A stretch of DNA of 64,000 bases from a virus, in the IMG/VR virus record IMGVR_UViG_3300036987_000083, positions 64,001 through 128,000 of that record. The stretch is one strand, 5' to 3'. Positions within the stretch are counted from its first letter, which is position 1. Each line of letters begins with the position of its first letter. The notes under the pieces were generated by a model. That model was not told the origin of the DNA. It searched no databases and saw only the letters and a program-made list of their open reading frames with translations. This document shows, one piece after another, positions 1-64,000 of the stretch. The position numbers and the translations under genes were made by a program.

Positions 1-2
1 CG

Positions 3-251
3 TTACCAGCCGATGATTTCGTCCGGCTCGACGCCCCTCTCGTGAATGAGGTACGCGAGCACGGCGCTTCTCACCTCATTGGACGCGGCCTCCTCGCTCT
101 CGAACTCCACGACGGGCCTGCCGCAGAGACTCGACTTCAGCTTTCTTGCGGTCAAATCCTGAATCCAGTGGAGCCACGCGGAGTCCTCGCGGCGAAAGCG
201 AATCGCGTAGGTGGTGCTTCCGTAACGAACGACTTCAGGGTTTTCACGCAC
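3..251 (-). CDS. hypothetical early protein (82 aa)
   Basis: GTG start with AAGGAG SD; downstream of 264-611 gene. Confidence 0.6.
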   Translation of the reverse strand: MRENPEVVRYGSTTYAIRFRREDSAWLHWIQDLTARKLKSSLCGRPVVEFESEEAASNEVRSAVLAYLIHERGVEPDEIIGW

Positions 252-263
252 GATGGCCGCTCC

Positions 264-611
264 TTACTTCTTCAGGAACTTCGTGGAGCCCTTGGGGAGC
301 GCGGGCGACTTGAACTTCTCGGCGTGATCACGCAGGGCGTTGTCGAGAGCTTCCATGAGCTGCTCGCGCATGAACTCTTTGGGCGCGCCCATGGAAATCA
401 GAGGCTGAATGGCGATGGTCATCAACGCGCGGAGCGTCCGGCGAGCGTGCGCCACGTTATTCATGGGGTCGTAACCCAGCAGGGCTGACAGCTTGGAGGC
501 CACCACCGGGCCAATGGAGTGCTGAATGCCGGTACGGGTGAGGGCGTTGTTGGTGCCCGTGTCCTGCCCCAAGTTGGCCTTGAACTTGTCGAACTTCGCG
601 AGTGCGCTCAT
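264..611 (-). CDS. hypothetical protein (115 aa), paralogue of 7248-7565
   Basis: Start re-set to ATG 611 after AAAGGAAACACA leader; track start 671 is the TTG of the -35 box. Confidence 0.75.
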   Translation of the reverse strand: MSALAKFDKFKANLGQDTGTNNALTRTGIQHSIGPVVASKLSALLGYDPMNNVAHARRTLRALMTIAIQPLISMGAPKEFMREQLMEALDNALRDHAEKFKSPALPKGSTKFLKK

Positions 612-773
612 TGTGTTTCCTTTCGACAGCGGGGTAGCACCCTTATACCGCGAAAGGTCTGCCGTTGTCAAGGGCTTCTTTGTCGGCCGGGGAACCTCCA
701 GCCCAGGTCGAGGCGTCCGGAAAACTCCCTATGGTGGGCGCGCTCTCCAGTCATCCTGGGGCTGCGTTTTCGT

Positions 774-983
774 CTACAGGAGCCCGCGCCGCATCGCTTC
801 GGCGGTCAATTCATCCACCGTAAATCGGTGCCTCACTAAGCTGCCATAGCGGTCGGCTCCCTCGCCGAGTCCCGGGCCTGGCGGCTCGGATAGGGACAGC
901 GCCACCAGCGCCCGAGCCGCTTGGCGCTCAGTGTACCCAGCCGCCAGCATCGCGTCCCACAGTACGGCCTCGGTGGGCGTCAC
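774..983 (-). CDS. hypothetical protein (69 aa)
   Basis: Last gene of a coupled 4-gene operon; GGAGAGAGG SD. Confidence 0.6.
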   Translation of the reverse strand: MTPTEAVLWDAMLAAGYTERQAARALVALSLSEPPGPGLGEGADRYGSLVRHRFTVDELTAEAMRRGLL

Positions 984-1207
984 AGCGTCACCTCTCTCCC
1001 TTCAAGCGCCGCATCACGAAGGACGGCGCATCTGGGGCATGTGGGGATGGTGGCGTGGAGGAGGTCGGCCGGTACAGTACCCCAACTGCCCAGCGCCGGA
1101 AGGTACTGGTTGTCACATGCAGCGACGTCGGACGGGAGTGACCTCCACTGAGCCCCCCTAAGAGCCGCCAAGCCCCGCACCGTCGCGTGCGTCAGTGGAA
1201 TGCTCAT
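980..1207 (-). CDS. small Zn-finger-like protein, paralogue 3 (75 aa)
   Basis: LTH..GL..ACD..TIPTCPRCAVLRDAALE motif shared with neighbours. Confidence 0.75.
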   Translation of the reverse strand: MSIPLTHATVRGLAALRGAQWRSLPSDVAACDNQYLPALGSWGTVPADLLHATIPTCPRCAVLRDAALEGREVTL

Positions 1208-1434
1208 GTCGTCATCCCCCGTCCCTCAAGCGCCGCGTCTCGCATTACAGCGCATTTGGGGCATGTAGGGATGGTGCTGGGGATACTCGACGCTGTTACG
1301 GTGTTTATAACGTCCTTCTTGCCGTCGCAGGCGCGAACCCACATCGGCAGGCGTTCATTGGCCACGACAAGGCCTTGCCCTCTCCTGATGTAGTCCAACC
1401 CCTGCACCGTCGCGTGCGTCAGTGGAATGTTCAT
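1204..1434 (-). CDS. small Zn-finger-like protein, paralogue 2 (76 aa)
   Basis: Start MNIPLTH at 1434; same motif; ATGA overlaps. Confidence 0.75.
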   Translation of the reverse strand: MNIPLTHATVQGLDYIRRGQGLVVANERLPMWVRACDGKKDVINTVTASSIPSTIPTCPKCAVMRDAALEGRGMTT

Positions 1435-1685
1435 CGTGCCACCTCCTGCACTTCGAGCGCCTCGTCTCGCATTACGGCGCACTTGGGGCAGGTGGGAACG
1501 GTGTCCGTGATTCGACACGCCATGACGAACGAGCCGAGTTGCGAGGAGCTGAGTGCTCTCACCCCATCGCAGGCGCGTACCCACTCGATGTCGGTCTGCA
1601 CGCCGCGCAGCCTTGCCAACCCCTTCAGCGACATGTGCGTCAAGCGGTGGTGGGAAGGAGCAACTGCGCTGTCCGGGGCGCTCAT
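1431..1685 (-). CDS. small Zn-finger-like protein, paralogue 1 (84 aa), leaderless
   Basis: ATG 6 nt below -10 TATAAG (1692-1697); same motif. Confidence 0.72.
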   Translation of the reverse strand: MSAPDSAVAPSHHRLTHMSLKGLARLRGVQTDIEWVRACDGVRALSSSQLGSFVMACRITDTVPTCPKCAVMRDEALEVQEVAR

Positions 1686-1856
1686 GAGGAGCTTATAGCA
1701 CTGTAAGCATGCTCCTGTCAAGCCTTAGATGCTAGTGAACGACAGAGCGGCCCAGGGCCCAAAATGGAATGCGCCGGACGTGACAAATGAAAATGGCCGG
1801 GAGCCCCGCAGCTCCCAGCCATTTCCACTCCACTCGAACTGAACATCGCCCCGCAG

Positions 1857-2207
1857 CTAGTTCAGCGAATGGATAAACCCGTCATCACCTACGAAAAGAG
1901 TAACCTCGTCGAAGTTGTCGCAGATGTCTGTCAGTGCTTCACCCCTGTCTCCCCAGTCACCGTCGAAAAATCCAGCGCCATGGCCATTCCTCGTGAGCCA
2001 AAAGTCGTGTCCGGCTTGCTCTGCCTCCGATTCGCCAATGAGTGCCGCCGCCTCTGCGAGGAACTTCTCGCAGTCCACCATCATTTGCTTCTTCAGCTCC
2101 CTTGTGAGGCTGCTGGGTCCATGAGTTGTGTCGAGGGGAATGTCGTTGTCTTGATGGGTCGAGGACCACAGAGCGCACTTGATGTATGCCGCAAGAAACG
2201 TCTCCAT
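1857..2207 (-). CDS. conserved phage hypothetical protein (GHDFWLTRNGHGAGF motif, 116 aa)
   Basis: Own promoter, AAAGGAG SD; motif recalled from phage hypotheticals, not searched. Confidence 0.8.
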   Translation of the reverse strand: METFLAAYIKCALWSSTHQDNDIPLDTTHGPSSLTRELKKQMMVDCEKFLAEAAALIGESEAEQAGHDFWLTRNGHGAGFFDGDWGDRGEALTDICDNFDEVTLFVGDDGFIHSLN

Positions 2208-2276
2208 GGTGTAGCTCCTTTCTCTCTGTTGATGGTCTAGTTATACGACAGATGACCTGCGACTGTCAAGTAGCAC

Positions 2277-2567
2277 CTAGTAGAGGTTCTCGGAGTAAAG
2301 CGTGCCACCGTTGACGGTATCTCCACCACAGCGCCGGAAAATTTGACCGGCGGCTTCGGCTATCTTCCATGCTTCAGTGCGCGTGTGGAAATTGCCGAAT
2401 TGGTCGATGAAGCCTGCGTCCCACGACCAATCTTCTTCGCTGGTTCTCCCTACTGCGGCGATTAGGTTCCGCATGGTCATGTCCATGTGTCTAGGGCCAG
2501 GAATGATTAGACCACTACGTCCACGGTTGGCAGCGCAGACGATTCTGGGCGAGGCTCTGTTGCTCAT
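2277..2567 (-). CDS. conserved phage hypothetical protein (IVCAA..GPRH..GFIDQ..LYSENLY, 96 aa), leaderless
   Basis: ATG 6 nt below -10; phage-type motif set. Confidence 0.8.
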   Translation of the reverse strand: MSNRASPRIVCAANRGRSGLIIPGPRHMDMTMRNLIAAVGRTSEEDWSWDAGFIDQFGNFHTRTEAWKIAEAAGQIFRRCGGDTVNGGTLYSENLY

Positions 2568-2674
2568 GGCCGGACTTTACCACTGGTGACTGTCTTGGTC
2601 AAGAGACGGGTGGGGCGACCACATGGTCGCTTGCGTCGAAGTGGAGGATGCAGTGGGAGTTTTCCTGCCAGGAC

Positions 2675-2716
2675 AAAAAAACCAGGGCGCGTCAGGCCCC
2701 GCAACCTGACGCGCCC
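2675..2716 (-). terminator. intrinsic terminator after ADP-ribosylglycohydrolase
   Basis: 12-bp stem GGGCGCGTCAGG/CCTGACGCGCCC plus U-tract; similar hairpins end most early cassettes (about 5030, 7195, 7933, 8969, 10369, 11120, 13466, 15399, 16018, 16764, 17757, 18786, 19915). Confidence 0.85.
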
Positions 2717-2725
2717 CCTCTGTGC

Positions 2726-3817
2726 TTACCGCGTCTTATCGCAGCGAATGCAGTAGGACTGGCCGCGATGGTTGTCCCAGCGGTGGTTGCAGCTCTCCTG
2801 CCGCGCTTGCGTCGCTTCCTTGCTGTAGAACTTGCGTGAGTCCTTGTCCGCGTTCCTATCGAACTCAGAGTCCAGCGCCCCCTCGTGCTCCGCGATGTTG
2901 GAGCAGTTGAGCAGCAATTCCGCGTGGCGCTCCAGCCCTGTGGCCTGAAACTCGTCAGGGCGATGCACCTTTGCGAGCGCGACCGTATGCACCCACTTGG
3001 CGGGAATCCGCCTCATGCCGTGGAAGGCCCCGAGGAGCGCCCCGACAATGCAGCCGTTGGTGTCCGCGTCCCCGCCGCGCATCACGGTGTTCACCACGCC
3101 TTCCTCGAAGGTGGGAGTGCTGAGGAGGTGGTGGAACGCGAGGCGGAAGGCCAGCCGGACATGACCCCCGCCGGTAAACCCGAGGTCGCCCGCCTCCGCG
3201 CGGTTCAAGTCTTCGAGGCATTCCGTCGCCCCGATGAGGGTTGCCCCTCGCTTGGCGAAGTCGAACACCTCCCGCGCAGTACGACCCGGGAGCCGGATGC
3301 ACCGCGCGATGGTGGCCACGAAGATGCCGCTGGCGTCCTGACACACCTTCGCCGGGTGAGTAAGCGATGCGTCCAGCCTGCCCAGCTTCGCCGCCTCCAG
3401 CGGGTGGAGCTTCCAAGCGAAGACCCCCAGCGGGCTGACACGCATCAGCGCCCCGTTGGCCTCCGTGGTGGAGTTGGGGTGATTCCCCCGAAGCGCCTGA
3501 CTCGTCGCACACCCCATGTCGATGGGGTGCGAGTTGGCCCACCGCTGGTAAGCCTCGAAGACCTTGGTGGAATCGTAGCAGCCCTCCCTCCCGAGGGAGC
3601 CCGCGAGCGCCATGGCCATCTCGGTGTCGTCCGTCACCTGCCCCGGTACGACACGGAAAGCCCCGCCGCCGACGATTTCGCGGAGCCCCTCCGGGTAGAG
3701 GCGCCGGCACTCAGACTCACCCTTGAATTCCAGCGTGGTTCCGAGGGCATCGCCCGTGGCTTGCCCATAGAGGGCTCCGAGGGCTCGAAAATACTGGGTG
3801 TCGTTTGCGGGGCTCAT
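2726..3817 (-). CDS. ADP-ribosylglycohydrolase (ARH/DraG family, 363 aa), leaderless, short C-terminal Cys/His finger
   Basis: GQATGDALG, TDDTEM, ANGALMR, GGDADTNGCIVGALLGA motifs; start MSPAND 6 nt below -10. Confidence 0.92.
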   Translation of the reverse strand: MSPANDTQYFRALGALYGQATGDALGTTLEFKGESECRRLYPEGLREIVGGGAFRVVPGQVTDDTEMAMALAGSLGREGCYDSTKVFEAYQRWANSHPIDMGCATSQALRGNHPNSTTEANGALMRVSPLGVFAWKLHPLEAAKLGRLDASLTHPAKVCQDASGIFVATIARCIRLPGRTAREVFDFAKRGATLIGATECLEDLNRAEAGDLGFTGGGHVRLAFRLAFHHLLSTPTFEEGVVNTVMRGGDADTNGCIVGALLGAFHGMRRIPAKWVHTVALAKVHRPDEFQATGLERHAELLLNCSNIAEHEGALDSEFDRNADKDSRKFYSKEATQARQESCNHRWDNHRGQSYCIRCDKTR

Positions 3818-3849
3818 GGTGTCCTTATACCTGAAGTTGACTGCTGTTG

Positions 3850-4065
3850 TCAAGCACCACCGGCTGCGGGTTTGAGTCTCACCCCTTCGGGCCCCAGCAG
3901 CTCATTCACGAGCTGCATTTCTTCATGGGTGATGCTGTAGACTTTCGCGGAGGTACACCAGCTCCCGTAGTCCATGGAACACTCAGGAAGAAGCCCGCGC
4001 ACCTGACTGATGGCTTTCGGGGAGTTCGGGTAAACGATGCAGTCAATGAGTTCTGACGCGGGCAT
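3850..4065 (-). CDS. hypothetical protein (71 aa), leaderless
   Basis: ATG 5 nt below -10 TACAAG; TGA stop inside next TTGACA. Confidence 0.6.
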   Translation of the reverse strand: MPASELIDCIVYPNSPKAISQVRGLLPECSMDYGSWCTSAKVYSITHEEMQLVNELLGPEGVRLKPAAGGA

Positions 4066-4181
4066 GGCTTCTTGTAGCACCAGGAGACTGCCGATGTCAA
4101 GCCTTAAGTAGTGGAGGATGCTGTGGGAGTTTTCCGTGCGGCGGGGACCTGGCGGCTTCGTAGCCACCTGGCCCTCCGAGG

Positions 4182-4469
4182 TTACTTCTCTACCACGTAG
4201 ACGCTCCACCAGAGAGCCTTGGGGTCGAGGCGCGCCGCGCCGGGATCCACGAGTGTGGATGTGCCGACGCGCAACTCCTCCCCCTTATCGAAGGGCTGCG
4301 TCTGGGCCCACTCGTGAGTCTGCCGGGTCAGCTCGTGGAAGCTCGCCACTTTCGCGCCCCGCTTGGGGTCTGGCGTCCAGTCGAACTTGAAGGCGTGCGT
4401 GGACCCGTGGGCGTCGAGCACGATGACACTGGCGACAGCGATGGGGGAGGTTTGGGGCTTGGGGTTCAC
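4182..4469 (-). CDS. hypothetical protein (95 aa)
   Basis: GTG start with AAAGGAAACACC leader. Confidence 0.65.
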   Translation of the reverse strand: MNPKPQTSPIAVASVIVLDAHGSTHAFKFDWTPDPKRGAKVASFHELTRQTHEWAQTQPFDKGEELRVGTSTLVDPGAARLDPKALWWSVYVVEK

Positions 4470-4542
4470 GGTGTTTCCTTTCCACTGCCCTAAGCCCGCT
4501 CCCCGGTACGCTGGGAAGCGGGCGGGGCGTCCATGTGGTCGC

Positions 4543-4857
4543 TTAGGCCGTCTTCTTCATCGGCTTCTGGAACTTCGCGTAACGGGCCTCCGCGCGCTTC
4601 ATGAGCCACGTCGTTCCGAAGTTGGTGGCCTCGAAGGTGCTCCGGTCGATGGTTTCGTCGAGGAGAGCGCGAATGTGCTTGCAGGTGTCCTTGAAGCCGT
4701 CGTGCTCCTTCGTGCCCTTCTTGTAGATCCACGACTTGCAGGAGCAGCCGAGGTAGCCCGTAGTGCGGAGCGCCACGACGTACTTCTCGGTCGGGTTGGT
4801 GCTGCTCCGAATGGCTCCGATTCGATTCCAGCCGTTCGTACTCGCCTTGTCGTCCAT
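4543..4857 (-). CDS. SWIM zinc-finger protein (104 aa)
   Basis: CSCKSW...CKHI = SWIM CxC..CxH; leader AAAGGAAACGAACC. Confidence 0.8.
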   Translation of the reverse strand: MDDKASTNGWNRIGAIRSSTNPTEKYVVALRTTGYLGCSCKSWIYKKGTKEHDGFKDTCKHIRALLDETIDRSTFEATNFGTTWLMKRAEARYAKFQKPMKKTA

Positions 4858-5094
4858 GGTTCGTTTCCTTTCCAGCGGGGGTTGGACTGCCAGCCATGTA
4901 TACCGCGAATGACGTGCTCTTGTCGAGCTTTTTGTTTGTCCCAAATGAAAATAAACGGCAGGGCATTTGCATAATGCGGCAGGACTAGGGTACGGAAAAC
5001 TCCCGTCTCAGGGCCTGGCCCTGGGCGTGAAGAAGCCCGCCCCTCGTTGGAAGGGCGGGCTGGGCGTTTCCACTGAGCTAGTCGTTGATGCCTG

Positions 5095-5313
5095 TCACGC
5101 GGCCTGTGCGAGCTTCGGAAGCCTCGCGGCGCACCTCGCCCTGATGGAGTCCGCCGCGACACCCGCCATGTCGCACACCTCCTCGAAGTCGGCGGACTGG
5201 TCCTCGTCGAAAATCCACGAGCGCGCCTCCTCGTAGACCTCAGGCTTCTTGCCTGAGAGGTCTTCCATCGCCGCCAGCACGACTGCCATCCACAGCGTTC
5301 GTTCCCGTTCCAT
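5095..5313 (-). CDS. hypothetical protein (72 aa)
   Basis: MERERTLW..DFEEVCDMAG; own promoter and GGAG SD. Confidence 0.7.
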   Translation of the reverse strand: MERERTLWMAVVLAAMEDLSGKKPEVYEEARSWIFDEDQSADFEEVCDMAGVAADSIRARCAARLPKLAQAA

Positions 5314-5377
5314 GTGCGCTCCGTGGGGTGTTGCGAGGTTCGAGCAATATACCTCAGAAGCCCTGCCGTTGTCAAGC

Positions 5378-5590
5378 TCAGAAGGGGTTGAGCGTGAAGC
5401 CCGTTGCCTTGATTTCTTCGGGCGTGGCCCCGGCCCTGATTGCGCCGTCATGCAGCAAGCGGAGCATTTCCAGCCAACTGTCTCGGTTCCAGCCTGGAGG
5501 GAGCCCCCGAGGCTGGTTGCGTAGGGTGTTGAGGGCCCGCTGCTTCGCGGCCTTCATCAGGAATGCAGTCACTTCATCCTGCTTGGACAC
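5378..5590 (-). CDS. hypothetical protein (70 aa)
   Basis: GTG start with AGGAG SD; operon with 5614-5844. Confidence 0.6.
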   Translation of the reverse strand: MSKQDEVTAFLMKAAKQRALNTLRNQPRGLPPGWNRDSWLEMLRLLHDGAIRAGATPEEIKATGFTLNPF

Positions 5591-5613
5591 GCGCCGCTCC
5601 TGTTGCTAAGCAG

Positions 5614-5844
5614 CTAGGGCTTGCGCGCCATCGTTCGCAGGAACGAAGCGGGCACCACCACGGGGTCGCTGTCACTCGTGAATCCGCGAGTCTCCAAGTA
5701 CGAGCACATCTTTTCCTTCGCCCGAGCCTCGTCAGTGGCGCTGATAACCTTCACGAGAGTATGAATGTCCGCGCAGCACTCCCCCATGTAGCCGGAGGCG
5801 ATGAGAAACTTGCGGAGCGTCTTCTTGGTCTTGGGGTTGGCCAT
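5614..5844 (-). CDS. hypothetical protein (76 aa), probably leaderless
   Basis: Promoter directly upstream. Confidence 0.7.
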   Translation of the reverse strand: MANPKTKKTLRKFLIASGYMGECCADIHTLVKVISATDEARAKEKMCSYLETRGFTSDSDPVVVPASFLRTMARKP

Positions 5845-5886
5845 GGGGGATACTACTAGCAGGGTTGGTCTGCCGTTGTCAAGCCC

Positions 5887-6093
5887 TTATCTGCCCTTGC
5901 GTCCATTCTTCTTGCGCTGGCGCTCGGCCTTCTTGCGCTTGCGAGCCTCTGCCGTGGCCTCGAAAGGCTTAGTGTGGTGAAGGGGCTGGCGCATGGCCTT
6001 CCAGCCGTCGTGCCGCTCGGTGTAATGGGGAGAGGGGGAGCTGAGGGCCGTGCCAATCATGGTGGCGACTGCAAGAGCGTTCGGAGAGGTCAT
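5887..6093 (-). CDS. basic hypothetical protein (68 aa), leaderless
   Basis: ATG 6 nt below -10; Lys/Arg-rich tail. Confidence 0.65.
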   Translation of the reverse strand: MTSPNALAVATMIGTALSSPSPHYTERHDGWKAMRQPLHHTKPFEATAEARKRKKAERQRKKNGRKGR

Positions 6094-6176
6094 TCCACCA
6101 GTCTACCCCAAGAGCCCTGCCGTTGTCAAGAGTGGAACCTGGCGGGAGTTTTCCAACCCGCCCTGGCCGTTTGCAC

Positions 6177-6210
6177 AAAAAAAACCCACCGACCTTTCGG
6201 CCGATGGGTT
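6177..6210 (-). terminator. strong intrinsic terminator ending the pseudoknot transcript
   Basis: ACCCATCGGCC-GAAA-GGTCGGTGGGT followed by T8. Confidence 0.85.
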
Positions 6211-6228
6211 TGTTTGTTTGGTAGTGAA

Positions 6229-6259
6229 GCGCCGAAGTTATAGGGTCAGCGCGGCCCTA
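6229..6259 (-). ncRNA. H-type pseudoknot copy B
   Basis: UAGGG-CC-GCGCUGA-CCCUA-UAACU-UCGGCGC; S1 5 bp, S2 7 bp with one U.G wobble. Confidence 0.7.
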
Positions 6260-6274
6260 AGTACGCTCAAGCAT
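6257..6274 (-). CDS. minigene MLERT*
   Basis: GGGGAG SD 7 nt upstream; UAG stop is 5' strand of pseudoknot B. Confidence 0.5.
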   Translation of the reverse strand: MLERT

Positions 6275-6351
6275 GGTGGCTCTCCCCGCCTTTTTATTCA
6301 TTCAGTGTTTTTTCCAGAGTATGGGTACTCCTCACGTTCTGTTGAGTGAGG

Positions 6352-6379
6352 CCCGGAAGTTATAGGGTCCGGGGCCCTA
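6352..6379 (-). ncRNA. H-type pseudoknot copy A
   Basis: UAGGG-C-CCCGGA-CCCUA-UAACU-UCCGGG; S2 covaries with copy B. Confidence 0.7.
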
Positions 6380-6403
6380 CCGTAAACCCAATGTGCCTGT
6401 CAT
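6377..6403 (-). CDS. minigene MTGTLGLR*
   Basis: GAGG SD; UAG stop is 5' strand of pseudoknot A. Confidence 0.45.
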   Translation of the reverse strand: MTGTLGLR

Positions 6404-6480
6404 TTGCCCTCGGGCGGTTAGAGAAGTTGTTTGACTGCCTTGCTGCTTTCGGTTTCAGCGAGCCCCCCGGCCGTGCCGTG

Positions 6481-6678
6481 TCAAACCAGCACTGAGCCGG
6501 TGTCGGCGGAGCCGACCAGAAACTCGCCCACATCCACCGGGCCGTACTCGTCGAGGACGCCCGGCGTTGACAGCGCCGTCTCCATCAGCGCGTCGAGGGC
6601 GGTAGCCACCGACTCGGCATCAGTCTTCGAGTCGTCGTACTCGACCGCAAAATACAGCCTCGCCGTCTTCTTCGCCAT
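6481..6678 (-). CDS. acidic hypothetical protein (65 aa)
   Basis: AGGAG SD, own promoter. Confidence 0.7.
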   Translation of the reverse strand: MAKKTARLYFAVEYDDSKTDAESVATALDALMETALSTPGVLDEYGPVDVGEFLVGSADTGSVLV

Positions 6679-6739
6679 GGTGCTTCTCCTTTTCCTCTTG
6701 AATCTCTTTTACTACGGGTGGCAGCCCCTTGTCAAGTAC

Positions 6740-7027
6740 CTACTCGTCGCGGACGACGGTAACGAAGTCCGCCCTGTAGATTTCGCAGGAGAGCGGGTAG
6801 GCGTTCCCCTCGGGGGAGGGCGTGCCGTTCAGCGTCTGGGCGACGCGCTCCAAGATGGTGGCCAGCGCCTCCACCTTGCCGCGCTCCTCGCTCCCCTCAG
6901 GGAGAACACAGGCCGCGTTGCGCATGGCGTCCGCCCCGCGCAGCGCCGCACCATACGCCTTGGTGAGTTCGCGGGCACCGTGCATCATGGCGATTCGGTT
7001 CCGGGCGTTCATCGTCGGCTTCGTCAT
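6740..7027 (-). CDS. hypothetical protein (95 aa)
   Basis: Conserved CCCCGCAGTCGAAAGGAACACC leader. Confidence 0.7.
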   Translation of the reverse strand: MTKPTMNARNRIAMMHGARELTKAYGAALRGADAMRNAACVLPEGSEERGKVEALATILERVAQTLNGTPSPEGNAYPLSCEIYRADFVTVVRDE

Positions 7028-7247
7028 GGGGTGTTCCTTTCGACTGCGGGGTGCGCCAGTAATACCATGTTGACCCTGCGATGGTCAAGGTATTTGAAGC
7101 GCCCAAAGAAAATAAATGGCAGGGCATTTGCACAGCCTGCTATTTCCAGGCCATAGGGGGAAGGAAAACTCCCGATTCAGGGGACCTGGCACAAGAAAAA
7201 GCCCGCTGACCCTGAGGGGCCAGCGGGCGGGGCGACCATGTGGACGC

Positions 7248-7565
7248 TTAGCTGGGGAGGACGGGGGAGGGCATCGTGGCCCCCTGCTCCTTTGCTACCT
7301 CGGCGCGCTCCTTCAGCTCGTTGGTGAGGGCGACGCCGCACTCCGCGAAAATCTCGTTGGGGTGAAGCCCCACGTCGAGCGCCAGCTTCATGCCGATGGT
7401 GACGACGGCGCGGAAGGCGCGCCGCGCGTTGTCCTTCTGCGTCAGCACGAGGCCCGGAACGGCCGCGAGGGCGGCGCTCACCGTGGGGAGAATGGCGAGC
7501 ATGATGCCCGTGCGGGTGAGGTGCTTCTCGGGGGCGGGAGCGGGAATCTGGAGGAGGTCGGACAC
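7248..7565 (-). CDS. hypothetical protein (105 aa), paralogue of 264-611
   Basis: GTG start after conserved leader; ARRAFRAVVTIG vs ARRTLRALMTIA. Confidence 0.7.
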   Translation of the reverse strand: MSDLLQIPAPAPEKHLTRTGIMLAILPTVSAALAAVPGLVLTQKDNARRAFRAVVTIGMKLALDVGLHPNEIFAECGVALTNELKERAEVAKEQGATMPSPVLPS

Positions 7566-7742
7566 GGGGTGTTCCTTTCGACTGCGGGTGTGCCCCACTA
7601 ATACCACGTTAGGCAATCAATGGTCAAGGTATTTGTTTCGACCGAATGAAGATAGCTGGCACGCGAAATGATTTCCAGGATTACGCTGGACAATGAGTTG
7701 CCCATGTCCTGCATGCGGGAGGGAGGGAAAACTCCCCGCAGC

Positions 7743-7886
7743 CTACTGGAGCCAGCGCCAGATGTGGCCGCCGAGTTCCCAGCCGATGCGACCGATGATG
7801 GCGAGAGCCACCACTTCGCTCAGGACGATGAGGGCAAAGGTGCTGAGGTCTGGGTTGTCGAAGGGGTCTTCTTCTTCTTGTCGCAT
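7743..7886 (-). CDS. putative small membrane protein (47 aa)
   Basis: MRQEEEDPFDNPDLSTFALIVLSEVVALAIIGRIGWELGGHIWRWLQ; flanked by two 11-bp boxes; no clear SD. Confidence 0.4.
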   Translation of the reverse strand: MRQEEEDPFDNPDLSTFALIVLSEVVALAIIGRIGWELGGHIWRWLQ

Positions 7887-7984
7887 AGGAGTTTTCCCTA
7901 CCACACCTTACCCGGACCTGGGGTCGAGCACAAAGAAAACCGGGCACCTATCGAGTGCCCGGTTTCCACCGCGTGGGTTGGATG

Positions 7985-8410
7985 TTACTCCGTGAGGGGC
8001 TTCAGCTCCGCGAGCACCTTCGCGAGGGTGAAGGGGCCCAGCTTCTTGTTGTGCCCGCCCTTGGGGATAATCAGGGCCGTTGGCGTGGGGTCGCCCTTGT
8101 CTGAATTCATGTAGTGCTCGGGGTCCGCCAGCTCCAGCAGCTCCGACACAACACTTTCTTTGTCCAGCATCAAACCCGAGTACCAGCGGGGGCCACAGCA
8201 TTCACACATGGACTCCGAGTAGTCCGGCTGGTCCGAGAGTCGCTCCCCCGCCTCCTGCTCGCAGTCCGCCTCGACGTACACCTGTTTCGCGGGCCCGGTG
8301 TAGAAGCCCCCGCTGTTGTTTTGCCAAAAGCGGAACCACGGGCCTTCCGCGAGGACCGTCTCCAGCATGGGCACCAAGCCCTCGGGGGTGCTCGCGTTGG
8401 TGTTCTTCAT
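7985..8410 (-). CDS. conserved phage hypothetical protein (QNNSGG..CECCGPRW, 141 aa)
   Basis: Leader plus promoter; Cys motif. Confidence 0.8.
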   Translation of the reverse strand: MKNTNASTPEGLVPMLETVLAEGPWFRFWQNNSGGFYTGPAKQVYVEADCEQEAGERLSDQPDYSESMCECCGPRWYSGLMLDKESVVSELLELADPEHYMNSDKGDPTPTALIIPKGGHNKKLGPFTLAKVLAELKPLTE

Positions 8411-8484
8411 GGCGTGTTCCTTTCCGGCGCGGGGACTGCCTCTCGGTTATACCTCCTGTGGCCTACTGTTGTCCAGCCTTTTCT

Positions 8485-8841
8485 TCAGAGCGCGTAAACC
8501 GCGCTGTACCACGACGTACACTGCTCGACGAAGGCCCCGGCCCTCGCCAGCGCCACGCGGCCTTCCTCCATGAGGCCATACTGCTCGTAGTCGAAGTTGC
8601 AGACAGGGGCCACGTCGCCGCCGTCATGCACGATGACGAAAAGGCCCTCGGTGCCGTACTCCTCACCCCGCGCCTTCCACTCCTCGGGGGTGTAGAACGT
8701 GGTGCAGCCCCCGGTGTGGGTCCGGCCCTTCTTCACGAGGAAGGCAACGAAGGCCTCGTAAGCCGCCCGAGCCTTGGGGTCGGCGAGGGTGATGGAGTTG
8801 AGGTCGTTCTTCGGAGCGTTGCGGGCGGAGTTGGCGGGCAT
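8485..8841 (-). CDS. conserved phage hypothetical protein (GGCTTFY..HDGG, 118 aa), leaderless
   Basis: ATG 6 nt below -10. Confidence 0.8.
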   Translation of the reverse strand: MPANSARNAPKNDLNSITLADPKARAAYEAFVAFLVKKGRTHTGGCTTFYTPEEWKARGEEYGTEGLFVIVHDGGDVAPVCNFDYEQYGLMEEGRVALARAGAFVEQCTSWYSAVYAL

Positions 8842-9017
8842 GGGTAATCAATACAGCAAATGGGGGTCACTTGTCCAGCCCTTAATTGAACTACTATTTG
8901 CCATGCCAACTGTCGTTGTCGGGCGGGGGAGGAGTTTTCCATGCTTTGTTCTGCGAAACCTGGCACAAGAAAAAACCCCGCCCCTTCGCGGGAGCGGGGT
9001 CGCGTCCATGTGGTCGC

Positions 9018-9236
9018 TCACTTCACGGGGTTGCCCGAGCCCTTGCACTTGGCGGGGGAGCGGAAGCCTCGGTGATTGGGGAGCGGGTCGGTTCGCTTGT
9101 TCACCGGGAAGGAGGCATCACACTCGGGGCAGTCGATGAACACCTGCCCTCGTGAGGACTTCAGGGGGCGTCCATCGGAGTAAATCTCGGGATCGAGCGG
9201 CTCGGACTCATTATCCACTTCGTCTTCAGTAGGCAT
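9018..9236 (-). CDS. Zn-ribbon-like protein (72 aa)
   Basis: CPEC..H..C; GAGG SD; palindrome after stop. Confidence 0.65.
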   Translation of the reverse strand: MPTEDEVDNESEPLDPEIYSDGRPLKSSRGQVFIDCPECDASFPVNKRTDPLPNHRGFRSPAKCKGSGNPVK

Positions 9237-9489
9237 CAGGGCACCTCGGAGTGAATGACGACGCTGGAATCCTTCCAGCTAGGTGTGGCCTTCCAGTTCC
9301 GCCCTTCGAGAGTCTTCGCCACCTTGGCCGGGCTGTCGGTGGGCATCTGAGCGAAGTAAAGCGTGCCGCAGTGTGGATGGGGTAGCGCCCCTCCCGCGCT
9401 TCGGTGCCCGGCTGGTAGGTGGAGAAGTCGGCGAGGTCACAGCCGAATGTCTCGGCAATCCAACGCTTCCAGCTCCACTTCGGTTTCAT
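9226..9489 (-). CDS. hypothetical protein (87 aa)
   Basis: ATGA overlap with upstream stop. Confidence 0.4.
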   Translation of the reverse strand: MKPKWSWKRWIAETFGCDLADFSTYQPGTEAREGRYPIHTAARFTSLRCPPTARPRWRRLSKGGTGRPHLAGRIPASSFTPRCPDAY

Positions 9490-9827
9490 CGATCCTCGCA
9501 GCAATCCATCGCGCTTTCGTACGCCGCCTCCATGTCACAGCGGTACTTCTCACCCCCCGCCTCCGCCAGCTCGTCTACCTCCGAGTCGGTCAGCTCGACC
9601 TCCGAGCCGTCACTCACGAGCGCGGCGCTGTGAACGCAGTAGCCCGCGTAGATGCCGACGGACGGGTCCGCCTGCTCCCACTCCCCCCACACCGCGACCT
9701 CCAGCTCCACGTCGTCCCCGTCAATCTCACGGGTAATGGTGGTGGTGAAGTCGGCGCTTTCCAGCAGCCTCACCAACTTCTGGGCGGCGGTAAGGACGGC
9801 GGGGGTCTTCGCGGGGTTGGGGGTCAT
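9486..9827 (-). CDS. acidic hypothetical protein (113 aa), leaderless
   Basis: ATG 6 nt below TATAAC. Confidence 0.75.
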   Translation of the reverse strand: MTPNPAKTPAVLTAAQKLVRLLESADFTTTITREIDGDDVELEVAVWGEWEQADPSVGIYAGYCVHSAALVSDGSEVELTDSEVDELAEAGGEKYRCDMEAAYESAMDCCEDR

Positions 9828-9995
9828 GCTGTCGTTATACAGGATACAGGGCACTCTTGCAAGCGTTTTGTTGAAGATAGTTTGGCCCGGAATTTGATTG
9901 TGCAAGTTGACTGCCTATGTGGCATGGAAAACTCCCCCAGGCTGGCATGGAGAGCCTGGCACCCTCCCCTCTCGGGGCTGGGGCCGGGCAGGCTG

Positions 9996-10229
9996 TTACG
10001 CGGGCTCGAAGCCTGTGTTGCAACCACCCAGCGCGGGGTGACACACCATCATGGTGCCGTCCGGCTGCTCGCGGCGGAGGGGAGGGGGAAGCTCCGTGAT
10101 GGTTCCCTTGCTGAGACACACGGGGCAGGCCGTGTGCCTCACGACGCACTGGTAGGTGCTGCCCTTGTAGTGCCACTCCAATGAGGAGCGATACTTCGTG
10201 TCGTTGTCGGTCTGCGCGGGGAGGTTCAT
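9996..10229 (-). CDS. Cys-rich protein (77 aa), leaderless
   Basis: MNLPAQ start 6 nt below TATAAC; CPVC..CHPALGGC. Confidence 0.7.
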   Translation of the reverse strand: MNLPAQTDNDTKYRSSLEWHYKGSTYQCVVRHTACPVCLSKGTITELPPPLRREQPDGTMMVCHPALGGCNTGFEPA

Positions 10230-10413
10230 GCTTCCGTTATACACGAGACAGGGCACTAGCACAAGACCCCTGACGAAATAGTTTCGGCATAGATGTTGAT
10301 TGTGCAGATAGAATGCCATTGGCCAGAGGAAAACTCCTAGTCTTGGTGTCTTTGAAAACCTGGCGTGGAAAAGCCCGCCATCCTTTCGGATGACGGGCCG
10401 ACCACATGGTCGC

Positions 10414-10842
10414 TCAGCAGTCGTAGCCGCCGTTTTCCATGCGCCGGGTGTAGGCGTCCGCGCGGTCATCGTCGGCGCGGGCCTGCTCCTGCTGCTCCCA
10501 GATGGCGAGGTCTGCCTGCTGGGCAGCGTCGCAGGACGCGAAATCCACGACAGGGACGACGCGGAGGCCCTTGCACTCGGCGCACTGCACGTCATACGCG
10601 CCCGCGAAGTAGGCTTCCTCGAAGTCGGGGTCCGCGTCGAACTCCTCCTGACTGATGCCCTGCGAGTCGATGGAGGGGTTGACGTGCGTGCCCTTGCCCT
10701 GACAGGTGCCGCACACCTCGAACTTCGCCGGGAAGTCGGTGTCCACCTCGTCACCCTCCGGGTCGTAGATGGTGAGCGTTACGGTGTTGGCCTTGGGGTC
10801 GAATCGGTTGGCGGGGAAGTTACGCTCTCGACGGTCGGGCAT
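10414..10842 (-). CDS. DnaJ-type CxxCxGxG zinc-finger phage protein (142 aa)
   Basis: CGTCQGKG and CAECKG motifs; conserved leader. Confidence 0.8.
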   Translation of the reverse strand: MPDRRERNFPANRFDPKANTVTLTIYDPEGDEVDTDFPAKFEVCGTCQGKGTHVNPSIDSQGISQEEFDADPDFEEAYFAGAYDVQCAECKGLRVVPVVDFASCDAAQQADLAIWEQQEQARADDDRADAYTRRMENGGYDC

Positions 10843-11051
10843 TGGGTCGTTTCCTTTGCTACTGCGGGTTGCGGCACTTGTACCACAGGCTGACTGTCGT
10901 TGTCAAGCGCAACAAGCCCGAGGATGATGACGGCAATGACAGCGATGACCGGAATGGCCTTGACGAGGAAGATGATGAGCCTGACGAAGGCCTTGACGGC
11001 GTACCATGCCAGAATCAGCCCCAACAGCAGGAAGAAGATGGTGGTAATCAT
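10779..11051 (-). CDS. membrane protein (two hydrophobic segments), leaderless
   Basis: Very hydrophobic first 48 aa; frame runs on through next promoter. Confidence 0.55.
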   Translation of the reverse strand: MITTIFFLLLGLILAWYAVKAFVRLIIFLVKAIPVIAVIAVIILGLVALDNDSQPVVQVPQPAVAKETTQCPTVESVTSPPTDSTPRPTP

Positions 11052-11275
11052 TCCACCACCATAGCACCAAGGCAGCCCGTTGTCAAGTGGAATAAGGGGT
11101 GGGAGTTTTCCCTTGGTGAGAAAAAACCAGGCCGACCAAGCCCCGCAGCTTGATCGGCCCTCTATGCGAACTCGGAATTGTGAAGCAGCCTAAGAGTCGC
11201 GGTGACTAGCCGCTCGCTTTCCCCGCCAGTCTAGCAGGTACATCACCGGACCCTCCGGTCCGCTCTTAGGCTCCT

Positions 11276-11485
11276 TCACAGTCCCGAATCCACCTCGAAG
11301 CCCTGCGCTTCGAGGTTGTCGTAATCCAGCGCCCGCTGAATGTCGGAGCCCGACAGTCCGGGCATATCCTCGTCGTCCCACTCCTCCACCGACGGGCCGG
11401 GCTTGCGCGCCATCGGGTGAGCCCCCGCGCCGGACTTCATGGAAGCGTGCAGGTGAACGATGTTGCGGTGCTTGGGGGTCGTCAT
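11276..11485 (-). CDS. hypothetical protein with acidic C-terminus (69 aa), leaderless
   Basis: ATG 6 nt below TAGAAA. Confidence 0.7.
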   Translation of the reverse strand: MTTPKHRNIVHLHASMKSGAGAHPMARKPGPSVEEWDDEDMPGLSGSDIQRALDYDNLEAQGFEVDSGL

Positions 11486-11573
11486 GTTCTCTTTCTACCA
11501 CTGTTTGACTGCCGTTGTCAAGCGCCGTATGGGTACCGGGTAGACGCGCCCGGCCCCGCTGTCTGACTCCCCT

Positions 11574-11765
11574 CTAGTGCGTCTTGCGGAGGGCGTTGAG
11601 GGCCGCTTGCAGCCCTTCCCGCATGCCGTCGAGGCACTCGTTGTCGAGACGCTCAGCGGTCTTCTCGTGCTCAGCGATTTCGTGAAGGAGGGTTCTGGCC
11701 ATCGCTCGGACAACCAGCTTGCGGAAGGCGTGGTTGTCCGCCAAGAGGGGGTCGTCCGGGTCCAT
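11574..11765 (-). CDS. hypothetical protein (63 aa)
   Basis: Conserved leader and promoter. Confidence 0.7.
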   Translation of the reverse strand: MDPDDPLLADNHAFRKLVVRAMARTLLHEIAEHEKTAERLDNECLDGMREGLQAALNALRKTH

Positions 11766-11884
11766 GGTGTTTCCTTTCGACTGCGGGGTGCGCTAGGTAT
11801 ACAGCCAATGGCGTGCGATTGTCTAGCTCTTTGTTCGGCTCAATTGAAAGTAGTTGGCACGGTAAATGATATTTGAACTGGGGG

Positions 11885-12094
11885 CTACCAATTGCCATTG
11901 GCGATGTTGGGGATTTTTTCCCAGTCGCGGATTTTGTGGTTCCAGCGCCACTCGTGCAGTTGGTTCCACGGAATCTCAGGAGGGGGCGCGTGCGTTGGGA
12001 TGAACTCGGTATCCCGAAACGGAGCGGTCCAATTCTTCGTGTTGGTTTGATTGGTGCTGTGATTTCCGCTCCAGTGACCGTTTGCGGGGCTCAT
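11885..12094 (-). CDS. Trp/Asn-rich hypothetical protein (69 aa), leaderless
   Basis: ATG 6 nt below TAGAAG; MSPAN start. Confidence 0.65.
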   Translation of the reverse strand: MSPANGHWSGNHSTNQTNTKNWTAPFRDTEFIPTHAPPPEIPWNQLHEWRWNHKIRDWEKIPNIANGNW

Positions 12095-12234
12095 GCGCTC
12101 CTTCTACTGCGCTAGGCAGTCAATGGTCAAGGTATTTGTTTCGACCAATGACAGCTAATTTGGCACGAGAAGAAACTTCATTGCGCTTCAATTAACTGTT
12201 GCATCTGTGGGCTGTCATGGTGTATTGTGTCCGC

Positions 12235-12453
12235 ATGAACGAACTCGCCAGCAAGGTTCTCGCAGCGGTCTTCTCGGCGGTCGAGTCGGCTGGTCCCGAT
12301 GGGGTGTCAGGCGGTACGCTCTACGCGGCCCTGATGTCGCAGGGCTGCACCATGGAGCAGTATACCGTGCTCATGGACCTGCTCACGTCGAGCGGGCTGC
12401 TGGTGAAGGAGGGCGAGCTGTACTACGTAGCCCCCGAGGCGAAGGCGGCCTGA
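12235..12453 (+). CDS. small winged-helix-like protein (72 aa), leaderless
   Basis: TTGCAT-N18-TATTGT-N6-ATG; helix-helix-helix-GLLVK-x-YY pattern suggests wHTH. Confidence 0.65.
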   Translation: MNELASKVLAAVFSAVESAGPDGVSGGTLYAALMSQGCTMEQYTVLMDLLTSSGLLVKEGELYYVAPEAKAA

Positions 12454-12553
12454 GGGGGCGAGCAGCGCCACCAGAGCCCAGGCTTTGGTGGAAGTCGGGC
12501 GGGAGTTTTCCCTGGTGCTGCTGGCCGAACCTGGCTCGCGACCATGTGGTCGC

Positions 12554-12820
12554 TTAGGGGCTGGGCACTTCGCAGATGGCCCATCGCACGCCAGTGTAAT
12601 CAACGGGCGGCATGTGGGGGTCCAGCGGGCATCGCAGCGCCGCGCGGTTCCCCTTGAAGGTCTGCCCGGCCCCACACAGCACCCCGGCAGCCGCCGCCCA
12701 CGCATTGAGCGCATCCACGAGGGGGCTCACTTCGCTACGGTTCTTCGACTCGGCGACGTTCCACGTGCGGAAGGCGTCGTAGCTGCCAGTGCTGCCGGTG
12801 ACGACGTAGAGGGTTGCCAT
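12554..12820 (-). CDS. hypothetical protein (88 aa)
   Basis: AAGGTGG SD; palindrome after stop. Confidence 0.7.
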   Translation of the reverse strand: MATLYVVTGSTGSYDAFRTWNVAESKNRSEVSPLVDALNAWAAAAGVLCGAGQTFKGNRAALRCPLDPHMPPVDYTGVRWAICEVPSP

Positions 12821-12909
12821 GGTTCCACCTTACCGGGTGAGGAACGGGAAAGAAACCGGGCGAAGGGGGCCCCGCAGCCCCCTCCGCCCTCTATGCGACC
12901 CCGAAGGGC

Positions 12910-13068
12910 TTACTTCGAGGTGGGCGCGTGGGGCGCGAACTCCACGAGGCGCACGCCGGGTGCGTACATCTCGACCCAGCGCGTCATGGCGATGGCCGTG
13001 GGCGCGTGAAAGCGATTGGGAAGCGGAAGGCTGAGGGGGCGCTGCTTCTGCACGAGGTCGGGGTTCAT
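12910..13068 (-). CDS. hypothetical protein (52 aa), leaderless
   Basis: MNPDLV start 6 nt below TATAAG. Confidence 0.65.
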   Translation of the reverse strand: MNPDLVQKQRPLSLPLPNRFHAPTAIAMTRWVEMYAPGVRLVEFAPHAPTSK

Positions 13069-13201
13069 GCCCCACTTATACAACGAAAGGTCTGCCGTTG
13101 TCAAGCATCCCGAGGGGGGAAGAACTCAAACAAAATGCTTGCACAATGGCGGTTCATAGTGTATTGAAGGGGTGCAGTTCAACCCGCTCAAAGGAAACCG
13201 A

Positions 13202-13306
13202 ATGCCCCCCAAGCCTGTGCGCCCCACTGTGACGCCTTCCACCACCCGTAAGGTGGCGGTCAAGGGAAACATTGTCGTCGTTCAGACGGTTAACAAGCTC
13301 AAGTGA
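13202..13306 (+). CDS. small basic protein (34 aa)
   Basis: TTGCAC-N17-TATTGA promoter, CCCGCTCAAAGGAAACCGA leader; MPPKPVRPTVTPSTTRKVAVKGNIVVVQTVNKLK. Confidence 0.6.
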   Translation: MPPKPVRPTVTPSTTRKVAVKGNIVVVQTVNKLK

Positions 13307-13513
13307 GCCGCTTCGTGCGGGAGGTGGCGGCGAGCGCCGCCGTCACCTTCGCGGTAGGCGCAGCCGTGATTCTCCTCCTCACCCTTCTCAGTTGAAGGGA
13401 GCCCGGCCCGAAAGGGTCGGGTGTCCCTGTGGGATGGAAAACTCCCTCCCCTGGAATTTAGGCACAAAAAACCCGCCAGCCCCGAAGGGCTAGCGGGCGC
13501 GCTGCGGGTCGAG

Positions 13514-13843
13514 TCACCCCACCTCTTCCGCGAAGAGGGTGCGACCGCTGAAGAGCATGAAGGAGCGGGTCGTCAGGGTGTAGGGCTTGCCCTCGTTGTC
13601 GGTATACTCCCGCGCTTCCACCGTCTGAGGCGTCTCGCTGACGGACACCTTGCCTCTGCCCTTGAGCTTCACCTCGTTGAGCTTCTGCGTGGCCAGCTCG
13701 CGGACCTTCTCGGAGGTGAGCGGCTCCGTGGCGGGCACCTCGGCGAGCGGGAAGTGCGCGCTCTTCACCTTGCGGTTACGGCCGAAAACGCCGACGACTC
13801 GCATCTCGTAGGACAGGATTTCGCGCTGAACTGACTCGGGCAT
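13514..13843 (-). CDS. hypothetical protein (109 aa)
   Basis: Conserved leader and promoter. Confidence 0.75.
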   Translation of the reverse strand: MPESVQREILSYEMRVVGVFGRNRKVKSAHFPLAEVPATEPLTSEKVRELATQKLNEVKLKGRGKVSVSETPQTVEAREYTDNEGKPYTLTTRSFMLFSGRTLFAEEVG

Positions 13844-13908
13844 GGGGTGTTTCCTTTCGACTGCGGGGGAGCCACTTTATACCGTAAATGCCCTGTCGGT
13901 GTCAAGCC

Positions 13909-14151
13909 TTAGCAGCGGGCCATTTCGGGCATGGGCCCAATACCACGCTGGAAGGCGAGGAAAACCAGCAGCTCGGCTTCGGCGGCCTTGGCCGTGGGGT
14001 AGTAGTCGGACTCGCGGCTATACGGGCCGCAATCGCAGGTGCTACCGATGTACCAGCCGCCGCCAGAGTGACAGACGGTGAGGGGAACGGCGCTGTTGCA
14101 GTCAGAGCAGACCGAAGGGGCGCCAGACAATTGAGTTTCACCGGGGAGCAT
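13909..14151 (-). CDS. Cys-rich conserved phage protein (GWYIG..CGPYSRES, 80 aa)
   Basis: AAGGA SD, promoter at 14183-14211. Confidence 0.75.
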   Translation of the reverse strand: MLPGETQLSGAPSVCSDCNSAVPLTVCHSGGGWYIGSTCDCGPYSRESDYYPTAKAAEAELLVFLAFQRGIGPMPEMARC

Positions 14152-14278
14152 CGCGGGGTTCCTTGGTTTCGGGGAGGGGGGAGTAATACACGTGTGGGCT
14201 TCAGTTGTCAAGTGGAAAGCACCTGGAGGGAGTTTTCCCTCCTCCCTGGGGCTTCGTTGGTTTTGCGTGAGGAGTGCC

Positions 14279-14419
14279 TCAGCGGACGGGGCGAATGTCC
14301 CAAAGGACGAAAGAGCCTTCCACGCCTAGCTCGACATAGCCTAGCGCCTGCATAAACAGGCACCATTGCGCTTGGGTGTAGAACGCGCGCAGCGGCTTGA
14401 AGGGCGGGAGGGCGTCCAT
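14279..14419 (-). CDS. putative small protein (46 aa) starting inside the palindrome
   Basis: ATG of CATATG; MDALPPFKPLRAFYTQAQWCLFMQALGYVELGVEGSFVLWDIRPVR; no SD. Confidence 0.4.
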   Translation of the reverse strand: MDALPPFKPLRAFYTQAQWCLFMQALGYVELGVEGSFVLWDIRPVR

Positions 14420-14426
14420 ATGGTCG

Positions 14427-14816
14427 CTACTTCGGTACTACGGTTTTCACGATGCCAGTCAGCACGAGACAGAAGGGCAGGCGCTGTGGGTCTGTCAGCT
14501 TGTTGCTGTGCTCGGGCAGGGTGCCGGGGGCGCATGACAGCGTGATGTGCGGGCAGCGCCCCGGCGCCATGAGGGCGCCCGCGTTGTGGTCCAGTTCCAC
14601 CAGCACGGCCTGCCCTTGGCCGTCAGCCATCACCGCTGACACCACCGCGCGGGCCTGAAACTCGCTCGTGACGGGGGAAGCAGGGTTATGCATAAGCGTC
14701 ACATGGTCCGCGAACACCCGCCCGTGTACGGGCTTCACTAGCGCCAGCAGCAGCGCCCGTGACTCCTTGTCGAGTGACAGGCAGGTGAAGGGCTTTGGCG
14801 GTTCGCGGGGAGTCAT
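14427..14816 (-). CDS. 2H phosphoesterase family protein (129 aa)
   Basis: Two HxT motifs (DHVTL, PHITL) plus G..P..SN.L; TAAGGAG SD. Confidence 0.8.
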   Translation of the reverse strand: MTPREPPKPFTCLSLDKESRALLLALVKPVHGRVFADHVTLMHNPASPVTSEFQARAVVSAVMADGQGQAVLVELDHNAGALMAPGRCPHITLSCAPGTLPEHSNKLTDPQRLPFCLVLTGIVKTVVPK

Positions 14817-14823
14817 GGCTTCC

Positions 14824-14931
14824 TTAGCGGCAGACGGGGCAAACCGACTTGCCCTTGACCGTCTGTGTCGGACGGCCACAACACATCTTTGGGAAGACCA
14901 CGACGACTGCGGGCGGGGTGGTGGGGCTCAT
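14824..14931 (-). CDS. Cys-rich micro-protein (35 aa), leaderless
   Basis: MSPTTPPAVVVVFPKMCCGRPTQTVKGKSVCPVCR; 6 nt below TATAAG. Confidence 0.6.
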   Translation of the reverse strand: MSPTTPPAVVVVFPKMCCGRPTQTVKGKSVCPVCR

Positions 14932-14962
14932 TCCCACCTTATACACGCAACGTCTGCCGTTG

Positions 14963-15169
14963 TCAACCCCTGTAGGGTTCGACCTTGTAGCCCTGCCGCG
15001 TGATGGCCTCGCTGAAGGAAAACGGCGTGTTGCGGTGAATCCACTTGAAGCACTCGTTATGCCCGGCGGGGCCCGTGTCTTTCGAGGTGAAGACGACGAC
15101 GAGCCCGCCAGCGCCGCCGTTCCACGTGTTAATGATACGGAAGCGGTGCGGGGTTTCGGTCTGGCTCAT
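14963..15169 (-). CDS. hypothetical protein (68 aa)
   Basis: Leader plus promoter; stop in next TTGACA. Confidence 0.75.
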   Translation of the reverse strand: MSQTETPHRFRIINTWNGGAGGLVVVFTSKDTGPAGHNECFKWIHRNTPFSFSEAITRQGYKVEPYRG

Positions 15170-15226
15170 GGGGTGTTCCTCTCACCTGCGGGGTGCCCAA
15201 GGAATACAGCGAAATGCCTGCCGTTG

Positions 15227-15319
15227 TCAAGCGATGCGTGCGCGAATCTTCAGCCACAGGACGCGCACCACGGGAATCAGCATGACGAGGGCGGCAAGCT
15301 CTTGCGGGCAGATATGCAT
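15227..15319 (-). CDS. hydrophobic micro-protein (30 aa), leaderless
   Basis: MHICPQELAALVMLIPVVRVLWLKIRARIA; promoter 15327-15355. Confidence 0.55.
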   Translation of the reverse strand: MHICPQELAALVMLIPVVRVLWLKIRARIA

Positions 15320-15434
15320 GGGCCCCTTTCTAGTCCATAGCCCTCCCATTGTCAAGCCCAAAGGAGAGGGAAAACTCCCTCCCGAGTCCCTGGGCACGAA
15401 AAGGCCCGGCTCCCTTTCGGGGCCGGGCGGCACT

Positions 15435-15653
15435 TCAGAAGTCGGACTCACCCCCATAGTCGTAGTCATTGTCATGGGCGAAATCCTCGTTTTCCTTGAG
15501 GTCGCCGGGGTCCCCCTCGTTGTAGTAGCCCGGAGGGAGGGGTTCGTTGTCGAAGTCGATTTCCTCGCCGGGCTCCGGGGGAACATCCCCCTGCGGGTCC
15601 ACAGCGTCGAAGTCGGGGGCGTGCTTACCGTCACGGATGGAAACGAGGGGCAT
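15435..15653 (-). CDS. highly acidic small protein (72 aa)
   Basis: AGGAG SD; Asp/Glu-rich. Confidence 0.7.
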   Translation of the reverse strand: MPLVSIRDGKHAPDFDAVDPQGDVPPEPGEEIDFDNEPLPPGYYNEGDPGDLKENEDFAHDNDYDYGGESDF

Positions 15654-15714
15654 GCGGGGCTCCTGTTTGGGGTGTCCCTACTTATACAGCGGATTGACTG
15701 TCAGTGTCAAGTGC

Positions 15715-15918
15715 CTAGTTGACGCGAATCGTCGCGACGAACGCCACGATGGCCGCCTCCACCGCCGAGTCGTCGCCCCCGGCAGCGGCAGCGGCCTTGC
15801 CAGCGGCAAACACCTTGGGAATGGCCATCAGGGGAATCTGGACCCCCGAGCAGCTCTGCCCGTAGATGCGGGTGATACGGGCGTCGAGGGCCTTCTCTTC
15901 TTTGGTCTGGCGGGGCAT
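15715..15918 (-). CDS. hypothetical protein (67 aa), leaderless
   Basis: ATG 5 nt below TATAAG. Confidence 0.7.
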   Translation of the reverse strand: MPRQTKEEKALDARITRIYGQSCSGVQIPLMAIPKVFAAGKAAAAAGGDDSAVEAAIVAFVATIRVN

Positions 15919-16067
15919 GACCCCTTATACAGTGGAAGGTCTGCCGTTGTCAAGCTATAAACGGCGCCTTCCGACAATCCGAGTCGGGGAAAACTCCCAC
16001 CTTGTGTCCCTGGGCACGAAAAAGCCCGCCTCCCTTTCGGGAAGCGGGCGGCCCTGCCGTGAGGCCG

Positions 16068-16421
16068 TCAGTCGATGGCCCACGGGGCGGCGTTGTAGCC
16101 GGGGAGGGTGCAGACCGTGGCTCGCGTCAAGTCGTCGAGGAAGCTGGCGGCCTTGGAGTCCTTCCACCCGTCATGCTCGCAGCTCTGGTACTGAAGGCTT
16201 TGAATCGCCTTCAGCACCCCCACGGCGTCAACCGCGCCGAGGAAGCGGGTGAAGCGGTACGGCGGAGGCAGCGCCTTTTCCGCGTAGCGGGCGTTGACGC
16301 TGAGGAAATTCTCGCTCCAAAGCATCTGGCCCACGGCATTGGGGTCCATGGATCCCATGGACCCCATGGCGGCAGTAACCAGCAAGTCGATGTGCTTCTT
16401 CGTCACGATGAAGGCGCTCAT
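16068..16421 (-). CDS. conserved phage hypothetical protein (EN..SV..RY..YQSCE, 117 aa)
   Basis: Start re-set to MSAFIV after conserved leader. Confidence 0.8.
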   Translation of the reverse strand: MSAFIVTKKHIDLLVTAAMGSMGSMDPNAVGQMLWSENFLSVNARYAEKALPPPYRFTRFLGAVDAVGVLKAIQSLQYQSCEHDGWKDSKAASFLDDLTRATVCTLPGYNAAPWAID

Positions 16422-16477
16422 TGTGTTTCCTTTCAGGCAGCGGGGTGCCCTCTTATACAGCGAAAGGTCTGCCGTTG

Positions 16478-16669
16478 TCAAGGGCAACAGTGATTGTTCG
16501 GAACCTCCCACCAAGCCATGATGAAGAAGCCCGGCGGAATCCGCTCTTTCACTGACTCGGCGGCTTCCTCCGCCGTCGCGCCCACACCGTCAAAGACGGT
16601 GAAGCGGTAGACGTGCTTTTCCCCCGGAATCAGGGTCGTCTGGTTTGTTACAAAATGGTATTTTTGCAT
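16478..16669 (-). CDS. hypothetical protein (63 aa)
   Basis: Promoter upstream; stop in next TTGACA. Confidence 0.65.
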   Translation of the reverse strand: MQKYHFVTNQTTLIPGEKHVYRFTVFDGVGATAEEAAESVKERIPPGFFIMAWWEVPNNHCCP

Positions 16670-16814
16670 GGCGGGTGCCCCACAATACTACGCAGGGTCT
16701 GCCGTTGTCAAGCTCTTTGTGCCGTAGGGGGAGGGAAAACTCCCTTCCTGAAACCCTGGCATGAAAAAGCCCGCCAACCCCGAGGGGCTGACGGGCTCGC
16801 GTCCATATGGTCGC

Positions 16815-17090
16815 TTAGGCGCGGACGCGGATTTGAACGTGGAAGAACTCGCACGCCTGACGCCATGCGTCGAAGCGGTCCGAGGCGCGGAAGAACCGCT
16901 CGCCTTCCGCGAACGTCACGCGGAACAGCGGGCGCCCGCTGCCCCAATAGGCGCCGCCCGAGTCGTAGCCGCCCTTGTCAATCGGAATGCGGTGAAGGCC
17001 GCACAGCTCCCCCTCCATCGGGGAGCCGTATTCCGAGCGGCCCATGGAAGCGCCGTACTGCGAGCAGGCATTCGAGAGCTTGAGGGACAT
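16815..17090 (-). CDS. conserved phage hypothetical protein (GGYDSGGAYWG, 91 aa)
   Basis: Leader plus promoter; palindrome after stop. Confidence 0.8.
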   Translation of the reverse strand: MSLKLSNACSQYGASMGRSEYGSPMEGELCGLHRIPIDKGGYDSGGAYWGSGRPLFRVTFAEGERFFRASDRFDAWRQACEFFHVQIRVRA

Positions 17091-17146
17091 GGGGTTTCCT
17101 TTGTTTCAGCGGGGGAGCCCCTTATACTGCGAAGGGGCTGGCGTTG

Positions 17147-17473
17147 TCAAGCGTTCCGTTCGTAGGAGCGAACGATTTCCGAGAGGTCTGGCGGAGCTTC
17201 GGGGAGCCCGAGATCCTCCGAGAGGTCTTTCAGGGCATCCGAGAGGCAGTAGGGGGAGGGGCTGCCGCACTTCGCCTCATGGGCTGCCCATTCCTCCAAC
17301 GCTTCCCCCCTGTCGTGGGCGAGGCACTCGGCGCACACCGCGAGCGCGCCCCCGTGGTCTGCTTCGGTGTAGAGGTAGACGGCTTCCACCACCCGCCGCT
17401 TAGGGTCGTGGCTCCCATGGTCACAGAGAGGGGGAGCGCCATCGGGGCCGTGCGTAACGCGCTTGAGAGCCAT
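17147..17473 (-). CDS. Cys/His-containing hypothetical protein (108 aa)
   Basis: AAAGGAAG SD; CD..H, CAEC. Confidence 0.7.
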   Translation of the reverse strand: MALKRVTHGPDGAPPLCDHGSHDPKRRVVEAVYLYTEADHGGALAVCAECLAHDRGEALEEWAAHEAKCGSPSPYCLSDALKDLSEDLGLPEAPPDLSEIVRSYERNA

Positions 17474-17527
17474 GAGCTTCCTTTCGGCTGCGGGGCCTCT
17501 AAGTATACTACGAAAGGGCTGGCGTTG

Positions 17528-17680
17528 TCAAGCCTTCGGAGGCACGTAGCGAACGAACACCTTGCACTTACAGCCGGGCACCGTGCAAGCCTGCGGCGGC
17601 TTCGCGGGCGGCTGGTAGACGTGCATCGAAACGTGGTGCTTGCAGCCTTGGCACTTCTTCAGACGCGGGGAGGTAGCCAT
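17528..17680 (-). CDS. Zn-finger micro-protein (50 aa), leaderless
   Basis: CQGCKH..H..CTVPGCKC; ATG 6 nt below TATAAG. Confidence 0.7.
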   Translation of the reverse strand: MATSPRLKKCQGCKHHVSMHVYQPPAKPPQACTVPGCKCKVFVRYVPPKA

Positions 17681-17809
17681 GCCTACCTTATACACAACGG
17701 CAGTCAGGAAGTCAAGTACCCATAGTTGGAAAACTCCCGTCTCGAAAACCTGGCACAAAAAAGCTCGCCTTCCACGAGGGAGGCGAGCGGGCTCCACGAG
17801 TCAGGGGTT

Positions 17810-18061
17810 TCACTCGTCGTAATGAATCACGTAATCCACCACGTCGCCCGTGAAAACCCGGCCGCCCGCGAGGAAGATGGTAGCGAAGTAGGGGTGAGAG
17901 TCGTCGAACGTCGAGACAATGCGGCCGGGGGAGTAGAACTCCAGAATTTCGTCGTGAAGCTTTTGATCGACCCCCGCAGCATCGAAGCCGGTGAAGTCTC
18001 CGTTGATGAAGGCGGTAGCGAGGAACGCGGGGAGGCGAGCGGTTTCGATGCGGAAGGCCAT
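17810..18061 (-). CDS. hypothetical protein (83 aa)
   Basis: AAGGAG SD and promoter. Confidence 0.75.
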   Translation of the reverse strand: MAFRIETARLPAFLATAFINGDFTGFDAAGVDQKLHDEILEFYSPGRIVSTFDDSHPYFATIFLAGGRVFTGDVVDYVIHYDE

Positions 18062-18185
18062 GGGGTGTCTCCTTGTGACTTCGCGGGAGCCCCTTATACT
18101 GCGAAGGGGCTGGCGTTGTCAAGCTTTCTGTTTCAGCGCGGCGCGGAAAACTCCCGCCAGGTGCGGCGCGCTGCCCGCCACTCGG

Positions 18186-18395
18186 CTAGCGGGGCACGTC
18201 GTTAGCTGCCCGTTCGATGTCCAGTTGAGCGAGGGCGATGCGAAGCACGTCCTTCGCGTCGAGAACGGGGGACGGCCTCAGCGGGCTGGCGTCCTTCCGT
18301 CGCAGGGAGGCCCCGCAGGGCTCGTAGTCTCTCGCGAGTTCTTCCAATGTCTCAGGCATCGGGGGTGCTTTGTTGCGGCTGTCTTCGGTCGCCAT
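18186..18395 (-). CDS. hypothetical protein (69 aa)
   Basis: ATG 2 nt after upstream stop. Confidence 0.5.
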   Translation of the reverse strand: MATEDSRNKAPPMPETLEELARDYEPCGASLRRKDASPLRPSPVLDAKDVLRIALAQLDIERAANDVPR

Positions 18396-18397
18396 AG

Positions 18398-18670
18398 TCA
18401 GGCCCACGGCGCCAATTCCACCGGGTTGAGCGCGGGGCGCGCATCGGAGAGGCGCGGCAGCCGATACGCACTCACCGTGACGAAGCCGGGGGAGGACGTG
18501 AGGGCCGCGCACTCCTCGGGCGTCATGGGGCGCGCCTCGCTCACCTTCTGGGGGACGGCTTCGATGATTTCGTCACCCGGCTCCAACCCCGGGCAGGTGT
18601 CCGGGCGCTCGGACTTCACGGAGAAGAGGCTACCGGAGCGGACATCACGAACCACGATGCGGAAGGTCAT
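18398..18670 (-). CDS. hypothetical protein (90 aa)
   Basis: GAGGAAACC leader and promoter. Confidence 0.7.
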   Translation of the reverse strand: MTFRIVVRDVRSGSLFSVKSERPDTCPGLEPGDEIIEAVPQKVSEARPMTPEECAALTSSPGFVTVSAYRLPRLSDARPALNPVELAPWA

Positions 18671-18870
18671 TCGGGTTTCCTCTCGTCTGCGGGGGACTCC
18701 CTTCTACACCGGATGCCCTGCCGGTGTCAAGCACTATCCGCGCGGGTAGCCTGTGGAAAACTCCCTTTCCGAAAACCTGGGCATGAAAAAGCCCGCCTCC
18801 CTCATCGGGAAGCGGGGCTGCGAGGGTTGGGCCGGGGCTCCAAGGCGGCCCCGGCGTGGCCCTCTAGGGG

Positions 18871-19149
18871 TTACTTGCTGCTGAGGGCCTTCAGCGCCGC
18901 CCGCATGCCCTCGGCAGACACCTTCCACTCCGGAATGCCGCCGTCGAGGTCGAGGCCGACGCAACCCTCGATTGAGGACTTGTAGTAGCGGGAAACGAAC
19001 TGCCCGTAAGGGCCGTGCGGGTAGCGGGTGTCGTAGAACTCAACCAGCTCCTCGCCATCGGAGGTGAAGAGCATCACGTTGAAGTTGACGCCCGGAAGGG
19101 TTCCGGGGACCGTGGCGAGGTGGGTGCGGGTGGCGGGGGCGGAGGACAT
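18871..19149 (-). CDS. hypothetical protein (GQFVSRYY..GLDLDGG.P.W, 92 aa), leaderless
   Basis: ATG 5 nt below TATAAG. Confidence 0.75.
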   Translation of the reverse strand: MSSAPATRTHLATVPGTLPGVNFNVMLFTSDGEELVEFYDTRYPHGPYGQFVSRYYKSSIEGCVGLDLDGGIPEWKVSAEGMRAALKALSSK

Positions 19150-19299
19150 GCCTCCTTATACAGCCTTTGCCTTGCCGCTGTCAAGCTCTCTCCATGCCCA
19201 TTCGTCGAATTTGCAGGAGGGGAGTTTTCCAACGTCAATTGGCACAAAAAATCCGCTGGCCCCAGGTTTGGGTGCCAGCGGATGCGACCACGTGGGCGC

Positions 19300-19782
19300 T
19301 TACGCCGCGAGGGGCAGGCGCACCGTGAGGGGCGCGGTGTCGCACTCGACGGGCGGGGGCAGCGGGCGGAGCCAGACGCGCTCGGCGCTCTCGTGCCTCT
19401 TGAGGTCCGGGCAGAACTCGCCCGCCTCGCGCTTGAAACACTCCCAGCCCTCGGGAACGAACCACGCGCCGTCATCGTACCATGAGGTGATGACTTCGAA
19501 GCTGTAGACGCCCTCGCCCGCAGGCTCCCAGTGCGCGGGCACCGTGGGCACCGCCTCGGGCGCATCGTCGATGTTGGCGCACTCGCCCGTGCAGCAGCAG
19601 CAGGAGCAGCCATTCTCCTCCATGGCCTCGCGCGCCTCGCGCGCCTTCTCGGCCTCGCTGGCCTCCACCGCGTCAGCCGCCTGCTCGTCGAGCCAGTCGG
19701 CGAGGGTGGCACCACGCGAGGGCATCGCGCGGGCGGGAGGGGAGATACGGAGGGTGGCGGGGCGAGCGGGGCGGGAGTGCAT
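19300..19782 (-). CDS. hypothetical protein with CSCCCC cluster (160 aa), leaderless
   Basis: ATG 6 nt below TAGAAT; palindrome after stop. Confidence 0.7.
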   Translation of the reverse strand: MHSRPARPATLRISPPARAMPSRGATLADWLDEQAADAVEASEAEKAREAREAMEENGCSCCCCTGECANIDDAPEAVPTVPAHWEPAGEGVYSFEVITSWYDDGAWFVPEGWECFKREAGEFCPDLKRHESAERVWLRPLPPPVECDTAPLTVRLPLAA

Positions 19783-19961
19783 GCACACATTCTACACTAT
19801 GACATGGCACCATTGCAACTCATTTGAAGGGCCCAATTGAAAATAAATGGCACAGCATTTGATTGCGCAATTAGACTGCCATGGGAGGAGGAAAACTCCC
19901 AATCGCTAGGCGTGAAAAAGCCCCGCCTCCCTGTGGGAAGCGGGGCCGTCCATGTGGTCGC

Positions 19962-20234
19962 TTAGGGCTTCACAGCACCCTTGGCGAGCAGGCCCGCGTA
20001 GTGCGCGCGCGCCCACTTGATGGGGTGAATTTCGTGACCGTGGGACTGCTTGCGGGTGTTGCTGAACTCCATCACACCCACAGCCACGCCACCCGTGGGC
20101 AGGGGCGCGAACACGGTGAGCGAGGAGGTAGCGGCGTTGTAGAGCGCGTGCTGACCTTCAGGCAGGCTCGCGACGTAGGTCACGACAGCGCGGGGGAGGA
20201 CAGCGGCAGCGGCAGCGGGGCGGGAAGTGGTCAT
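19962..20234 (-). CDS. hypothetical protein (90 aa), leaderless
   Basis: ATG 6 nt below TAAAAG. Confidence 0.7.
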   Translation of the reverse strand: MTTSRPAAAAAVLPRAVVTYVASLPEGQHALYNAATSSLTVFAPLPTGGVAVGVMEFSNTRKQSHGHEIHPIKWARAHYAGLLAKGAVKP

Positions 20235-20321
20235 GCACCCCTTTTACAGGATGAGCACGCCACTTGTCTAGTTATTTGTTTCGGTCAAATGAAGATAGTT
20301 TTGGGCACCTGGCGCACCGCG

Positions 20322-20450
20322 TTAGACGTCGACCCCGAGTTCCTTGCAGCGCTTGCGCAGCTCTTCAGAGAGGCGAGGCTTTCGGCCGCATCGGCACTCT
20401 TCTTCGAGTAGGTCTTCAATCAATTTACGAAGCAATTCCGTTTCAGTCAT
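20322..20450 (-). CDS. small protein (42 aa)
   Basis: ATG 1 nt after upstream stop; MTETELLRKLIEDLLEEECRCGRK... Confidence 0.5.
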   Translation of the reverse strand: MTETELLRKLIEDLLEEECRCGRKPRLSEELRKRCKELGVDV

Positions 20451-20451
20451 T

Positions 20452-20673
20452 TCAGAGTCCTTGGCACTTCCTACAGTCGCACTCTCCCCAGACGGAAGCC
20501 CCGCAGGGAGGCTCCTGAGGAGGGTACAGGGCGCGAAGGTACTCGCGGGCGGCTTGCCGGGCCTGCTTCTCGATGGCGCGCTCCTGAATGTCGGCGGAGG
20601 CCCCTGACTGCACCCGATGACGGGGGATTGCCCGCTTAAGGTTTTGCCCCACCTTTCTCTCTCGGTAGCTCAC
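20452..20673 (-). CDS. Cys-containing protein (73 aa)
   Basis: GTGA overlap, GAGGAGG SD. Confidence 0.6.
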   Translation of the reverse strand: MSYRERKVGQNLKRAIPRHRVQSGASADIQERAIEKQARQAAREYLRALYPPQEPPCGASVWGECDCRKCQGL

Positions 20674-21044
20674 TGCGAAGCCTCCTCTCTCAACTCCCAC
20701 TCTCGGCGGGTGCCCACGTCGTAGTTACCTTCTTCGAGGTCCGCCAACGCCTCCCACTTCTGCCACTCCCTCGCGTACTCTGGAGAGCCGTAGCAGGGCT
20801 GAATCGCGTGCCAGTGCGGATTGAATTGCGGCGGGCGGAAACGTCCCTCCTTCATGGCAAGGGCAACCCGCCCCATCATCCGCAGCCCCTCCGCGTGTGC
20901 CTCCTCCCTCCCCAACTCGTGCCCTTTGAAGACATGGGCATGCGCCCACCGACTCCCCCTCTCATTCTCGACGACGACAGACACCGCGTCGTGTTCATCG
21001 CAACCCTGTTGGTACACATTCACCATGAGGGAGACGATGAACAC
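20670..21044 (-). CDS. hypothetical protein (W..IQPCYGSPEY, 124 aa)
   Basis: First gene of leftward array; GAGG SD, promoter 21075-21104. Confidence 0.7.
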   Translation of the reverse strand: MFIVSLMVNVYQQGCDEHDAVSVVVENERGSRWAHAHVFKGHELGREEAHAEGLRMMGRVALAMKEGRFRPPQFNPHWHAIQPCYGSPEYAREWQKWEALADLEEGNYDVGTRREWELREEASQ

Positions 21045-21600
21045 CGGACACCTCAGGGACTTCGGGGGAGCCCCCTCCTACCACATGACAAGTCATAGTG
21101 CAAGCGTCTTGCAGGGGTGCATGGAGGGTTGCCGGTGGTGTAGACACCGGGAAAACTCCGGGAAAACTCCCATACATGGTATAAGAGGGCCTACTTCTCC
21201 GGTTCAGAACATTTAGAAAAGTAGGTCCTATAAGCAGGGCCCTCCACCTTCAGTCATATTCCGGGGTACCTGCGCCCCCTAGTCGCTGTACATTAAGTAC
21301 TGCCCTTGTACAGCACGGGATGGCCCCCATGGTACGGTGCCTCTAAGCGCTGAGCTGTGCGTACGGTGCGTATCGGTCCATCTCGGTGCGGACAGCGCGT
21401 CTGCCGGTGTCAAAACCCAAAAAGTTTGGATTTTACCAAAACCCGTTTTTGGAATTTTTGGTGGAACCAGGGGTGGGGCACCTGTTTGACAAGTGACTGC
21501 AACAGTGAAGGGAGCGCTTGGCGAGTTTTTTTGAGTAGCAGGGTGTGGTGTTGTGGTATGGTGCGGTCAGCTTCCGAAAACCCTGACAACCGAGGTCCCT

Positions 21601-21990
21601 GTGGCGAATTACAAAGAACTGGTAGAGGAGCTGGCGCTGGCGTACCTGGGTGAGGACTTCCAGAAGAACCACGCGCGTAAGGCTGCTGAGTACGCGGCGG
21701 TGACGCCTTCGGAAAAAGGGGAGTGGCACTACTACAACAATCGCCACTACCACCATAAGACTGCCGCTGATTTCCATGATGCGGCTTTTAAGGCAATTAC
21801 CCAACATCCGAAGCTGGTCAAAAAGTATAAGCTAGGGGGCGACAGCGAGAATCCACAGGAGCTTCATGCCCGCAAGGCGCGCAGGCACCGCCTGCTGGCT
21901 ACGGCCCATGAGAAGCTGAGGGCTGGCGCGGATGCTCCGGAGAAGGATTCTAAGACGGGCAGCTACATCATCACCCGCAAGAAGTCTTAG
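21601..21990 (+). CDS. His/Lys-rich protein, possible internal head protein (129 aa)
   Basis: GTG with GAGG SD; N-terminal ..LGE/ segment. Confidence 0.6.
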   Translation: MANYKELVEELALAYLGEDFQKNHARKAAEYAAVTPSEKGEWHYYNNRHYHHKTAADFHDAAFKAITQHPKLVKKYKLGGDSENPQELHARKARRHRLLATAHEKLRAGADAPEKDSKTGSYIITRKKS

Positions 21991-22063
21991 ATTTTCGGAC
22001 GCAGGGGTTGGTGGCGTCGTAATGTAGGGCTGCCCGTTTTTTTTTCCTATGGAGTGACATCGC

Positions 22064-23539
22064 ATGGCGCTAATCGCGTATAATTTGACGGGTGCTCCGG
22101 TAGCGCTGAGCGGCGTAACCCCCTCCATCACCCTCCCTGCCAGTGCCGCGCCCCCTGTGCCCGGGGATGGCGTGAATGTCACCTCCGAGCTTCGGGGGCT
22201 GCTAGAGGCAACCTACATGCTGTTGCAGACCCAGGCGACAGGCGCGGTTCGCTACGTCTGGTCCACTGGCGTGGCGGAGTATGCGACGCCGGGGCTGACG
22301 GTATTGGACGCCGTGACATCCAAGGCCATCACCACCGCCACCACTCTCTACGTGACGACGGCAGGCAATGACTCCACTGGGGACGGCACCGTGGGCGCGC
22401 CATACCTGACGATTCAGAAGGCGCTCGACAGCCTGCTGGCCTACCGTATAACTGCTGTTGTCACAATCTCGGTTGGCGCGGGTAACTTCGCCGGGTTTGT
22501 CGCGGGTGGGTATAACCTTGGGGTTGGGGGTGCCGTGCATGTTGAGGGCACGATGACCGTTATTGAGAGTGGCACCGCCACAGCATTCAGTGTCGTAGAC
22601 GGGTATTTGAATATAGAGGACAACACAAAGACTTGGGTCGCAGACGAGCACCAGGGTCGCTTCGCGGCCGTAGCGTTTGGGGCAGGAGCCCTCGTTTACT
22701 TGCCTATTGGTACTAATAGCGCGACGCAGATGTCGATTGCGACTAACAACAGCAGCTTGGGTGGGAACACGGCATATTCCATTGCAGAGCCTGCTACCAA
22801 AATAACAACAGCGTCTTCTGCGGCGTCCGGAGTAGGCGTGTACTTCACGACTCCTAGCTCCGGGACTCAAACTGGCGTGGGTGTGCTGGTTCGCAGGGTA
22901 GAGGTTGGGACAGGCCTTGTCGCCACTGCACGGTGGGGTGTCTACGCCAACCTGACGAGTTGTACCCTGCGAGGCAGCGTCGCCAATACGGGCGCAAACC
23001 GGCTGGAGTGTACGTATTGTTCGTTCCTTGTTCCTGCTGCTGGTCGGGGTATTTCCTCGACGTCGGCGCTTACAGACTCCGGGATGATTAACGCGCAGCA
23101 GTGCGTGTTTGTCGTCGGAACTTCCGGGATTGGAGTTGCGGCGGCCATGGGAGGGCAGTCAGGTATGCGGGTCTCCTTGTGCCAGATTCGATGTGGAGGC
23201 GGGACCTCGGTAGGGTTCCATGTGTGCGGTGGGCAAGTGACTATAGGCTCCTGTGGCATTTGGGGGGCTGCAACCGGGCTGAAGGCCGAGAGGCACGCCG
23301 TCGTGGATTCCCCAGCAGTTCCCTCCTATCTCCCGCCGACTTTCGTGGGCTCTGGGAATACCCTGGCTGTGGAGTGCCTGACTGGCGCACGAGTAACCGT
23401 AGGGCCGAGTTCTACCCTCACTGGTACGACTGAAATTTCAGTCGACGGGGCGACCTCCACCATCGCGGCGATGCGGGCCCTGACTCCGAAGGTTTTTCCG
23501 GCAACACCTAATGCCTATGGCAGCTATGTTTGCGAGTAG
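22064..23539 (+). CDS. virion fibre/spike-like protein with beta-helix (pectin-lyase-like) region (491 aa)
   Basis: LYVTTAGNDSTGDGTVGAPYLTIQKAL motif then G/A/S/T-rich beta repeats. Confidence 0.7.
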   Translation: MALIAYNLTGAPVALSGVTPSITLPASAAPPVPGDGVNVTSELRGLLEATYMLLQTQATGAVRYVWSTGVAEYATPGLTVLDAVTSKAITTATTLYVTTAGNDSTGDGTVGAPYLTIQKALDSLLAYRITAVVTISVGAGNFAGFVAGGYNLGVGGAVHVEGTMTVIESGTATAFSVVDGYLNIEDNTKTWVADEHQGRFAAVAFGAGALVYLPIGTNSATQMSIATNNSSLGGNTAYSIAEPATKITTASSAASGVGVYFTTPSSGTQTGVGVLVRRVEVGTGLVATARWGVYANLTSCTLRGSVANTGANRLECTYCSFLVPAAGRGISSTSALTDSGMINAQQCVFVVGTSGIGVAAAMGGQSGMRVSLCQIRCGGGTSVGFHVCGGQVTIGSCGIWGAATGLKAERHAVVDSPAVPSYLPPTFVGSGNTLAVECLTGARVTVGPSSTLTGTTEISVDGATSTIAAMRALTPKVFPATPNAYGSYVCE

Positions 23540-23688
23540 CCCTTTGGCGGCTTCATCGTGCTTGTAGTGGTGATGCCCGTTGCTGCGCTCAGCCGCTGGG
23601 TTGATCTATACAGGAACTAATTTGATTAGCGGACTGGATGCCGGAGATACTGAGTAGGTCTTCCAACCCCTCTTTGAGGAATTACTCC

Positions 23689-24441
23689 ATGGCGCTACTT
23701 GTATCGAACTTGACTGGAGCGCCTGTCGCTCTAACCGGCATTACTCCCGCAGTTACGATTCCGCTCAGCGCGGCTCCTCCTGCGGCAGGACCGGCTGTTA
23801 ACGTCACTTCGGAGCTGCGTGGGCTGACTGGCCCGGAATATGTGGCGCTGCAGGCGCAGTCTGTCGCCACGCTTCAATACACCTGGTCGACGGGCGTAGC
23901 GGAATTTGCGACGCCAGGCCTGACTATTGCGGATTCCTCGGGCTACGCCCCCACCGTAGTTGGCTCTGTCGCTAGCGGACTCGGCGTCACTGTTGACTAC
24001 AATGGAGATCAACGCATTAGCCACCTCAAAGTCACCGTAGACCATACCGCCTGGATTGAGGCCGGGTTAGTTCAAAGTCTGACGCTGGCTTCCATCCCTG
24101 CAAAGGCCCGGATACTGAGTGTCATTGCCGACACCACTGCCGCACTCACCAACGGAGTGTCTACTTTGGATCTTGAGGTCGGCATCACCGGAACTCTCGG
24201 AGGTTGCATCGCTACCCACGACGTGCAAGCCGCCCCAGTAACCAAGGGGCTCCTTGATGCGGACATGGGCACGCTCATGACACGAGCGGCCGCCATCCAA
24301 GGCGGCACCCTCCCCTCCTGGACCGCCGCCACCGACCTCATCGCTACCCTCACTTCAGGCACGATTAACCTCGGAGATGGCGTGGCGACCGCCCTTACCA
24401 CCGGCAGCACGACGTTCTACGTAACCATCGAGATGCTGTAA
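23689..24441 (+). CDS. virion accessory/decoration-like protein (250 aa)
   Basis: N-terminal about 75 aa homologous to 22064-23539; GAGGA SD. Confidence 0.65.
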   Translation: MALLVSNLTGAPVALTGITPAVTIPLSAAPPAAGPAVNVTSELRGLTGPEYVALQAQSVATLQYTWSTGVAEFATPGLTIADSSGYAPTVVGSVASGLGVTVDYNGDQRISHLKVTVDHTAWIEAGLVQSLTLASIPAKARILSVIADTTAALTNGVSTLDLEVGITGTLGGCIATHDVQAAPVTKGLLDADMGTLMTRAAAIQGGTLPSWTAATDLIATLTSGTINLGDGVATALTTGSTTFYVTIEML

Positions 24442-24506
24442 CCGCCCGGTACCACTACTTCAGGACGTGCTTGACAATGACGTCCTGAAGTAGTACTGTG
24501 GCCCAC

Positions 24507-24869
24507 ATGAACAGGTCGCCCATGCACTACCGAGACCCCCGGATGGCTCCTCTCTCGAAGTACCGCCTTGGGGAACGAGTTGCGCGGTACAAGGACCACC
24601 CCCTCATGCAGGACGTCTTGGACGACAAGACTCGGGTCGAGTTGGCGGCTGCACTTGACTTCCAGCAGCAGCAGGAAATGGAGCGGGCTCAGCTTGCTGC
24701 CGAAGAGCAAGCTGAAGCGGCTGCTGCAGCCAAGCGTGGCTTCTTCGCGAAGCTGGCATACCGGGCTTTTGACGCCGGAGTCGTCTTCCTCTTTGCCCAG
24801 GCTCCGGACGCCCTGAGTGACGGGCTTGACTGGATTGTCGAGCGAGTCGAGCGGGCCAAGAAGCGGTAA
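24507..24869 (+). CDS. hypothetical protein (120 aa)
   Basis: TTGACA-N17-TACTGT promoter 7 nt upstream of ATG. Confidence 0.65.
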   Translation: MNRSPMHYRDPRMAPLSKYRLGERVARYKDHPLMQDVLDDKTRVELAAALDFQQQQEMERAQLAAEEQAEAAAAAKRGFFAKLAYRAFDAGVVFLFAQAPDALSDGLDWIVERVERAKKR

Positions 24870-24917
24870 GACTTTTCTACCTCGCCAGCAGCTCCGTGCT
24901 CTGTTAAAGTGCGACGC

Positions 24918-25685
24918 ATGACTGCCTCTATGGGTACGCGAAATTTAACAAGGGATTTGCAGTGCATTCTGGAGCAGCAGGCGTCCATTGACGCGGCGCT
25001 CTTCACGGAGCAAGACGTGCTCCGGTACATCAACCGGATATGTGTCTCCTTGGAGGAAATCGGATTTGTTCCTCCGGGGGCCTTCACTATTGGCCGTCTT
25101 TTGAGGGCCATTGAGGAGGAGGTGCTGCCCGCGCTGCTTGCAGAGGACGCTACGCAGGTAACCAAGGTTGGTCCGCAGGGCGCTATTCCCCATGCCGCCA
25201 AGAAGCAGGGTTTCCTGAGTAGGGCAGTCGGCGCGGTAAAGGGGGCAATTCAACGTGGAGTGACTCGTGCGGCCACTAAGCTGCGTCAGCACCATTCGGC
25301 GAAAGCCTCCGCCGCGTTGGACGCTGCCGCGAATCCAGAGGTGCCGCTACACGTAGCCACCAAGGCCGCCAAGACGTATGCCAAGCACTACGTAAAAGCA
25401 GCGAAGCTGTCCAAGAGGCTCAATCCCAAAACGCATGCGGCGTTGAGCAAGTCAAAGGCTGACGCGGGCGATCCTGAGCACGGTACACGACACGACGCCG
25501 CGTACAATGTGTGGCACGCCCGTAAGACGGCCCCAACGCTTCAACGACACAAATTGAATCACGCCCATCAGCTAAAAATTACGGCGGACGTAAAAGCAGC
25601 CAAAGCGCAGCGCGCCGCAAAGAGTGCCCAGCCGAGTGTCGCCTCGGACGCTACCAACCCGGGAATTGCCCATAAGGGCATTTGA
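24918..25685 (+). CDS. basic His/Lys/Ala-rich putative internal head protein (255 aa)
   Basis: Paralogue of next gene; acidic N-domain then basic tail. Confidence 0.65.
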   Translation: MTASMGTRNLTRDLQCILEQQASIDAALFTEQDVLRYINRICVSLEEIGFVPPGAFTIGRLLRAIEEEVLPALLAEDATQVTKVGPQGAIPHAAKKQGFLSRAVGAVKGAIQRGVTRAATKLRQHHSAKASAALDAAANPEVPLHVATKAAKTYAKHYVKAAKLSKRLNPKTHAALSKSKADAGDPEHGTRHDAAYNVWHARKTAPTLQRHKLNHAHQLKITADVKAAKAQRAAKSAQPSVASDATNPGIAHKGI

Positions 25686-25698
25686 GAGATTTTACGCC

Positions 25699-26418
25699 AT
25701 GAACCTTCGCGAACAGACTGCCGTGTTACAGGGATTGTTGGAGCAGCAACTCTCAATCGAAGAGGGTTTGCTCACCTCGAACGACCTGCCTCCGTACATC
25801 GATGCGCTGTGTCACCATGTAGCGAGTGCAGGGTATGAAGTACCGGAGTACTTTGAGTTGGCGTCCTTTATCGAAGGCGTTGAAGCTCTCCTGGCTACGG
25901 ACAACAGTCTTGACGAGAGTCTTTTGCGCAAAGGCATTAGCGCGTTGAAGGGCGCGGTAGCCCGGGGCTTGGCCAAGCTGCCCAAGGGCGCGCACGCGAA
26001 GCTGCAGAAGTACCACGCCAAAAAGGCTACGGCGGCGCTGGACTCTGGGGACGATCGCAAATACATCCATCATTACACTGCCAAGCACTTTCATCAGCAG
26101 CACGGGAATCCAGAGGCGGCGAAGATTGACGCAAAGAAGGCCGTCGCCCATAGCGAGCCCAAGCCCGGCACTACCCACGCCGCCAGGCGGAACTTGCGTT
26201 ACTCCAAGCGGGCGACCGCGACAGCCAAGGCACAGTCCAAGGAGCCCTACGCGGCCATCAGCGCCCGGAAGGCTGCGGCCCGGTCCGTGGACTTCGCGCC
26301 TCAAGACGAGCCCATGGGCGATTCCGGGCTAAGTTCCACCATCAAGTCCCCCAAGTCTGGTACTGCGACCATCAAGGCGACTACCGTCACCAAGCTGGCA
26401 CGCCCGAAGAGGTCTTGA
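25699..26418 (+). CDS. basic His/Lys/Ala-rich putative internal head protein (239 aa)
   Basis: LLEQQ and KGA..RG motifs shared with 24918-25685. Confidence 0.65.
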   Translation: MNLREQTAVLQGLLEQQLSIEEGLLTSNDLPPYIDALCHHVASAGYEVPEYFELASFIEGVEALLATDNSLDESLLRKGISALKGAVARGLAKLPKGAHAKLQKYHAKKATAALDSGDDRKYIHHYTAKHFHQQHGNPEAAKIDAKKAVAHSEPKPGTTHAARRNLRYSKRATATAKAQSKEPYAAISARKAAARSVDFAPQDEPMGDSGLSSTIKSPKSGTATIKATTVTKLARPKRS

Positions 26419-26470
26419 CAATACAGCTAGTGTACTGTACATGGGTCCCTGGTTCAAGGGAGGCGGGCAC

Positions 26471-27019
26471 ATGGCAAGACAACGCGCAGGGACGAACACA
26501 CGCGTTCTGGATGAAGAGGTAGCGAAGCTTACCGAGAGAGTAACGGAGCTTCAGTTGTTGAGGTCGCTAGATGCGAGCCGACAGGAGACTGCGTTACGGC
26601 TCCTTACTGCTACGCTCGAAGCGCTGGTAGCGGAGTGCACTCGACTGTTGGAGCCCCGGGCGACTCAGCCTGCTTCAATTGGGTCGTTAACCCCAATTCA
26701 GAATTCCCCCAAGAGCAAGCATGCGTTGCGTACTGCGCAGGTGACTCCGGAGGCGCTTCGCTTGAAGCTGGGAGGCACTCCGAAACTTGTCAATGTAGCG
26801 CTGGAGTCCGTAATAGAGGAAATTGCAGACTCTATTTACCCTAAGTCACTTTGTTCTGTGTCACAGGCTCCTCCGCCATCGGAGACTAAGGGCTTTTTGA
26901 CTTCCAAGGGGTTTTTCAAGCAGGCTAAAGGGAAGATTTTCAAGTCGTTAAAGGGCTCCCGCAAGCGTACGAAGCCTGCGTCGAAACCCCAGCTTCGTGC
27001 TAAAAAATCGAAGCGTTGA
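26471..27019 (+). CDS. hypothetical protein, coiled-coil plus basic tail (182 aa)
   Basis: GGAGG SD. Confidence 0.65.
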   Translation: MARQRAGTNTRVLDEEVAKLTERVTELQLLRSLDASRQETALRLLTATLEALVAECTRLLEPRATQPASIGSLTPIQNSPKSKHALRTAQVTPEALRLKLGGTPKLVNVALESVIEEIADSIYPKSLCSVSQAPPPSETKGFLTSKGFFKQAKGKIFKSLKGSRKRTKPASKPQLRAKKSKR

Positions 27020-27062
27020 CACCTCTAATTAAACCGCATTACCAACCATACTGGGGGCACCT

Positions 27063-27323
27063 ATGAGCGATAGCAGCACCAGAAAAGCTATTAGTGTGAT
27101 TACGGCAGCCGTTGTTGCGGAAGCCGAGGGATGGAAGACGAGGGCACTCATCGCAGAGCAGGCGCTTCTGGCTTCTCAAGAGGAGAGTGCGCTGCTGCGA
27201 AGCATGCTGGCCCACACCAATAAGCTCTTGGATGCCCTCATGGCTGAGCGGGAGGCTTTTCTTGCGAGGCAGGCGTCTTCCCGGCCTTTCTGCGCTCCTG
27301 TACTGCCTTCCCAACTGTCCTGA
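27063..27323 (+). CDS. hypothetical protein (86 aa)
   Basis: ORF with GGGGG SD-like. Confidence 0.55.
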   Translation: MSDSSTRKAISVITAAVVAEAEGWKTRALIAEQALLASQEESALLRSMLAHTNKLLDALMAEREAFLARQASSRPFCAPVLPSQLS

Positions 27324-27575
27324 GAAGGCTACAACCAGCGCTGGGGTAGGACTATCTTTTTAGAAAAACAAAAAATTGCCCGCGTTGCGGGCTGCGCCCG
27401 CATGGGGCGCATTAAAAGAGGTTACTCGGCGCGGCTTACTGAGGGGTGGCCCCCAAACATTTGTGGGTGGATCTTGAGGACGGGACATGGACGACTTTGA
27501 TTTGAGGGCTTGGTGCGTTGCTGGCGGTTTGCGTGTGAATCTTGAAGCCCTTACTCCGAAGTTCGACGAGTGCCT

Positions 27576-28025
27576 ATGAGTGCCTCCGAGCCCATCAACG
27601 ATGAGTGGCTTCGCGACGTCAAGGGCTTGGCCTACAGGGACCAGGACGGCCCCCAAGTGGGGGTCAGTCGCGAGGGGCTAAAGCGAGTTTTGGCGCGGCT
27701 GGAGGCTGCCGAAACTGCCCACAGGGAGGCTGAGGCCGCCCTCGGAGAGCAAAAGCAGCCTCGAAGCGAGGGGAAGGGCCGTTCTGGTGGCAAAACCGCC
27801 TCAGAGGCCAAAGCAGCCTCCCTTTGGGAGGAATTCACGGTGTACGTAGAGACTCCTCATTTGCCGGGACACGCAGTTCCTATGTGCGGTTTGTGCGGTA
27901 ACACAGGAGTCTTCGATACCCGTGAAACAGCGAAGACTCCTGTGGGGAATGTTTCTTGCGGCGTTCGGGCGTACTGCATCTGCCCCAATGGGCGCTCTAT
28001 GAAAGCAGCCGGGGACCCTCTATGA
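27576..28025 (+). CDS. Zn-finger hypothetical protein (149 aa)
   Basis: CGLCGNTG..CICPNG. Confidence 0.65.
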   Translation: MSASEPINDEWLRDVKGLAYRDQDGPQVGVSREGLKRVLARLEAAETAHREAEAALGEQKQPRSEGKGRSGGKTASEAKAASLWEEFTVYVETPHLPGHAVPMCGLCGNTGVFDTRETAKTPVGNVSCGVRAYCICPNGRSMKAAGDPL

Positions 28026-28312
28026 GTAAGCGCTTCTGGCTGAGTTGGAATGAGCTAGCCAAGGACTACCGTCCGTTGAGTTACCCACCGAATTCTTGCA
28101 TCTTGGGGTGGTGGTGCACCGGCTACGACGACACCTCCTCCAGGATTTGCGCTTGGGTTACCGCTACGGACGAAGAAGCGGCCAAGGCTGCTGTCGCTTT
28201 GGATTGGCCGGGCGCCAAGGACTGGCGTTTCTGCGCAGAAGTGGGCAGAGACTGGGAGCCGAGTGACCGCTTTCCGTTGGCAGAGTGGACTAGGGCGCGG
28301 GTGAACCCTTGA
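28022..28312 (+). CDS. Trp-rich hypothetical protein (96 aa)
   Basis: ATGA coupling. Confidence 0.65.
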   Translation: MSKRFWLSWNELAKDYRPLSYPPNSCILGWWCTGYDDTSSRICAWVTATDEEAAKAAVALDWPGAKDWRFCAEVGRDWEPSDRFPLAEWTRARVNP

Positions 28313-28575
28313 AGGTTCAGAAACATATTATTACCCTCTCGGGCGAGGTCCCGTTTGAGATTGAGAGGGGCACTCTCATGCAGACGACTGACGGCACCTT
28401 CTTCAGGGTGACTCGGCGTGTTTCCACTAATTGCATCGAAGTCGCGCCTTACCGCTGGTATCACAGGCTTTGGAGACATCTGGCCCGGCTTCCGGGTTGG
28501 CTGCTTTTATGGGGAGCCTTAGCCCTTCTCTTGGCATTGGGAGGCGTTCTGCTTCCTGGCTGGTTAGGGCCATGA
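28309..28575 (+). CDS. small membrane protein (88 aa)
   Basis: C-terminal TM segment; coupled. Confidence 0.55.
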   Translation: MKVQKHIITLSGEVPFEIERGTLMQTTDGTFFRVTRRVSTNCIEVAPYRWYHRLWRHLARLPGWLLLWGALALLLALGGVLLPGWLGP

Positions 28576-28799
28576 CGGAGTTGGCCGAGTTCAAAGAGAA
28601 GTTCAAGCCTTATGCGAGGCATCTGGGCTTTTGCTGTCGAGGCCTCCCTAGCGGGCTTCGCCCCTGTAACTGCGGTGTGTTCGAGTTGCTAGATGCGGTA
28701 GGGGAAGAGGAGTTGGAGAAGCGCAGGCGGTTCCCGGAGTTGGGGCCGTTCCCAAATGTCCCACGCATCCAAGCATGGGTGCTGAGTTGTGAACGATGA
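28572..28799 (+). CDS. Cys-containing hypothetical protein (75 aa)
   Basis: ATGA coupling; FCC..PCNC. Confidence 0.55.
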   Translation: MTELAEFKEKFKPYARHLGFCCRGLPSGLRPCNCGVFELLDAVGEEELEKRRRFPELGPFPNVPRIQAWVLSCER

Positions 28800-29047
28800 C
28801 TAAGGTGAGGGCGAAGATGCGAGCTTCGGAGCTGTTTCAAGCGTATCGGCGTGGGTGGCGAGACGCGGCTGCTTCCAGTCTCCCTGACACTCGATTTACC
28901 GCGCACCCCACCCGGGAAGATCTCACTGCGGAGTACCGGCGAGGCTACACGGAGGGGCGCGCTAGTTACACTGCGGACATGAATGCAGCCATGAAGCGCC
29001 TTGGTTATGTTCCTACCCTTTTGAGAGACTCCGAGGCTAGCGCATGA
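28796..29047 (+). CDS. hypothetical protein (83 aa)
   Basis: Coupled; Y..G..D..EY..GY.EG pattern. Confidence 0.65.
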   Translation: MTKVRAKMRASELFQAYRRGWRDAAASSLPDTRFTAHPTREDLTAEYRRGYTEGRASYTADMNAAMKRLGYVPTLLRDSEASA

Positions 29048-29340
29048 CTAAAACATTGGTAGAGCACCTAGAGGGTTACGATACTGGGTTCAACTGCGTG
29101 CACGGGCGCGCGTTTGACTGTGATCCTTGCATGGAGCGGCTGTCCAAGCGTCAGCGCGCGGATGCTGTGGAGCTGTCTAATTTGCGCGCCATCAACGCGC
29201 ACATGCGCGTCAAGCTTAATTTAATTGTGGAGGTGTGCTCCTGGGTTCGAAGCGAATCTGACCCCTTAGTGCGTGTGGGGATTTTGGCGTTGGACGCCCT
29301 TTCTCCTCGTTTTGAGGAAGTAGACACCCCTTCCCATTAG
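29044..29340 (+). CDS. hypothetical protein (98 aa)
   Basis: Coupled; CVHG..CDPC. Confidence 0.6.
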   Translation: MTKTLVEHLEGYDTGFNCVHGRAFDCDPCMERLSKRQRADAVELSNLRAINAHMRVKLNLIVEVCSWVRSESDPLVRVGILALDALSPRFEEVDTPSH

Positions 29341-29524
29341 TGTTGTGCTACTCTTGCCCAGTCGCAGGTGGCATGAAGCTCCTGGTTACTGCTGTCCCCG
29401 TTTCCGCCAGGAAATAACAGCGACAGTTGCGGATACGCGCTACAGCGTGTATGCCGTAACCGGAAAGGGCTCCCGGGTGGCAGAGCCCACTTCTTTTTGA
29501 CGTCCCCTACCTTTTGAGGCACGG

Positions 29525-29567
29525 GCCGCCGGTCGGAGTCTCCCTCCCCTCAGACCGGCGGCTTTCT
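29525..29567 (+). terminator. intrinsic terminator
   Basis: GCCGCCGGTC/GACCGGCGGC stem plus TTTCT. Confidence 0.7.
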
Positions 29568-29574
29568 CATGTCT

Positions 29575-29590
29575 GCGACCATCTGGTCGC
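29575..29590. repeat. palindrome copy GCGACCATCTGGTCGC just upstream of a TTGACA promoter
   Basis: Same family as early-region palindromes; -35 at 29594. Confidence 0.85.
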
Positions 29591-29629
29591 TACTTGACAA
29601 TGGCTAGGCCTTGGTGTATGGTTCTCCGC

Positions 29630-29803
29630 GTGAAGACTTACGGGAAAGATCGCCGGGCTTACGCCAACCGCCACCTCAAGGGCACCGACATGGCGTGTCC
29701 TTGCTGCGTGCCGTACTCCACCAAGCGTAAAAGTCCCACCAAGGCTTACAAGAAGCGTGCGCGGCAGGCCAAGAAGAGGGAGACGACCGCACATGTGACT
29801 TGA
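29630..29803 (+). CDS. basic Cys-containing protein (57 aa), leaderless GTG
   Basis: GTG 7 nt below TATGGT; CPCC. Confidence 0.55.
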   Translation: MKTYGKDRRAYANRHLKGTDMACPCCVPYSTKRKSPTKAYKKRARQAKKRETTAHVT

Positions 29804-29835
29804 CAACCAGTATCCCACCGTGTATACGGGTTTGC

Positions 29836-30111
29836 GTGACCAGCAAGAGTTTCAAGCGCCAGCAGAAGTTTATTCGCACCAGTGAGGAGTGGTACCCCAC
29901 GGTAAGTGGGCAAGTCCGGGTAATTTTCCAGCGTTTAGAGAGTCGTAACGCTCGGCCGCTGTGGCGCGTCAGCGTGTGGGGTGGTGACGACTTTGGTATG
30001 GAGTTGGACCTTCCTGAGACCGAAAAAGTCCGTGCCCAACGAGTTTATAACTCCATCGTGGATTTCACTACGCAGGCGCAATTACAAGCAATGGGACTGG
30101 AGCGGGCATGA
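29836..30111 (+). CDS. hypothetical protein (91 aa), leaderless GTG
   Basis: GTG 7 nt below TATACG. Confidence 0.6.
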   Translation: MTSKSFKRQQKFIRTSEEWYPTVSGQVRVIFQRLESRNARPLWRVSVWGGDDFGMELDLPETEKVRAQRVYNSIVDFTTQAQLQAMGLERA

Positions 30112-30509
30112 GCGAGTCACTTTGGGCCGTATGGGAGACTGAACACCCGGAGAATGGGGTAGTAGGTGTGCAGGCCGCGTCTGAAGCCGACGCTCTTCGG
30201 GCCTATGAGAGCGCGGGTTACAAAGACGGTACTGCGGCGCTAAGTGCGAGCACCTTGGTCGTGGCCGCGCCTGGTGGGGCTAAAGCGCAGAATTTTGAGG
30301 ACCCATCCACCGAGGAGTTGGCCAAAATTCTTAAGGCAGGGCACGGGGCGATTATTCGCGAAACCAGAACGTGGTGGTCTATCGCGGAACACGTCCTCGG
30401 CCTCATGCGAATTGCGCGCGCCCAGGCATTTCGTCACTGCGCGAAGGACCACAACATGCTTTTTAGTCTTTGGGTGGCCAAGGGCACTGAACCAAAGGTC
30501 GAGCCGTGA
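30108..30509 (+). CDS. hypothetical protein (133 aa)
   Basis: Coupled. Confidence 0.6.
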   Translation: MSESLWAVWETEHPENGVVGVQAASEADALRAYESAGYKDGTAALSASTLVVAAPGGAKAQNFEDPSTEELAKILKAGHGAIIRETRTWWSIAEHVLGLMRIARAQAFRHCAKDHNMLFSLWVAKGTEPKVEP

Positions 30510-30626
30510 GTAGCGAAGACTACGACCCCGCTTGCCGCACGGCTCGGCAGCTTGGCTATCGAGTCAATGTCCCCTTTGTATTGGGAACGGTTACGCAGTG
30601 TTCGGCGTATATTGGAAAAGTCGACC

Positions 30627-30899
30627 ATGACCAAAAAAATTGAGGCTTGGGCCCTGTCCAATGCTTCAGGTGCTTTCGTGTCGGTAGTGCTCAATAAACC
30701 CCGGAGTGTTCGGGGCTACCGCCTTGTTCGACTTGTTGAAGCTGACCCTGCGGTAGGGGCTGTGCTTCGCGCCGCCATCAAAGAAGCCAAAGCCGAGCCG
30801 CTGTACTTTTCAGACGAAGACGGTTGCTCCCATAGGCGTAGGCCTTCGGCGTTGAAGCGGGCAGTCTCTAAGCTGCTAACCCAGAGGGAAAAGAAATGA
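30627..30899 (+). CDS. hypothetical protein (90 aa)
   Basis: ORF in operon. Confidence 0.55.
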   Translation: MTKKIEAWALSNASGAFVSVVLNKPRSVRGYRLVRLVEADPAVGAVLRAAIKEAKAEPLYFSDEDGCSHRRRPSALKRAVSKLLTQREKK

Positions 30900-31123
30900 G
30901 CGGAGAAGAGGAATCAAAGTCCCCGTCGTTTTTCCTGTGTGGACTTACGCCGGATCCACCGCCATCCACTCAATTCAGCGGGGATGGCGAGACATGCCCG
31001 AAGTGTAAGCAGAAGACTGTGCGTTGGGGCTACGGCCTTTTCGGAGGGGGCATGGGACCTTGGGAGGTTTGTGACTCCGGCGGTGTTTGCGACTGGTTCG
31101 CAAAAAAGCAGGACGCCTCATGA
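30896..31123 (+). CDS. Zn-ribbon protein (75 aa)
   Basis: CPKC..C..C; coupled. Confidence 0.6.
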   Translation: MSGEEESKSPSFFLCGLTPDPPPSTQFSGDGETCPKCKQKTVRWGYGLFGGGMGPWEVCDSGGVCDWFAKKQDAS

Positions 31124-31806
31124 CTCCGACTACAATTCTAGATTCCTCGGGAAATCCAATGCAGGGCTCGACTCCTTTGCCCGCGCCTGCTGCTCGTGCC
31201 GGGATGACTGGTGAAGAAATCGGCCAGCGACTTAGGACCCAGGATAACCGAATCACTTCAGACCCAATTTTCATCGTGCAACAGCTCCACCGGCAGGTTG
31301 GGATGGATCCGAGCTATTGCAGTAGCACCCTCTGGTACAGTTCCGATGACCAAGAGGAGGCAAGCCCCGAGAAGACGCGCGCAATCAAGGAGGCTATGGC
31401 CAGCACCGAGCTGTCTTGGAGTGAAAAGGACGCAGTGGCCGAGGGCTACACGGAAGTCGGCTACGTCGACACGTGGGAGTACGTAACAGCGTGTTTCACT
31501 GACGCAGCGGCTCAGGAGTACATCGAGGCTAACGCCCATAACCTGAAGCAGCCCCGCGTGTACGTAGCCAGTGGCTACCGAAACCAGGAGTGGATTGCCG
31601 TCAGGAAGCTGTTAATGACGTTGCCAGAGCGGGACGCAGAAATCCGCAGCAAGACACTGACGGAGATGCTCCAATTCCTGGAGACACACACTCCAACTGA
31701 GAGTCCTTCCACTGCGGCTGTTCGACTGTGTTTCAAGGTGCTCCGAACAGAGCTGCTGAAGCTGATGGCCTGCAAGGATATGGACGAGTACCTCAGTAAG
31801 GAGTGA
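31120..31806 (+). CDS. phage protein with DNR.T..PIF.VQ / HNL..PR.YV motifs (Ead/Ea22-associated-like, 228 aa)
   Basis: Motifs recalled from phage Ead-like proteins; not searched. Confidence 0.65.
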   Translation: MTPTTILDSSGNPMQGSTPLPAPAARAGMTGEEIGQRLRTQDNRITSDPIFIVQQLHRQVGMDPSYCSSTLWYSSDDQEEASPEKTRAIKEAMASTELSWSEKDAVAEGYTEVGYVDTWEYVTACFTDAAAQEYIEANAHNLKQPRVYVASGYRNQEWIAVRKLLMTLPERDAEIRSKTLTEMLQFLETHTPTESPSTAAVRLCFKVLRTELLKLMACKDMDEYLSKE

Positions 31807-31843
31807 GTGGGTTTTATTACTCTGGCCAAAAGGAACCAAGCGT

Positions 31844-32020
31844 ATGACTCCTCGTGGAGAGTGGTGGGTAGTATCCCAAGTGAAGGATCGCCTCTTCGTC
31901 GAATGCGAGGGCTTCCGATCCAAGAAGGCCGCAGTGCATTGGCGAGATGAGCACTACCCCGAGGGACTGCTACTGCAGGTTTCCTTGGGTGTTGTGAAGC
32001 GGCCTCCGGGGGAGCGCTAA
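31844..32020 (+). CDS. hypothetical protein (58 aa)
   Basis: AAGGA SD; below track cut-off. Confidence 0.5.
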   Translation: MTPRGEWWVVSQVKDRLFVECEGFRSKKAAVHWRDEHYPEGLLLQVSLGVVKRPPGER

Positions 32021-32098
32021 GCTGGCGCTGGTGCCTCCTGGCTGCCTATTCTTGCTGCCGGTCTTGACAATGACAGCATTGTACAGTAAGGGGGGTGC

Positions 32099-32320
32099 AT
32101 GCATCGGACGATGAAGAACAAGAGGTTGACGCTATGGGCGCACTTGGTGTCTGCGCACGCAACGGCCATTACGTTCGATATCTCCCTTTCCGAACTTGAA
32201 GGGATGCACAATCAAGAGCATGACGGCCCCGGCACCATTCGAAATCACGACAGGGGCTCTAGGGAGTACAGCTTGCAGAAGCTCGGAGCCGTGCTCTCTG
32301 AGCCGGACGAAGAGGAGTGA
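32099..32320 (+). CDS. hypothetical protein (73 aa)
   Basis: Promoter/start module duplicated at 33093-33151. Confidence 0.55.
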   Translation: MHRTMKNKRLTLWAHLVSAHATAITFDISLSELEGMHNQEHDGPGTIRNHDRGSREYSLQKLGAVLSEPDEEE

Positions 32321-32706
32321 CCATGGCCAACGTAACCGTCTCCGGCGAGGAAATCCTCAAGTCGCTCACGAGTCACTTGTGCCACTTGGAGGCCTGTCGA
32401 GAGTTCATCGACGAGTTTCAGCGACAGGGCTACGAGCCCCGTGTGTTGGAGTGGACTAAACAAAACAGTTCTTTGAATAGCTATGAAAGGCTCGTAGCTC
32501 AATTCAAGTGCTACGAGACGACTAAAATCGGCGGCCCGGGGGTTAAAACCACGGTCCAAGTGGTCCTTGAGAACATTGAGCAACTGAGAACCGCAAAAAA
32601 GTTGATCGCCTACCTCCAATTGGAGGTTGGGTTCTATGGTCGTGTGCTTCCCGATGCGATGGTATCTCAGCTACACCGCCTCAACGGTTTCGACGACTCC
32701 GAGTAA
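32317..32706 (+). CDS. hypothetical protein (129 aa)
   Basis: GAAGGAG SD. Confidence 0.6.
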   Translation: MTMANVTVSGEEILKSLTSHLCHLEACREFIDEFQRQGYEPRVLEWTKQNSSLNSYERLVAQFKCYETTKIGGPGVKTTVQVVLENIEQLRTAKKLIAYLQLEVGFYGRVLPDAMVSQLHRLNGFDDSE

Positions 32707-32710
32707 ACCC

Positions 32711-33091
32711 ATGCTGCTCCTTCGCCACAATCTTCCCGAACATCCGTATAGGCAGGGAGAGATGCTGCGTCGACCTCCAGGCACTGAGAGTATGTCTGGA
32801 CACATCGATGACGGCTCCGAAACCGGAGCGTGCGGTAACGGTGGCTGTGGCTTTCGTACAGTGTATCTTCCGTGGATCGACTGTCCTGAGTGCCTAGTGC
32901 TCCTTGATTGGGGCTTGGACATTGGCCTCTTTGCGGGGGGCACAAACGGTATATTTCAGGTGCAGTCTCCAGAAGAAATCGCTGCCGAAAAGGCTGCGGA
33001 GACCCGCGCGCGTGAGCGCCTGTACGCATCGATGGATGCTGAATTTTCGGAAGACGATTCTAACCCGTTCGATGACGATTACGGCCCCTGA
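32711..33091 (+). CDS. Cys/His hypothetical protein with acidic tail (126 aa)
   Basis: GACG..GCG..CPEC. Confidence 0.55.
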   Translation: MLLLRHNLPEHPYRQGEMLRRPPGTESMSGHIDDGSETGACGNGGCGFRTVYLPWIDCPECLVLLDWGLDIGLFAGGTNGIFQVQSPEEIAAEKAAETRARERLYASMDAEFSEDDSNPFDDDYGP

Positions 33092-33129
33092 GTCTTGACA
33101 ATGGCAATGCGGTCGTGTGAGGAGGGCAT

Positions 33130-34524
33130 ATGCATCGGACGATGAAGAACACTTTTGAGGGCAAAACCTTTTACGAGTCTGCATTCGAGCCGACGAGGGG
33201 TGTGCTTGTTCGCGAGGTTGAGGACCGACCACATGGTCGCCTTAGCTACGGCGCGGGGTTGTCTGAGTGGCTCTCAGAAGAGCTGCCTTGGCCGGAGCGG
33301 CATGCTTTCCAAGAGCGCTGGCGGGCTAAGTTTGGCCATCGAAGCCTTCCTTTTTCACCCTCTCCAGAAACTGTGGATATTTCTATCACGGATTGGTGCG
33401 CATTTGGCTGCTCGTACTGCTACCAGGACAGCACCGCAAAGCAGGCGCACGCACCCAAGGACCTCGTAGACAAAGTCATCCACAGCTTTGATTACAAGCC
33501 CTACCAGGTGGCAATCGGTGGTGGGGAGCCTACGGCTCATCCGGATTTCCCTGAGATTCTTCTGAATGCGCGGCAAGCTGGCGTAGTGCCTAACTACACT
33601 ACGGCAGGCAACGTCATTCGGCCTGAAGTCATTGAGGCCACCAATGAGGCTTGCGGTGGGGTCGCGATGACCTATCACTCGTGGAAGGGGTTGCATTGGT
33701 TTGAGGAGCACTACGTGAAGCTTCGTAAGCTGCTCAAGGTGCAGCTCAATGTCCACCTCATTGCGGACAAGGATGTCGCCACCAACTTGGAGGCGCTAAC
33801 TGCCCTTCAGAGGGCAGTGGGCAGGCTAAATGTCGTGATGCTCGCCTATTACCCTGATGTCGGCCGAGGCACGTTGCACAACATCATGCCTAAGGCTGTC
33901 TACGCGGGTAGTCTGCCTCTTGCTATTACCTCTGCCGTTGCAAGCGGCATGACCCTGGCGTTTTCAGAAGGCCTTCTGCCTTACTTCTTGTCTCGTCCTG
34001 AACTTGGAGTAGAGACGCGTTTTGCCTCCAAGGCGGAGGGGCTTTTCTCTGCATATGTTGATCCCCGAGGGCGACTTAGTTCTAGTAGCTTCGACCCTCC
34101 TCCCAAGCCCGTAAATCTCGACGCTACCGAGAAATTCGTGCCCGAGTACGAAGAAGACACTCCCGAGGCGCGACAGACTAGCGCGGAGCAGGAGCTGGCA
34201 CTGTACCCAACGGTTTGGGAAGGTCGTCTGCAGGACCAGTGGGATCGCAAACGTGGGTGGGATTCTCAACCCCGAGGCGCTACGTGTTATAGCTGCAGGC
34301 TCAGTGGTTCCTGCGCTACTCCCAGTGTACACCACTATTTTGCTTGCGCGTTTGCAACACACAACGGGAAGCAAGCACCCTTGAGTGCCGAAGCACAGCA
34401 GCGACTAAACGAGCAAAAGCTCTATGAGGAGATAGCCGAGCAGGAAAAACAGCTTGGTCGGCAGTTAACCCCGGAGGAGTACGTTCCTTACACTGAGCGT
34501 TTCAAGGCGATTCGAGGGCTCTGA
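33130..34524 (+). CDS. radical SAM enzyme with C-terminal SPASM/twitch-like Cys cluster (464 aa)
   Basis: CAFGCSYCY (CxxxCxxC), IGGGEP; C-terminal CYSC..SGSC..C. Confidence 0.88.
   Translation: MHRTMKNTFEGKTFYESAFEPTRGVLVREVEDRPHGRLSYGAGLSEWLSEELPWPERHAFQERWRAKFGHRSLPFSPSPETVDISITDWCAFGCSYCYQDSTAKQAHAPKDLVDKVIHSFDYKPYQVAIGGGEPTAHPDFPEILLNARQAGVVPNYTTAGNVIRPEVIEATNEACGGVAMTYHSWKGLHWFEEHYVKLRKLLKVQLNVHLIADKDVATNLEALTALQRAVGRLNVVMLAYYPDVGRGTLHNIMPKAVYAGSLPLAITSAVASGMTLAFSEGLLPYFLSRPELGVETRFASKAEGLFSAYVDPRGRLSSSSFDPPPKPVNLDATEKFVPEYEEDTPEARQTSAEQELALYPTVWEGRLQDQWDRKRGWDSQPRGATCYSCRLSGSCATPSVHHYFACAFATHNGKQAPLSAEAQQRLNEQKLYEEIAEQEKQLGRQLTPEEYVPYTERFKAIRGL
33225..33240. repeat. palindrome copy CCGACCACATGGTCGC inside radical SAM 5' coding region
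   Basis: 15/16 match to family. Confidence 0.75.
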
Positions 34525-34620
34525 TTCGATAGTTGCCGCCCCGAGGCAGCACCCTCAAGGGGACACCAAGTAGCTAGTGCAACAGAGCTTAAAATACAGT
34601 AACTCAGGAGGCTGTTAACC

Positions 34621-35010
34621 GTGCGTCGCTTAATCATTAACGTGGGTTTCATTACGAATAGCTCCTCGGCCGTACACTGGTTTCCTAAGGAGCTTCTTGA
34701 TGTTCCAGAGGTGCGGGCGTTCATGGCCGCTTACGGGTTGTCTGGCGGTACTACGGGAAGTGACCTTTGGGACCGAAGCAGGTGCGACAGCGTGGCGCTC
34801 ACTGAGGCACAGAAGCACGAGGTGCGTACACAGCTAAGTAGCGCCGAGTACAGTGGGGGTATTGGCGAGTCCATTGACCCGAAGGATGCCAGCACGTTTG
34901 TTGTTATTTATGGAGATGAATACGAGTCTGTCACCTCTGAACTGGCCGCGCTTCTCTCTCGAATTTGCGCTGAGAGGGGCCTCTCCCAAGAGCGGAGTGA
35001 GTTCAACTAG
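34621..35010 (+). CDS. GFITNSSS-motif protein (129 aa)
   Basis: N-terminal GFITNSSS; AGGAGG SD; adjacent to radical SAM. Confidence 0.75.
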   Translation: MRRLIINVGFITNSSSAVHWFPKELLDVPEVRAFMAAYGLSGGTTGSDLWDRSRCDSVALTEAQKHEVRTQLSSAEYSGGIGESIDPKDASTFVVIYGDEYESVTSELAALLSRICAERGLSQERSEFN

Positions 35011-35152
35011 TCGTGCAAACTAACTCGCCCGGGATGCTCCCTCTCAAGGGCCACGTGAAGGCTGTATTGCGGTCGGCATCACTGACTCTGGCAAGCTGCT
35101 ACCCCTTCTCCGAAGGGTACTTCACGGAATGTCGCACTCCTGCAGGAAGCCT

Positions 35153-35476
35153 ATGACCTACGACCCCAAGAAGCCAAATCGTACCCCAACAGGACGAATC
35201 TATTCGGAGCCTCGTTTTCGAGAGTTCCCGATGCGTACTGAGTTCGGTAGGAAGTCTCGGGAAATACTGGACCCCAAAAAAGACTATTGCTTCATTGAAG
35301 CCGACTACTCCGCTGTGGAATTTCGAGTTTACAGCCTTCTGTCCGCCGAAGAGCGCAAATCCCTTTGGTGTTGCGATGTTTATCCCCGAAGAGAATTCAG
35401 TATTCGCGGCATCCCTGGCGAATATGCCCAAGTTGTGGGTCCGGTAATCAACAGCAAAGAAGAGCCACTTAAATGA
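35153..35476 (+). CDS. small protein carrying a family-A DNA polymerase motif-A-like segment (107 aa)
   Basis: FIEADYSAVEFRVYSLLS resembles ADYSQIELR.LA.LS. Confidence 0.6.
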   Translation: MTYDPKKPNRTPTGRIYSEPRFREFPMRTEFGRKSREILDPKKDYCFIEADYSAVEFRVYSLLSAEERKSLWCCDVYPRREFSIRGIPGEYAQVVGPVINSKEEPLK

Positions 35477-35757
35477 AACTTGCAGATTTGAAAGTCGACG
35501 ACAACCAGTATGGGTCTATCGACCTGTCCAAGCTCCTCGGTAAGAAGATTCTTCGTGTTGAGGGGCACATCTCCCGGGAGTTTGGAAGGGATGCCATGGT
35601 TTTCCAGTTACATGCCCTTGTGTTGGAGGACGGGGTCAAGCTGTTTGTGGAAGGGGAGCATGACACTGCCTACCTTCCCAGCCTGCGAACCGTTCCTGGC
35701 TTGGAAAACGAGACGCTCTGTGCGCTGTACGAAGAGGGGTTGGTGCAGGGCGCCTAG
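35473..35757 (+). CDS. hypothetical protein (94 aa)
   Basis: ATGA coupling. Confidence 0.65.
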   Translation: MKLADLKVDDNQYGSIDLSKLLGKKILRVEGHISREFGRDAMVFQLHALVLEDGVKLFVEGEHDTAYLPSLRTVPGLENETLCALYEEGLVQGA

Positions 35758-36094
35758 GCCTGCCAGAGTCCCATAACTAGTGGGTACCCTGGGCGAGGTT
35801 TTGGATTTCCAGCTCCGGTTACTGGTGAATTAGTACGTGGAAGAACCTCCCCAACGTGCTGGAAGAACTATCGTAGCGAAGGGTCCGCGTTCACAACCTG
35901 CAAAAACGCTCTCAGAATTTTGAGGCGACACCGCCCGGAAGCCTGTTCGACTCCATAAAATGGAAGAAGTGTTTAGGCAGCAACTACGTGTAGTTGCTGC
36001 CTGTTTTTGTTTCCATCCCCGAAAATGGAAGCCCTTACTTGCTCCTTCCATTTCTTAAGTGCTAGATTGCCCTGACATTTCTGTCGGGGACTCT

Positions 36095-40486
<4,392 letters not shown>

Positions 40487-40489
40487 ACG

Positions 40490-40981
40490 ATGCCTCTATC
40501 ATTTAAGACTATCTACCGACTTTCTGACGTGAACCAAAACTACATTAGACACTCCCAGATTGCGATGGCCCCTCGGAAGGTGAAGATTTCGGGGCCTGAT
40601 GGCGCACGAGAGGAATACCAGTTTCTCGTTCCCAATGACGTCAACTTGGGTCACACCATCGCTGGCAACGTAGAAAAAGATGAAGAAGATGCCATCGAGA
40701 TTGAGGACACCGAGCGCCGAGGTGAGGATGGAAAGCCTGTACTCTGGAGGTTCGAGCCCCTCACTCTAAAGTTGTGGAACGAGATGGGCGAAGCCGGAGA
40801 AATTGAGGGGTGGGAAGAGCTTGGGTCTGCAATTAAAGACGATGCAGAACTAAAGCACTTCTATAGGTACGAGTGGCTACTTCCCCGACTGGAGTGGTGG
40901 AGCGAGACACTGGATACAAAGGAAGTTGCTCCTGCGTCTGAGGGGTCTGCCGAGTCGGGGGATGTTGGTTCCGCAGAGTAA
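40490..40981 (+). CDS. acidic hypothetical protein (163 aa), possible partner/inhibitor of upstream enzyme
   Basis: Starts 3 nt after giant gene stop. Confidence 0.7.
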   Translation: MPLSFKTIYRLSDVNQNYIRHSQIAMAPRKVKISGPDGAREEYQFLVPNDVNLGHTIAGNVEKDEEDAIEIEDTERRGEDGKPVLWRFEPLTLKLWNEMGEAGEIEGWEELGSAIKDDAELKHFYRYEWLLPRLEWWSETLDTKEVAPASEGSAESGDVGSAE

Positions 40982-41023
40982 CCCCTAGAAGCTGGCGATT
41001 AGTGCTAATCTGGTAGGTAGACC

Positions 41024-41773
41024 ATGAATAACTCAGAAAATAACAAGGGCCCCGCTCGTCCGGTAAGTCGTGAGCCTCGGTTTACTAAGATTCGCGCGCT
41101 TAACTGCTTCGAAGAAGTGCACCAGCGCATTTTGGACGGGCAAGGCTCTACGGCTATAGCCAAGTACATCCAGGAGGAGGAGGGAGAGTACTTAGAGGCG
41201 ACCAGAGAGTCCGTGGTATCCGCACTCAACTACTACCGGTCGTCTTTGCCCCCCGGGGAATTAGTAGCCAAACAGCTACCGGGTGAGTTCAAAAATGCGG
41301 TAAAAAAACTCAATAAGGCAGTAGATGAGGTAAAGGAGCTGGAGTGGTTGACTCGGTTCCAAAAGCGGCGTTTGAGGCTGGATGGCGCAGTAGAGACGAA
41401 CATCAAGAAGCTCCTGCCAACGATGACTCAGGAGGTACGTGCACACGTGGAAGTACTTCGAACGCTGGCTAGCGTGAAAATGGATTTGGGGCTGAACAAA
41501 CGGCACTTGGGCTCTCTTGAGGTGGACGCTACCTTGGTTGCGGATGTAGTTGGGCGCTACGGCAGTTCCAATGTTGCCAAGGTGCTTCAAAGCGCAGAGT
41601 CTCGTCAAAAGGTGATGGGTGTTGCCGAGCGGTTCTTGGCGCTCGCGCAGCGAGAGATGAATGACAAAGACGCGGCGGAAGCCCCTGCTGACGTAGTAGT
41701 AGATGCGGTGCCTCCCGCACCCCTCGCGCCTACAGACGCTACAGCGCTAGATTTGGATCCTAAGGATGATTGA
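41024..41773 (+). CDS. putative terminase small subunit (249 aa)
   Basis: HTH-like N-terminus, helical body, overlaps TerL start; positional call. Confidence 0.5.
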   Translation: MNNSENNKGPARPVSREPRFTKIRALNCFEEVHQRILDGQGSTAIAKYIQEEEGEYLEATRESVVSALNYYRSSLPPGELVAKQLPGEFKNAVKKLNKAVDEVKELEWLTRFQKRRLRLDGAVETNIKKLLPTMTQEVRAHVEVLRTLASVKMDLGLNKRHLGSLEVDATLVADVVGRYGSSNVAKVLQSAESRQKVMGVAERFLALAQREMNDKDAAEAPADVVVDAVPPAPLAPTDATALDLDPKDD

Positions 41774-44700
41774 AATCACAGGGGGAAGAGCCAAGTCCCA
41801 ACGTACAAGGGAAGAGTTGGAGGCAATGCTTAAGCGAGAGATGTCCTCGCTTACTCCGGATGAAAAAGAGGCGTTGGAAATTATCATTCAGGAGCTGTCT
41901 AAGCCTCAGCAGGGCCCCACGCTTCTCGATACTCTTACGAAAGTGGAGTACAAGCGTACTCCCGTGAGTATGGAGCAGTTCGTCAAGGATCCCTACTACC
42001 TTGGCAACACCTGCGAAAACATCTACCCGGTACTGATGAAAGACTTGGAGGACTTGTTCTCCGGTGGGTACCATGAGGCTGTTTGGACTGGCTGCATTGA
42101 CCTTGACTCCCTTGTCCAAGGAGCCAACGGCTCGCTTCGCACGATTCGGGATTGGATTGGTACTACGGGAGAAGTTATTGGGTTCTCGCCCGAAGGGTCC
42201 AAGGCCGCGAAGACGGGTATCGCCAAGCACTCCGGCATTCAGCCGACGATGCGTCTTACACTGGCGAACGGCATGGCGCAAAGGCTCACACCCAACCATC
42301 AGGTGATGGCTTGGCGAGACGGGTATGCTTGGGTCCGCACCGAAGACCTAGAGCCGGGCGACTTCCTTGTTGTCCCTCGCCAACTCAATACGACGCCAGA
42401 CTCGAACCTTTCTGTGAACGAGGCGAAGCTGCTGGCGTATTGGACCACCGACGGGTCCTCTTCCGAGCAACGTTCTCGATTTACCGATGGAAACTCGGCA
42501 ACCACGGAGGAGGTGGTTGCCCTGCTGGAGAGCCTCGGCTACGCCGGAACTCGAACGCAAATTTCGCCCAAGTGTTGGGAGGTCTATGTCAACGAGCACA
42601 AACGCTCTGGGTTCCTAGAGTGGCTGCGCACCCATGAGGGCCACTATAAGACCAAGGAGGTACTCGTTCCGGATTCTGTTTGCCGGGCGAAGCTTCCTGT
42701 CGTCGCAGCCTTTCTTAACCGAGTCTGGGCTGCCGAGGGTTGCGTTTACATCCACGAAGAGGTTTCCCCTCCTCGTTTTACGCTCGGCATGACTTCTGAG
42801 CGTTACATTCGCCAAGTACAACTGCTACTGCTGCGCTTCGGAGTGATGAGCCGAGTCGTGTTCACCCCTCAGTACGATAAGCGCTCCGGTAAGACCACCG
42901 AAACCTGGCTGCTTACTGTTTCGGGAGTAGGGCCGCTCAAAAAGTTTCTTCAGGTGACTGGGCCAATTTTGGGCAAGGAATCCAAATGCGCGCAAGTGGC
43001 TGCTTATTGTGAGTCGCGCTCCGAGAACACGAACGTGGACGTGCTCCCGATTGAACGCAAATGGCTCAGTCGACAGATGACCCTCGGGGGCATCCAACGC
43101 CCCGCAGGTTCGACTTGGTGGTGTTTAGCCCAAGGCACCGGCAAGCACCTGTCTCGCCAGATGTTCGATAAGTGGCTTGCCGAATACGGCAACACTGCGC
43201 TCGGCGCTCAGCTACGGAGACAGTTTCCAGCAGAGTTCGCGTTCGAGCGTATCGTTACTCTAGAGGACGCGGGCGAGACTGAGGTTGGAGACATCTGTGA
43301 CGTTGAGGGCATTACCAGTTTCGTCTCAAATGGCATTTACGCTCACAATAGTATCGGATACGGCAAGACGCACGTCGCTACTATTGGGGTGTGCCGTGTT
43401 CTTTACGAGCTGTCCTGCATGACGAATCCTCACAAGAGCTACGGCCTTGCGAACGGATCCAACCTTTCAATCGTCTGCATGTCAGTTAACGAAACCTTGG
43501 CGGTGAAGGTCGTCTTCGAAGCAATCGCGTCCAAGATTAAGGACTCGCCCTACTTTGAGGAGCACTTTCCATTCGAGGATACAAAGAAGGAAATGCGCTT
43601 CCCGGGTGGAATCTGGATTGCTGCCCGTGCGTCTACGGATACCTCCGCTCTTGGACTTAACGCCATCGGAGCCCTGATGGACGAGCAGAACTTCCTTGCG
43701 CGAACCGCAAAGGAAGCTCAGATGGGCATCGTCGACAGAGCCGAGACTATCTACAACACCATCCAGCGCCGTATGAAGTCCCGCTTCGAACGTCATGGCA
43801 AGTTGCCAGGTATGCTCTTCATTGTTTCTTCGAAGAAGACAATGGATGACTTCACCGCTAGGCGAATCCGAGATTCTAAAGATGACCCAACTGTCTTTGT
43901 TCGGGATTACGCCCTTTGGGACACAAAGCCAGAAGACCAGTATTCCAAGGAGCGCTTCTGGGTTCTTTGCGGCAACGACACTGTACCTTCGAAAGTACTC
44001 ACCGACGCAGAGTACGCTAAGTTCAAAGACAATGTACCGGAAAACGCCACGTTAATTGCGGCCCCTGAAGACTTTCGTAAAGATTTCGAACGAGATCTTG
44101 AGGGGTGCTTGACTGGGGACACTAAAATACCGCTGCTAGACGGTTCGGAAATTCCTATCGCAGAACTAGTAGGCCGAGAAGAGTTCTGGACGTACTCTTA
44201 CGGTCCTGATGGCCGATTTTACCCGGGGCGAGGCCACTCGGCTCGACTCACGCGTAGCGACGCACCCATCGTAGAAGTGCTCCTTGATAACGGTGAGCGC
44301 ATCCGCTGTACGCCCAATCACCGGTTTATGCTGCGAGACGGAACTTATGCAGAAGCCCGAGAGCTACATCCGGGTACGTCACTGATGCCGTGCTATCGTA
44401 GGCGTGATCGCCACGGCTACGAGCTGCTAAAGTCAAATGTTGGCGGCAAATGGGTGCACACACATCGGCTGGTGGCCTTGGAGTCTCAAGGCGTACCACT
44501 GAAGACATCGACCGTGGTGCATCACCGAAACTTCAGGGAGGGGGACAATACTCCTTCTAATCTTCAGGAGATGACAGTGGAGGACCACACCGCTTTGCAT
44601 GCGGCACGTGTTCACCTTACCATACACAGCCCCGAGGCTAGAACCAAGGCCGCTGCGACTCGAAGCAGGCTCGCGGCAATTCCTGGACCGTTTCGGGATA

Positions 44701-46259
44701 ACTTGCTAACGCAACTTCGTAAAGCTCGTGCTTTGTACGCGGGCTCTGCTGCAAATAAGGCGCAGGGGCAGAAGTCCGGACTTACCTACGGATTTGGTCG
44801 GGCAGTTCGTACCGACGCACAGAAGCGCGTCCAGTCCCTTAATGGCACCAAGAACATTACGAAGCTGAACTTTGAGGACAACCCTTCGAAGCGCTCGCAC
44901 AACCGTCAGGCCTCCCGCACTCGACTAAAGCAGATGAGTGTAGCGGACCGGAAGAACGCGACCATGCGCGGGTTACACGCTCGTTGGCACAAAGGCCCAT
45001 ATGAGGTTTGCTCTATTTGTTCAGGCGTGCAGACTCCAGCCTACCGGCTGCAAAAACAACTTGGCAGCACCAGTGTAGCTGGTAGCTACGGTTGTCATAT
45101 TCGCTGGAAACACGAAGGAGAGTTTGAGGTTTGTCATAGGTGTCGTTCCGACTACAACCACAAAGTCGTGTCTGTCACGCCTGCGGGTCACGCCGATGTC
45201 TATGACATCACTGTGGACACTCAACACAACTTCGCACTCACTGGAGGGGTGGTTGTTCACAATAGCATTCGAGACCTAGCTGGAGTGGCGACCGTCGCGA
45301 TTAATCCCTTTATCCAGCGTCGTGAGAAGCTACAGGAGTGCGTGGACCACACGAGGACCCATCCTTTTTCTGCACTTGTGTATGATCCCTCCAAGCCTGG
45401 TAACTTTATTTGGTCCAAGATGGTTAAGGAGTCCTCGGAGCGAGGGTTCACGGGGAGCCCGCATGAGTCCTCTCTCATGCTTCGTCCCATCCTTAACCCT
45501 AGAACCCCGAGACACATTCACATTGACCCCTCACTCCGAGGAGACGCCACGGGATTTGTCATGGCGCATATCGGGGGCTGGACCGACGTAGTGCGGCGTT
45601 CAGATGACAAGAAAGAGTACCTGGAGCGGGCTCCAATCTACATCGTGGATTTGATGCTGCGGATTGTACCGCCGACCGGCGGTGAAATCGTACTAGGAGA
45701 GCTACGGCACCTGGTTTATGACCTTTCCGCGCACGGTTACATGATTACGGGTGTCACTTTAGACAGTTGGCAGAGTGCAGATACCATCCAGCAGCTTAAT
45801 CAACGAGGCTTTCAATCAAAAGTGCTGTCTGTAGACGTAACTACCGACCCCTATGAGAATTTGAAGACAGCCCTGTACGAGAATCGAGTGTCCTACTACG
45901 AGTACACTCCTGTGATTGAAGAACTACAGCAGCTAGAGCGAAAGTTCGACGGTCGCAGGACCAAGATTGACCACCCTCCCAAGGGCAAAAAAGATGTTGC
46001 TGATGCTTTGGCTGCGGCATTGTTCGCGCTATCTACCACCGGAGTTGCACAACCGCTTCCATTCATGAAGAGCGTGTCCTACACTGGCGACGCTTGGATG
46101 GAGGAGCAGCAGCAGTCGGCTCTTGCGGGTCACAAAGCTTCGGTTGCAAACACTGATCTTCCCGCTTTCTTTAGGGGAGATGGAAGTGATAAAGGCAACG
46201 GAGGGGGTTGGGGGAGTGGTGGTGGCGGTTGGGGGAGTGGTGACGGTGGCTGGGGCTAA
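41766..46259 (+). CDS. terL: terminase large subunit with two inteins (1497 aa precursor, 692 aa spliced)
   Basis: Spliced Walker A TG/SIGYGKT, Walker B ALMDE, nuclease HIDPS..DATG and KDVADA; directly upstream of portal region. Confidence 0.93.
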   Translation: MIEITGGRAKSQRTREELEAMLKREMSSLTPDEKEALEIIIQELSKPQQGPTLLDTLTKVEYKRTPVSMEQFVKDPYYLGNTCENIYPVLMKDLEDLFSGGYHEAVWTGCIDLDSLVQGANGSLRTIRDWIGTTGEVIGFSPEGSKAAKTGIAKHSGIQPTMRLTLANGMAQRLTPNHQVMAWRDGYAWVRTEDLEPGDFLVVPRQLNTTPDSNLSVNEAKLLAYWTTDGSSSEQRSRFTDGNSATTEEVVALLESLGYAGTRTQISPKCWEVYVNEHKRSGFLEWLRTHEGHYKTKEVLVPDSVCRAKLPVVAAFLNRVWAAEGCVYIHEEVSPPRFTLGMTSERYIRQVQLLLLRFGVMSRVVFTPQYDKRSGKTTETWLLTVSGVGPLKKFLQVTGPILGKESKCAQVAAYCESRSENTNVDVLPIERKWLSRQMTLGGIQRPAGSTWWCLAQGTGKHLSRQMFDKWLAEYGNTALGAQLRRQFPAEFAFERIVTLEDAGETEVGDICDVEGITSFVSNGIYAHNSIGYGKTHVATIGVCRVLYELSCMTNPHKSYGLANGSNLSIVCMSVNETLAVKVVFEAIASKIKDSPYFEEHFPFEDTKKEMRFPGGIWIAARASTDTSALGLNAIGALMDEQNFLARTAKEAQMGIVDRAETIYNTIQRRMKSRFERHGKLPGMLFIVSSKKTMDDFTARRIRDSKDDPTVFVRDYALWDTKPEDQYSKERFWVLCGNDTVPSKVLTDAEYAKFKDNVPENATLIAAPEDFRKDFERDLEGCLTGDTKIPLLDGSEIPIAELVGREEFWTYSYGPDGRFYPGRGHSARLTRSDAPIVEVLLDNGERIRCTPNHRFMLRDGTYAEARELHPGTSLMPCYRRRDRHGYELLKSNVGGKWVHTHRLVALESQGVPLKTSTVVHHRNFREGDNTPSNLQEMTVEDHTALHAARVHLTIHSPEARTKAAATRSRLAAIPGPFRDNLLTQLRKARALYAGSAANKAQGQKSGLTYGFGRAVRTDAQKRVQSLNGTKNITKLNFEDNPSKRSHNRQASRTRLKQMSVADRKNATMRGLHARWHKGPYEVCSICSGVQTPAYRLQKQLGSTSVAGSYGCHIRWKHEGEFEVCHRCRSDYNHKVVSVTPAGHADVYDITVDTQHNFALTGGVVVHNSIRDLAGVATVAINPFIQRREKLQECVDHTRTHPFSALVYDPSKPGNFIWSKMVKESSERGFTGSPHESSLMLRPILNPRTPRHIHIDPSLRGDATGFVMAHIGGWTDVVRRSDDKKEYLERAPIYIVDLMLRIVPPTGGEIVLGELRHLVYDLSAHGYMITGVTLDSWQSADTIQQLNQRGFQSKVLSVDVTTDPYENLKTALYENRVSYYEYTPVIEELQQLERKFDGRRTKIDHPPKGKKDVADALAAALFALSTTGVAQPLPFMKSVSYTGDAWMEEQQQSALAGHKASVANTDLPAFFRGDGSDKGNGGGWGSGGGGWGSGDGGWG
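42093..43349 (+). mobile_element. intein 1 with LAGLIDADG homing endonuclease (419 aa) in TerL Walker A
   Basis: Starts CIDLDS, ends YAHN before Ser; LLAYWTTDG and FLNRVWAAEG motifs. Confidence 0.9.
44106..45263 (+). mobile_element. intein 2 with HNH endonuclease (386 aa)
   Basis: Starts CLTGDT, ends VVHN before Ser; HTHRLVA..VHHRN..N..SNL. Confidence 0.9.
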
Positions 46260-46269
46260 AATTGGCGGA

Positions 46270-46285
46270 ACGACCATGTGGTCGG
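46270..46285. repeat. palindrome variant ACGACCATGTGGTCGG after terL stop
   Basis: Intergenic; 14-bp core CGACCATGTGGTCG intact. Confidence 0.7.
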
Positions 46286-46299
46286 CAATGTAAGGGCCT

Positions 46300-46629
46300 A
46301 TGAATTTCGAACTGCTAAAGAAATACTTTCAGGTAGAGGCCACTGTCGCTTCAACGGCCTCCACCTTGCTTATTCCTTCAGTGCTGTCGAAAGAGATGGC
46401 GGCGGGATTGGTGGATGAGCTATCAGTGGAGCCTGTCCTTAAAAACATCGCCATAGCCCTCGCCAAGGTGGTAGGGGACCACTTGACTGTCTCGGCACTG
46501 CGTCCGGCGGATTTTCAAGACCTACGGGAGCTGCCGGACTCCTTGATTGAGCGTATCATCGAGGAACTAGCCAAGAAGCCTGAGACGTTTTTTCAAGCAT
46601 TTCGAGACGCCCTGAAGAATCAGGGCTAA
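46300..46629 (+). CDS. hypothetical protein (109 aa)
   Basis: Between terL and portal. Confidence 0.7.
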   Translation: MNFELLKKYFQVEATVASTASTLLIPSVLSKEMAAGLVDELSVEPVLKNIAIALAKVVGDHLTVSALRPADFQDLRELPDSLIERIIEELAKKPETFFQAFRDALKNQG

Positions 46630-46663
46630 GACTACTGCTGATTACTGGACACTAGAGGCTACC

Positions 46664-48586
46664 TTGGGATTCGTAGCAAATACAGCAAGCCGAATCAGGC
46701 AGTTCTTCCGCCAAGATAAGGAGCAATTGCCGCTCCGCATGGCGAAAGGAACCACTCCGTCGGCCCCGGCATCTGCCGGGTACGACATGCTCCAAGCTTA
46801 CGGACAAGACGTGCTCTCAGATTACTTGAGACTAGAGCATGATTTGTTGTCACGATACGTAGACTACGAGGAGATGGACGACTACCCAGAAATCAGCACG
46901 GCGCTCGACATATTTTCTGATGATTCTAGCCAACCCGAGACACAGATAAACCGAACTGTTTGGGTCGAGTCTCCTGACGAGAGCGTCCAACGTGTCTTGG
47001 ACGACTTGCTCCACAAAAATCTTCGTATTGATGAGGAAATCTGGGAGATCGCGCGTACGCTGGTTAAGTACGGGAATGACTGCGAAGAGATTTTGGTAAC
47101 AGAAAATGGGGTGGAAGGACTTAACTTTCTACCGCCCCCCACCGTGCGGCGCATTGAGGGCCCTCGGGGGGAGTTGTTTGGGTTCATCCAGGACTTCAAG
47201 GGCAAATTTGGGTACGGGCCTCAGGAATTTCAGCAAATACTCACTCAGCGCATGTCCACCCCCTTGGGCCGTGCTGGTGTTCCTGATAAAAATGCCACCT
47301 CTGCCAATGATGGCCGCGTAGCCGCCCTAGAGGACTGGGAGGTCGTTCACTTCCGGCTACGTGGAAAGCACCGTAGGTCTCTCTACGGGTACTCTGTTCT
47401 TGAGTCTGCAAGATGGATTTGGAAGCGCCTCATGATGTTAGAAGATGCGGCGCTAATCTACCGCCTTCAGCGTGCTCCAGAACGTTACGCGTTTTACGTA
47501 GACGTAGGGGATTTGCCCCCTGCGGAGGCTTTGGCTTTTGTAAATCGGGTTCGCCAGGGCCACAAGAAGACCAAGTACTTCAACCCTGTCTCAGGGAAAC
47601 TCGACTTAAAGTTTAACCCAATCGCACAGGACGAGGATTTTTTCGTCCCGAGTCGGAAGGGCCAGGATGGCACCCGCATTGATGTGCTGGGTGCGCCCTC
47701 GTGGCAGCACATGGATGACGTGGAGTACTTTCGTAGCAAGCTGTTTGCGGCTTTGAAAGTACCCAAGGCGTACATGGGCCAAGAGGAGGGGGTTGCGCGC
47801 GCTGTCTTGTCCTCGGAGGACGTGCGATTCGCGCGTACGGTCCTCAGGGTACAGCGCGAGATACGAAACGGACTCGCTAAAGTTTGTCGCATCCACTTGG
47901 CAGCACTGAACATTGATCCCTACCAAGTGGATTACGAAATTCGTATGACGGTGCCCTCCTCTATTTTCGAGCTGGCCCAGCTTGAGGTACGTAATGCTCG
48001 CGCAGACCTTGCTGGGCGCATGGGGCAGTTTGTGTCGTTGCATTGGACACTGGAAAACGTGTTCGGGTTTAACGACCACGACATCGAACTGATTATTGAG
48101 CAGCAGCAGGATGACGCGATTCGAATCGCCTTGAATCAGGCCAAGGCCGAAATGGCAGTTCAAAAGTTCCAACAGGAGAGCATGCCTGCCCCACCTGCGG
48201 GTGCGCCTGGCGCCGCTCAAGCACCCCAAGCCCCTCCGGAGAGTCCCCCGGGGCCGGAGCAGCCGCCTATCGACGGGGTTCAACCTGCGGAGGACCAGAC
48301 GCCTCAGGTCCCGGAGCCCGAGCCCGAGCCCGTAGCTCCAGCAACCAATGCCCAGAAGCTTACAGCGTTCCGAGCCAAGAAGTACCCGCTTAACCAGAGC
48401 CGAAGAAACTTTCAGCGCGGCGTCATCACGGAAGAAGAATTGTTTGCTGGGGCCCATCGGGAGAACGAAAAGAAAGCCATGGGTAAGCTGGAACAGTTGC
48501 TCAAAAACGATAAGGTGCTGGCAAACCGCCTCCTCGAAATTCGAGCATTATTAGACGATGTCCGCTCAATCCGAGGCGGCAAGTGA
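46664..48586 (+). CDS. gp20: portal protein, T4 gp20-like (640 aa)
   Basis: EDAALIYRLQRAPERYAFYVDVG, EDFFVP, YFRSKLFAALKVPKAY motifs; TTG start with GAGG SD. Confidence 0.93.
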   Translation: MGFVANTASRIRQFFRQDKEQLPLRMAKGTTPSAPASAGYDMLQAYGQDVLSDYLRLEHDLLSRYVDYEEMDDYPEISTALDIFSDDSSQPETQINRTVWVESPDESVQRVLDDLLHKNLRIDEEIWEIARTLVKYGNDCEEILVTENGVEGLNFLPPPTVRRIEGPRGELFGFIQDFKGKFGYGPQEFQQILTQRMSTPLGRAGVPDKNATSANDGRVAALEDWEVVHFRLRGKHRRSLYGYSVLESARWIWKRLMMLEDAALIYRLQRAPERYAFYVDVGDLPPAEALAFVNRVRQGHKKTKYFNPVSGKLDLKFNPIAQDEDFFVPSRKGQDGTRIDVLGAPSWQHMDDVEYFRSKLFAALKVPKAYMGQEEGVARAVLSSEDVRFARTVLRVQREIRNGLAKVCRIHLAALNIDPYQVDYEIRMTVPSSIFELAQLEVRNARADLAGRMGQFVSLHWTLENVFGFNDHDIELIIEQQQDDAIRIALNQAKAEMAVQKFQQESMPAPPAGAPGAAQAPQAPPESPPGPEQPPIDGVQPAEDQTPQVPEPEPEPVAPATNAQKLTAFRAKKYPLNQSRRNFQRGVITEEELFAGAHRENEKKAMGKLEQLLKNDKVLANRLLEIRALLDDVRSIRGGK

Positions 48587-48668
48587 CGTGATTTTCAGTC
48601 AATACCTTGACAGCCTAGCTGACACACCTGTAGATTTCACTCCGCCCGTAACAAGGAGTAATACCCCC

Positions 48669-49601
48669 GTGCCTACTCACTTTGTCCCAACGGAAGAAAT
48701 TCAGAAACTGACTGTTGGCAGCTACGAGCACCTCGCGTCCAAGTTGGATGAGGCTCTTTCCCGGGACGCTGCAAAGATTTTTGGGGATTCAATCCCGAAC
48801 AAGATTGAACGCATTGGAACCTTCGCGGAGCATGTGCTTGTTGCCGCTGATGACGGGCGCTTCCTGAAGGTGCGGTACGAGCGCGCAACTGGTGGTACCA
48901 TTAAGTTGGTGGGCTCGGAACCTCTCGAAGTTCAACTATACAACGAGTCCAATTTGGGTAGCTACCTTGAGAAAGAGGCGAGGACCATCGTGGAGTCCTT
49001 GCTGGCTCATGACGTCCCCCAGGCGGAGTTAAAGCTCCGGGCGTTAGTGCCTTTCGTAGAAGAGGCGGCGCCACTTACGGACGAGCAGGTGGTCGCGTCA
49101 GCCGTCGAGAGTATGCGGGCCGAGAGGCCGTGGAAACGGTTGTATCGCGAGCGGGCTGAGCAGGTTAAAGACTTCCTCGGGGAACAGCTCAAGGGGATTG
49201 AAGCACGAAAACTCCCACCCAAGTTTGCTAAGCTGAGCGACGGGCAAGTCCCGGAGGCCCAGCATGAGGGCTACAAGGAGCTGGTTCACGACGACTTGGT
49301 CTATATGGCAGAGGCGCTCAAGGGCTGGTTCCAATCCTTGGAATCGATTGAGCGTCTTAAGGCTGTAGACACCGCGAACGAGGAAGAACGTGCTGTGAAG
49401 ACAACTTTCTTGGCGTTTGCAGAGGACTTGCGCCAAGATATTCAAAACGTACGAGACTCCGTATTGGAGTCCCTTAATCTCGTCGGTTCTGTGGCACAGC
49501 TCGGAGTACTGTACGATGCTTTGGTCGAAGAAGCCTTCCATTATGAAGTTGCAAGCTGCTTTGCCTCGACGATGATTACGGAACTTCACGGTTCTAAGTA
49601 A
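48669..49601 (+). CDS. hypothetical head-module protein (310 aa; start uncertain)
   Basis: AAGGAG SD before GTG; between portal and core genes. Confidence 0.65.
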   Translation: MPTHFVPTEEIQKLTVGSYEHLASKLDEALSRDAAKIFGDSIPNKIERIGTFAEHVLVAADDGRFLKVRYERATGGTIKLVGSEPLEVQLYNESNLGSYLEKEARTIVESLLAHDVPQAELKLRALVPFVEEAAPLTDEQVVASAVESMRAERPWKRLYRERAEQVKDFLGEQLKGIEARKLPPKFAKLSDGQVPEAQHEGYKELVHDDLVYMAEALKGWFQSLESIERLKAVDTANEEERAVKTTFLAFAEDLRQDIQNVRDSVLESLNLVGSVAQLGVLYDALVEEAFHYEVASCFASTMITELHGSK

Positions 49602-49620
49602 CCTTTCTGGAGATACACAC

Positions 49621-50577
49621 ATGAGCACGAAGTTCCAAGTAGGGTCTATTGAAGAAGACTTTAAGCGCATCGGTATAATTCCGACCGTGGTTGCGGAGTC
49701 TTCCCCTGTGGAGTCTCCCCCTACGGAAGAGCTTGTAACCGAGCCCACGGATGCGCCGGTCGCACCGACCGCCACGGAAGGCTTAAAGCTTTTGCGTAAG
49801 AAGCGCCCATCCGCGAAGTTACGTCTTAAGCGCCGCAAGCAGAAAATGCTGCGTAGACGTAACAAAAGCAAGCTGAAGCTAAAGGCCCTCAAGTTTCGTA
49901 GAAGCGCGAAGGGCAAGCGTTTTGCGCAGAAGTACAAGCGTGTGTTGAAGCGGTTTCACGGTAGCGCGCCCAAGGGCAGGAGGATTTCCTTGAAGATGGG
50001 TCTAGACAGGGTTGCCGGAATGCTTGAGGACGTGCAGGAAATTGTCTCCGCTTTGGACACTGCCGCACACCAGGAAACCGTCAAGTCCTTCGCAAACCTT
50101 GCTATTATTTCCAGCAAGCTTGCGGAGAACTACGCATGCGCGTGTCGCAACCTTGAAGTAGTAGACGAGAACGAAAACGAGATTGACCTTTGTGGGGGCG
50201 CAGAGCACTTCGAAGCGCTTGCAGACAGCGCGGCCAACTTGGCAGAAGCGCTTCAGGCCTCCATACAGGAGGGTACAGAATTCGAGGGTACCACTGAAGA
50301 GGTTGCGGATACGTTCTCAGTAATGCTGAAGGATGTGCTTGAAGGCCTGGAGTTATTTGCTGACCTCTCCGAAGAGGATGTTACGGGAAATCCCGAGGGA
50401 GTAGCTGAGGCCCTTAGCGCCAGTTCCTCGTCCGATAGCGAAGAAGACTGCGAAGATTGCGAAGATTGCGAAGACTGCGATACCGATTCCGACGATTCCG
50501 ACGATTCCGACGATTCCGACGATTCCGACGAGAAGAGCGATAAGGACGGTAAGACGAAGGTCCGCCCTACCAAGTAG
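49621..50577 (+). CDS. prohead core protein-like (basic Lys/Arg block, acidic tail; 318 aa)
   Basis: KRRKQKMLRRRNKSKLK block resembling T4 gp68; position before protease. Confidence 0.55.
   Translation: MSTKFQVGSIEEDFKRIGIIPTVVAESSPVESPPTEELVTEPTDAPVAPTATEGLKLLRKKRPSAKLRLKRRKQKMLRRRNKSKLKLKALKFRRSAKGKRFAQKYKRVLKRFHGSAPKGRRISLKMGLDRVAGMLEDVQEIVSALDTAAHQETVKSFANLAIISSKLAENYACACRNLEVVDENENEIDLCGGAEHFEALADSAANLAEALQASIQEGTEFEGTTEEVADTFSVMLKDVLEGLELFADLSEEDVTGNPEGVAEALSASSSSDSEEDCEDCEDCEDCDTDSDDSDDSDDSDDSDEKSDKDGKTKVRPTK
50441..50530 (+). repeat. acidic coding microsatellites (GAAGATTGC)n and (GACGATTCC)n
   Basis: Encodes EDCEDCEDC..DDSDDSDDS. Confidence 0.85.
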
Positions 50578-50758
50578 CGCCAGCACAACAGCAGGAAGCT
50601 TGGCGCTTTCGTCGTAACGCTTATAGCAGCGGACGTAAAGAGACAATTGGGTTGGAAGTCAATCCATTCAAACCAAAACGGAAAGTTCGAAATACCTCGA
50701 AATCAGTGCTTGCAAATACTGACATGAAAGGTACATTTCGTTGGAAAAGGTACTGAGA

Positions 50759-52357
50759 ATGACCCAGCCTCTACAGACCCCCTCTGTAATCCCGTCGGTA
50801 ACCTCGGCTGCTCCGTTACTGGAGCATGCTGGGCGCCTTCTAACCGAAACACGCACTGTTAAGCTCAGTCTTGTTGAAGACACAGAGAAGACGGGAAAGG
50901 TCTTCGTCCGTGGCGAGTTCGGACGCGCAGACCTCGCGACAGAGAATAAGCGTGTGTACCCAAAGAAACTTTGGGAGCGCGAGTTTACCCGCTTGGAGCA
51001 GAGTCTTAACGCCCGACAGATGTTTGGGGAACTAGATCACCCGACAGACGGCCGTACGTCGTTGAATCGCGTCTCCCACATCATCACTAATTTAACCTTG
51101 GACGATAACAACATCGTCGTAGGAGAAGCCGAGATTCTGGATACCGAGCGTGGCAAGAATTTGATGGCCATGCTTAAGGCGGGATGCAGTGTAGGCGTTA
51201 GCTCCAGGGGTTATGGGTCTACCAAGCCAAATGATAAGGGCGAAGAAGTTGTCCAAGAGGACTATCGCTTGGTAACCTACGACTTTGTAGCAGAGCCTGC
51301 AGATTCCAATGCACTACCTAAGGTATTTTTTGAGGAGAATCAGCACATGGCCGGACCAGAGCTTGATGCAAAATTGAGCGAGGAGAAAGCTAAGCTCAAG
51401 GAGGAGTTTGCCAAGGAGCTGGTACTGGCACTCGGAAAAGTTAAGGTTGAGGCTCGGGAGCAAGCCAAGGCGGAGCTACTGGCAGACCCCGACATCGCTG
51501 GGGCCAAGAGCGCATTAGACCAGATTCTCTCCTTGGTAAAGCCGTTCGTCACGGTAGAGTCTGCCGAAGCTCTTGTTAAAGCCAAGGACGCGGAAATTGC
51601 AAAACTGCAGAGTGTCATTGCAGAGCGCGATGCCCAGATTGCGGAACTAGAGCAGGATGGGGCCAAGTTGGCTGAAACTGCTCGGGAAGTCGGCTACAAG
51701 TTCTTCCTGGAGCAGCAAGTGTCGAATGACGCAGATGCTGCCCTCATTAGGAAGCTTGTGGGGGACGTAAAGGGCTACGGCAAGGCCGAAGACATTAAGA
51801 CTAAGATTGAGGCTATTCGAGCCGAGCTAGATAGTAAGCGCCAAGAGCAGGCTGCGCTTGCCGCAGAAATCCGCGCTCAAGTGGAAAAGGCTGCCGCCGT
51901 CGAACAACAGGCGACCCAGCGGGCCAAGGTCGAGGCACAGCGTGCGCAGGTTGAGGCGAAGAAAGCCCAGGCAGAAACTGAACTGCTCAAGGAAGCCCTT
52001 GAGAAGGCAGTTGAAGGCCAAAAGGATATGGCGCTTCGACTCTATGTGGAAAAGCGACTTGCAAATCATCCAAAGGCCGGTAAAGTTCGGTCATTGATTG
52101 AATCTTCACACCCCACGTCGAAAGCTGACGTGGATGGAATCCTCAACTCCTATAGCCACGAACCGGCACGGGACACTGACACGCTTGAGCAGGTCAGGGC
52201 TCGGGTCCGGAAAGTAACTAGAGGGGGTACGGGATCTACAGCGCTCGACGAGGAGGCCCCAGCGGCTAGCGTTGTAGGGAAGCAAGGAGTAGACTTCGCA
52301 GGATTAGGCGTTTCAATTGGTGATTTACAGCGTCTTTCCGGCATCGACCGGAAGTAA
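50759..52357 (+). CDS. gp21: prohead protease (gp21-like) fused to coiled-coil scaffold (532 aa)
   Basis: GELDHP, VGVSSRG.GS, TYDFVAEPA motifs; helical C-terminal half. Confidence 0.9.
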   Translation: MTQPLQTPSVIPSVTSAAPLLEHAGRLLTETRTVKLSLVEDTEKTGKVFVRGEFGRADLATENKRVYPKKLWEREFTRLEQSLNARQMFGELDHPTDGRTSLNRVSHIITNLTLDDNNIVVGEAEILDTERGKNLMAMLKAGCSVGVSSRGYGSTKPNDKGEEVVQEDYRLVTYDFVAEPADSNALPKVFFEENQHMAGPELDAKLSEEKAKLKEEFAKELVLALGKVKVEAREQAKAELLADPDIAGAKSALDQILSLVKPFVTVESAEALVKAKDAEIAKLQSVIAERDAQIAELEQDGAKLAETAREVGYKFFLEQQVSNDADAALIRKLVGDVKGYGKAEDIKTKIEAIRAELDSKRQEQAALAAEIRAQVEKAAAVEQQATQRAKVEAQRAQVEAKKAQAETELLKEALEKAVEGQKDMALRLYVEKRLANHPKAGKVRSLIESSHPTSKADVDGILNSYSHEPARDTDTLEQVRARVRKVTRGGTGSTALDEEAPAASVVGKQGVDFAGLGVSIGDLQRLSGIDRK

Positions 52358-52384
52358 TACAACAACACCCCCTAGGAGCACAAA

Positions 52385-53887
52385 ATGAGTGTCGAAGCAC
52401 GTAAGATGGTAAATGAAGACTCGCGCGGCACGATTGAGGACAAGACCCTCGTCGGCGCGCTAGTGAGGAAGTGGGAGCCGATGCTGGAAGGCATCGCAAA
52501 TCGTACCACCCAAGACAAGTATACCGTCGGTGTGACGGCAATGCTGATGGAGAATCAGTCTCAGTATCTCCAGAACCTGAATGAAGAGACCAAGACGGTG
52601 AACGTGGGTAGCTTTACCAAGTTCATCTTCCCAGTCCTTCGTCGGGTGTTCCCGAACCTCATCGCAAACGAGATTGTTTCCGTTCAGCCGATGACTGCAC
52701 CTGTTGGCGCTGTGTTCTTCCTCGATTATGTGTACGGGACGAACAAGGGCGGCACGAACGCAGGTAACGTGTTCCCTCGTGATTTCGACAGGGACTACTC
52801 GGGCGAGTTTATCAACGGCGAGCAACTTGCCACTGGTGACGGCGCGGCATTCAGCGGTGGTGGTGCGTTCCTGAACGTAACGACGGGCTTTAACCCGGTT
52901 CGCCCCCTGGACACGAGCCGTGGTTTCTCGCTCATTGTCCGCGAGGTTAACAAGACCACGGGCGCTACTGTGCAGCAGGCTGTAGATAACGGCACAGGCG
53001 GGTTCACGGGTGCAGCATCAGGTACGGTTAACTACTCTTCGGGTGCCATTGACGGCTTCAAGTTCAACGCAATCCCGGCGGTAGGCAACCCGATCAAGGC
53101 GTTCTACTTCTACGACGGCGAAATGTCGAACAAGGTGCCACAGATCCAGCTCGACGTGAAGAAGGCTGCCGTTGAGGCCACGCCGCGCCGCCTGAAGGCT
53201 CTCTGGTCGTCGGAAGCCGCTGAAGACCTCCGTGCGTTCCACGGCCTCGACGCAGAGACTGAGATTGTCTCTGCCGTGGCTCAGGAAATCGCGCTGGAGA
53301 TTGACCGCGAAATCATCCAGTCGCTGTTCGCAGCGTCCACTGGTACCACGGCCACCTTCGACCGTATCCCCCCGGCCGGTATCGCCGAGATGGACCACCT
53401 TCGCTCGATGATTACCCAAATCTCGACTGTTTCAAATCTGATTCACAAGAAGACGCTTCGTGCGCCAGCGAACTTCATTGTGACCAGTCCCGAGGTCTCG
53501 GCACTGTTCGCGCAGCTCACCACGCATGGTGACTTCCGCGCGTCGTTCCAGAGCAGCGGCGAGATGTACGGCGGCAGCATGGATATGCCCCGCCAGAACG
53601 CGGGCGTTCCCCAGGGCCAGTTCGGTATCTACAAGGTCGGCACCCTGATGAATAAGTGGCAGGTTTACGAGGATCCCTTCTTCTCGCGTGACCAGATGCT
53701 CATTGGTCTCAAGGGCAGCAGCTACCTCGATGCCGGTTACGTGTGGGCTCCGTACATCCCGCTTCAGGTTACCCCGACGTTCCTGGATCCTGCGGACTTC
53801 TCGTTCCGCAAGGGTCTCCGTACCCGTTACGCAACGAAGCTGCTGCGTTCGGAGTACTACGGCCAGGTGCGGGTCACAAATCTTTGA
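52385..53887 (+). CDS. gp23: major capsid protein, T4 gp23-like (500 aa)
   Basis: SVQPMTAPVGAVF, EIALEIDREI, YVWAPYIPL, KGLRTRYA. Confidence 0.95.
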   Translation: MSVEARKMVNEDSRGTIEDKTLVGALVRKWEPMLEGIANRTTQDKYTVGVTAMLMENQSQYLQNLNEETKTVNVGSFTKFIFPVLRRVFPNLIANEIVSVQPMTAPVGAVFFLDYVYGTNKGGTNAGNVFPRDFDRDYSGEFINGEQLATGDGAAFSGGGAFLNVTTGFNPVRPLDTSRGFSLIVREVNKTTGATVQQAVDNGTGGFTGAASGTVNYSSGAIDGFKFNAIPAVGNPIKAFYFYDGEMSNKVPQIQLDVKKAAVEATPRRLKALWSSEAAEDLRAFHGLDAETEIVSAVAQEIALEIDREIIQSLFAASTGTTATFDRIPPAGIAEMDHLRSMITQISTVSNLIHKKTLRAPANFIVTSPEVSALFAQLTTHGDFRASFQSSGEMYGGSMDMPRQNAGVPQGQFGIYKVGTLMNKWQVYEDPFFSRDQMLIGLKGSSYLDAGYVWAPYIPLQVTPTFLDPADFSFRKGLRTRYATKLLRSEYYGQVRVTNL

Positions 53888-53965
53888 CCGGACCCTAGTA
53901 CTCAGCAACTAGCTATGGTACGACTCGGCCCGTCAACCATTTCGGTTGGCGGGCCGAGGTCTTTT

Positions 53966-54906
53966 ATGGGCACTCAACACGCGAAGAAGCGCAAGTACAC
54001 GACTCCCGAAGAGCAGGTGGCTTTGGTGGCCGAATACCAAGATGGGGCGACCCAAACTGCGCTTGCCGAGAAGTACGGGATTACTCAAAACGCGGTCAGC
54101 AAGCTGCTGCAGCGCCTGGGCGTGAAGGCTCGCACTCAGACCGAGGCACAACCACCGACATTCGATGTGGCGGAGGCAGCGCGGCTTTGGGCGGAAGAGA
54201 AGCGCACTACCTACGAGATTGCGACACTGCTCGGGGTGTCTCAGTCGGTAGTGGGGTCACACCTGCTGCGTGCGGGCATCTCCAAGAGCAAGGGACGGGG
54301 CCAGCGCTATCGCCATTTTGACCGAGAGTTCTTCACGAAGGTCACGCACGAGTCTGCGTATTTTGCGGGGTTCGTTGCGGCCGACGGATGTGTCCATGGG
54401 GAGAACGACACCGTGTCCTTCGGGCTGCACCCGAACGACCGTGTCGTGCTGGAGAACTTGAGGGCGGCGGCAAAGCTGGAGCAGCCGATTACCGAGCGGA
54501 ACAACAACTTCGGCAAGCCCTATGTCTGGATGAGTGTGACTTCCCAGAGTGGGTTGAGTCCCTGGAGCGTATCTATAAAATTACGCCCAAGAAGTCCTTG
54601 ACGCTCCAGCCGCCAACCGAGCTGGGCTGGGAGTACGTGTGGTCCTATGTTCGGGGCTACTTTGATGGTGACGGCCATGCGACGAAAGATGGGAAGGGCG
54701 TGCAGATTACTTGCGGGTCATTGCCCTTTATTACTTGGGTTATTCTGGACCTGTTTCGTTCGCACCACAAGATATACGAGCACCCCAAGTACGAGCGCGC
54801 TGACGGTACATCGGCACCCACGTATGGCTGCTACGTATCGGAGAAAACCCGTCTGAAGTACCGAGAGAAGAAAGTCGCAGCCGCGCAGAAGGAACCGCTG
54901 GGCTAG
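53966..54906 (+). pseudogene. HTH-LAGLIDADG homing endonuclease split by a 1-nt frameshift near 54543
   Basis: YFAGFVAADG in frame 1; YVRGYFDGDG in frame 2; junction ACT TCC CAG AG. Confidence 0.8.
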
Positions 54907-55028
54907 CGTGTTGCCCCTGAGAAGTTCAGTCAGCGGAATTAGGACTACACAGCCGGGCTAAAAGTACAGTAGAGTCTGGCTGATAGAATTTGAATGTGCT
55001 AAAAGCATATAGTCCTACCAGGAGCCCC

Positions 55029-55688
55029 ATGCGCGCACTGCTTCGTGAGTTACAGGCCTCAATGCACCCAGAGAATTCTGAGACCCAGGAGGGGGTTTGG
55101 GGTGGGATTAAGAAAGCGGCGGGCAAGGTGGCCAGTGTGGCAGACACTGCCGTTAGCGCAGTTCCGGTGGTTGGAACTGCCTATGACGCAGGAGTCGGAC
55201 TGTATAAGGCGGGTAGAACGCTTCAACACGGAACAACAGCGCTGAGGAAATGGGCAACTGGCGACAAGCAAGGAGCCGCAGCCTCAGCTCAAAAGGCCAA
55301 GGAGGCTGGCGTAGATACCTTGGGCCGCGCCGCAGGCGTTGGTGCTTCCGTGCTGGCTCCGGGCGTGGGAGGTGCCGCCGCTAGTCTGGCTACAAAGGTA
55401 GCTGCAAAGCCCCTCGTTAAGGCTGCTGTAAGCGGCGCCGTGAAGCCTGTTCTGAAGAGCGCGGCAAGAGCTGGAACTGCTGTTGCGCAGAATGCGATTA
55501 AAAAGAAGCCCAAAATCTCGCCCGCAGTGCCGCCCACGCCCCCTCTTGTGCCCGCCAAGCAGAGCGAGTCTGTGCTGTTCCAATCAGTCCGGGCGCTGGT
55601 GGAATTTAGAAGCTTGGTAGGTCTACCTATTACGCAGGAGCACCGAGCGCAACTAGAGGCAGAAGAGTCACTTGACGCAGGAAGTTAA
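55029..55688 (+). CDS. Gly/Ala-rich putative internal/ejection protein (219 aa)
   Basis: AGGAG SD; ..QE/GVWGG..AVPVVGTAYD hydrophobic helices. Confidence 0.65.
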   Translation: MRALLRELQASMHPENSETQEGVWGGIKKAAGKVASVADTAVSAVPVVGTAYDAGVGLYKAGRTLQHGTTALRKWATGDKQGAAASAQKAKEAGVDTLGRAAGVGASVLAPGVGGAAASLATKVAAKPLVKAAVSGAVKPVLKSAARAGTAVAQNAIKKKPKISPAVPPTPPLVPAKQSESVLFQSVRALVEFRSLVGLPITQEHRAQLEAEESLDAGS

Positions 55689-55691
55689 CTA

Positions 55692-55707
55692 GCGACCATA
55701 TGGTCGC
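55692..55707. repeat. perfect palindrome GCGACCATATGGTCGC
   Basis: Intergenic, 3 nt after a stop codon. Confidence 0.9.
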
Positions 55708-55722
55708 GCTGAGAGGACGAGG

Positions 55723-56283
55723 ATGAGCAAAGCATCGGACATTTTGAGGGAGTTGGAGGACATTGGTGCGGTGGGCGACAAAGTACAGGAAGTGGTGGTT
55801 CGCCGTTTAGTCCCCGTCCCGACCCTCCCTGTTGCTGAAGAAAGCATGCCTTCGGCTGCGGTCGCTTCGCTGTCACCGAGCGGGTTGCTTGCCGGATTTG
55901 GCGATCAGCTCTCCTCCTTGGAGCAGGCACTGCAAGGCATGCTGAATTGGTGTGCAGGCGCTCGTGAGCTGGCGCAGGAGTATGAGCAGGTAGAGACCGG
56001 CGTGGAGGAGTGCGCGGAACCAGAAGAATCAGAAGAATCAGAAGAATCAGCAGAGTCGGCAACCGAGACTGACTCCGAGGAAGGCGAGGAGGAGGAGGAG
56101 GAGGAGGAGGAGGCAGACGCTTCGGTTGAAGTAGAAGCTGCAGAGGCGGGGGCTACGATAGCAACTCCCGCGAAGCCTAAGTACACCAAGGAGGAGCTTA
56201 AGCGGCTCTTTTTGGATCCAACGTTCGAATCTAAAGAAGTTCAGGCAACGCCACCTTCTGTGGCAGAGGTTTCCCATGAGTAA
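55723..56283 (+). CDS. acidic low-complexity protein (186 aa)
   Basis: GAGG SD; poly-Glu tract. Confidence 0.7.
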   Translation: MSKASDILRELEDIGAVGDKVQEVVVRRLVPVPTLPVAEESMPSAAVASLSPSGLLAGFGDQLSSLEQALQGMLNWCAGARELAQEYEQVETGVEECAEPEESEESEESAESATETDSEEGEEEEEEEEEADASVEVEAAEAGATIATPAKPKYTKEELKRLFLDPTFESKEVQATPPSVAEVSHE

Positions 56284-56761
56284 CTACAAGCTGAAGCCGG
56301 GGCTGACGTCCGTATTTCTTCCTGGTGCTGGAAAAGTGACCACAAAAACAGTGCTAACAGGGGAGCAGTACCAACGATTTGTTCCCCAGTTCCTAGTGGA
56401 GGCGCCTGAGACCAGCCCCGTAACGGGGGGAGCTGTTTCACCCCCTCCTGTTGCGGTCCCCACGCTTACGCCCGCTGTCGCACCAGTTCCCGTCGCAGAG
56501 GCGACCCCCGAGCGCACGCCAGAGCTTGTTGTTGTTACCGCGCCGGAAGCTGATGCGGCTCCTGAACCGGTGTCAGAGCCTGTGGTTGCGCCTTCTCCAA
56601 TTACGGAGACTCTCCCCGAGCCAGTAGTGCCAGAAGTACTTCAAGAAGTAGTCCCTGCCCCTGCGGCTGTTCTAGATTCGCCAGAGGTCTCGGCAACCGC
56701 TATTGTAGGGGGGACTCCTTCAGCACCAGTTCGTCCCGCAGAGAGGAAAAAGAGGAGGTAA
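56276..56761 (+). CDS. Pro/Val/Glu-rich protein (161 aa)
   Basis: Coupled ORF. Confidence 0.65.
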   Translation: MSNYKLKPGLTSVFLPGAGKVTTKTVLTGEQYQRFVPQFLVEAPETSPVTGGAVSPPPVAVPTLTPAVAPVPVAEATPERTPELVVVTAPEADAAPEPVSEPVVAPSPITETLPEPVVPEVLQEVVPAPAAVLDSPEVSATAIVGGTPSAPVRPAERKKRR

Positions 56762-56764
56762 CCA

Positions 56765-57493
56765 GTGACGGTCAATACCTTGATGGACGAGGCGGCGCTC
56801 CTCAATTGGATGCTGCGTCGTTTGGGTGCCCCTCTACTCAAGGTGGAGTTGACGCAGTGTCACTTTGAGGACAACATTTCAGATGCCAAGCACTGGTTCT
56901 CCTCGAAAAAAGGGGTGAAGAAGCAGATGATTATGCGAACCGTGCCCGGCCAAGTGGAGTACCCCTTGGCCGATGATGTGGACACGGTCCTTGACGTGGC
57001 ATTCTCTGTCCCACCCATGGACATCTCCACGGTCTTCTACCCTTTCGCCATGCAGGGAGAGTCCATCCCTTACAACGCGTTTATGGCGCCAGGCTCTGGT
57101 GGACTGTATTCCTCGTACACGCAAACCCTGATGTACGTTGAAAGCGCTAAAAGAGTTTTGGGTGCCGAGCCCGACTGGCGACAGGAAGGTCGAAAGCTCT
57201 ATTTGTTCCCTGTGCCTAAAAACGACAACGGCGTCTGGGTAGATTACAAGGCCAACGTTTTCACCATTGAGCAGCTTAATGAGCGCGACCACGATTTGGT
57301 GAAGCGGTATGCCTTGGCAAAGGCCAAGGCAGACCTAGCGGAAATTCGCGGTAAGTACGATTCTTACCCAGGGGCCCAAGGCAGCACCACGCTGAACTCT
57401 GCCATTTTGAGGGAATCCGCACTCGCAGAAATAGAAAAGCTCGAAGAGGAGATCATCCTGAGCGGGTATCCACTTGGATTCACCACGGGATGA
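56765..57493 (+). CDS. gp13: neck protein, T4 gp13-like (242 aa)
   Basis: LRRLGAPLLKVEL, VKRYALAKAK..RGKY..TLN. Confidence 0.8.
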   Translation: MTVNTLMDEAALLNWMLRRLGAPLLKVELTQCHFEDNISDAKHWFSSKKGVKKQMIMRTVPGQVEYPLADDVDTVLDVAFSVPPMDISTVFYPFAMQGESIPYNAFMAPGSGGLYSSYTQTLMYVESAKRVLGAEPDWRQEGRKLYLFPVPKNDNGVWVDYKANVFTIEQLNERDHDLVKRYALAKAKADLAEIRGKYDSYPGAQGSTTLNSAILRESALAEIEKLEEEIILSGYPLGFTTG

Positions 57494-57496
57494 CCC

Positions 57497-58087
57497 ATGG
57501 CAGACAATTGCAAGAACCCTAAACCGTACGCCTTTGCAGGGAATGGCTGCATTGTGTCCCCCATGAAGGATGGGGAGGATTTTAGAATTAGCGACTCCGA
57601 GAGGGGACTTCTCGAAGGGTACGCAAACGAGCAAACCAAAATTGGCGGGGTGCCGGTAGACTACTGGTGCATTAACGCTGTGGATACGGTGAGGGATCCT
57701 TTATACGCGGAGCCGATAGAGCGCATGTTTATTGGCCCCTTCCGTCTCTTTGCTGTATTCCAAGCGCCACAGCATACCGTTAGTTCCACGGAAGAGGGGC
57801 TCTTGGACGAGTTTACCTCCACTTGTTCCATCCCACGGAAGGCGTTTGAAGACGCTGGGGCGCCTCTTCCGGGGCCTGGGGACGTGCTAAACGTGTGGAA
57901 CCTCCCTATTTACACGGCCATATCCACCGTGGAGGCGCTGCCACTGCCGGGATCCGGCTACTACTTTGACATCTTGCAGGCCAACCCCGATGGCTACATT
58001 GCAGACAGCCCTACTTTTGTCAGGTGGGTTCTACCCCTCAAGCGCCGTACCACCTTTACGCCGGAACGCCGGTTAGTACGTCCGTAA
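57497..58087 (+). CDS. gp14: neck protein, T4 gp14-like (196 aa)
   Basis: DPLYAE, P.PGDVL; follows gp13. Confidence 0.65.
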   Translation: MADNCKNPKPYAFAGNGCIVSPMKDGEDFRISDSERGLLEGYANEQTKIGGVPVDYWCINAVDTVRDPLYAEPIERMFIGPFRLFAVFQAPQHTVSSTEEGLLDEFTSTCSIPRKAFEDAGAPLPGPGDVLNVWNLPIYTAISTVEALPLPGSGYYFDILQANPDGYIADSPTFVRWVLPLKRRTTFTPERRLVRP

Positions 58088-58096
58088 GGGGGTCAC

Positions 58097-58558
58097 ATGG
58101 GAGTAGATCCGACTAAGGTGGCACTGGCGATGGCTGGGGGCTTGAGTGCCGTGTGCGCTTCCTGTCAAAAGTACTGGGAGGCCCGGGACCGTGGCATTCC
58201 AGGCGATGCCTGCACTTCCAAGATGAAGTGCGGCTCCCCCATGGCCGGAGACGCTTTTACGGATTATGACGGGCCGCTCAAGGGTGCGCTTCATCAGTGG
58301 TGTTTTGTCTGCGCAAAGCGCTCTGATTTCGGCATTAAAGTTACGGGGCGACTAGTCACCATAGGTGTTTGCAGGGGACACGTACGCTACATAGAAGACT
58401 TACGCGTAGTAGGGGGGCCGGTGCTGCGCATAGAGGTGCAGGATGCTAACAACGCCGCTCCTGGCGTAATTCCAACGAAGCGCTCATTAGCAGAGGCTAT
58501 TAACGAGGTTGAGCGCTACTACGCCAAAAAAGAAGGGAGAGACCCCGATGCCGCGTAA
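58097..58558 (+). CDS. Cys-rich Zn-binding protein (153 aa)
   Basis: CASC, C..MKC, CFVC, VC..H. Confidence 0.65.
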   Translation: MGVDPTKVALAMAGGLSAVCASCQKYWEARDRGIPGDACTSKMKCGSPMAGDAFTDYDGPLKGALHQWCFVCAKRSDFGIKVTGRLVTIGVCRGHVRYIEDLRVVGGPVLRIEVQDANNAAPGVIPTKRSLAEAINEVERYYAKKEGRDPDAA

Positions 58559-59402
58559 TCGAGGGTTATCTCTGCGAATTACACCCGATAAAGAGAACAA
58601 AGATGTTTTGCGGATGCTGGAGTTGAACTGGAAAAAGCGCTTCGAGAACTTGAAGGCCCAGATAGTTTACCGCGCAGCTTCTAGCTTTTTGGATACTATC
58701 CGCAAGAAAGTACCTTCGACTACAGACACAAAGCAGTACCTCGATGCTTTAGAGCTTGTTCGCATCAAGGGGCTGCCTGATGCGGCAGTCGGCTACGCTA
58801 TCCGGTCCAAGCCCAAAAAGGCACGCGGCAGCAAGCTCGGCACGGACAGCACCATCATCTACGTGCAGGCTCGCAGGAGTCCAAAAAGACTGAACCCCGA
58901 AGTGGCTACACTCGTACGGCACAGCCCTTGGACTTTAGAGTCTTTGCCATTCATGCCCAAAAAGAGTGATGCCTTACTTGTCTACCGGAAGGTAAGTGCA
59001 CGCACAGTGGAAAAAGTGACGAAGGCCCGTAAAAAAGACAGCCGAAAGTGGGTGCGAGAACTTAGTCGCAAAAACATTAAGCCCAAGAACTCCAAACGAA
59101 AGTGGAATTCCGGAAACTCAGGTCTCAAGTCCATCTCAGATATTGCATACACTGCGTTGAACATGGAGTTCGGTACTGGCGGGGTCAGCGCGCAGCCGCA
59201 CTGGCGCATCGCTGCTTCAGTATTGAAACGCAAAGAGATTGGAAATATGATTAAAGGTCAAGACTTTGCCAGGTCTGTAACAAAGCCTGAATCCAAAACG
59301 TGGGTGACTTGGCCAAAGAAGACGCAGAAAAGCATTTCGGCTACAGTAGCTAAAACTTTTGTACCGTTTCAGAAAAAGCTTGGAATCAAGTTTAACTCCT
59401 AA
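58548..59402 (+). CDS. basic head-tail joining-region protein (284 aa)
   Basis: LNMEFGT..PHWR similar to HK97 gp10-like neck proteins; positional. Confidence 0.55.
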   Translation: MPRNRGLSLRITPDKENKDVLRMLELNWKKRFENLKAQIVYRAASSFLDTIRKKVPSTTDTKQYLDALELVRIKGLPDAAVGYAIRSKPKKARGSKLGTDSTIIYVQARRSPKRLNPEVATLVRHSPWTLESLPFMPKKSDALLVYRKVSARTVEKVTKARKKDSRKWVRELSRKNIKPKNSKRKWNSGNSGLKSISDIAYTALNMEFGTGGVSAQPHWRIAASVLKRKEIGNMIKGQDFARSVTKPESKTWVTWPKKTQKSISATVAKTFVPFQKKLGIKFNS

Positions 59403-59421
59403 ACCCACCAAAGGTACCTGA

Positions 59422-59832
59422 ATGAACGCACAGATTAACGGAGTACTAGAGCAGATTCGCGAGAAGCTGCTGGAGTCTGCTTGGGGTGGTGCGGTGGTGA
59501 CACCAGTTCCTCCTGGGGTGACTCCGGATCTACCTATGGCAAATACCGCGAAGGCGGCAGATATCCCGGATTCAGAGACAGATGACGCGCTCGACATGTA
59601 CCTCTCCGGCATGGTGGATAGCCTGCTGAATCAGTACGACGCTACCGACGAGGAGGCGGCCGACATTGTTTTTGCGGCAATCGACCGGGCCGTTCAGGAT
59701 GGCAAGATTCCGGAAATGCCGAGCGACAATGCGGATCCGCAGGAGATTCCGTTGTGGGTAGGCAAGGCCACCATCGCCAACCTCTCTCGCTACGTAAACG
59801 AGTTTGCGCGTGAAAATTCGGAAGAAGCGTAA
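59422..59832 (+). CDS. acidic hypothetical protein (136 aa)
   Basis: N-terminal ..KLLE/ segment. Confidence 0.65.
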   Translation: MNAQINGVLEQIREKLLESAWGGAVVTPVPPGVTPDLPMANTAKAADIPDSETDDALDMYLSGMVDSLLNQYDATDEEAADIVFAAIDRAVQDGKIPEMPSDNADPQEIPLWVGKATIANLSRYVNEFARENSEEA

Positions 59833-59848
59833 CTAAGAGGCGGACCAA

Positions 59849-60568
59849 ATGGCTGATAACGTCGGTACTGCTGCCCTTCGCGCACGAGTGGAAGGTAGCG
59901 CGCAGACAGGCATCGTGACCGTCAGGGACTTCGACCAAGGTGTCGTCGAAACGCTGGGTGCAGTTATAATCCACGACGCCTACTTCATTACCGAATTAGC
60001 AGGCCTAGACCCACCTCCAGGGGAGCCTGGTGTGCGAGTGGTTTTCTCCCACCCGGAGGAGGTGCTGCAAACTCACCGCATGCCCGTAATTGAGGTGCGA
60101 CGAGACGATATTAGTCCTGCGGTTCAACGCTGGCACCCGGGGATGGAAACTTACCGCGCGCCTGCGGCTGGGGCTCTTAGCACTACGTCCCCTTTTTCGG
60201 GGGATGCCCGCAGGGGTTGGACCCGCACGGAGGTTGCGCAGCAAGCTGCACCGTTTGACATCCTGTACACTATCAACATTCAGGCGAGGCAGCGCCAACA
60301 CATGGCGGCTGCAAACAAGATTCTGGCCTACGTGTTGGGCATCTACCAGCCGTATTCCTCCGTACTGATTTACGACAGCATAGGTGACCGTAGGTCCTAC
60401 GAGGCTTTTCTTGAGGCCGTCGCACCACTTGATAACGTACCGGGGGTAGGGGATCGGACAATAGGGTTTGCTTTGTCTCTTCGGGTGGAGGCGGAATTAG
60501 ATATCAATCCACCCACGAAACACGGTACAGTTTCAAGTGCAGCCCGCATTTCGCTGTTTCGGAGATAA
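59849..60568 (+). CDS. putative tail completion/terminator protein (gp15-like position, 239 aa)
   Basis: Upstream of sheath; PFDILYTINI; positional. Confidence 0.5.
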   Translation: MADNVGTAALRARVEGSAQTGIVTVRDFDQGVVETLGAVIIHDAYFITELAGLDPPPGEPGVRVVFSHPEEVLQTHRMPVIEVRRDDISPAVQRWHPGMETYRAPAAGALSTTSPFSGDARRGWTRTEVAQQAAPFDILYTINIQARQRQHMAAANKILAYVLGIYQPYSSVLIYDSIGDRRSYEAFLEAVAPLDNVPGVGDRTIGFALSLRVEAELDINPPTKHGTVSSAARISLFRR

Positions 60569-60575
60569 GAACGCC

Positions 60576-60980
60576 ATGGGTGACTACTACAACACGACAC
60601 GTACCTCACTCAGTGTACTTTTGGGCCGGGGAGGTTCTGTGGTTATTGGACCGAAGACTTGGTGCTACGTTTCCCCCGAGGACGAGGGTACCACAAGCCT
60701 GACGGCGTCCCTGCGTAAGGGGCACCTCGTTCGGGCTACAGCACCGAGAACGACCGCTTCGGTCCCGTCCGTGGTGCCGGTTGGTCCGCCTGTGCCTGCG
60801 GTTGCGGAGGTCCTCCCCTTGGAGGTGGTGGTGACGGCAACCCCGGTTCCAGAAAGTGCGCCTCCGACGGTCTCGACACTGGAGCCTGAGCTTGGGTCCG
60901 AGCCTGAGCCCGAGAGGCCAATTCCGACAGTAGTAGGGTATAAGCAGTCGGGTCGAAATAAGCACAGGAACTCCATCTAG
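60576..60980 (+). CDS. hypothetical protein (134 aa)
   Basis: GGAG SD; Pro-rich tail. Confidence 0.6.
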   Translation: MGDYYNTTRTSLSVLLGRGGSVVIGPKTWCYVSPEDEGTTSLTASLRKGHLVRATAPRTTASVPSVVPVGPPVPAVAEVLPLEVVVTATPVPESAPPTVSTLEPELGSEPEPERPIPTVVGYKQSGRNKHRNSI

Positions 60981-61093
60981 GAGTCTGCTACCGTGCGTGT
61001 CCGAAAGATTGAAACGCTCCAAAAAAAGTGTATGGAGCCGCAAAGTATTCTAAAACACGAACCAGCGCTCACGCGCATTACTAGGAGCTGAAA

Positions 61094-63958
61094 ATGGCAG
61101 AGATCTTGAGCGCTGGCGTCTACATCGAGGAAGTAGCGTCGAGCCAGAATGTCATTCCGGGGGTGTCTACGTCGAACCTTGGGGTCATTGGTTTTACCCC
61201 TAAGGGTCCTACGGACGTCGCCACGTTGGTAACAAGCTTCACCCAGTTTACGCGGATTTTCGGGGCAGATAACAAGCACTCGTTGGCCGTAAAGAGCATC
61301 CAGGCGTTTTACGCCAACGGCGGTCGTCGTGCATTCTTCGTGCGTGTCGTGCCCAGTGACTCTGTCAAGGCGGACGGTCGCATTCAGAGTACGACTTACA
61401 ACACCGTCCTCGAAACGGGCGACGGTGTTGCAACGGTTTACTCCAAGACCGCGAGTAACTCGGTCCTCAAGGACAACGGGGGTGCTACTCCGATTGTCCC
61501 AGGCTCGTTTACGGCCAAGTTCCGTGGTGTTGGTGCCGCGTTGAGCGACGATCCTGCACGGGCACGTGATGGCACTACCGCGCTGGTTGGTGACGGTGTT
61601 GTTACTGAATTTGAAGGACGCATTGACCCCTATAAACACCAGGTCGTGGGCACTGGCGCCTCTGGGGTGTACTTCCGTGCACTCCTTCCGGGCGCGTCTT
61701 CTGTTCGAATTGCTTATGTGTCCGGTGGATCCTTGGGCATCGTGGTTTCCGGTAACGACATCACGATTACCTACGAGGCAGGCGTCACTACTGCGACTGC
61801 CCTTGCGGCTGCCGTAAACGTACACGCCCAAGCGTCTCTGCTGGTGAATGCCACGGCGCTCGCTGGTGGTGCGGGCGTAGTGGTGGCTGTGCAGGCGCTC
61901 ACACTCCTCGCTGGAATTCCGGCAATCGATACCGAGCTAGATGTCGTAACTTCGGGTACGGGCGGTGTAGACGTTGTTATCACTTGGGGTTCTGCTGGCG
62001 GGAAATCCCTCACGTTCCCAGCAGCATCCGCTGGGCCCGTAGTAACTGGCACATCTGCTGACGGCACAGGTTCTTTCGACCGCCGCACGGGTATTTTTTC
62101 CGTTACCAGCACTGTTGCAGTCTCTGCGGATCCTGTAATGGTGACGGGTACTGCCGCGTCGGACACGTACACAATTGCCAGCGGCACTACCGTAGATACT
62201 CAGGGTCGGATGTTGCTAACGGGGGCAGCACTCTCGGGCACCGGCATTACGACTAACCATGTGAACGTGGCTGACGGTAGCTATTCTGTCGAACTCTCTG
62301 GTGGAACGCTTTTCCACCGGAACGGGAAGATGGTTGCTAGCTACAAAATTAACGCTTGGAATATCCTCCCAATTTCTAATGGTGTCTGGGGTAATGACCT
62401 CCGAGTGGATATCTCCGGGAATCAGAACTACTTCACCGCCTCTACCGGCCAGTATTCCAAGTTCAACGTCAATGTTTTGACGCGGGACAACACCACGCAG
62501 CTCTACTCGGTGGCGGAGACCTACGAAGAGTTGGTTTTCGATGACCCTACCTCTGCGGTCTATTTCCCGGACGTACTGAATGAGCTGTCGGATCTCATCG
62601 CGGTCGTAGAGCCTGGCGCAGATGAGGCGCCTGGAGAGCTGGGTGCTGTGAGCCACTCCTACGTTATTGGAGGCGGAGATGGCTCAACGGCAGGCAAGGC
62701 TTTTTCGCTGGTGCTTCCGAACACCACGGTCGCTCGGCGCAGTGTCGTAATCACGTATACCTCAGACACTGACGACTTGGTTAAGACCATTACCGACGAC
62801 GGCAGTGGCTCGATGGTTGGTGACGTGGATGGCGCAGGCACCAACACAATCTCATACACCAGTGGCGCAGTCTCCTTCTCCACCGTGCATCCGGTGAAGG
62901 CGGGTACCCTGGTTGCCGCAACCTATGCGACTGCCGCCGCAGAGACTACGCACACCGAGAAACTCGGTGACGACGCTAAGGACTACAGCTACACCTTGAC
63001 GGTGGGCGGGCTACAGTCCTTTTACACGGCGGGTAGCGATGGGACGTTCACGGGGTCCACCTACACCAGGAGCCAGTTTACGGACCCGGCGCTCATTCCG
63101 GACAATAAGGGCTTGTACGCCCTGAACCGGGTTGATGAGTTGATGCAGGTAATCGTCCCGGACTTCACAAGCGCTGGGGATATCGCAGTAATCGGAGACC
63201 TGCTGGATTATGCAGCGGATCGGGCTAGCTCTCCCTCCGGTGGTGACCGCTTCATCATCCTCACTACCCCCAAGGGCTCCAGCCCCCAAGAGGCCGTGGA
63301 TTGGTTCCGATACACGCTAGGCCGGTACAGCAAGTATGCGGCACTCTACTGGCCTTGGGTTACCGTGGCGGATTCGCTGTCTAACGGGCGAAACCTCACC
63401 ATCCCGCCCTTGGGCCACGTCGCGGGTGTGTACGCGCGAACGGATGCTACCAAGAACGTAGGGAAGTCCCCCGGTGGAACTGTAGACGGCGCGCTGCGAG
63501 GGCTGACGGGTTTGGAGTATGTTTCTACGCTAGGCGAACGCGACTTCGTGTACCCGCACAAGATTAACCCCCTCATTGACTCCGCGCAGACGGGGCTGGC
63601 AATCTGGGGCGTACGTACCATCGCGATTGAAAGCGAGTGGCGTTACATTAACGCTCGTCGTTTATTCATGTTCGTGGAGAAGTCCGTCTTCAATGCTACG
63701 CACTGGATTGTATTCGAGAACAACGGTCCAATGCTTTGGGCGAAAGTTAAAGCTCAGTTGACCGGTTTCCTTACTAACTTGTTCAACGAGGGCTACTTCG
63801 CCGGGAACTCGCCTTCGCAGGCCTTTTTCGTCATCTGCGACGAGACTAATAATCCACAGTCCAGCATTGACGCAGGACAGGTCATTATTGACGTGGGTCT
63901 CGCGCCTAACAAACCTGCGGAATTCGTGCGCTTCAGGTTTTCACAAGTTTCTCTCTAA
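61094..63958 (+). CDS. gp18: tail sheath protein, gp18-like, with large insertions (954 aa)
   Basis: PGVYIEE-like N-terminus, YAALYWPW, PP.GHVAG.YAR.D, WRYINARRLF..VEKS, PNKPAEFV. Confidence 0.93.
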   Translation: MAEILSAGVYIEEVASSQNVIPGVSTSNLGVIGFTPKGPTDVATLVTSFTQFTRIFGADNKHSLAVKSIQAFYANGGRRAFFVRVVPSDSVKADGRIQSTTYNTVLETGDGVATVYSKTASNSVLKDNGGATPIVPGSFTAKFRGVGAALSDDPARARDGTTALVGDGVVTEFEGRIDPYKHQVVGTGASGVYFRALLPGASSVRIAYVSGGSLGIVVSGNDITITYEAGVTTATALAAAVNVHAQASLLVNATALAGGAGVVVAVQALTLLAGIPAIDTELDVVTSGTGGVDVVITWGSAGGKSLTFPAASAGPVVTGTSADGTGSFDRRTGIFSVTSTVAVSADPVMVTGTAASDTYTIASGTTVDTQGRMLLTGAALSGTGITTNHVNVADGSYSVELSGGTLFHRNGKMVASYKINAWNILPISNGVWGNDLRVDISGNQNYFTASTGQYSKFNVNVLTRDNTTQLYSVAETYEELVFDDPTSAVYFPDVLNELSDLIAVVEPGADEAPGELGAVSHSYVIGGGDGSTAGKAFSLVLPNTTVARRSVVITYTSDTDDLVKTITDDGSGSMVGDVDGAGTNTISYTSGAVSFSTVHPVKAGTLVAATYATAAAETTHTEKLGDDAKDYSYTLTVGGLQSFYTAGSDGTFTGSTYTRSQFTDPALIPDNKGLYALNRVDELMQVIVPDFTSAGDIAVIGDLLDYAADRASSPSGGDRFIILTTPKGSSPQEAVDWFRYTLGRYSKYAALYWPWVTVADSLSNGRNLTIPPLGHVAGVYARTDATKNVGKSPGGTVDGALRGLTGLEYVSTLGERDFVYPHKINPLIDSAQTGLAIWGVRTIAIESEWRYINARRLFMFVEKSVFNATHWIVFENNGPMLWAKVKAQLTGFLTNLFNEGYFAGNSPSQAFFVICDETNNPQSSIDAGQVIIDVGLAPNKPAEFVRFRFSQVSL

Positions 63959-64000
63959 ATTTTAGAGACCTTTCGATTGAAGTAGACTTGTAGTACACTT

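Follow-up and report, generated by a model that had tools for sequence, protein, structure and literature searches.

Gene content of the leftward arm

The stretch of DNA analysed here, called the window, is 64,000 nt of a 179-kb viral record that is 88% complete and about 60% GC. Judging by its recognised proteins, the source phage is a novel, large and uncultured gp23-type myovirus, of a lineage only distantly gp23-like. The gp23-like MCP, portal, protease and sheath are all recognised, and the MCP is at most 33% identical to those of cultured phages. No T4 replication or recombination gene is recognised anywhere in the 179-kb record (88% complete), and the window has no megablast match among cultured phages.

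The gene calls and the promoter and repeat maps outline an early/ORFan arm running leftward from the window's first 21 kb (1..21171, minus strand). The original prediction of about 60 small, unrelated and nearly all leftward genes is borne out. Codon-model calls give about 62 in 264-21171, five of them not on the minus strand, and all-vs-all blastp finds just two paralogue pairs there. The array is not limited to that interval, as was first thought, since its promoters and K motif (described below) extend some 35-60 kb further left. The arm measures about 85 kb overall and reaches past the window to genome position ~270. The best explanation is that the window holds the promoter-proximal start of an early-gene arm.

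A gene-free region of 556 nt (21045..21600) marks the boundary to the rightward structural arm. Two K copies adjoin each other within it at 21150-21171, one exact and the other with one mismatch. Pfam matches above the cut-off were obtained for only 2 of the 30 array proteins scanned, an ADP-ribosylglycohydrolase (2726..3817, minus) and a DUF7296 protein (7985..8410, minus), leaving 28 with none, and the earlier label of host-takeover and anti-defence genes is a guess. A further gene encodes a 142-aa Cys-rich (CxxCxGxG) protein of a family widespread in phages (10414..10842, minus). No Rfam family was found in 1-22000.

Elements of the spacers

The window has 50 gene junctions in the census, and 40 spacers are left when 10 tight junctions are set aside. 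These contain a promoter in 25, a terminator in 14, the K motif in 18, the palindrome PAL in 8 and a leader in 14. The elements were said to bracket most genes in one order, which is overstated, because the full series occurs in only about 6 of the 40. Their order is nonetheless near-fixed, with 5 violations among 70 adjacent pairs, and the spacer proposed as a clear example matches its description exactly (16670-16817).

Short spacers of 32-74 nt hold a promoter with or without the leader, and long ones of 95-240 nt hold terminator, W box, K and promoter. The latter series is a composite module of near-fixed spacing, its stem-loop lying about 50-60 nt upstream of the -35 box. Except for PAL and a few promoters, the elements are restricted to the leftward arm. 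The palindrome, the terminator with GTGCCAGG following it, the leader and the A/T-rich module each form a repeat family, as anticipated. Of all 11-14-mers in the entire genome, the three that occur most often are the -35 box CTTGACAAYRGCAG, K GGGAGTTTTCC and PAL GCGWCCAYRTGGWCGC.

The elements are predicted to act as promoters and terminators. A transcription unit would then be one small ORFan gene or a group of one to three. It would be driven by a promoter of host sigma70 type, whose -35 box is extended, and ended by an intrinsic terminator. Its mRNA would be either leaderless or provided with a stereotyped Shine-Dalgarno leader. The extra DNA motifs, including an A/T-rich UP-like module, would stand in fixed order between terminator and promoter.

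The predicted sigma70-type consensus is indeed repeated. TTGACA-N16-19-TATAAG has 11 exact matches (0.02 expected), all on the minus strand and below 19,200, such as 642-671, 13075-13104, 15924-15953, 16452-16481, 17121-17150 and 18093-18122. With a relaxed -10 box, 63 minus-strand sites appear over genome 271-84,241, versus 8 in reversed-sequence controls. The predicted promoters thus number 63 in the whole arm and about 30 in its window part. The putative early promoter of the example spacer (CTTGACAACGGCAG...TATTGT, 16682..16711, minus) belongs to repeat family D1 with 24 copies.

The distance from the -10 box to the start codon is bimodal, as the claim of either a direct ATG or a leader implied. 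It is 5-8 nt for 29 promoters, whose mRNAs would be leaderless, and 27-41 nt for 25, which would carry the stereotyped leader. One promoter followed by this leader (CCCCGCWGYCGAAAGGAAACAC, Shine-Dalgarno AAGGA; families D5 and D10) and ATG lies at 609..675 (minus). The near-identity noted between 609-675 and 16419-16485 is confirmed at 55 of 67 ungapped positions, and the genes downstream are unrelated.

Some promoters recur as identical modules of 40-45 bp that precede unrelated genes. The 40-nt module at 17113..17152 (minus) is identical to 18085-18124, with flanks unrelated on both sides, and another such pair is found beyond the window, at genome 58,3xx and 54,8xx. At positions free of constraint, 7 promoter pairs are identical at 14 or more of 19, where 0.8 would be expected, and two pairs match at every one of the 19, which comprise the variable part that lies between -35 box and -10 box and 8 nt after the -10 box. 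These pairs have sharp module edges and unrelated downstream genes. These are copied promoter modules.

The A/T-rich upstream module (..GTGCCATTTATTTTCTTTGGGC..CAAATA; families D11, D13 and D18) is exemplified at 7092..7130 (minus), with other copies at 4931-4969, 7632-7670, 11830-11868 and 19823-19861. It precedes promoters with a weak -35 box (TTGACC, TAGACA, TCGACA or TTGCAA). The TGGCA module was also considered as a sigma54 promoter (TGGCAC-N5-TTGCW) and rejected. Only 4-5 matches were found versus 1 in the control, and the array copies in the window are on the plus strand, in antisense to their genes, with a -12 element that often reads TTGA.

The example terminator (16764..16796, minus; families D4/D20) consists of a GC hairpin at 16769-16796 and a T-tract at 16764-16768, with a predicted fold of -36 kcal/mol and z of -2.8. 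Others are predicted at 2684-2717, 7201-7228, 8974-9001, 13471-13498, 16024-16049 and 18792-18816. The W box RTGCCAGG directly follows the T-tract (16755..16762, minus; families D4 and D6). Its orientation is always that of the terminator, and it sits 9-11 nt before a sense-oriented K.

K, exemplified at 16734..16744 (minus), is the commonest 11-mer of the genome, and its repetition is real, with 30 exact copies against 0 in the control. It is intergenic, between terminator and promoter, in both orientations. It is inverted in 9 of 25 window copies and in nearly all further left. The gap to the -35 box is near 22 nt for the sense copies and mostly 14-16 nt for the inverted ones. K probably serves as an upstream element, bound by protein at about -55 to -65, and would work independently of orientation. 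A directional promoter role was rejected, because both orientations occur before same-strand genes.

PAL of the example spacer (16799..16814; family D7) begins 1 base after a stop codon, and in at least 12 genes PAL begins right after or overlaps the stop codon. The array copies in the window start at 2615, 4527, 7232, 9002, 10398, 12538, 14412, 16799, 19284 and 19946. Genome-wide there are about 45 copies, including the structural arm (window starts 29575, 33225, 46270 and 55692), and some stand between conserved structural genes or directly upstream of -35 boxes. Its probable role is that of an operator, in use genome-wide, for a DNA-binding protein that acts as a dimer.

An RNA hairpin role of PAL is disfavoured. 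Pair 4-13 is broken at 20 of 54 sites with no compensatory change, A7 and T10, which would lie in the loop, never vary, and the centre takes only the form CAYRTG. PAL is nevertheless capable of folding. A distant relative found by its MCP in IMG/VR (G001; MCP 67%) also has a genome-wide palindrome, alike in build but not the same one, which hints at a lineage-specific regulator/operator pair in co-evolution.

Gene order in relatives

Related arms were sought with the Cys-rich protein as anchor. Its closer homologues (P0001-P0012) are 63-88% identical, and two metagenomic contigs, L313 and L314, were recovered with an 82% and an 88% homologue. Both share the K, PAL, W, promoter and leader motifs with the source genome (G000). 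The ADP-ribosylglycohydrolase as anchor gave no close relatives. Of 324 proteins G001 has just 27 in common, with no array protein among them. It lacks K and is too distant for a breakpoint test.

Searching IMG/VR with exact patterns of -35 box, leader, promoter and K plus promoter gave single chance matches only. When 185,579 prokaryote genomes were searched for W plus K, at least 120 single chance matches came up, with no second motif among the matches listed. A literature search for the motif strings found nothing relevant.

The gene order in the relatives is not fixed. Only 6 of 37 gene adjacencies in L313 and 0 of 7 in L314 are conserved, and 16 of 38 and 3 of 8 of their genes, respectively, are absent from the whole 179-kb record. 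The same two genes flank three different inserts in three relatives, and a promoter-leader-gene-promoter cassette (G000 17534-17120) has other neighbours in L314. L313 and L314 agree mutually over 1.3 kb and both lack the same four G000 genes. Gene turnover in the arm is thus visible at single-gene resolution. The relative L009 serves as a control. Its structural module keeps collinearity over 17.3 kb at 74-80% nucleotide identity, a divergence similar to that of the scrambled array.

Cassette exchange and its possible causes

PeSLs are mobile regulatory cassettes described in the T4-type pairs RB49/phi1, T4/PST and KVP40/nt-1 (Arbiol 2010 PMC2839356; Comeau 2014 PMC4122927). The arm is probably a set of such cassettes with extra motifs in a distant GC-rich lineage. 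Both systems join dozens of near-consensus sigma70-type early promoters to stem-loop terminators, with an A/T-rich region upstream and a Shine-Dalgarno sequence and start codon at the 3′ end. Both are concentrated in hyperplastic, ORFan-rich regions with a few copies also in the conserved core. In both, relatives differ by single-gene insertion, deletion or replacement; that these changes adjoin the elements is a feature of the T4-type cassettes and may hold here too.

The differences are also clear. The phage here is only distantly gp23-like and about 60% GC, and its stem-loop is a separate upstream intrinsic terminator that does not overlap the promoter. As was foreseen, there are more conserved motifs than in the published PeSLs, namely a palindrome of 16-22 bp, GGGAGTTTTCC lying in both orientations, and RTGCCAGG. 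Predicted leaderless mRNAs come from half of the promoters, and the others have one stereotyped leader in common. In RB49/phi1 minicircles were demonstrated, and here they are hypothetical.

Recurring dozens of times in direct orientation, the modules of 40-75 bp would provide portable homology, and general recombination from one to another would delete, insert, duplicate and transpose promoter-gene-terminator cassettes. The result would be a hyperplastic arm beside a structural arm that keeps its collinearity.

Block ends bear on this only in part. Ten of 41 lie inside a promoter or K (about 11% expected, p=0.012), so the predicted fall of breakpoints in the spacer elements stands as an excess, but 31 of 41 are outside the repeats. 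Many ends coincide with a start or stop codon, or fade out within genes at 70-80% identity. Some indels have no junction repeat, such as one of 730 nt running from stop to stop with a 4-nt microhomology (TGAG). The relatives diverge by an amount (70-88% nucleotide identity) that is too great to see single recombination events and that blurs the junctions.

The outside ends and the stop-to-stop indel agree with another reading, that the repeats are purely regulatory and not the cause of the shuffling. They would be conserved and convergent as targets of the same RNA polymerase and regulators, turnover would come by illegitimate recombination and horizontal acquisition, and selection would merely hold the junctions intergenic. 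Within-genome homogenisation (concerted evolution) of the K-to-promoter linker is likewise not significant (p=0.18). We consider this reading unlikely, as the near-identical promoter pairs are in excess and two are fully identical where function constrains little, and the block-end excess is significant. Moreover, one promoter subfamily, although picked post hoc, appears amplified in one lineage, with 9 of 22 promoters in L313 versus 2 of 65 in the source genome (p=9e-5), and minicircles at such repeats were shown experimentally in RB49/phi1 (PMC2839356).

PAL and/or K may instead be recognition sites of a phage protein that actively promotes cassette exchange, amounting to dedicated capture of promoter-carrying genes. 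K marking a crossover region would explain the change of its orientation at orthologous spacers flanked by differing cassettes. We regard this as improbable.

The original prediction likened the array to an integron. In a site-specific system of that kind, an unrecognised phage recombinase would act on PAL or K to excise and insert cassettes as circles. The likeness is a one-directional array of small, mostly unrelated genes with content varying between relatives, and a palindrome directly behind many stop codons, like attC. The orientation changes of K speak for it as well, some homology blocks end exactly at K, and a novel recombinase may hide in the arm, since most of its proteins are ORFans. 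However, the proposed search of the rest of the genome found no tyrosine integrase (PF00589), serine resolvase (PF00239), RecA, RecT, ERF or other recombinase family in the 179-kb record (88% complete), nor any IntI.

No attC-like site was found either. PAL is perfect, 16-22 bp and genome-wide, including between structural genes and upstream of -35 boxes, and occurs in only 8 of 40 window spacers, whereas attC is imperfect and 57-141 bp. The cassettes bring their own promoters (in at least 25 of 40 spacers) and terminators, whereas integron cassettes share one Pc. The junctions are heterogeneous (-35 box, K or stop codon), and G001, with its other palindrome, shares no array gene. An integron-style array is accordingly quite improbable.

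Mis-joining of metagenome assemblies at the repeated spacers is hardly credible as the source of the scrambled order, even with three metagenomic sequences and a repeat-rich region, given that no exact repeat exceeds ~45 nt and the repeats are imperfect, that L313 and L314 come from different records and yet agree, and that 16 L313 genes are absent from G000.

If the PeSL reading is right, the PeSL idea of regulatory repeats that drive cassette shuffling, known from cultured coliphages and vibriophages of T4 type, reaches a lineage that is uncultured, GC-rich and deeply divergent. The arm would offer a compact and testable phage control set, with about 60 early promoters (half predicted leaderless), a single shared leader, and PAL and K, two DNA motifs of high abundance, as candidate binding sites. 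Its ORFan cassettes form a pool of candidate early host-interaction genes.

In the T4 early region and the SPO1 host-takeover module, early clusters of large lytic phages, strong host-type promoters likewise recur with conserved flanks ahead of numerous small early genes, with terminators interspersed. The spacers here differ in being denser and more stereotyped and in having extra motifs, and the shuffling of the cassettes is seen by comparing relatives.

Gene order in the leftward arm and its relatives

The window spans positions 64,001-128,000 of its source record. This record, a 179,489-bp IMG/VR virus with an estimated completeness of 88%, is two-armed by self-trained gene calls, with about 200 small leftward genes from genome position 1 to ~85,100 (window 21,044) and a rightward arm beginning at ~85,600. 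The array studied here is the end of the leftward arm closest to the divergence point. Rightwards of window ~21,600 lies a plus-strand structural module with portal, prohead protease, gp23-like major capsid protein, tail sheath and large terminase, the last split by an HNH-bearing insert. The capsid protein is at best 33% identical to that of any cultured phage, and megablast of the window against cultured phages gave zero matches.

The terminase (window 41766-46259, plus strand, 1497 aa) matches HNH endonucleases in its middle at residues ~870-960, suggesting an intein or a nuclease insertion. Immediately 5′ of it is an ORF of 1475 aa (36059-40486, plus strand) without any PHROG match.

IMG/VR yielded no close relatives for the early arm. 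Relatives were recovered by scanning metagenomes with the window 10414-10842 protein as the query, and two contigs, L313 (13.9 kb) and L314 (3.4 kb), encode it with 82% and 88% identity, respectively, and share the same spacer grammar. The array genes had been suggested to be exchangeable, and their order is indeed not fixed but scrambled down to single genes in both contigs. Conserved neighbour pairs are 6 of 37 in L313 and 0 of 7 in L314. The L313 order in window kb is 17.1, 13.9, 15.7, 14.8, 13.3, 9.9, 12.4, 11.9, 11.5, 11.1, 8.9, 0.6, 7.7, 6.4, 7.0, 6.2, 5.6 and 4.9.

Gene content differs as well. In the whole 179-kb record, 16 of the 38 L313 genes and 3 of the 8 L314 genes are without a counterpart, and three different inserts occupy the interval between genes 10414-10842 and 8485-8841 in the three phages. 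As a control, the structural module keeps its collinearity over 17.3 kb in L009, a relative with a 92% identical capsid protein and 74–80% identical DNA. Assembly artefact is an unlikely cause of the scrambling, because no exact repeat exceeds ~45 nt and L313 and L314, which are independent contigs, agree with each other.

The query protein (minus strand, 142 aa) has two CxxCxGxG-like motifs, and its family comprises at least 138 metagenome clusters and is also present in many unrelated large phages, of 31–66% GC. A 35-aa Cys-rich leaderless mini-ORF (window 14824-14930, minus strand), with a promoter upstream at 14938-14966, and the 68-aa gene 14963-15169 are both missing at the corresponding place in L313.

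Elements of the intergenic spacers

The spacer elements predicted earlier are nearly all real and far above chance, as judged from motif counts against controls, repeat families and k-mer ranks. A repeat-family search found families for the promoter (24 copies), the 16-bp palindrome (PAL), the terminator with GTGCCAGG (W), the leader and the A/T-rich module. In an unbiased count, PAL, the 11-mer K and the −35 box rank top among the genome's 11-mers and 14-mers. The sequence of the example spacer at 16670-16817 is exactly as described originally.

Just 5 of 70 adjacent element pairs violate the series PAL, terminator, W, K, promoter and leader, but the complete set brackets far fewer genes than proposed, being present in only ~6 of the 40 window spacers. 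A promoter is present in 25 of the 40, a terminator in 14, K in 18, PAL in 8 and the leader in 14. The spacers fall into two classes, short ones with a promoter only and long ones with terminator-W-K-promoter, and transcription units therefore consist of one to three genes. The elements are present over the predicted range of 264-21171, but promoters and K extend tens of kilobases further left. As a whole, the observation is confirmed with these corrections.

TTGACA-N16-19-TATAAG occurs 11 times, on the minus strand only and always below 19,200, with an expectation of 0.02. Relaxing the −10 box gives 63 minus-strand sites at genome 271-84,241, compared with 8 in reversed-sequence controls, and nearly all of them start with CTTGACAA. 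The start codon was predicted to follow either directly or after a leader, and the distance from the −10 box is sharply bimodal, 5–8 nt in 29 promoters and 27–41 nt in 25. The former distance is so short as to imply leaderless mRNAs, while the latter class has the common leader CCCCGCAGTCGAAAGGAAACACC.

The A/T-rich module co-occurs with promoters having weak −35 hexamers, and probably acts as an UP-like element. The similarity of the module to a sigma54 promoter is on the wrong strand and without enrichment, and that reading was rejected.

K, GGGAGTTTTCC, has 30 exact copies, with 0 in the control, and is found in either orientation between terminator and promoter, a stretch that is presumably not transcribed. 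Sense copies cluster near 22 nt from the −35 box and inverted ones mostly at 14–16 nt. These gaps place K at about −55 to −65, where it is probably an upstream activator or repressor site. Elsewhere, genome 26,777-27,824 is ~1 kb free of called genes and has two K 34 nt apart (27462 and 27496) and a PAL at 27234.

PAL, with the half-site GCGWCCAY, has ~45 sites genome-wide, some between structural genes and some directly 5′ of −35 boxes. It is able to fold as RNA. However, the sites look more like DNA targets of a dimeric protein than like RNA hairpins, because the would-be pair 4-13 is broken in 20 of 54 of them with no change to compensate for it, positions A7 and T10 do not vary and the centre is restricted to CAYRTG. 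A 22-bp palindrome of the same build as PAL but different in sequence, cAATCCGCCCGTACGGGCGGATTg, occurs 14 times in the distant relative G001, which suggests a lineage-specific operator.

Junctions, copied modules and cassette shuffling

Ends of homology blocks lie inside a promoter or K in 10 of 41 cases against an expected ~11% (binomial p=0.012). Other junctions coincide with start or stop codons, and an indel of 730 nt runs exactly from stop to stop with only TGAG in common. Identity among the compared phages, 70–88%, is too low to resolve single events.

Several blocks are delimited by the elements. L313 848-1321 starts at a −35 box and stops at the final base of K, and L313 2-449 and 2213-2723 have −35 boxes at both ends. 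The promoter-leader-gene-promoter unit L314 2500-2921 has its homologue at window 17534-17120 but is set between other neighbours. Downstream of the query gene, L313 and L314 have the terminator and W in common and then diverge, K being inverted and the following genes different.

Promoters were compared at 19 positions, the last 11 nt of the −35/−10 spacer and 8 nt past the −10 box. At least 14 of these positions agree in seven pairs, whereas column shuffles predict 0.8 such pairs. Full identity (19/19) is seen in two pairs, which lie upstream of unrelated genes and have sharp edges at gCTTGACA and, on the other side, about 8–12 nt beyond the −10 box. We count such similarity as evidence that promoter modules are copied. 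The ..CAGGGCA subfamily, picked after data inspection, makes up 9 of 22 promoters in L313 versus 2 of 65 here (p=9e-5). A small-protein family (72–90 aa, 40–60% mutual identity) is also scattered along the arm as three tandem pairs at genome 38677/38913, 51617/51930 and 65204/65431 (window 1204-1685).

In T4-type phages, the promoter-early stem-loops (PeSLs) are strong sigma70-like promoters with stem-loops, concentrated in ORFan-rich hyperplastic regions, and are points of homologous exchange (Arbiol 2010, PMC2839356; Comeau 2014, PMC4122927). They were shown to release minicircles (PMC2839356). By analogy, the picture here is that of PeSLs, in which the regulatory spacers would serve as homologous-exchange points to shuffle the cassettes. 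The array is probably a variant of this type of system. Unlike the published PeSLs, it belongs to a distant, GC-rich phage lineage, keeps terminator and promoter apart, adds three further conserved motifs, and has leaderless starts and a single common leader.

The cassette shuffling in the original prediction is supported but the integron-like machinery is not. The analogy breaks down at every defining feature that was tested, as neither integrase nor resolvase nor attC is present and the cassettes carry promoters of their own. The search across the rest of the genome found neither enzyme in the 179-kb, 88% complete record, nor RecA, RecT, ERF or sigma70 region 2. Without RecA, RecT and ERF, recombination would therefore rely on host functions or unrecognised phage proteins. 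Among the 30 array proteins scanned, two were assigned to a family, an ADP-ribosylglycohydrolase and a DUF7296 protein.

A small-RNA candidate and a CRISPR-like array

Within the 387-nt gene-free spacer 6094-6480, window 6180-6400 (minus strand) is ~95% identical to L313 10385-10625, whereas the genes beside it are just 70–85% identical. Both copies have stops in every frame. Two hairpins in the block have an identical 10-nt loop, CCCUAUAACU, and an intrinsic terminator comes after them at 6182-6211. The block has no matching Rfam family. It is a candidate small-RNA cassette.

The locus at genome 4690-7355, which is 57 kb to the left of the window, has a CRISPR-like array in which a 36-nt repeat (GTCTCGATTTCACAGCC...) occurs 11 times with a period of 72 nt. 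The array adjoins a gene for a 587-aa protein with a Cas12f1-like TNB domain (PF07282), and a single solitary copy of the repeat is at genome 154,386. G001 has a related 36-nt repeat (GTCTCGGAATTTCAAAGATCCGAGC...) in an array at its left end and in ~30 solitary copies across its genome.

Follow-up and report, generated by a model that had tools for sequence, protein, structure and literature searches.

A repeated palindrome in a T4-like phage contig

The window, a 64,000-nucleotide stretch of a 179-kb T4-like groundwater phage contig, carries repeated copies of a 16-bp palindrome, GCGACCA-YR-TGGTCGC, here termed the P-box. Its exact form, GCGACCANNTGGTCGC, occurs four times in the window against an expectation of 0.00. 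With up to two mismatches allowed the count rises to 15, where 0.37 would be expected, the best shuffled sequence giving four. Fourteen of the 15 are P-box copies, and these include every site listed in the initial annotation of this DNA; the match at 49081 is not counted. The matches are as follows.

2615–2630, minus strand: exact P-box without stop-codon fusion; the order on the minus strand is terminator, GGAAAACTCC box, TCCAC, P-box, 11 nt, TTGACC (−35)
4527–4542, minus strand: P-box with one mismatch, the position-4 A/T variant; overlaps the TA-A stop of ORF 4543–4944; hairpin directly after, poor in its T-run
7232–7247, minus strand: position-4 variant; TA-A stop of ORF 7248–7616, then a terminator (7228–7201)
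9002–9017, minus strand: position-4 variant; overlaps a TG-A stop, then a terminator (9001–8974)
10398–10413, minus strand: P-box with an outer mismatch; TG-A stop of ORF 10414–10842, then a terminator-like hairpin
12538–12553, minus strand: exact P-box; TA-A stop of ORF 12554–12820, no terminator, then CCAGG and a GGAAAACTCC box
14412–14427, minus strand: position-4 variant with a TA centre; T-AG stop of ORF 14427–14879, no terminator
16799–16814, minus strand: position-4 variant with a TA centre; TA-A stop of ORF 16815–17090, then a terminator, a GGGAGTTTTCC box and a TTGACA promoter
19284–19299, minus strand: P-box with A to C at position 4; TA-A stop of ORF 19300–19788, then a terminator
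19946–19961, minus strand: P-box with two mismatches; TA-A stop of ORF 19962–20234, then a terminator
29575–29590, plus strand: P-box with exact arms and the only non-YR centre among the copies (TC); after a terminator and 2 nt 5′ of TTGACA, the promoter of ORF 29618–29803
33225–33240, plus strand: P-box with one outer mismatch; within the radical-SAM gene 33130–34524, one of the few intragenic copies
46270–46285, plus strand: weak P-box, altered at both outermost bases; between the stop (46259) of a 1497-aa intein-bearing ORF and the ATG at 46300
55692–55707, plus strand: exact P-box with a TA centre; between a stop (55688) and an SD-ATG (55723)
49081–49096, no strand: match with two mismatches, a GG centre and broken arms within gene 48558–49601; probably a chance match rather than a P-box

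The weak copy at 46270 has a better counterpart at the matching junction of the related phage G006. As first described, nine copies from 4527 to 19946 are fused to a stop codon on the minus strand, which is the coding strand there (six TA-A, two TG-A and one T-AG). It had also been noted that a terminator follows most of these, and a G+C-rich hairpin with a T-run does begin 0–2 nt beyond seven of them; 12538 and 14412 have no terminator, and the T-run of the hairpin at 4527 is poor. The two copies reported near a −35 box, 2615 and 29575, do lie 11 and 2 nt upstream of TTGACC and TTGACA, respectively. A fixed order of the module was not found, the sites lying before or after terminators, 1–11 nt 5′ of a −35 box or in the gap between a stop codon and a ribosome-binding site. 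The two central bases vary as stated, being TG, CA, CG or TA with the single TC at 29575. The P-box is not itself an intrinsic terminator, since no T-run follows it, and any terminator at these positions is a separate hairpin. The contig also has a Cas12m CRISPR array, but its repeat (contig 5048–5447) is unrelated to the P-box, which is therefore not a solitary copy of it.

Number, placement and spacing along the contig

A scan of the whole phage contig, one of the checks proposed at the outset, gave 48 matches with up to two mismatches in 179,489 bp, about 44 of them convincing. The contig is 88% complete by CheckV, the replication and baseplate modules being missing. P-boxes run along its entire length, through early and late regions and among the late structural genes, so that neither their description as a feature of early DNA nor the suggested link to the first-injected DNA holds. 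Their average interval is about 2.4 kb in the small-gene half and about 8 kb among the structural genes of the other half.

Site centres fall outside called genes in 40 of the 44 cases on the contig, where coding sequence makes up 0.75 of the DNA (p ~3e-20), and 11 copies abut a stop codon against 0.6 expected. Of 58 copies, 24 overlap the stop codon; some others lie 0–5 nt 5′ of a Shine-Dalgarno sequence, and nine lie between an intrinsic terminator upstream and the next promoter downstream. About 67 sigma-70-like promoters are predicted across the 85-kb small-gene region. Of 90 predicted promoters only about 17 are preceded by a P-box within 220 bp, at distances that vary from 4 to 210 bp, so that a role as a classical operator is not apparent. 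Operators of the MerR family are dyads placed between the −35 and −10 boxes, with a 19–20-bp spacer. The P-box lies outside this interval, upstream of −35 boxes or remote from promoters, and was rejected as an operator of the classical MerR type.

The spacing is far more even than random. Between 40 and 85 kb of the contig its coefficient of variation (CV) is 0.37 against 0.89 expected, with none of 5000 simulations as low, and between 85 and 179 kb it is 0.48 against 0.92 expected (p=0.008). This regularity, the presence of sites in early and late regions alike and the lack of any fixed relation to promoters or terminators would also suit sites that organise the phage chromosome, at which a bridging or spreading protein folds or anchors the DNA and effects on transcription are secondary. 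The models here are RacA on ram sites, ParB on parS and MatP on matS. The candidate reader described below is consistent with such a role in having a long N-terminal helical hairpin and MerR-type winged helices, with the RacA complex 5i44 among its best fold matches. The phage DLP5, which carries a similar palindrome, about half of whose copies are inside genes, is moreover reported to persist as a phagemid (PMC5834331). On the other hand the bias towards non-coding DNA and gene ends would be needless if the site were purely architectural, partition is not known to be required by lytic T4-like phages, and no ParB_N domain (PF02195) matched at E≤1 in this incomplete contig. The parS/matS-like site that had been proposed thus keeps the even spacing and a RacA-like candidate fold, while ParB itself was not found. 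An organising role seems to us rather unlikely, and we favour a docking site at the boundaries of transcription units, as set out below.

The P-box behaves as a double-stranded DNA site

Perfect copies of the P-box are predicted to fold as RNA at −9.9 kcal/mol, and the change of A/T at position 4 weakens this to −5.6 kcal/mol, as would be expected from the earlier remark that this mismatch harms an RNA stem. Position 4 is the only inner arm position that varies. It carries the A/T change in 16 of 88 sites and is never compensated, nor is there a G.U-type change in the arms of any of the 88 copies. The centre is Y-R in 69 of 71 copies with exact arms, and copies within one genome share one common sequence.

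The alternative is an RNA element, a hairpin of 6–7 bp closed by a 4-nt loop, located in 3′ UTRs and between cistrons, that would stabilise mRNA ends or act as an operator for a nuclease or RNA-binding protein. The slot between stop codon and ribosome-binding site would be suitable for it, and many copies do occupy transcribed spacers, immediately behind a stop or just before a Shine-Dalgarno sequence. The fold of the perfect copies, the joint change of the arms between lineages with pairing kept, and a bias of the centre on the sense strand, where CA is about 2.5 times as frequent as TG (21:8 here and 18:8 in DLP5), point the same way. The stem, however, is conserved in sequence and the loop is variable, which is the opposite of how RNA usually evolves, and the copies of one genome are identical in sequence and not merely in structure. 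The P-box appears to act as double-stranded DNA rather than as an RNA hairpin because the position-4 change leaves uncompensated A.A or U.U mismatches in mid-stem, because the Y-R rule at the centre is symmetric under strand exchange, and because the nine copies between a terminator and the following promoter sit where little RNA is expected. We regard the RNA reading as improbable. The original proposal of a double-stranded site for a two-fold symmetric protein is in line with both the uncompensated position 4 and the strand-symmetric centre.

Rearrangements at P-boxes

In the related phage G009, P-boxes at 6917 and 28302 enclose a 21-kb baseplate block, and a single P-box (contig 153817) lies between the same two flanking genes here. 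A P-box also marks the left edge of a 22-kb tRNA island, and one stands at the 3′ end of a small ORFan family in this contig (window 7232) and again in G002, where the surroundings are otherwise unrelated. These arrangements, and a resolvase encoded by G010, could indicate that the primary function is recombination, either as a crossover site of the serine-recombinase type with the 2-bp centre as overlap or as a cassette boundary like attC. Yet 44 active crossover sites would shred the genome, the different centres of the copies would block exchange by a serine recombinase, and the X2 population is identical over 20 kb. A resolvase was found in only one of five records; neither it nor a tyrosine recombinase was found in this contig, and PF00589 had no match in this contig, G002, G003, G008 or G010.

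Integron attC sites are 57–141 bp long, conserve their folded structure rather than their sequence, require the tyrosine recombinase IntI and delimit promoterless cassettes. The likeness that had been drawn to them, an element at the 3′ end of small genes that often overlaps the stop codon, goes no further. The P-box differs in length, folding, recombinase and cassettes: it is a 16-bp element of near-invariant sequence, no IntI-type gene was found in this incomplete contig or in the four relatives, and the supposed cassettes have their own promoters, features that do not fit an attC array. Deletions between dispersed repeats arise by homologous recombination in the Cluster O mycobacteriophages and at the T4 PeSLs (PMC4351075, PMC2839356). 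The rearrangements bounded by P-boxes look like a similar by-product of repeats, including the one 21-kb block that gives some substance to the supposed association with rearrangement junctions. Recombination as the primary function is very improbable, and the DNA-bound docking site is again preferred.

Positions are kept in related phages while the sequence changes

L117, G006 and G008 retain the 55692 copy at the orthologous junction, with flanks that are only 69% identical or cannot be aligned. In other relatives the same junction carries a different palindrome, GGACCG-YR-CGGTCC in L120 and GACCACGTGGTC in L125. The positions are thus kept and the palindrome is altered in both arms together. 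G003 has no P-box but has 13–15 copies of CAAT-CCGCCCGTACGGGCGG-ATTG in comparable locations, this 24-bp palindrome being invariant in 13 copies. The contigs with P-boxes have proteins in common with each other and with G003, and therefore belong to one phage lineage. The P-box is a real element on DNA, under selection and specific to its lineage. The joint change of both arms from lineage to lineage suggests a trans-acting, sequence-specific reader.

A host-regulator operator exploited by the phage, or a selfish repeat of the REP/MITE kind, would be compatible with an identical 16-mer in several otherwise dissimilar contigs and, as recent spread, with the invariant palindrome of G003, but is extremely improbable given that the motif-bearing contigs form one phage lineage, that the sites are retained at orthologous junctions over long divergence, that the perfect 16-mer gave scattered single hits in unrelated taxa among the matches listed from 185,579 bacterial species genomes, and that no transposase was seen in searches that left out PF01797. 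REP/RAYT palindromes are imperfect, 20–40 nt long and accompanied by a cognate Y1 (RAYT) transposase, whereas the P-box is shorter and conserved in position. The motif was found in no paper, in keeping with its description as an unrecognised site, and a match to a host regulator, which would have counted against that description, did not emerge from any host regulon among the matches listed.

A candidate reader

The best candidate for the P-box reader, a lead rather than proof, is a conserved MerR-type regulator of the relatives. The family, of about 270 aa, is present in G002, G008, G010 and G003, where its gene lies between those for a UvsW-like helicase and UvsX; it is absent from this contig, which is incomplete. 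It matches PHROG 19880 (‘transcriptional regulator’), and after its N-terminal helical hairpin come one or two winged helix-turn-helix domains of MerR type, which match MerR-family DNA-binding domains in both sequence and fold. Proteins of the MerR family deform their dyad operators at the centre. RacA of Bacillus subtilis, a chromosome-anchoring protein of sporulating cells, combines a MerR-like winged helix with a coiled coil and binds about 25 dispersed 14-bp G+C-rich palindromes (ram). Its complex with DNA, 5i44, is found beside other MerR-type domains among the best fold matches of the candidate, and the likeness to RacA rests on this partial match of folds.

At least three copies of a 6-2-6 palindrome were found at five of 13 family loci, compared with one of 116 control viral and one of 109 bacterial loci, and every type of palindrome around family members has a Y-R centre. 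The cultured Stenotrophomonas maltophilia phage DLP5, chosen solely for the homology of its gp059 to the family, has 27 exact copies of TGCAAT-YR-ATTGCA, and gp059 can be paired with the putative site TGCAATCAATTGCA. In the complete 98-kb record G013 there are 50 sites, and the family member is the only match to HTH_3 or MerR_1.

Several observations count against the candidate. The link between family and palindrome is confounded by the shared ancestry of the phages, three members (L371, L374 and L375) have quite different recognition helices and the same TGCAAT site, and no repeated palindrome was found in 20 kb around L367 or L369. The tandem form has two unlike helix-turn-helix units, whereas the site is a near-perfect palindrome. 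The CA/TG bias on the sense strand is likewise not predicted by a purely symmetric site and counts against a symmetric reader.

A proposed role at transcription-unit boundaries

From the sequence comparisons we give about even chances to the P-box being the docking site of a phage-encoded, two-fold symmetric protein that marks the boundaries of transcription units; which protein this is and how it affects regulation are what we infer. The sequence-specific reader would dock on the double-stranded P-box and probably bend or kink the flexible Y-R step at its centre. Once bound it would mark transcription-unit boundaries genome-wide, acting on read-through and on sigma-70-type promoters close by, much as stoperators or KorB operators do. 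The contacts that the site makes with stop codons, terminators, −35 boxes and ribosome-binding sites would reflect tight packing into any free intergenic slot, and recombination between copies would be a side effect that now and then relocates blocks of genes. More tentatively, the P-box may belong to a conserved, previously undescribed phage system in which a MerR-type regulator encoded beside UvsX/UvsW reads evenly spaced Y-R palindromes, reset in sequence in each lineage, in T4-like jumbo phages and Delepquintavirus siphophages, dividing the genome into transcription or looping domains. Such a system would amount to a minimal phage chromatin boundary layer that times gene expression.

Dispersed palindromes are known from a growing number of phage genomes, for example those of the Cluster O mycobacteriophages, and we know of no established reader or role for them. 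Added here are an argument that DNA is the form in which the palindrome works, a set of related phages whose site positions are constant while the sequence changes, and a candidate reader that is also present in a cultured pair, S. maltophilia and DLP5 (gp059, 27 sites). To our knowledge large lytic phages of this kind, T4-like ones included, lack switches of the MotA/AsiA type found in T4. If the link between reader and palindrome is true, it would give access to a genome-wide layer of control or organisation in large lytic phages and would make promoters and operons easier to interpret in the genomes of uncultured phages.

Comparison with known systems

Among the closest counterparts is the 17-bp repeat TGTTCGG-NNN-CCGAACA of the Cluster O mycobacteriophages, present in 34 copies in Corndog and of unknown function, for which a dimeric protein is suspected and some indels are explained by recombination between copies; it is absent from the host and its positions are kept in relatives (PMC4351075). 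The P-box likewise has invariant 7-bp arms, a variable centre, dozens of copies genome-wide and conserved positions, and its bacterial hits are scattered singles among the matches listed. It differs in its spacer, which is 2 bp and strictly Y-R rather than 3 bp and A/T-rich, and in placement: about a third of the Corndog sites are intragenic (about half in Cluster O phages) compared with four of 44 P-boxes. The Cluster O phages are siphoviruses of actinobacteria, and the palindromes are unrelated in sequence.

At the stoperators of Cluster A phages a bound phage protein (L5 gp71 or the TipsytheTRex repressor) halts transcription elongation; these sites are asymmetric, 13 bp long, read by a monomer and set in one orientation, and the protein is the immunity repressor of temperate phages (PMC9283540, PMC6550527). 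Both kinds of site are operator-like, numerous and found in short intergenic spaces, and in Cluster A too the site sequence and protein specificity vary by sublineage. The P-box is, however, palindromic with a weak CA/TG strand bias, in a T4-like phage in which no lysogeny genes were seen. KorB, on the OB operators of RK2, silences at a distance from sites adjacent to promoters or up to 1.5 kb away (PMC11790492). KorB/OB and ParB-parS resemble the P-box in having a short palindrome in multiple copies (about 44 here) at variable distances from promoters, but KorB is a ParB-family CTPase clamp, whereas no ParB_N domain was found on this incomplete contig and the candidate is of MerR type.

[quoted passage not shown] The same group of phages is concerned here, and the small ORFans of this contig are likewise separated by modules of terminator and sigma-70 promoter that start at the upstream stop. 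The modules at 1–21 kb of the window fit the definition of a PeSL and the P-box falls outside it: PeSLs have no conserved 16-bp palindrome, and the P-box occurs in about a quarter of the modules and also in late operons that have no PeSL.

Distribution and anatomy of the P-box

The window forms bases 64001–128000 of a single viral contig of 179,489 bp, which encodes a T4-type portal (gp20), major capsid protein (gp23), prohead protease and tail sheath and therefore represents a distant T4-like myovirus. The G+C content of the contig is 54–64%, protein identity to the nearest cultured relatives is below 40%, and the contig occurs in two DNA runs, one from a groundwater and one from a coal metagenome, with window 1–20000 identical in the contigs from both. 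Gene positions and strands are from our own rough gene calls, in which the minus strand holds nearly all genes in contig 1–85 kb (window 1–21 kb), where they are very small, and the plus strand carries the genes past 85 kb.

The pattern GCGACCANNTGGTCGC has four exact matches in the window against 0.00 expected, and 15 with up to two mismatches against 0.37 expected, the largest number in any shuffle being 4. Among these 15 are all 14 copies of the initial annotation; the additional match, at 49081, is intragenic with a GG centre and is probably due to chance. The palindrome had been taken as a feature of early DNA, but copies run throughout the genome, with 48 matches on the contig of which approximately 44 are convincing.

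The anatomy was defined from 88 pooled sites, taken from the phage contig and from seven contigs related to it. Apart from arm position 4, the core CGACCA-YR-TGGTCG does not vary; at that position most half-sites have A, and one half of 16 of the 88 sites has T (rarely C). Changes at the outermost G/C pair are transitions. The centres of copies with exact arms are CG (33), TG (18), CA (16) and TA (2), as against one TC and one GC. The flanking base on the gene side is A in 46 of the 88 sites with no enrichment of the mirror base, and the 18-mer originally described is therefore not a unit but a 16-mer, the P-box, plus the final base of a stop codon.

The overlap with stop codons itself holds: nine of the ten copies at 4527–19946, read on the minus strand as the coding strand, share bases with the stop codon that ends the upstream ORF. 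A terminator directly after the site, a G+C-rich hairpin with a T-run starting 0–2 nt on, is present in seven of these copies and not in the rest. The copies at 2615 and 29575 do lie upstream of a −35 hexamer, by 11 and 2 nt respectively. On the phage contig 40 of 44 site centres fall outside called genes, although coding sequence makes up 0.75 of the DNA (p about 3e-20), and 11 of the 27 sites in called intergenic gaps overlap a stop codon, where uniform placement would give 0.63. Across eight contigs the stop codon is overlapped in 24 of the 58 sites with an ORF end nearby and lies within 3 nt in 35. The spacing of the copies is more even than chance: its coefficient of variation is 0.37 in contig 40–85 kb (0.89 expected; none of 5000 simulations as low) and 0.48 in contig 85–179 kb (0.92 expected, p=0.008).

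Arrangement relative to terminators and promoters

The fixed order of stop codon, palindrome, terminator, CCAGG, GGAAAACTCC box and promoter that had been proposed is found in window 4.5–20 kb; elsewhere there are several other arrangements.

Other arrangements of the P-box
Contig 60333, 63877, 66615 (window 2615) and 50343: terminator, box, P-box, promoter
Contig 1402 and 93575 (window 29575): terminator, P-box, promoter
Contig 29862, 34446, 40184, 41107 and 56332: P-box, box, promoter
Window 46270 and 55692: stop codon, P-box, Shine-Dalgarno, ATG, within operons

The last of these is the commonest arrangement in the related contigs G002, G008, G009 and G010. The P-box abuts its neighbours on both sides, lying 0–2 nt from terminators, 0–5 nt from Shine-Dalgarno sequences and 1–11 nt from −35 boxes, and the contact with stop codons would seem to reflect tight packing into any free slot. 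A P-box is found in the 220 bp upstream of only about 17 of the 90 predicted sigma-70-like promoters, and the distances from P-box to −35 box (11, 19, 20, 26, 31, 57–60, 95, 107 and 151) showed no helical period.

The second intergenic box, GGAAAACTCC(C), is found in both orientations in window 1–21000 (contig 27–85 kb). It is distinct from the P-box, can lie on either side of it, and is often trailed by TTCCAC/GTGGA about 10 bp ahead of an extended −35 element, CTTGACAAcgGCAG. Promoters come in two flavours across the whole contig (examples at window 29594 and contig 1392, 165671 and 176908): CTTGACAACGGCAG, 18 nt and TATAAG, the majority in the small-gene region, and CTTGACAATCGC with a weaker GTACTGT/TAGTAT-like −10. 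P-boxes lying 2–10 nt from a −35 box are mostly at promoters of the CTTGACAATCGC type. Just upstream of structural genes a (G)CTAAAA(T/G/C) or CTAAACT motif recurs (window 34560–34620, 46240–46265, 54960–55030, 59380–59420 and 61040–61090), which resembles a G+C-shifted T4 late promoter (TATAAATA). Were it a late promoter, the P-boxes at 46270 and 55692 would begin at about +1 of the late transcript.

A DNA site rather than an RNA hairpin

A palindrome in DNA is also a hairpin in RNA, so position alone does not decide between the two. The earlier preference for a DNA site is borne out by four lines of evidence. The recurrent change at position 4 is an A/T transversion in one arm only that is never compensated and lowers the predicted hairpin stability from −9.9 to −5.6 kcal/mol; it has arisen in both arms and in three phages, and the stems of the 88 pooled sites contain no change of the G.U type. 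The stem is conserved and the ‘loop’ variable, under a Y-R rule that is symmetric on strand exchange. Nine copies follow an intrinsic terminator and precede the next promoter. Finally, what the copies within one genome have in common is a single sequence as well as a structure. A counter-observation is that CA is commoner than TG at the centre on the sense strand, by 21:8 on the phage contig and 18:8 in the Stenotrophomonas phage DLP5 described below. An alternative fold, in which the P-box would pair with the terminator beside it, gave nothing consistent.

Relatives retain the positions but not the sequence

Relatives were found by exact-pattern scans of IMG/VR.

P-box copies in related contigs
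G002: 11 copies in 76 kb at up to 1 mismatch
G006: 3 copies
G008: 6 copies
G009: 3 copies
G010: 9 copies in 145 kb
G011: 4 copies
G012: 5 copies
L117 and L162: several copies each

The P-box contigs have proteins in common with each other and with G003 (IMGVR_UViG_3300037470_000672), and together they make up a single T4-like lineage, of which different contigs cover different regions of the genome; G002, for example, has genes for UvsX, a UvsW-like helicase, a primase, a gp41-like helicase and the baseplate, modules that are not on the phage contig. The copy at 55692 is at the same junction in L117, G006 and G008, whose capsid proteins are 92%, 85% and 68% identical, and that at 46270 is kept in G006. 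At the junction of 55692, L120 has GGACCG-CA-CGGTCC and L125 has GACCACGTGGTC, a sequence for which the literature yielded eukaryotic E-box papers only. The P-box is absent from G003 to G005 (capsid protein 67% identical). In its place G003 has a perfect 24-bp palindrome, CAATCCGCCCGTACGGGCGGATTG, invariant in 13 copies (15 sites, for example 16450, 92764 and 148641). These 13–15 copies of CAAT-CCGCCCGTACGGGCGG-ATTG follow stop codons, precede Shine-Dalgarno sequences or lie upstream of CTTGACAATC. In these comparisons both arms are reset while positions and architecture persist, the pattern characteristic of co-evolution between sites and a sequence-specific reader.

Four P-box contigs, but not G003, encode small helical proteins of one ORFan family (TRTGI...RRxFRA; window 264–671 and 7248–7616, G002 24362–24724), with a P-box at or inside the 3′ end of the gene in the window (7232) and in G002. 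The family has no Pfam match, and a search of the ESM Atlas with the member at window 264–671 was unproductive.

A candidate reader of the MerR type

A protein of approximately 270 residues with two MerR-type helix-turn-helix units is encoded in G002, G008, G010 and G003 (37–44% mutual identity) and matches PHROG 19880, ‘transcriptional regulator’. Its gene lies between UvsX and the UvsW-like helicase; the G002 protein has 263 residues (L129:7509–8300, minus strand). Its AlphaFold model (pLDDT 84) has an N-terminal helical hairpin followed by two repeats, each of a beta-hairpin, helix-turn-helix, wing and helix, and sequence and fold searches gave MerR-family DNA-binding domains only (MerR, CadR, CueR, GlnR, CarH, CvkR and RacA). 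The gene is not on the phage contig. Homologues, in some cases with a single domain, are found at 18 IMG/VR loci, around which there are repeated palindromes of one build, with 6–7-bp arms and a 2-bp centre that is Y-R throughout the matches listed.

Palindrome arms at the regulator loci
CGACCA: palindrome at regulator loci
GGACCA: G018, 5 copies
GGACCG: G019 and G007, 3 copies each
TGCAAT: G013 (complete 98-kb record), 50 copies; G014 and G015, 13 each; G017, 6
TGAAAT: 5 copies in 20 kb

Their contexts are those seen on the phage contig, after stop codons or terminators and before −35 boxes or Shine-Dalgarno sequences. Three or more copies of any 6-2-6 palindrome were present at 5 of 13 regulator loci, compared with 1 of 116 viral and 1 of 109 bacterial control loci, and the one positive viral control is another P-box contig. 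In G013 the family member is the sole HTH_3 or MerR_1 match.

While the tandem-domain protein had no tblastn match among cultured phages, a forward test with a single-domain member gave matches that include gp059 of DLP5 (NC_042082.1), annotated as ‘transcriptional regulator’, which has an SF2 helicase on one side and, one gene further on at the other, a UvsX-like recombinase. DLP5 contains 27 exact copies of TGCAAT-YR-ATTGCA, all Y-R and about one per 3.6 kb, roughly half of which hug stop codons and half of which are intragenic; these repeats are not mentioned in the DLP3/DLP5 paper. MerR-family proteins distort the centre of dyad sites, which fits the Y-R rule. On the other hand, common descent of the phages may account for the shared system, the TGCAAT site is common to three family members with unlike recognition helices, and two members have no repeated palindrome in 20 kb.

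Other binders were also sought. The phage contig has no ParB, integrase or resolvase, a search for the AbrB family found nothing, and no DNA-binding family was present among the proteins common to P-box contigs but missing in G003 or among genes downstream of P-box promoters. An HTH_3 match in window gene 53915–54601 corresponds to the N-terminal end of a LAGLIDADG homing endonuclease that is split, and an RHH-like 74-residue protein (contig 156926–157150) was set aside for its hydrophobic strand and tail-module location.

Three relatives have other short palindromes in tandem arrays, at about 7 kb upstream of the gene for the regulator (L360 2927–3010, GACCG-NN-CGGTC x4; L365 2392–2452, AGACAAG-N-CTTGTCT x3; L370 2822–2893, CGGACC-N5-GGTCCG x3). 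They are iteron-like and could mark an origin.

Possible functions

The P-box is a selected, lineage-specific double-stranded-DNA site, evenly spread in non-coding gaps. It would be bound by a phage protein with two-fold symmetry, probably a member of the MerR-type family, and by analogy with stoperators and KorB operators, for which boundary or silencing action is established (PMC9283540, PMC11790492), the array may set the boundaries of transcription units or silence neighbouring ones. The main rival is a chromosome-organising role of the RacA/ParB kind, favoured by the even spacing and the loose relation to promoters.

A crossover site, as suggested initially, is not supported as the function: searches of five records gave no tyrosine recombinase, and a resolvase only in G010 and not on the contig. 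There is some coincidence of P-boxes with rearrangement junctions. In G009 the order is the orthologue of the baseplate gene at contig 152892–153671, a P-box (6917), a 21-kb baseplate/tail-fibre block, a second P-box (28302), a promoter and the orthologue of contig 153944–154291, whereas on the phage contig a single P-box (153817) separates the two genes; the nucleotide flanks of this region are too diverged between the two for alignment. The left edge of a 22-kb tRNA island absent from G009 and G010 is also a P-box. This pattern matches the insertions and deletions produced by ordinary recombination between short repeats at the Cluster O repeats of mycobacteriophages and the promoter-early stem-loops of T4-type phages (PMC4351075, PMC2839356). 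Given this precedent and the scarcity of recombinases, recombination at P-boxes is regarded by analogy as a side effect. The G010 enzyme (144686–145285), a small serine recombinase with a MerR/HTH_17-type domain at the contig end, has no P-box nearby and is possibly an invertase.

A host regulon is an unlikely, if weakly excluded, origin, since GCGACCACGTGGTCGC gave at least 120 scattered single matches in bacterial genomes of unrelated G+C-rich taxa and no multi-copy genome among the matches listed. A CRISPR link was rejected, as the Cas12m array repeat of the phage is unrelated to the P-box.

Dispersed phage palindromes are already known from Cluster O, and the P-box is of this known yet unexplained kind. 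As far as could be found, its sequence is new, as are the strict Y-R centre, the relatives with reset sequences and the link of such palindromes to a MerR-type family for which a cultured phage offers a test system.

Other features of the contig

At contig 153671–153944 the 21–30-kb baseplate and tail-fibre block that G003, G009, G010 and G011 have between two conserved genes is missing, and the contig also lacks the replication module of G002 (UvsX, primase and helicases). The CheckV completeness of 88% is probably too high. The Logan contig bearing the last gene stops at the same place as the phage contig, and apparent short ‘joints’ in the DNA-run contigs are 20–26-nt repeat matches from other contigs, not deletions.

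Directly after the major capsid gene is a LAGLIDADG homing endonuclease with an N-terminal helix-turn-helix (window 53915–54906), apparently split into two overlapping ORFs and intact, with 342 residues, in G003. The 1497-residue ORF before the portal gene (window 41766–46259), likely the large terminase judging by position alone, has intein splicing, LAGLIDADG and HNH domains, and inteins are also present in the UvsX, UvsW-like helicase and gp41-like helicase of G002.

What the first reader, a model, noticed from the sequence alone, without database searches (positions are those of the whole stretch)
6177..6480. Tandem minigene-pseudoknot RNA: two UAG-terminated micro-ORFs whose stop codon forms stem 1 of a covarying H-type pseudoknot
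Seen: a 300-nt non-coding 3' extension after the 65-aa gene, ending in a strong terminator. It holds two copies of UAGGG-C(C)-S2-CCCUA-UAACU-S2'. S2 differs completely but stays paired (CCCGGA/UCCGGG vs GCGCUGA/UCGGCGC), and a U.G wobble points to the minus-strand RNA as the functional one. In both copies the leading UAG is the in-frame stop of an SD-preceded minigene (MTGTLGLR* 6377-6403; MLERT* 6257-6274). Known: the same compact geometry (5-bp S1, 1-2 nt L1, no L2) occurs in the T2/T4 gene 32 operator, and comparable H-type folds occur in type III TA antitoxins (ToxI), which some phages mimic with pseudo-ToxI repeats. Inference: a translation-coupled RNA device (ribosome or RF1 trap, readthrough or unfolding switch) or an RNA antitoxin mimic released by translation. 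This looks undescribed.
Basis: partly seen in the sequence, partly recalled or inferred. Interest (0 to 1): 0.87.

Follow-up and report, generated by a model that had tools for sequence, protein, structure and literature searches.

The report
Two micro-ORF/hairpin units in phage RNA
A small clade of uncultured T4-like phages carries a conserved, unannotated RNA module of about 270 nt, made of two tiny ribosome-loadable reading frames that each stop at a UAG just before a covarying hairpin; the hairpins and frames are well supported, the proposed pseudoknot is not, and the function is unknown.

Summary
On the minus strand, between the 65-aa gene and a strong terminator, there are two copies of UAGGG-N1-2-S2-CCCUA-UAACU-S2'. 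Each UAG is the stop of an SD-led micro-ORF (MTGTLGLR*, MLERT*).

I found the same module at six further complete or partial metagenomic loci from related phages; a seventh ends after its first nucleotides.
- **Hairpin S2:** supported. Three of 7 pairs change on both sides, cells are 93% paired, and 0 of 500 shuffles reach the covariation score.
- **Stem S1:** not supported as written. UAGGG never varies. Its partner is CCCCG instead of CCCUA in 5 of 13 copies, giving A.C and U.G. Only an invariant GGG:CCC remains, and in copy A a nested extension competes for that GGG.
- **Micro-ORFs:** SD, AUG, length and UAG are kept in 7/7 and 6/6 loci. Leu, Thr and Arg codons change synonymously.
- **Promoter:** six of eight loci have their own promoter, so this is a self-contained RNA gene.

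There is no Rfam match, no ToxN-like neighbour and no antiterminator. My best reading is a translation-gated RNA, possibly a minigene-type ribosome, RF1 or peptidyl-tRNA sink. Function and expression are untested.

The parts
6481..6678 (-). 65-aa ORFan gene upstream of the module. This is context only: in relatives it is not next to the module.
   Evidence: ORF list. It has 12 homologues. In 9 loci holding homologues, the next gene follows directly, with no spacer and no motif.
6420..6426 (-). Pyrimidine tract in the leader (CUUCUCU; UUCCUCC in relatives). It could act as an anti-SD against SD2.
   Evidence: RNAalifold pairs it with SD2. Cells are 97% paired with one compensatory change, but 83 of 500 shuffles do as well and slid registers also pair. 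This pairing is unproven.
6407..6411 (-). SD1 (GAGGG), 3 nt before AUG1. The surrounding CCGAGGGCAAAUGA is invariant in 7/7 loci.
   Evidence: Alignment A3; ORF/SD listing.
6377..6403 (-). Micro-ORF1: 8 codons plus UAG, MTGTLGLR*.
   Evidence: Present with the same length in 7/7 loci. Leu is UUG, CUA or CUG; Thr is ACA or ACU; Arg is CGG or CGU. Peptide variants are MNGTLEKR and MIGTLGLR.
6352..6379 (-). Motif A: UAGGG (6379-6375), L1 C (6374), S2 5' arm CCCGGA (6373-6368), loop CCCUAUAACU (6367-6358), S2 3' arm UCCGGG (6357-6352).
   Evidence: The outermost S2 pair is C-G in four loci and U-A in three (L069, L105, L106).
6330..6351 (-). Hairpin H3 (CCUCAC ... GUGAGG) directly after motif A. 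Its 5' CCU can instead extend S2-A by pairing with the GGG of UAGGG.
   Evidence: Folds. Every homologue has a hairpin here with a different stem length and loop.
6280..6287 (-). SD2 (GGGGAGAG; GAGGAGGGG in relatives), 6-7 nt before AUG2.
   Evidence: Its start context resembles that of the 65-aa gene (repeat family D2).
6257..6274 (-). Micro-ORF2: 5 codons plus UAG, MLERT*.
   Evidence: Present in 6/6 loci that reach it, as MLDET or MLEET. The Leu codon is CUU, CUC or UUG.
6229..6259 (-). Motif B: UAGGG (6259-6255), L1 CC, S2 5' arm GCGCUGA (6252-6246), loop CCCUAUAACU (6245-6236), S2 3' arm UCGGCGC (6235-6229).
   Evidence: G-C becomes U-A at the third pair in L069 and L105; U.G becomes U-A in L095, L075 and L106.
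6174..6211 (-). Intrinsic terminator (13-bp stem, GAAA loop, U8) that ends the module.
   Evidence: Homologues have terminators with different, internally complementary stems. The terminator still folds in all 6 when a ribosome is modelled on UAG2.
6707..6735 (-). Promoter-like site (TTGACA 6735-6730, then ..GGCTGCCACCC.., then TAGTAA) upstream of the 65-aa gene. It resembles the module's own promoter in relatives.
   Evidence: Read and compared with L105 804-845. That they are homologous is my inference.

Best explanation
This is a conserved RNA module of about 270 nt, expressed from early-type sigma-70-like promoters, in a narrow clade of T4-like groundwater and sediment phages.

Layout:
- an optional own promoter and a leader
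- SD1, an 8-codon ORF and its UAG, then hairpin A
- a small variable hairpin (H3) and a variable A-rich spacer
- SD2, a 5-codon ORF and its UAG, then hairpin B
- an intrinsic terminator

Shown:
- The two 6-7 bp hairpins are maintained by compensatory change.
- Their 10-nt loops (CCC-YR-UAACU) and the preceding UAGGG are nearly invariant.
- The two SD-led micro-ORFs keep start, length and UAG stop in all homologues.
- The two unit blocks are at least as conserved as the neighbouring protein gene, while the spacer between them is not.

Inferred mechanism:
- Ribosomes load at the strong SDs and translate 8 or 5 codons.
- The 5' arm of each hairpin starts only 6-7 nt after the U of UAG. A terminating ribosome therefore has to melt the hairpin and any GGG:CCC tertiary contact.
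- Each unit thus toggles between a folded, untranslated state and an open, translated state.
- The most likely output is a minigene-type effect on the translation apparatus early in infection: slow RF1-dependent termination, ribosome stalling, or peptidyl-tRNA drop-off on very short ORFs, as with lambda bar minigenes.
- Control of the RNA's own stability or of loading at SD2 is a second possible output.

The full 5-bp stem 1 of the proposed H-type pseudoknot is not required.
For: - **Copies:** two motif copies, both on the minus strand.
- **Homologues:** found by a metagenome pattern scan and by synteny with the 105-aa gene family: L095, L069, L075, L105, L106, L107 (partial) and L104 (start only).
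- **S2 covariation:** 3 of 7 pairs change on both sides, cells are 92.9% paired, 0 of 500 shuffles reach the covariation score, and slid registers pair in only 22-51% of cells.
- **Micro-ORFs:** they are the only conserved SD-led ORFs. Fewer amino-acid changes occur than when the same substitutions are placed at random (joint p about 0.003). pN/pS is 0.40 and 0.68 in frame, against 0.77 and no synonymous change out of frame.
- **Conservation blocks:** unit 1 is 0.82-0.91 identical to the window, unit 2 0.74-0.78, the upstream CDS 0.78-0.82 and the spacer 0.52-0.60.
- **Own promoter:** TTGACA-N18-TAGAAA in L069, L075, L105, L106, L107 and L104.
- **Terminators:** compensatory changes between homologues.
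- **Minigene literature:** drop-off rises and termination falls as minigenes shorten from 8 to 2 codons (PMC2490762).
Against: - There are no expression data for this RNA, so transcription and translation are inferred from sequence only.
- Only 7 loci (5 distinct ORF1 and 3 distinct ORF2 sequences) support the coding signal. The permutation p-value is helped by substitutions clustering within codons. Counted singly, 7 of 15 variable sites are synonymous.
- SD-like purine tracts and pyrimidine tracts recur throughout the RNA, so the 'SDs' could be structural partners rather than ribosome sites.
- TAG is not a rare stop codon in this phage (78 of 248 crude ORFs), so two TAG stops are not remarkable in themselves.
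- Nothing identifies the downstream effect; the trap idea rests on analogy only.
Confidence: 0.45

Rival explanations
1. It is an untranslated structured small RNA or 3'-UTR element. The two hairpins, with their conserved loops and 5' UAGGG, are binding sites for a phage or host protein, or pair in trans with a target. The SD-like, AUG and UAG letters are conserved as part of RNA structure, not as translation signals.
For: - The loop and flank are nearly invariant while the stem covaries, which is typical of a protein- or RNA-recognised hairpin.
- The RNA is built of mutually complementary G/A-rich and C/U-rich tracts, and RNAalifold pairs the leader with SD2 and SD1 with ORF1 codons.
- The coding signal rests on few sequences.
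Against: - Both ORFs keep exact length, AUG and UAG with no indels, while the spacer has many indels.
- SD2 is a near-ideal GGAGG at 6-7 nt from AUG2 in every locus.
- Leu codons switch between UUG and CUN in both ORFs.
- The long-range pairings lack significant covariation.
Confidence: 0.25
2. The products are the peptides themselves (8 aa and 5 aa). The hairpins are only mRNA-stabilising or termination-context elements.
For: The peptides are partly conserved: M[TNI]GTL[GE][LK]R and ML[ED][RE]T. Amino-acid change is lower than expected.
Against: - Peptides of 5-8 residues translated directly, without a precursor, have few precedents as effectors.
- Three of 7 sense positions in ORF1 and 2 of 4 in ORF2 change residue, some radically (G to E, L to K, R to E).
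- The motif after the stop is more conserved than the codons.
Confidence: 0.08
3. It is a full 5-bp H-type pseudoknot with the UAG in stem 1, acting as a termination or readthrough switch.
For: - UAGGG and CCCUA are complementary in 8 of 13 copies.
- The geometry (L1 1-2 nt, no L2, L3 5 nt) is sterically acceptable.
- GGG:CCC is possible in all copies.
Against: - There is no compensatory change in S1.
- CCCCG replaces CCCUA in copy A of L107 and in copy B of L095, L075, L069 and L106, with no change in UAGGG.
- In copy A, nested folding pairs the GGG with the CCY after S2 (-13.6 against -9.1 to -9.5 kcal/mol for S2 alone).
- The readthrough, -1 and +1 frames are short and not conserved (read).
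Confidence: 0.1
4. It is an RNA antitoxin mimic of a type III toxin-antitoxin system (pseudo-ToxI).
For: The only support is a repeated motif of about 35 nt with possible pseudoknot character in a phage early region.
Against: - The two copies lie 120-122 nt apart with unrelated sequence between them, not head to tail.
- Each copy is fused to an SD-led ORF.
- The S2 sequence differs between copies and between phages, which a mimic of one host antitoxin would not tolerate.
- The ten neighbouring proteins give no PADLOC or PHROG defence or toxin hit.
Confidence: 0.03
5. It is a leader-peptide transcription attenuator, or a recoding signal (bypass, frameshift or readthrough), that controls a downstream protein gene.
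For: - Short ORFs lie upstream of an intrinsic terminator.
- G GGU UUA, a heptamer of X XXY YYZ form, lies 5 nt before the GGG in 6 of 7 ORF1 copies.
- ACU occurs both before UAG2 and inside the conserved UAACU.
Against: - The terminator folds unchanged with a ribosome modelled on UAG2 in all 6 loci, so there is no antiterminator.
- The downstream gene has its own TTGACA promoter and differs between loci.
- No alternative frame gives a conserved product.
- L075 lacks the heptamer.
- ORFs of 5-8 codons are too short for the nascent-peptide signal that gene 60-type bypass needs (bioRxiv 10.1101/2022.08.31.505936).
Confidence: 0.05

Closest known systems
Phage lambda bar minigenes and synthetic toxic minigenes
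   Same: An SD-led AUG is followed by very few sense codons and a stop, encoded by a phage and expressed early. Lengths of 5 and 8 codons lie in the 2-8 codon range where peptidyl-tRNA drop-off competes with termination (PMC2490762).
   Different: The bar ORFs are two codons long and have no conserved covarying hairpin abutting the stop (this description of bar is from my own knowledge). Here there are two units on one RNA, with their own promoter and terminator. No toxicity or drop-off has been shown.
Leader-peptide attenuators (trpL and ermCL types)
   Same: Translation of a short ORF remodels an RNA hairpin placed just downstream of it.
   Different: There is no terminator/antiterminator alternative, no dependent downstream gene, and no regulatory codon run.
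T2/T4 gene 32 autoregulatory pseudoknot
   Same: A compact H-type geometry could be drawn (short L1, no L2), and the host is a T4-like phage.
   Different: The element is not in a gene 32 leader, has no Rfam-level match, and stem 1 is not conserved as a 5-bp helix.
ToxI and other type III antitoxin RNAs, and phage pseudo-ToxI
   Same: A repeated short RNA motif with possible pseudoknot character.
   Different: The copies are not in tandem, no toxin gene is adjacent, the copies differ in stem sequence, and each is attached to a ribosome-binding site and ORF.
T4 gene 60 take-off stem-loop (translational bypass cassette)
   Same: A UAG stop sits in the 5' side of a stem directly after the last decoded codon, in a T4-like phage.
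   Different: The element is not inside a topoisomerase gene, has no nascent-peptide signal, has no ORF to resume, and its matched codons are not consistent (CGU in L075).

Membership tests
Type III TA antitoxin RNA (ToxI-like) or pseudo-ToxI | Head-to-tail tandem repeats of about 34-45 nt | tested here: not met
   Two copies lie 120-122 nt apart and the intervening sequence does not align. The covariance model finds no further copies.
Type III TA antitoxin RNA (ToxI-like) or pseudo-ToxI | An adjacent ToxN/AbiQ/CptN/TenpN toxin gene, or sequence mimicry of a host antitoxin | tested here: not met
   The ten neighbouring proteins give no PADLOC or PHROG hit. Mimicry of a host antitoxin cannot be tested because the host is unknown.
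T2/T4 gene 32 operator pseudoknot | Location at the 5' end of the gene 32 (ssDNA-binding protein) leader | tested here: not met
   The element lies 3' of an ORFan and ends at a terminator. The next gene is a 68-aa basic ORFan with its own promoter.
T2/T4 gene 32 operator pseudoknot | Both stems of the H-type fold are maintained | tested here: not met
   S2 covaries. The outer two pairs of S1 are lost in 4 of 10 distinct sequences.
Any Rfam 15 family (including preQ1-I, pistol and frameshift elements) | A score at or near the family's gathering threshold | tested here: not met
   No gathering-level hit in the window. At E up to 10 or 1, the only hits are terminator-driven chance matches far below threshold.
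Minigenes (lambda bar type) | SD plus AUG plus 1-7 further sense codons plus a stop, on a phage early transcript | tested here: met
   GAGGG-N3-AUG with 8 codons and UAG; GGAG(G)-N6-7-AUG with 5 codons and UAG. Both are conserved in 7/7 and 6/6 loci.
Minigenes (lambda bar type) | Peptidyl-tRNA accumulation or growth inhibition in Pth-limited cells, relieved by Pth or the cognate tRNA | not testable with these tools
   This needs expression in a pth(ts) strain.
Leader-peptide transcription attenuator | Mutually exclusive terminator and antiterminator pairings that depend on ribosome position | tested here: not met
   The terminator hairpin is unchanged in constrained folds with a ribosome on UAG2 in all 6 loci.
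Leader-peptide transcription attenuator | A regulated gene downstream that depends on readthrough | tested here: not met
   The downstream gene has its own promoter and differs between loci.
Gene 60-type translational bypass cassette | Matched take-off and landing codons, a nascent-peptide signal and a resumed ORF inside a topoisomerase gene | tested here: not met
   The ORFs have 5-8 codons, no conserved resumed frame exists, and the take-off codon is CGU in L075 but CGG elsewhere.

The most novel reading that the evidence does not exclude
The phage encodes a dedicated decoy RNA for the translation-termination machinery. It would consist of two strongly initiated UAG-terminated minigenes whose stop codons are wedged against stable hairpins. 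Early in infection these would stall or sequester ribosomes, RF1 or specific peptidyl-tRNAs, or would absorb ribosome-dependent UAG-cleaving toxins of the RelE type. The phage's own 46 tRNA genes would buffer its own translation.
Probability: 0.12. Interest if true: 0.8.

Novelty: new variant of a known kind. Interest (0 to 1): 0.55.

Why it matters
If the micro-ORFs are translated, this would be a natural, evolutionarily conserved case in which a phage couples very short ORFs to RNA hairpins placed at the stop codon. Apart from lambda bar, toxic minigenes are known mainly as engineered constructs. It would give a tractable system of about 270 nt for three questions:
- how structure at the stop codon affects RF1-dependent termination
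- how it affects ribosome recycling and peptidyl-tRNA drop-off
- whether phages use such RNAs to manipulate host translation or to counter ribosome-dependent defences

If the ORFs are not translated, it is still a new structured RNA motif of T4-like phages with clear covariation. Its distribution is narrow (eight loci, with no cultured phage among them).

Tried and rejected
- **Rfam:** gathering and E-value searches gave nothing relevant.
- **tRNA/tmRNA:** none in the window.
- **Cultured phage genomes:** blastn against the phage genome collection found no match.
- **IMG/VR scans:**
  - the motif pattern gave 40 loci, all chance; L030 and L046 lie in the C-terminal codons of a gene I read as RusA-like
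  - the S1-independent leader pattern gave 0
  - the copy-A pattern gave 0
  - the 65-aa, 68-aa and 105-aa proteins gave no relatives
- **GTDB genome contigs:** two pattern scans gave 0.
- **Records of major-capsid-protein relatives (G001-G005):** no motif by pattern or by covariance model.
- **Loci holding homologues of the 65-aa gene (L058-L066):** no spacer and no motif. tblastx of these against the region gave only the 65-aa gene plus noise.
- **Sequencing runs:** no RNA holder is listed, and the two full DNA holders are probably the source samples. Laid contigs were identical, so no variants were gained.
- **Stop-codon reassignment or suppressor tRNA:** 46 tRNAs, none a suppressor.
- **TAG rarity:** TAG is not rare.
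- **Leader-SD2 helix:** plausible but not significant.
- **SD2 opening:** a ribosome modelled on UAG1 produced no consistent change in SD2 accessibility.
- **Considered by eye and dropped:** CRISPR-repeat mimic, preQ1-I-like pocket, anticodon-loop mimic, a -10-like TATAAC, and similarity to the 16S 3' end.

Full report
**Setting**

The window is bases 64001-128000 of a 179,489-bp IMG/VR virus record. The record encodes a T4-type portal, a prohead protease, the Gp23 major capsid protein and a tail sheath. It also carries 46 tRNA genes, none a suppressor. G+C is 0.52-0.66.

Between 4 and 9 kb of the window all genes are small ORFans on the minus strand. Several are preceded by TTGACA...TAnnnT promoters and some are followed by intrinsic terminators.

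**The observation**

On the minus strand the 65-aa gene (6678-6481) is followed by about 300 nt with no ORF of 60 aa or more on that strand. The stretch ends in a 13-bp terminator with a run of eight U (6211-6174).

It holds two copies of a motif of about 35 nt:
- Copy A: UAGGG-C-CCCGGA-CCCUA-UAACU-UCCGGG (6379-6352)
- Copy B: UAGGG-CC-GCGCUGA-CCCUA-UAACU-UCGGCGC (6259-6229)

These are the only two copies in the genome. The rest of the two 120-nt units does not align.

Each UAG closes an SD-preceded micro-ORF:
- GAGGG-caa-AUG ... MTGTLGLR* (6403-6377)
- GGAG-agccacc-AUG ... MLERT* (6274-6257)

**Finding relatives**

Searches that found nothing:
- Rfam
- the cultured phage genome collection
- IMG/VR by pattern or by protein
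- GTDB genome contigs

Homologues of the 65-aa gene exist, but in nine loci the next gene follows at once, with neither spacer nor motif.

One metagenome pattern scan gave 37 loci. Three of them (L095, L069, L075) have perfect S2 complementarity in the exact register and matching flanks.

Reading those three showed the whole module with both copies and a terminator. There it sits behind a different gene, a homologue of window 7248-7616.

Searching that 105-aa protein family and fetching contigs added L105, L106, L107 (which ends after copy A) and L104 (which ends in the leader).

That gives 7 copies of unit A and 6 of unit B, from at least six different samples.

**What is conserved**

The full alignment (A3) shows two conserved blocks:
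- leader end + SD1 + ORF1 + motif A
- SD2 + ORF2 + motif B

They are separated by a spacer rich in indels.

| Segment | Nucleotide identity to the window |
|---|---|
| Unit 1 | 0.82-0.91 |
| Unit 2 | 0.74-0.78 |
| Upstream protein gene | 0.78-0.82 |
| Spacer between the units | 0.52-0.60 |

The functional unit is therefore SD, micro-ORF, UAG and hairpin taken together.

**Hairpin S2**

On the 13-copy alignment (A5), 3 of the 7 S2 pairs change on both sides:
- C-G to U-A at the outermost pair of copy A
- G-C to U-A in copy B
- C-G against G-C, and G-C against U.G or U-A, between copies A and B

Cells are 92.9% paired. The only unpaired cells belong to the seventh pair, which exists only in copy B. 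None of 500 shuffles reaches the covariation score, and slid registers pair in only 22-51% of cells.

The U.G pairs would be A.C on the plus strand, so the minus-strand RNA is the folded molecule.

**Stem S1**

UAGGG is invariant in all 13 copies. Its proposed partner is CCCUA in 8 copies and CCCCG in 5: copy A of L107, and copy B of L095, L075, L069 and L106.

That turns U-A into U.G and A-U into A.C with no compensating change. L069 and L105 copy B differ only by this dinucleotide.

Only GGG:CCC is always possible, and it never varies, so it is uninformative.

In copy A, nested folding instead pairs the GGG with the CCY that follows S2. That gives -13.6 kcal/mol, against -9.1 to -9.5 for S2 alone (L069: -13.5 against -7.6). 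RNAalifold chooses the same extension.

A minimal 3-bp pseudoknot cannot be excluded. The claim that the stop codon is held in a covarying stem 1 fails.

UAG stays invariant even where its U and A have no partner. That fits its use as a stop codon, although the whole neighbourhood is well conserved anyway.

**The micro-ORFs**

They are the only conserved SD-led ORFs in the module. There are no indels within them, and AUG and UAG are invariant.

| Locus | ORF1 | ORF2 |
|---|---|---|
| window | MTGTLGLR | MLERT |
| L095 | MTGTLGLR | MLDET |
| L069, L105, L106 | MTGTLGLR | MLEET |
| L075 | MNGTLEKR | MLDET |
| L107 | MIGTLGLR | contig ends before it |

Synonymous changes:
- ORF1: Thr ACA/ACU, Leu UUG/CUA/CUG, Arg CGG/CGU
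- ORF2: Leu CUU/CUC/UUG

Coding tests:
- pN/pS is 0.40 and 0.68 in frame, against 0.77 and no synonymous change in another frame.
- Placing the same substitution patterns at random gives 11.4 amino-acid changes on average, against 6 observed (joint p about 0.003). This figure is flattered by substitutions clustering within codons.
- Counted singly, 7 of 15 variable sites are synonymous.

I read this as suggestive of translation, not proof.

TAG is not rare in this phage: 78 of 248 crude ORFs end in it.

**A self-contained module**

In L069, L075, L105, L106, L107 and L104 the module starts with its own TTGACA-N18-TAGAAA promoter. The promoter is embedded in a perfect 10-bp inverted repeat, GACTGCCACC ... 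GGTGGCAGTC.

L095 and the window lack it. In the window only TTGACA and a GGCAGTC remnant are left after the 65-aa gene. A similar promoter-like site (..GGCTGCCACCC..) sits in front of that gene instead.

The downstream gene has its own promoter and differs between loci. It is a 68-aa basic ORFan in the window, L069 and L105, and other genes in L095 and L075.

L106 is a chimera: unit 1 is identical to L105, while unit 2 and the terminator match L075.

The module thus behaves like the promoter/terminator cassettes that shuffle in T4-type early regions.

**Mechanism**

The terminator folds the same way whether or not a ribosome is modelled on UAG2, in all six loci. There is therefore no attenuator logic.

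No readthrough, -1 or +1 frame gives a conserved product. The X XXY YYZ heptamer G GGU UUA in ORF1 is missing in L075.

Bypass of the gene 60 type needs a long nascent peptide and an ORF to resume.

A ToxI-like role is contradicted by four points:
- the copies are not in tandem
- each copy is attached to a ribosome-binding site and an ORF
- the stems differ between copies and between phages
- there are no toxin-like neighbours

What the anatomy does imply is this. The 5' arm of each hairpin starts 6-7 nt after the U of UAG, so a ribosome with UAG in its A site must already have opened it. Each unit is therefore a hairpin gated by translation.

ORFs of 5 and 8 codons with strong SDs are in the length range where peptidyl-tRNA drop-off competes with termination (PMC2490762).

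My best guess, by analogy only, is a minigene-type effect on ribosomes, RF1 or peptidyl-tRNA. A second possibility is control of the RNA's own fate or of loading at SD2.

A pyrimidine tract in the leader (UUCCUCC; CUUCUCU in the window) can pair with SD2 (GGAGGGG; GGAGAG in the window) with one compensatory change. This is not significant. Modelling a ribosome on UAG1 did not consistently change SD2 accessibility.

**Limits**

- No expression data exist for this RNA.
- There are only eight loci, and no cultured host.
- The function is not established.

**Verdict**

This is a real, selected RNA module that Rfam 15 does not describe. The pseudoknot is reduced to an optional 3-bp contact, and the antitoxin-mimic and gene 32 analogies do not hold.

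Noticed in passing
L105:804-845 (also L069, L075, L106, L107, L104): The module's own promoter (TTGACA 804-809, TAGAAA 828-833) lies inside a perfect 10-bp inverted repeat, GACTGCCACC (813-822) / GGTGGCAGTC (836-845), that straddles the -10 box. It could be an operator for a repressor, or a hairpin in readthrough transcripts.
   Followed up: partly
window:6707-6735 (minus) and window:6478-6483: A promoter-like site resembling the relatives' module promoter (..GGCTGCCACCC..) lies upstream of the 65-aa gene. Only a TTGACA/GGCAGTC remnant is left between that gene and the module. This suggests that the 65-aa gene, and perhaps the 95-aa gene at 6740-7027, were inserted into the module's leader.
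   Followed up: partly
L106:1048-1385 compared with L105 and L075: L106 is chimeric. Unit 1 and the spacer are identical to L105, while motif B, the 3' spacer and the terminator match L075. This indicates recombination inside the module.
   Followed up: no
G000:C1:34522-34833, 43838-43910 and 129893-150633 (outside the window): The phage carries 46 tRNA genes, mostly in one cluster of about 20 kb, with anticodons for all 20 amino acids. None is a suppressor.
   Followed up: no
window:6383-6389 (minus); the same position in L095, L069, L105, L106 and L107: ORF1 contains G GGU UUA in frame, a heptamer of X XXY YYZ form, 5 nt before the GGG. The -1 frame stops at the invariant UAA of the loop. 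L075 lacks the heptamer, and no conserved product results.
   Followed up: partly
L071:10685-10707, L082:5111-5133, L088:809-831: Three high-GC (0.68-0.71) metagenome contigs share a conserved TAGGGTTTTTACCCTATAACTTCCG.. segment, an AU-rich hairpin in GC-rich surroundings. They were picked up by the pattern by chance and are unrelated to the module. Their identity is unknown.
   Followed up: no
window:5887-6093 (minus); L105:1219-1422; L069 about 400-515 (minus): The 68-aa gene downstream of the module in three loci has a strongly basic C-terminal tail (..AEARKRKKAERQRKK..). It may bind nucleic acid. It has no family hit.
   Followed up: no
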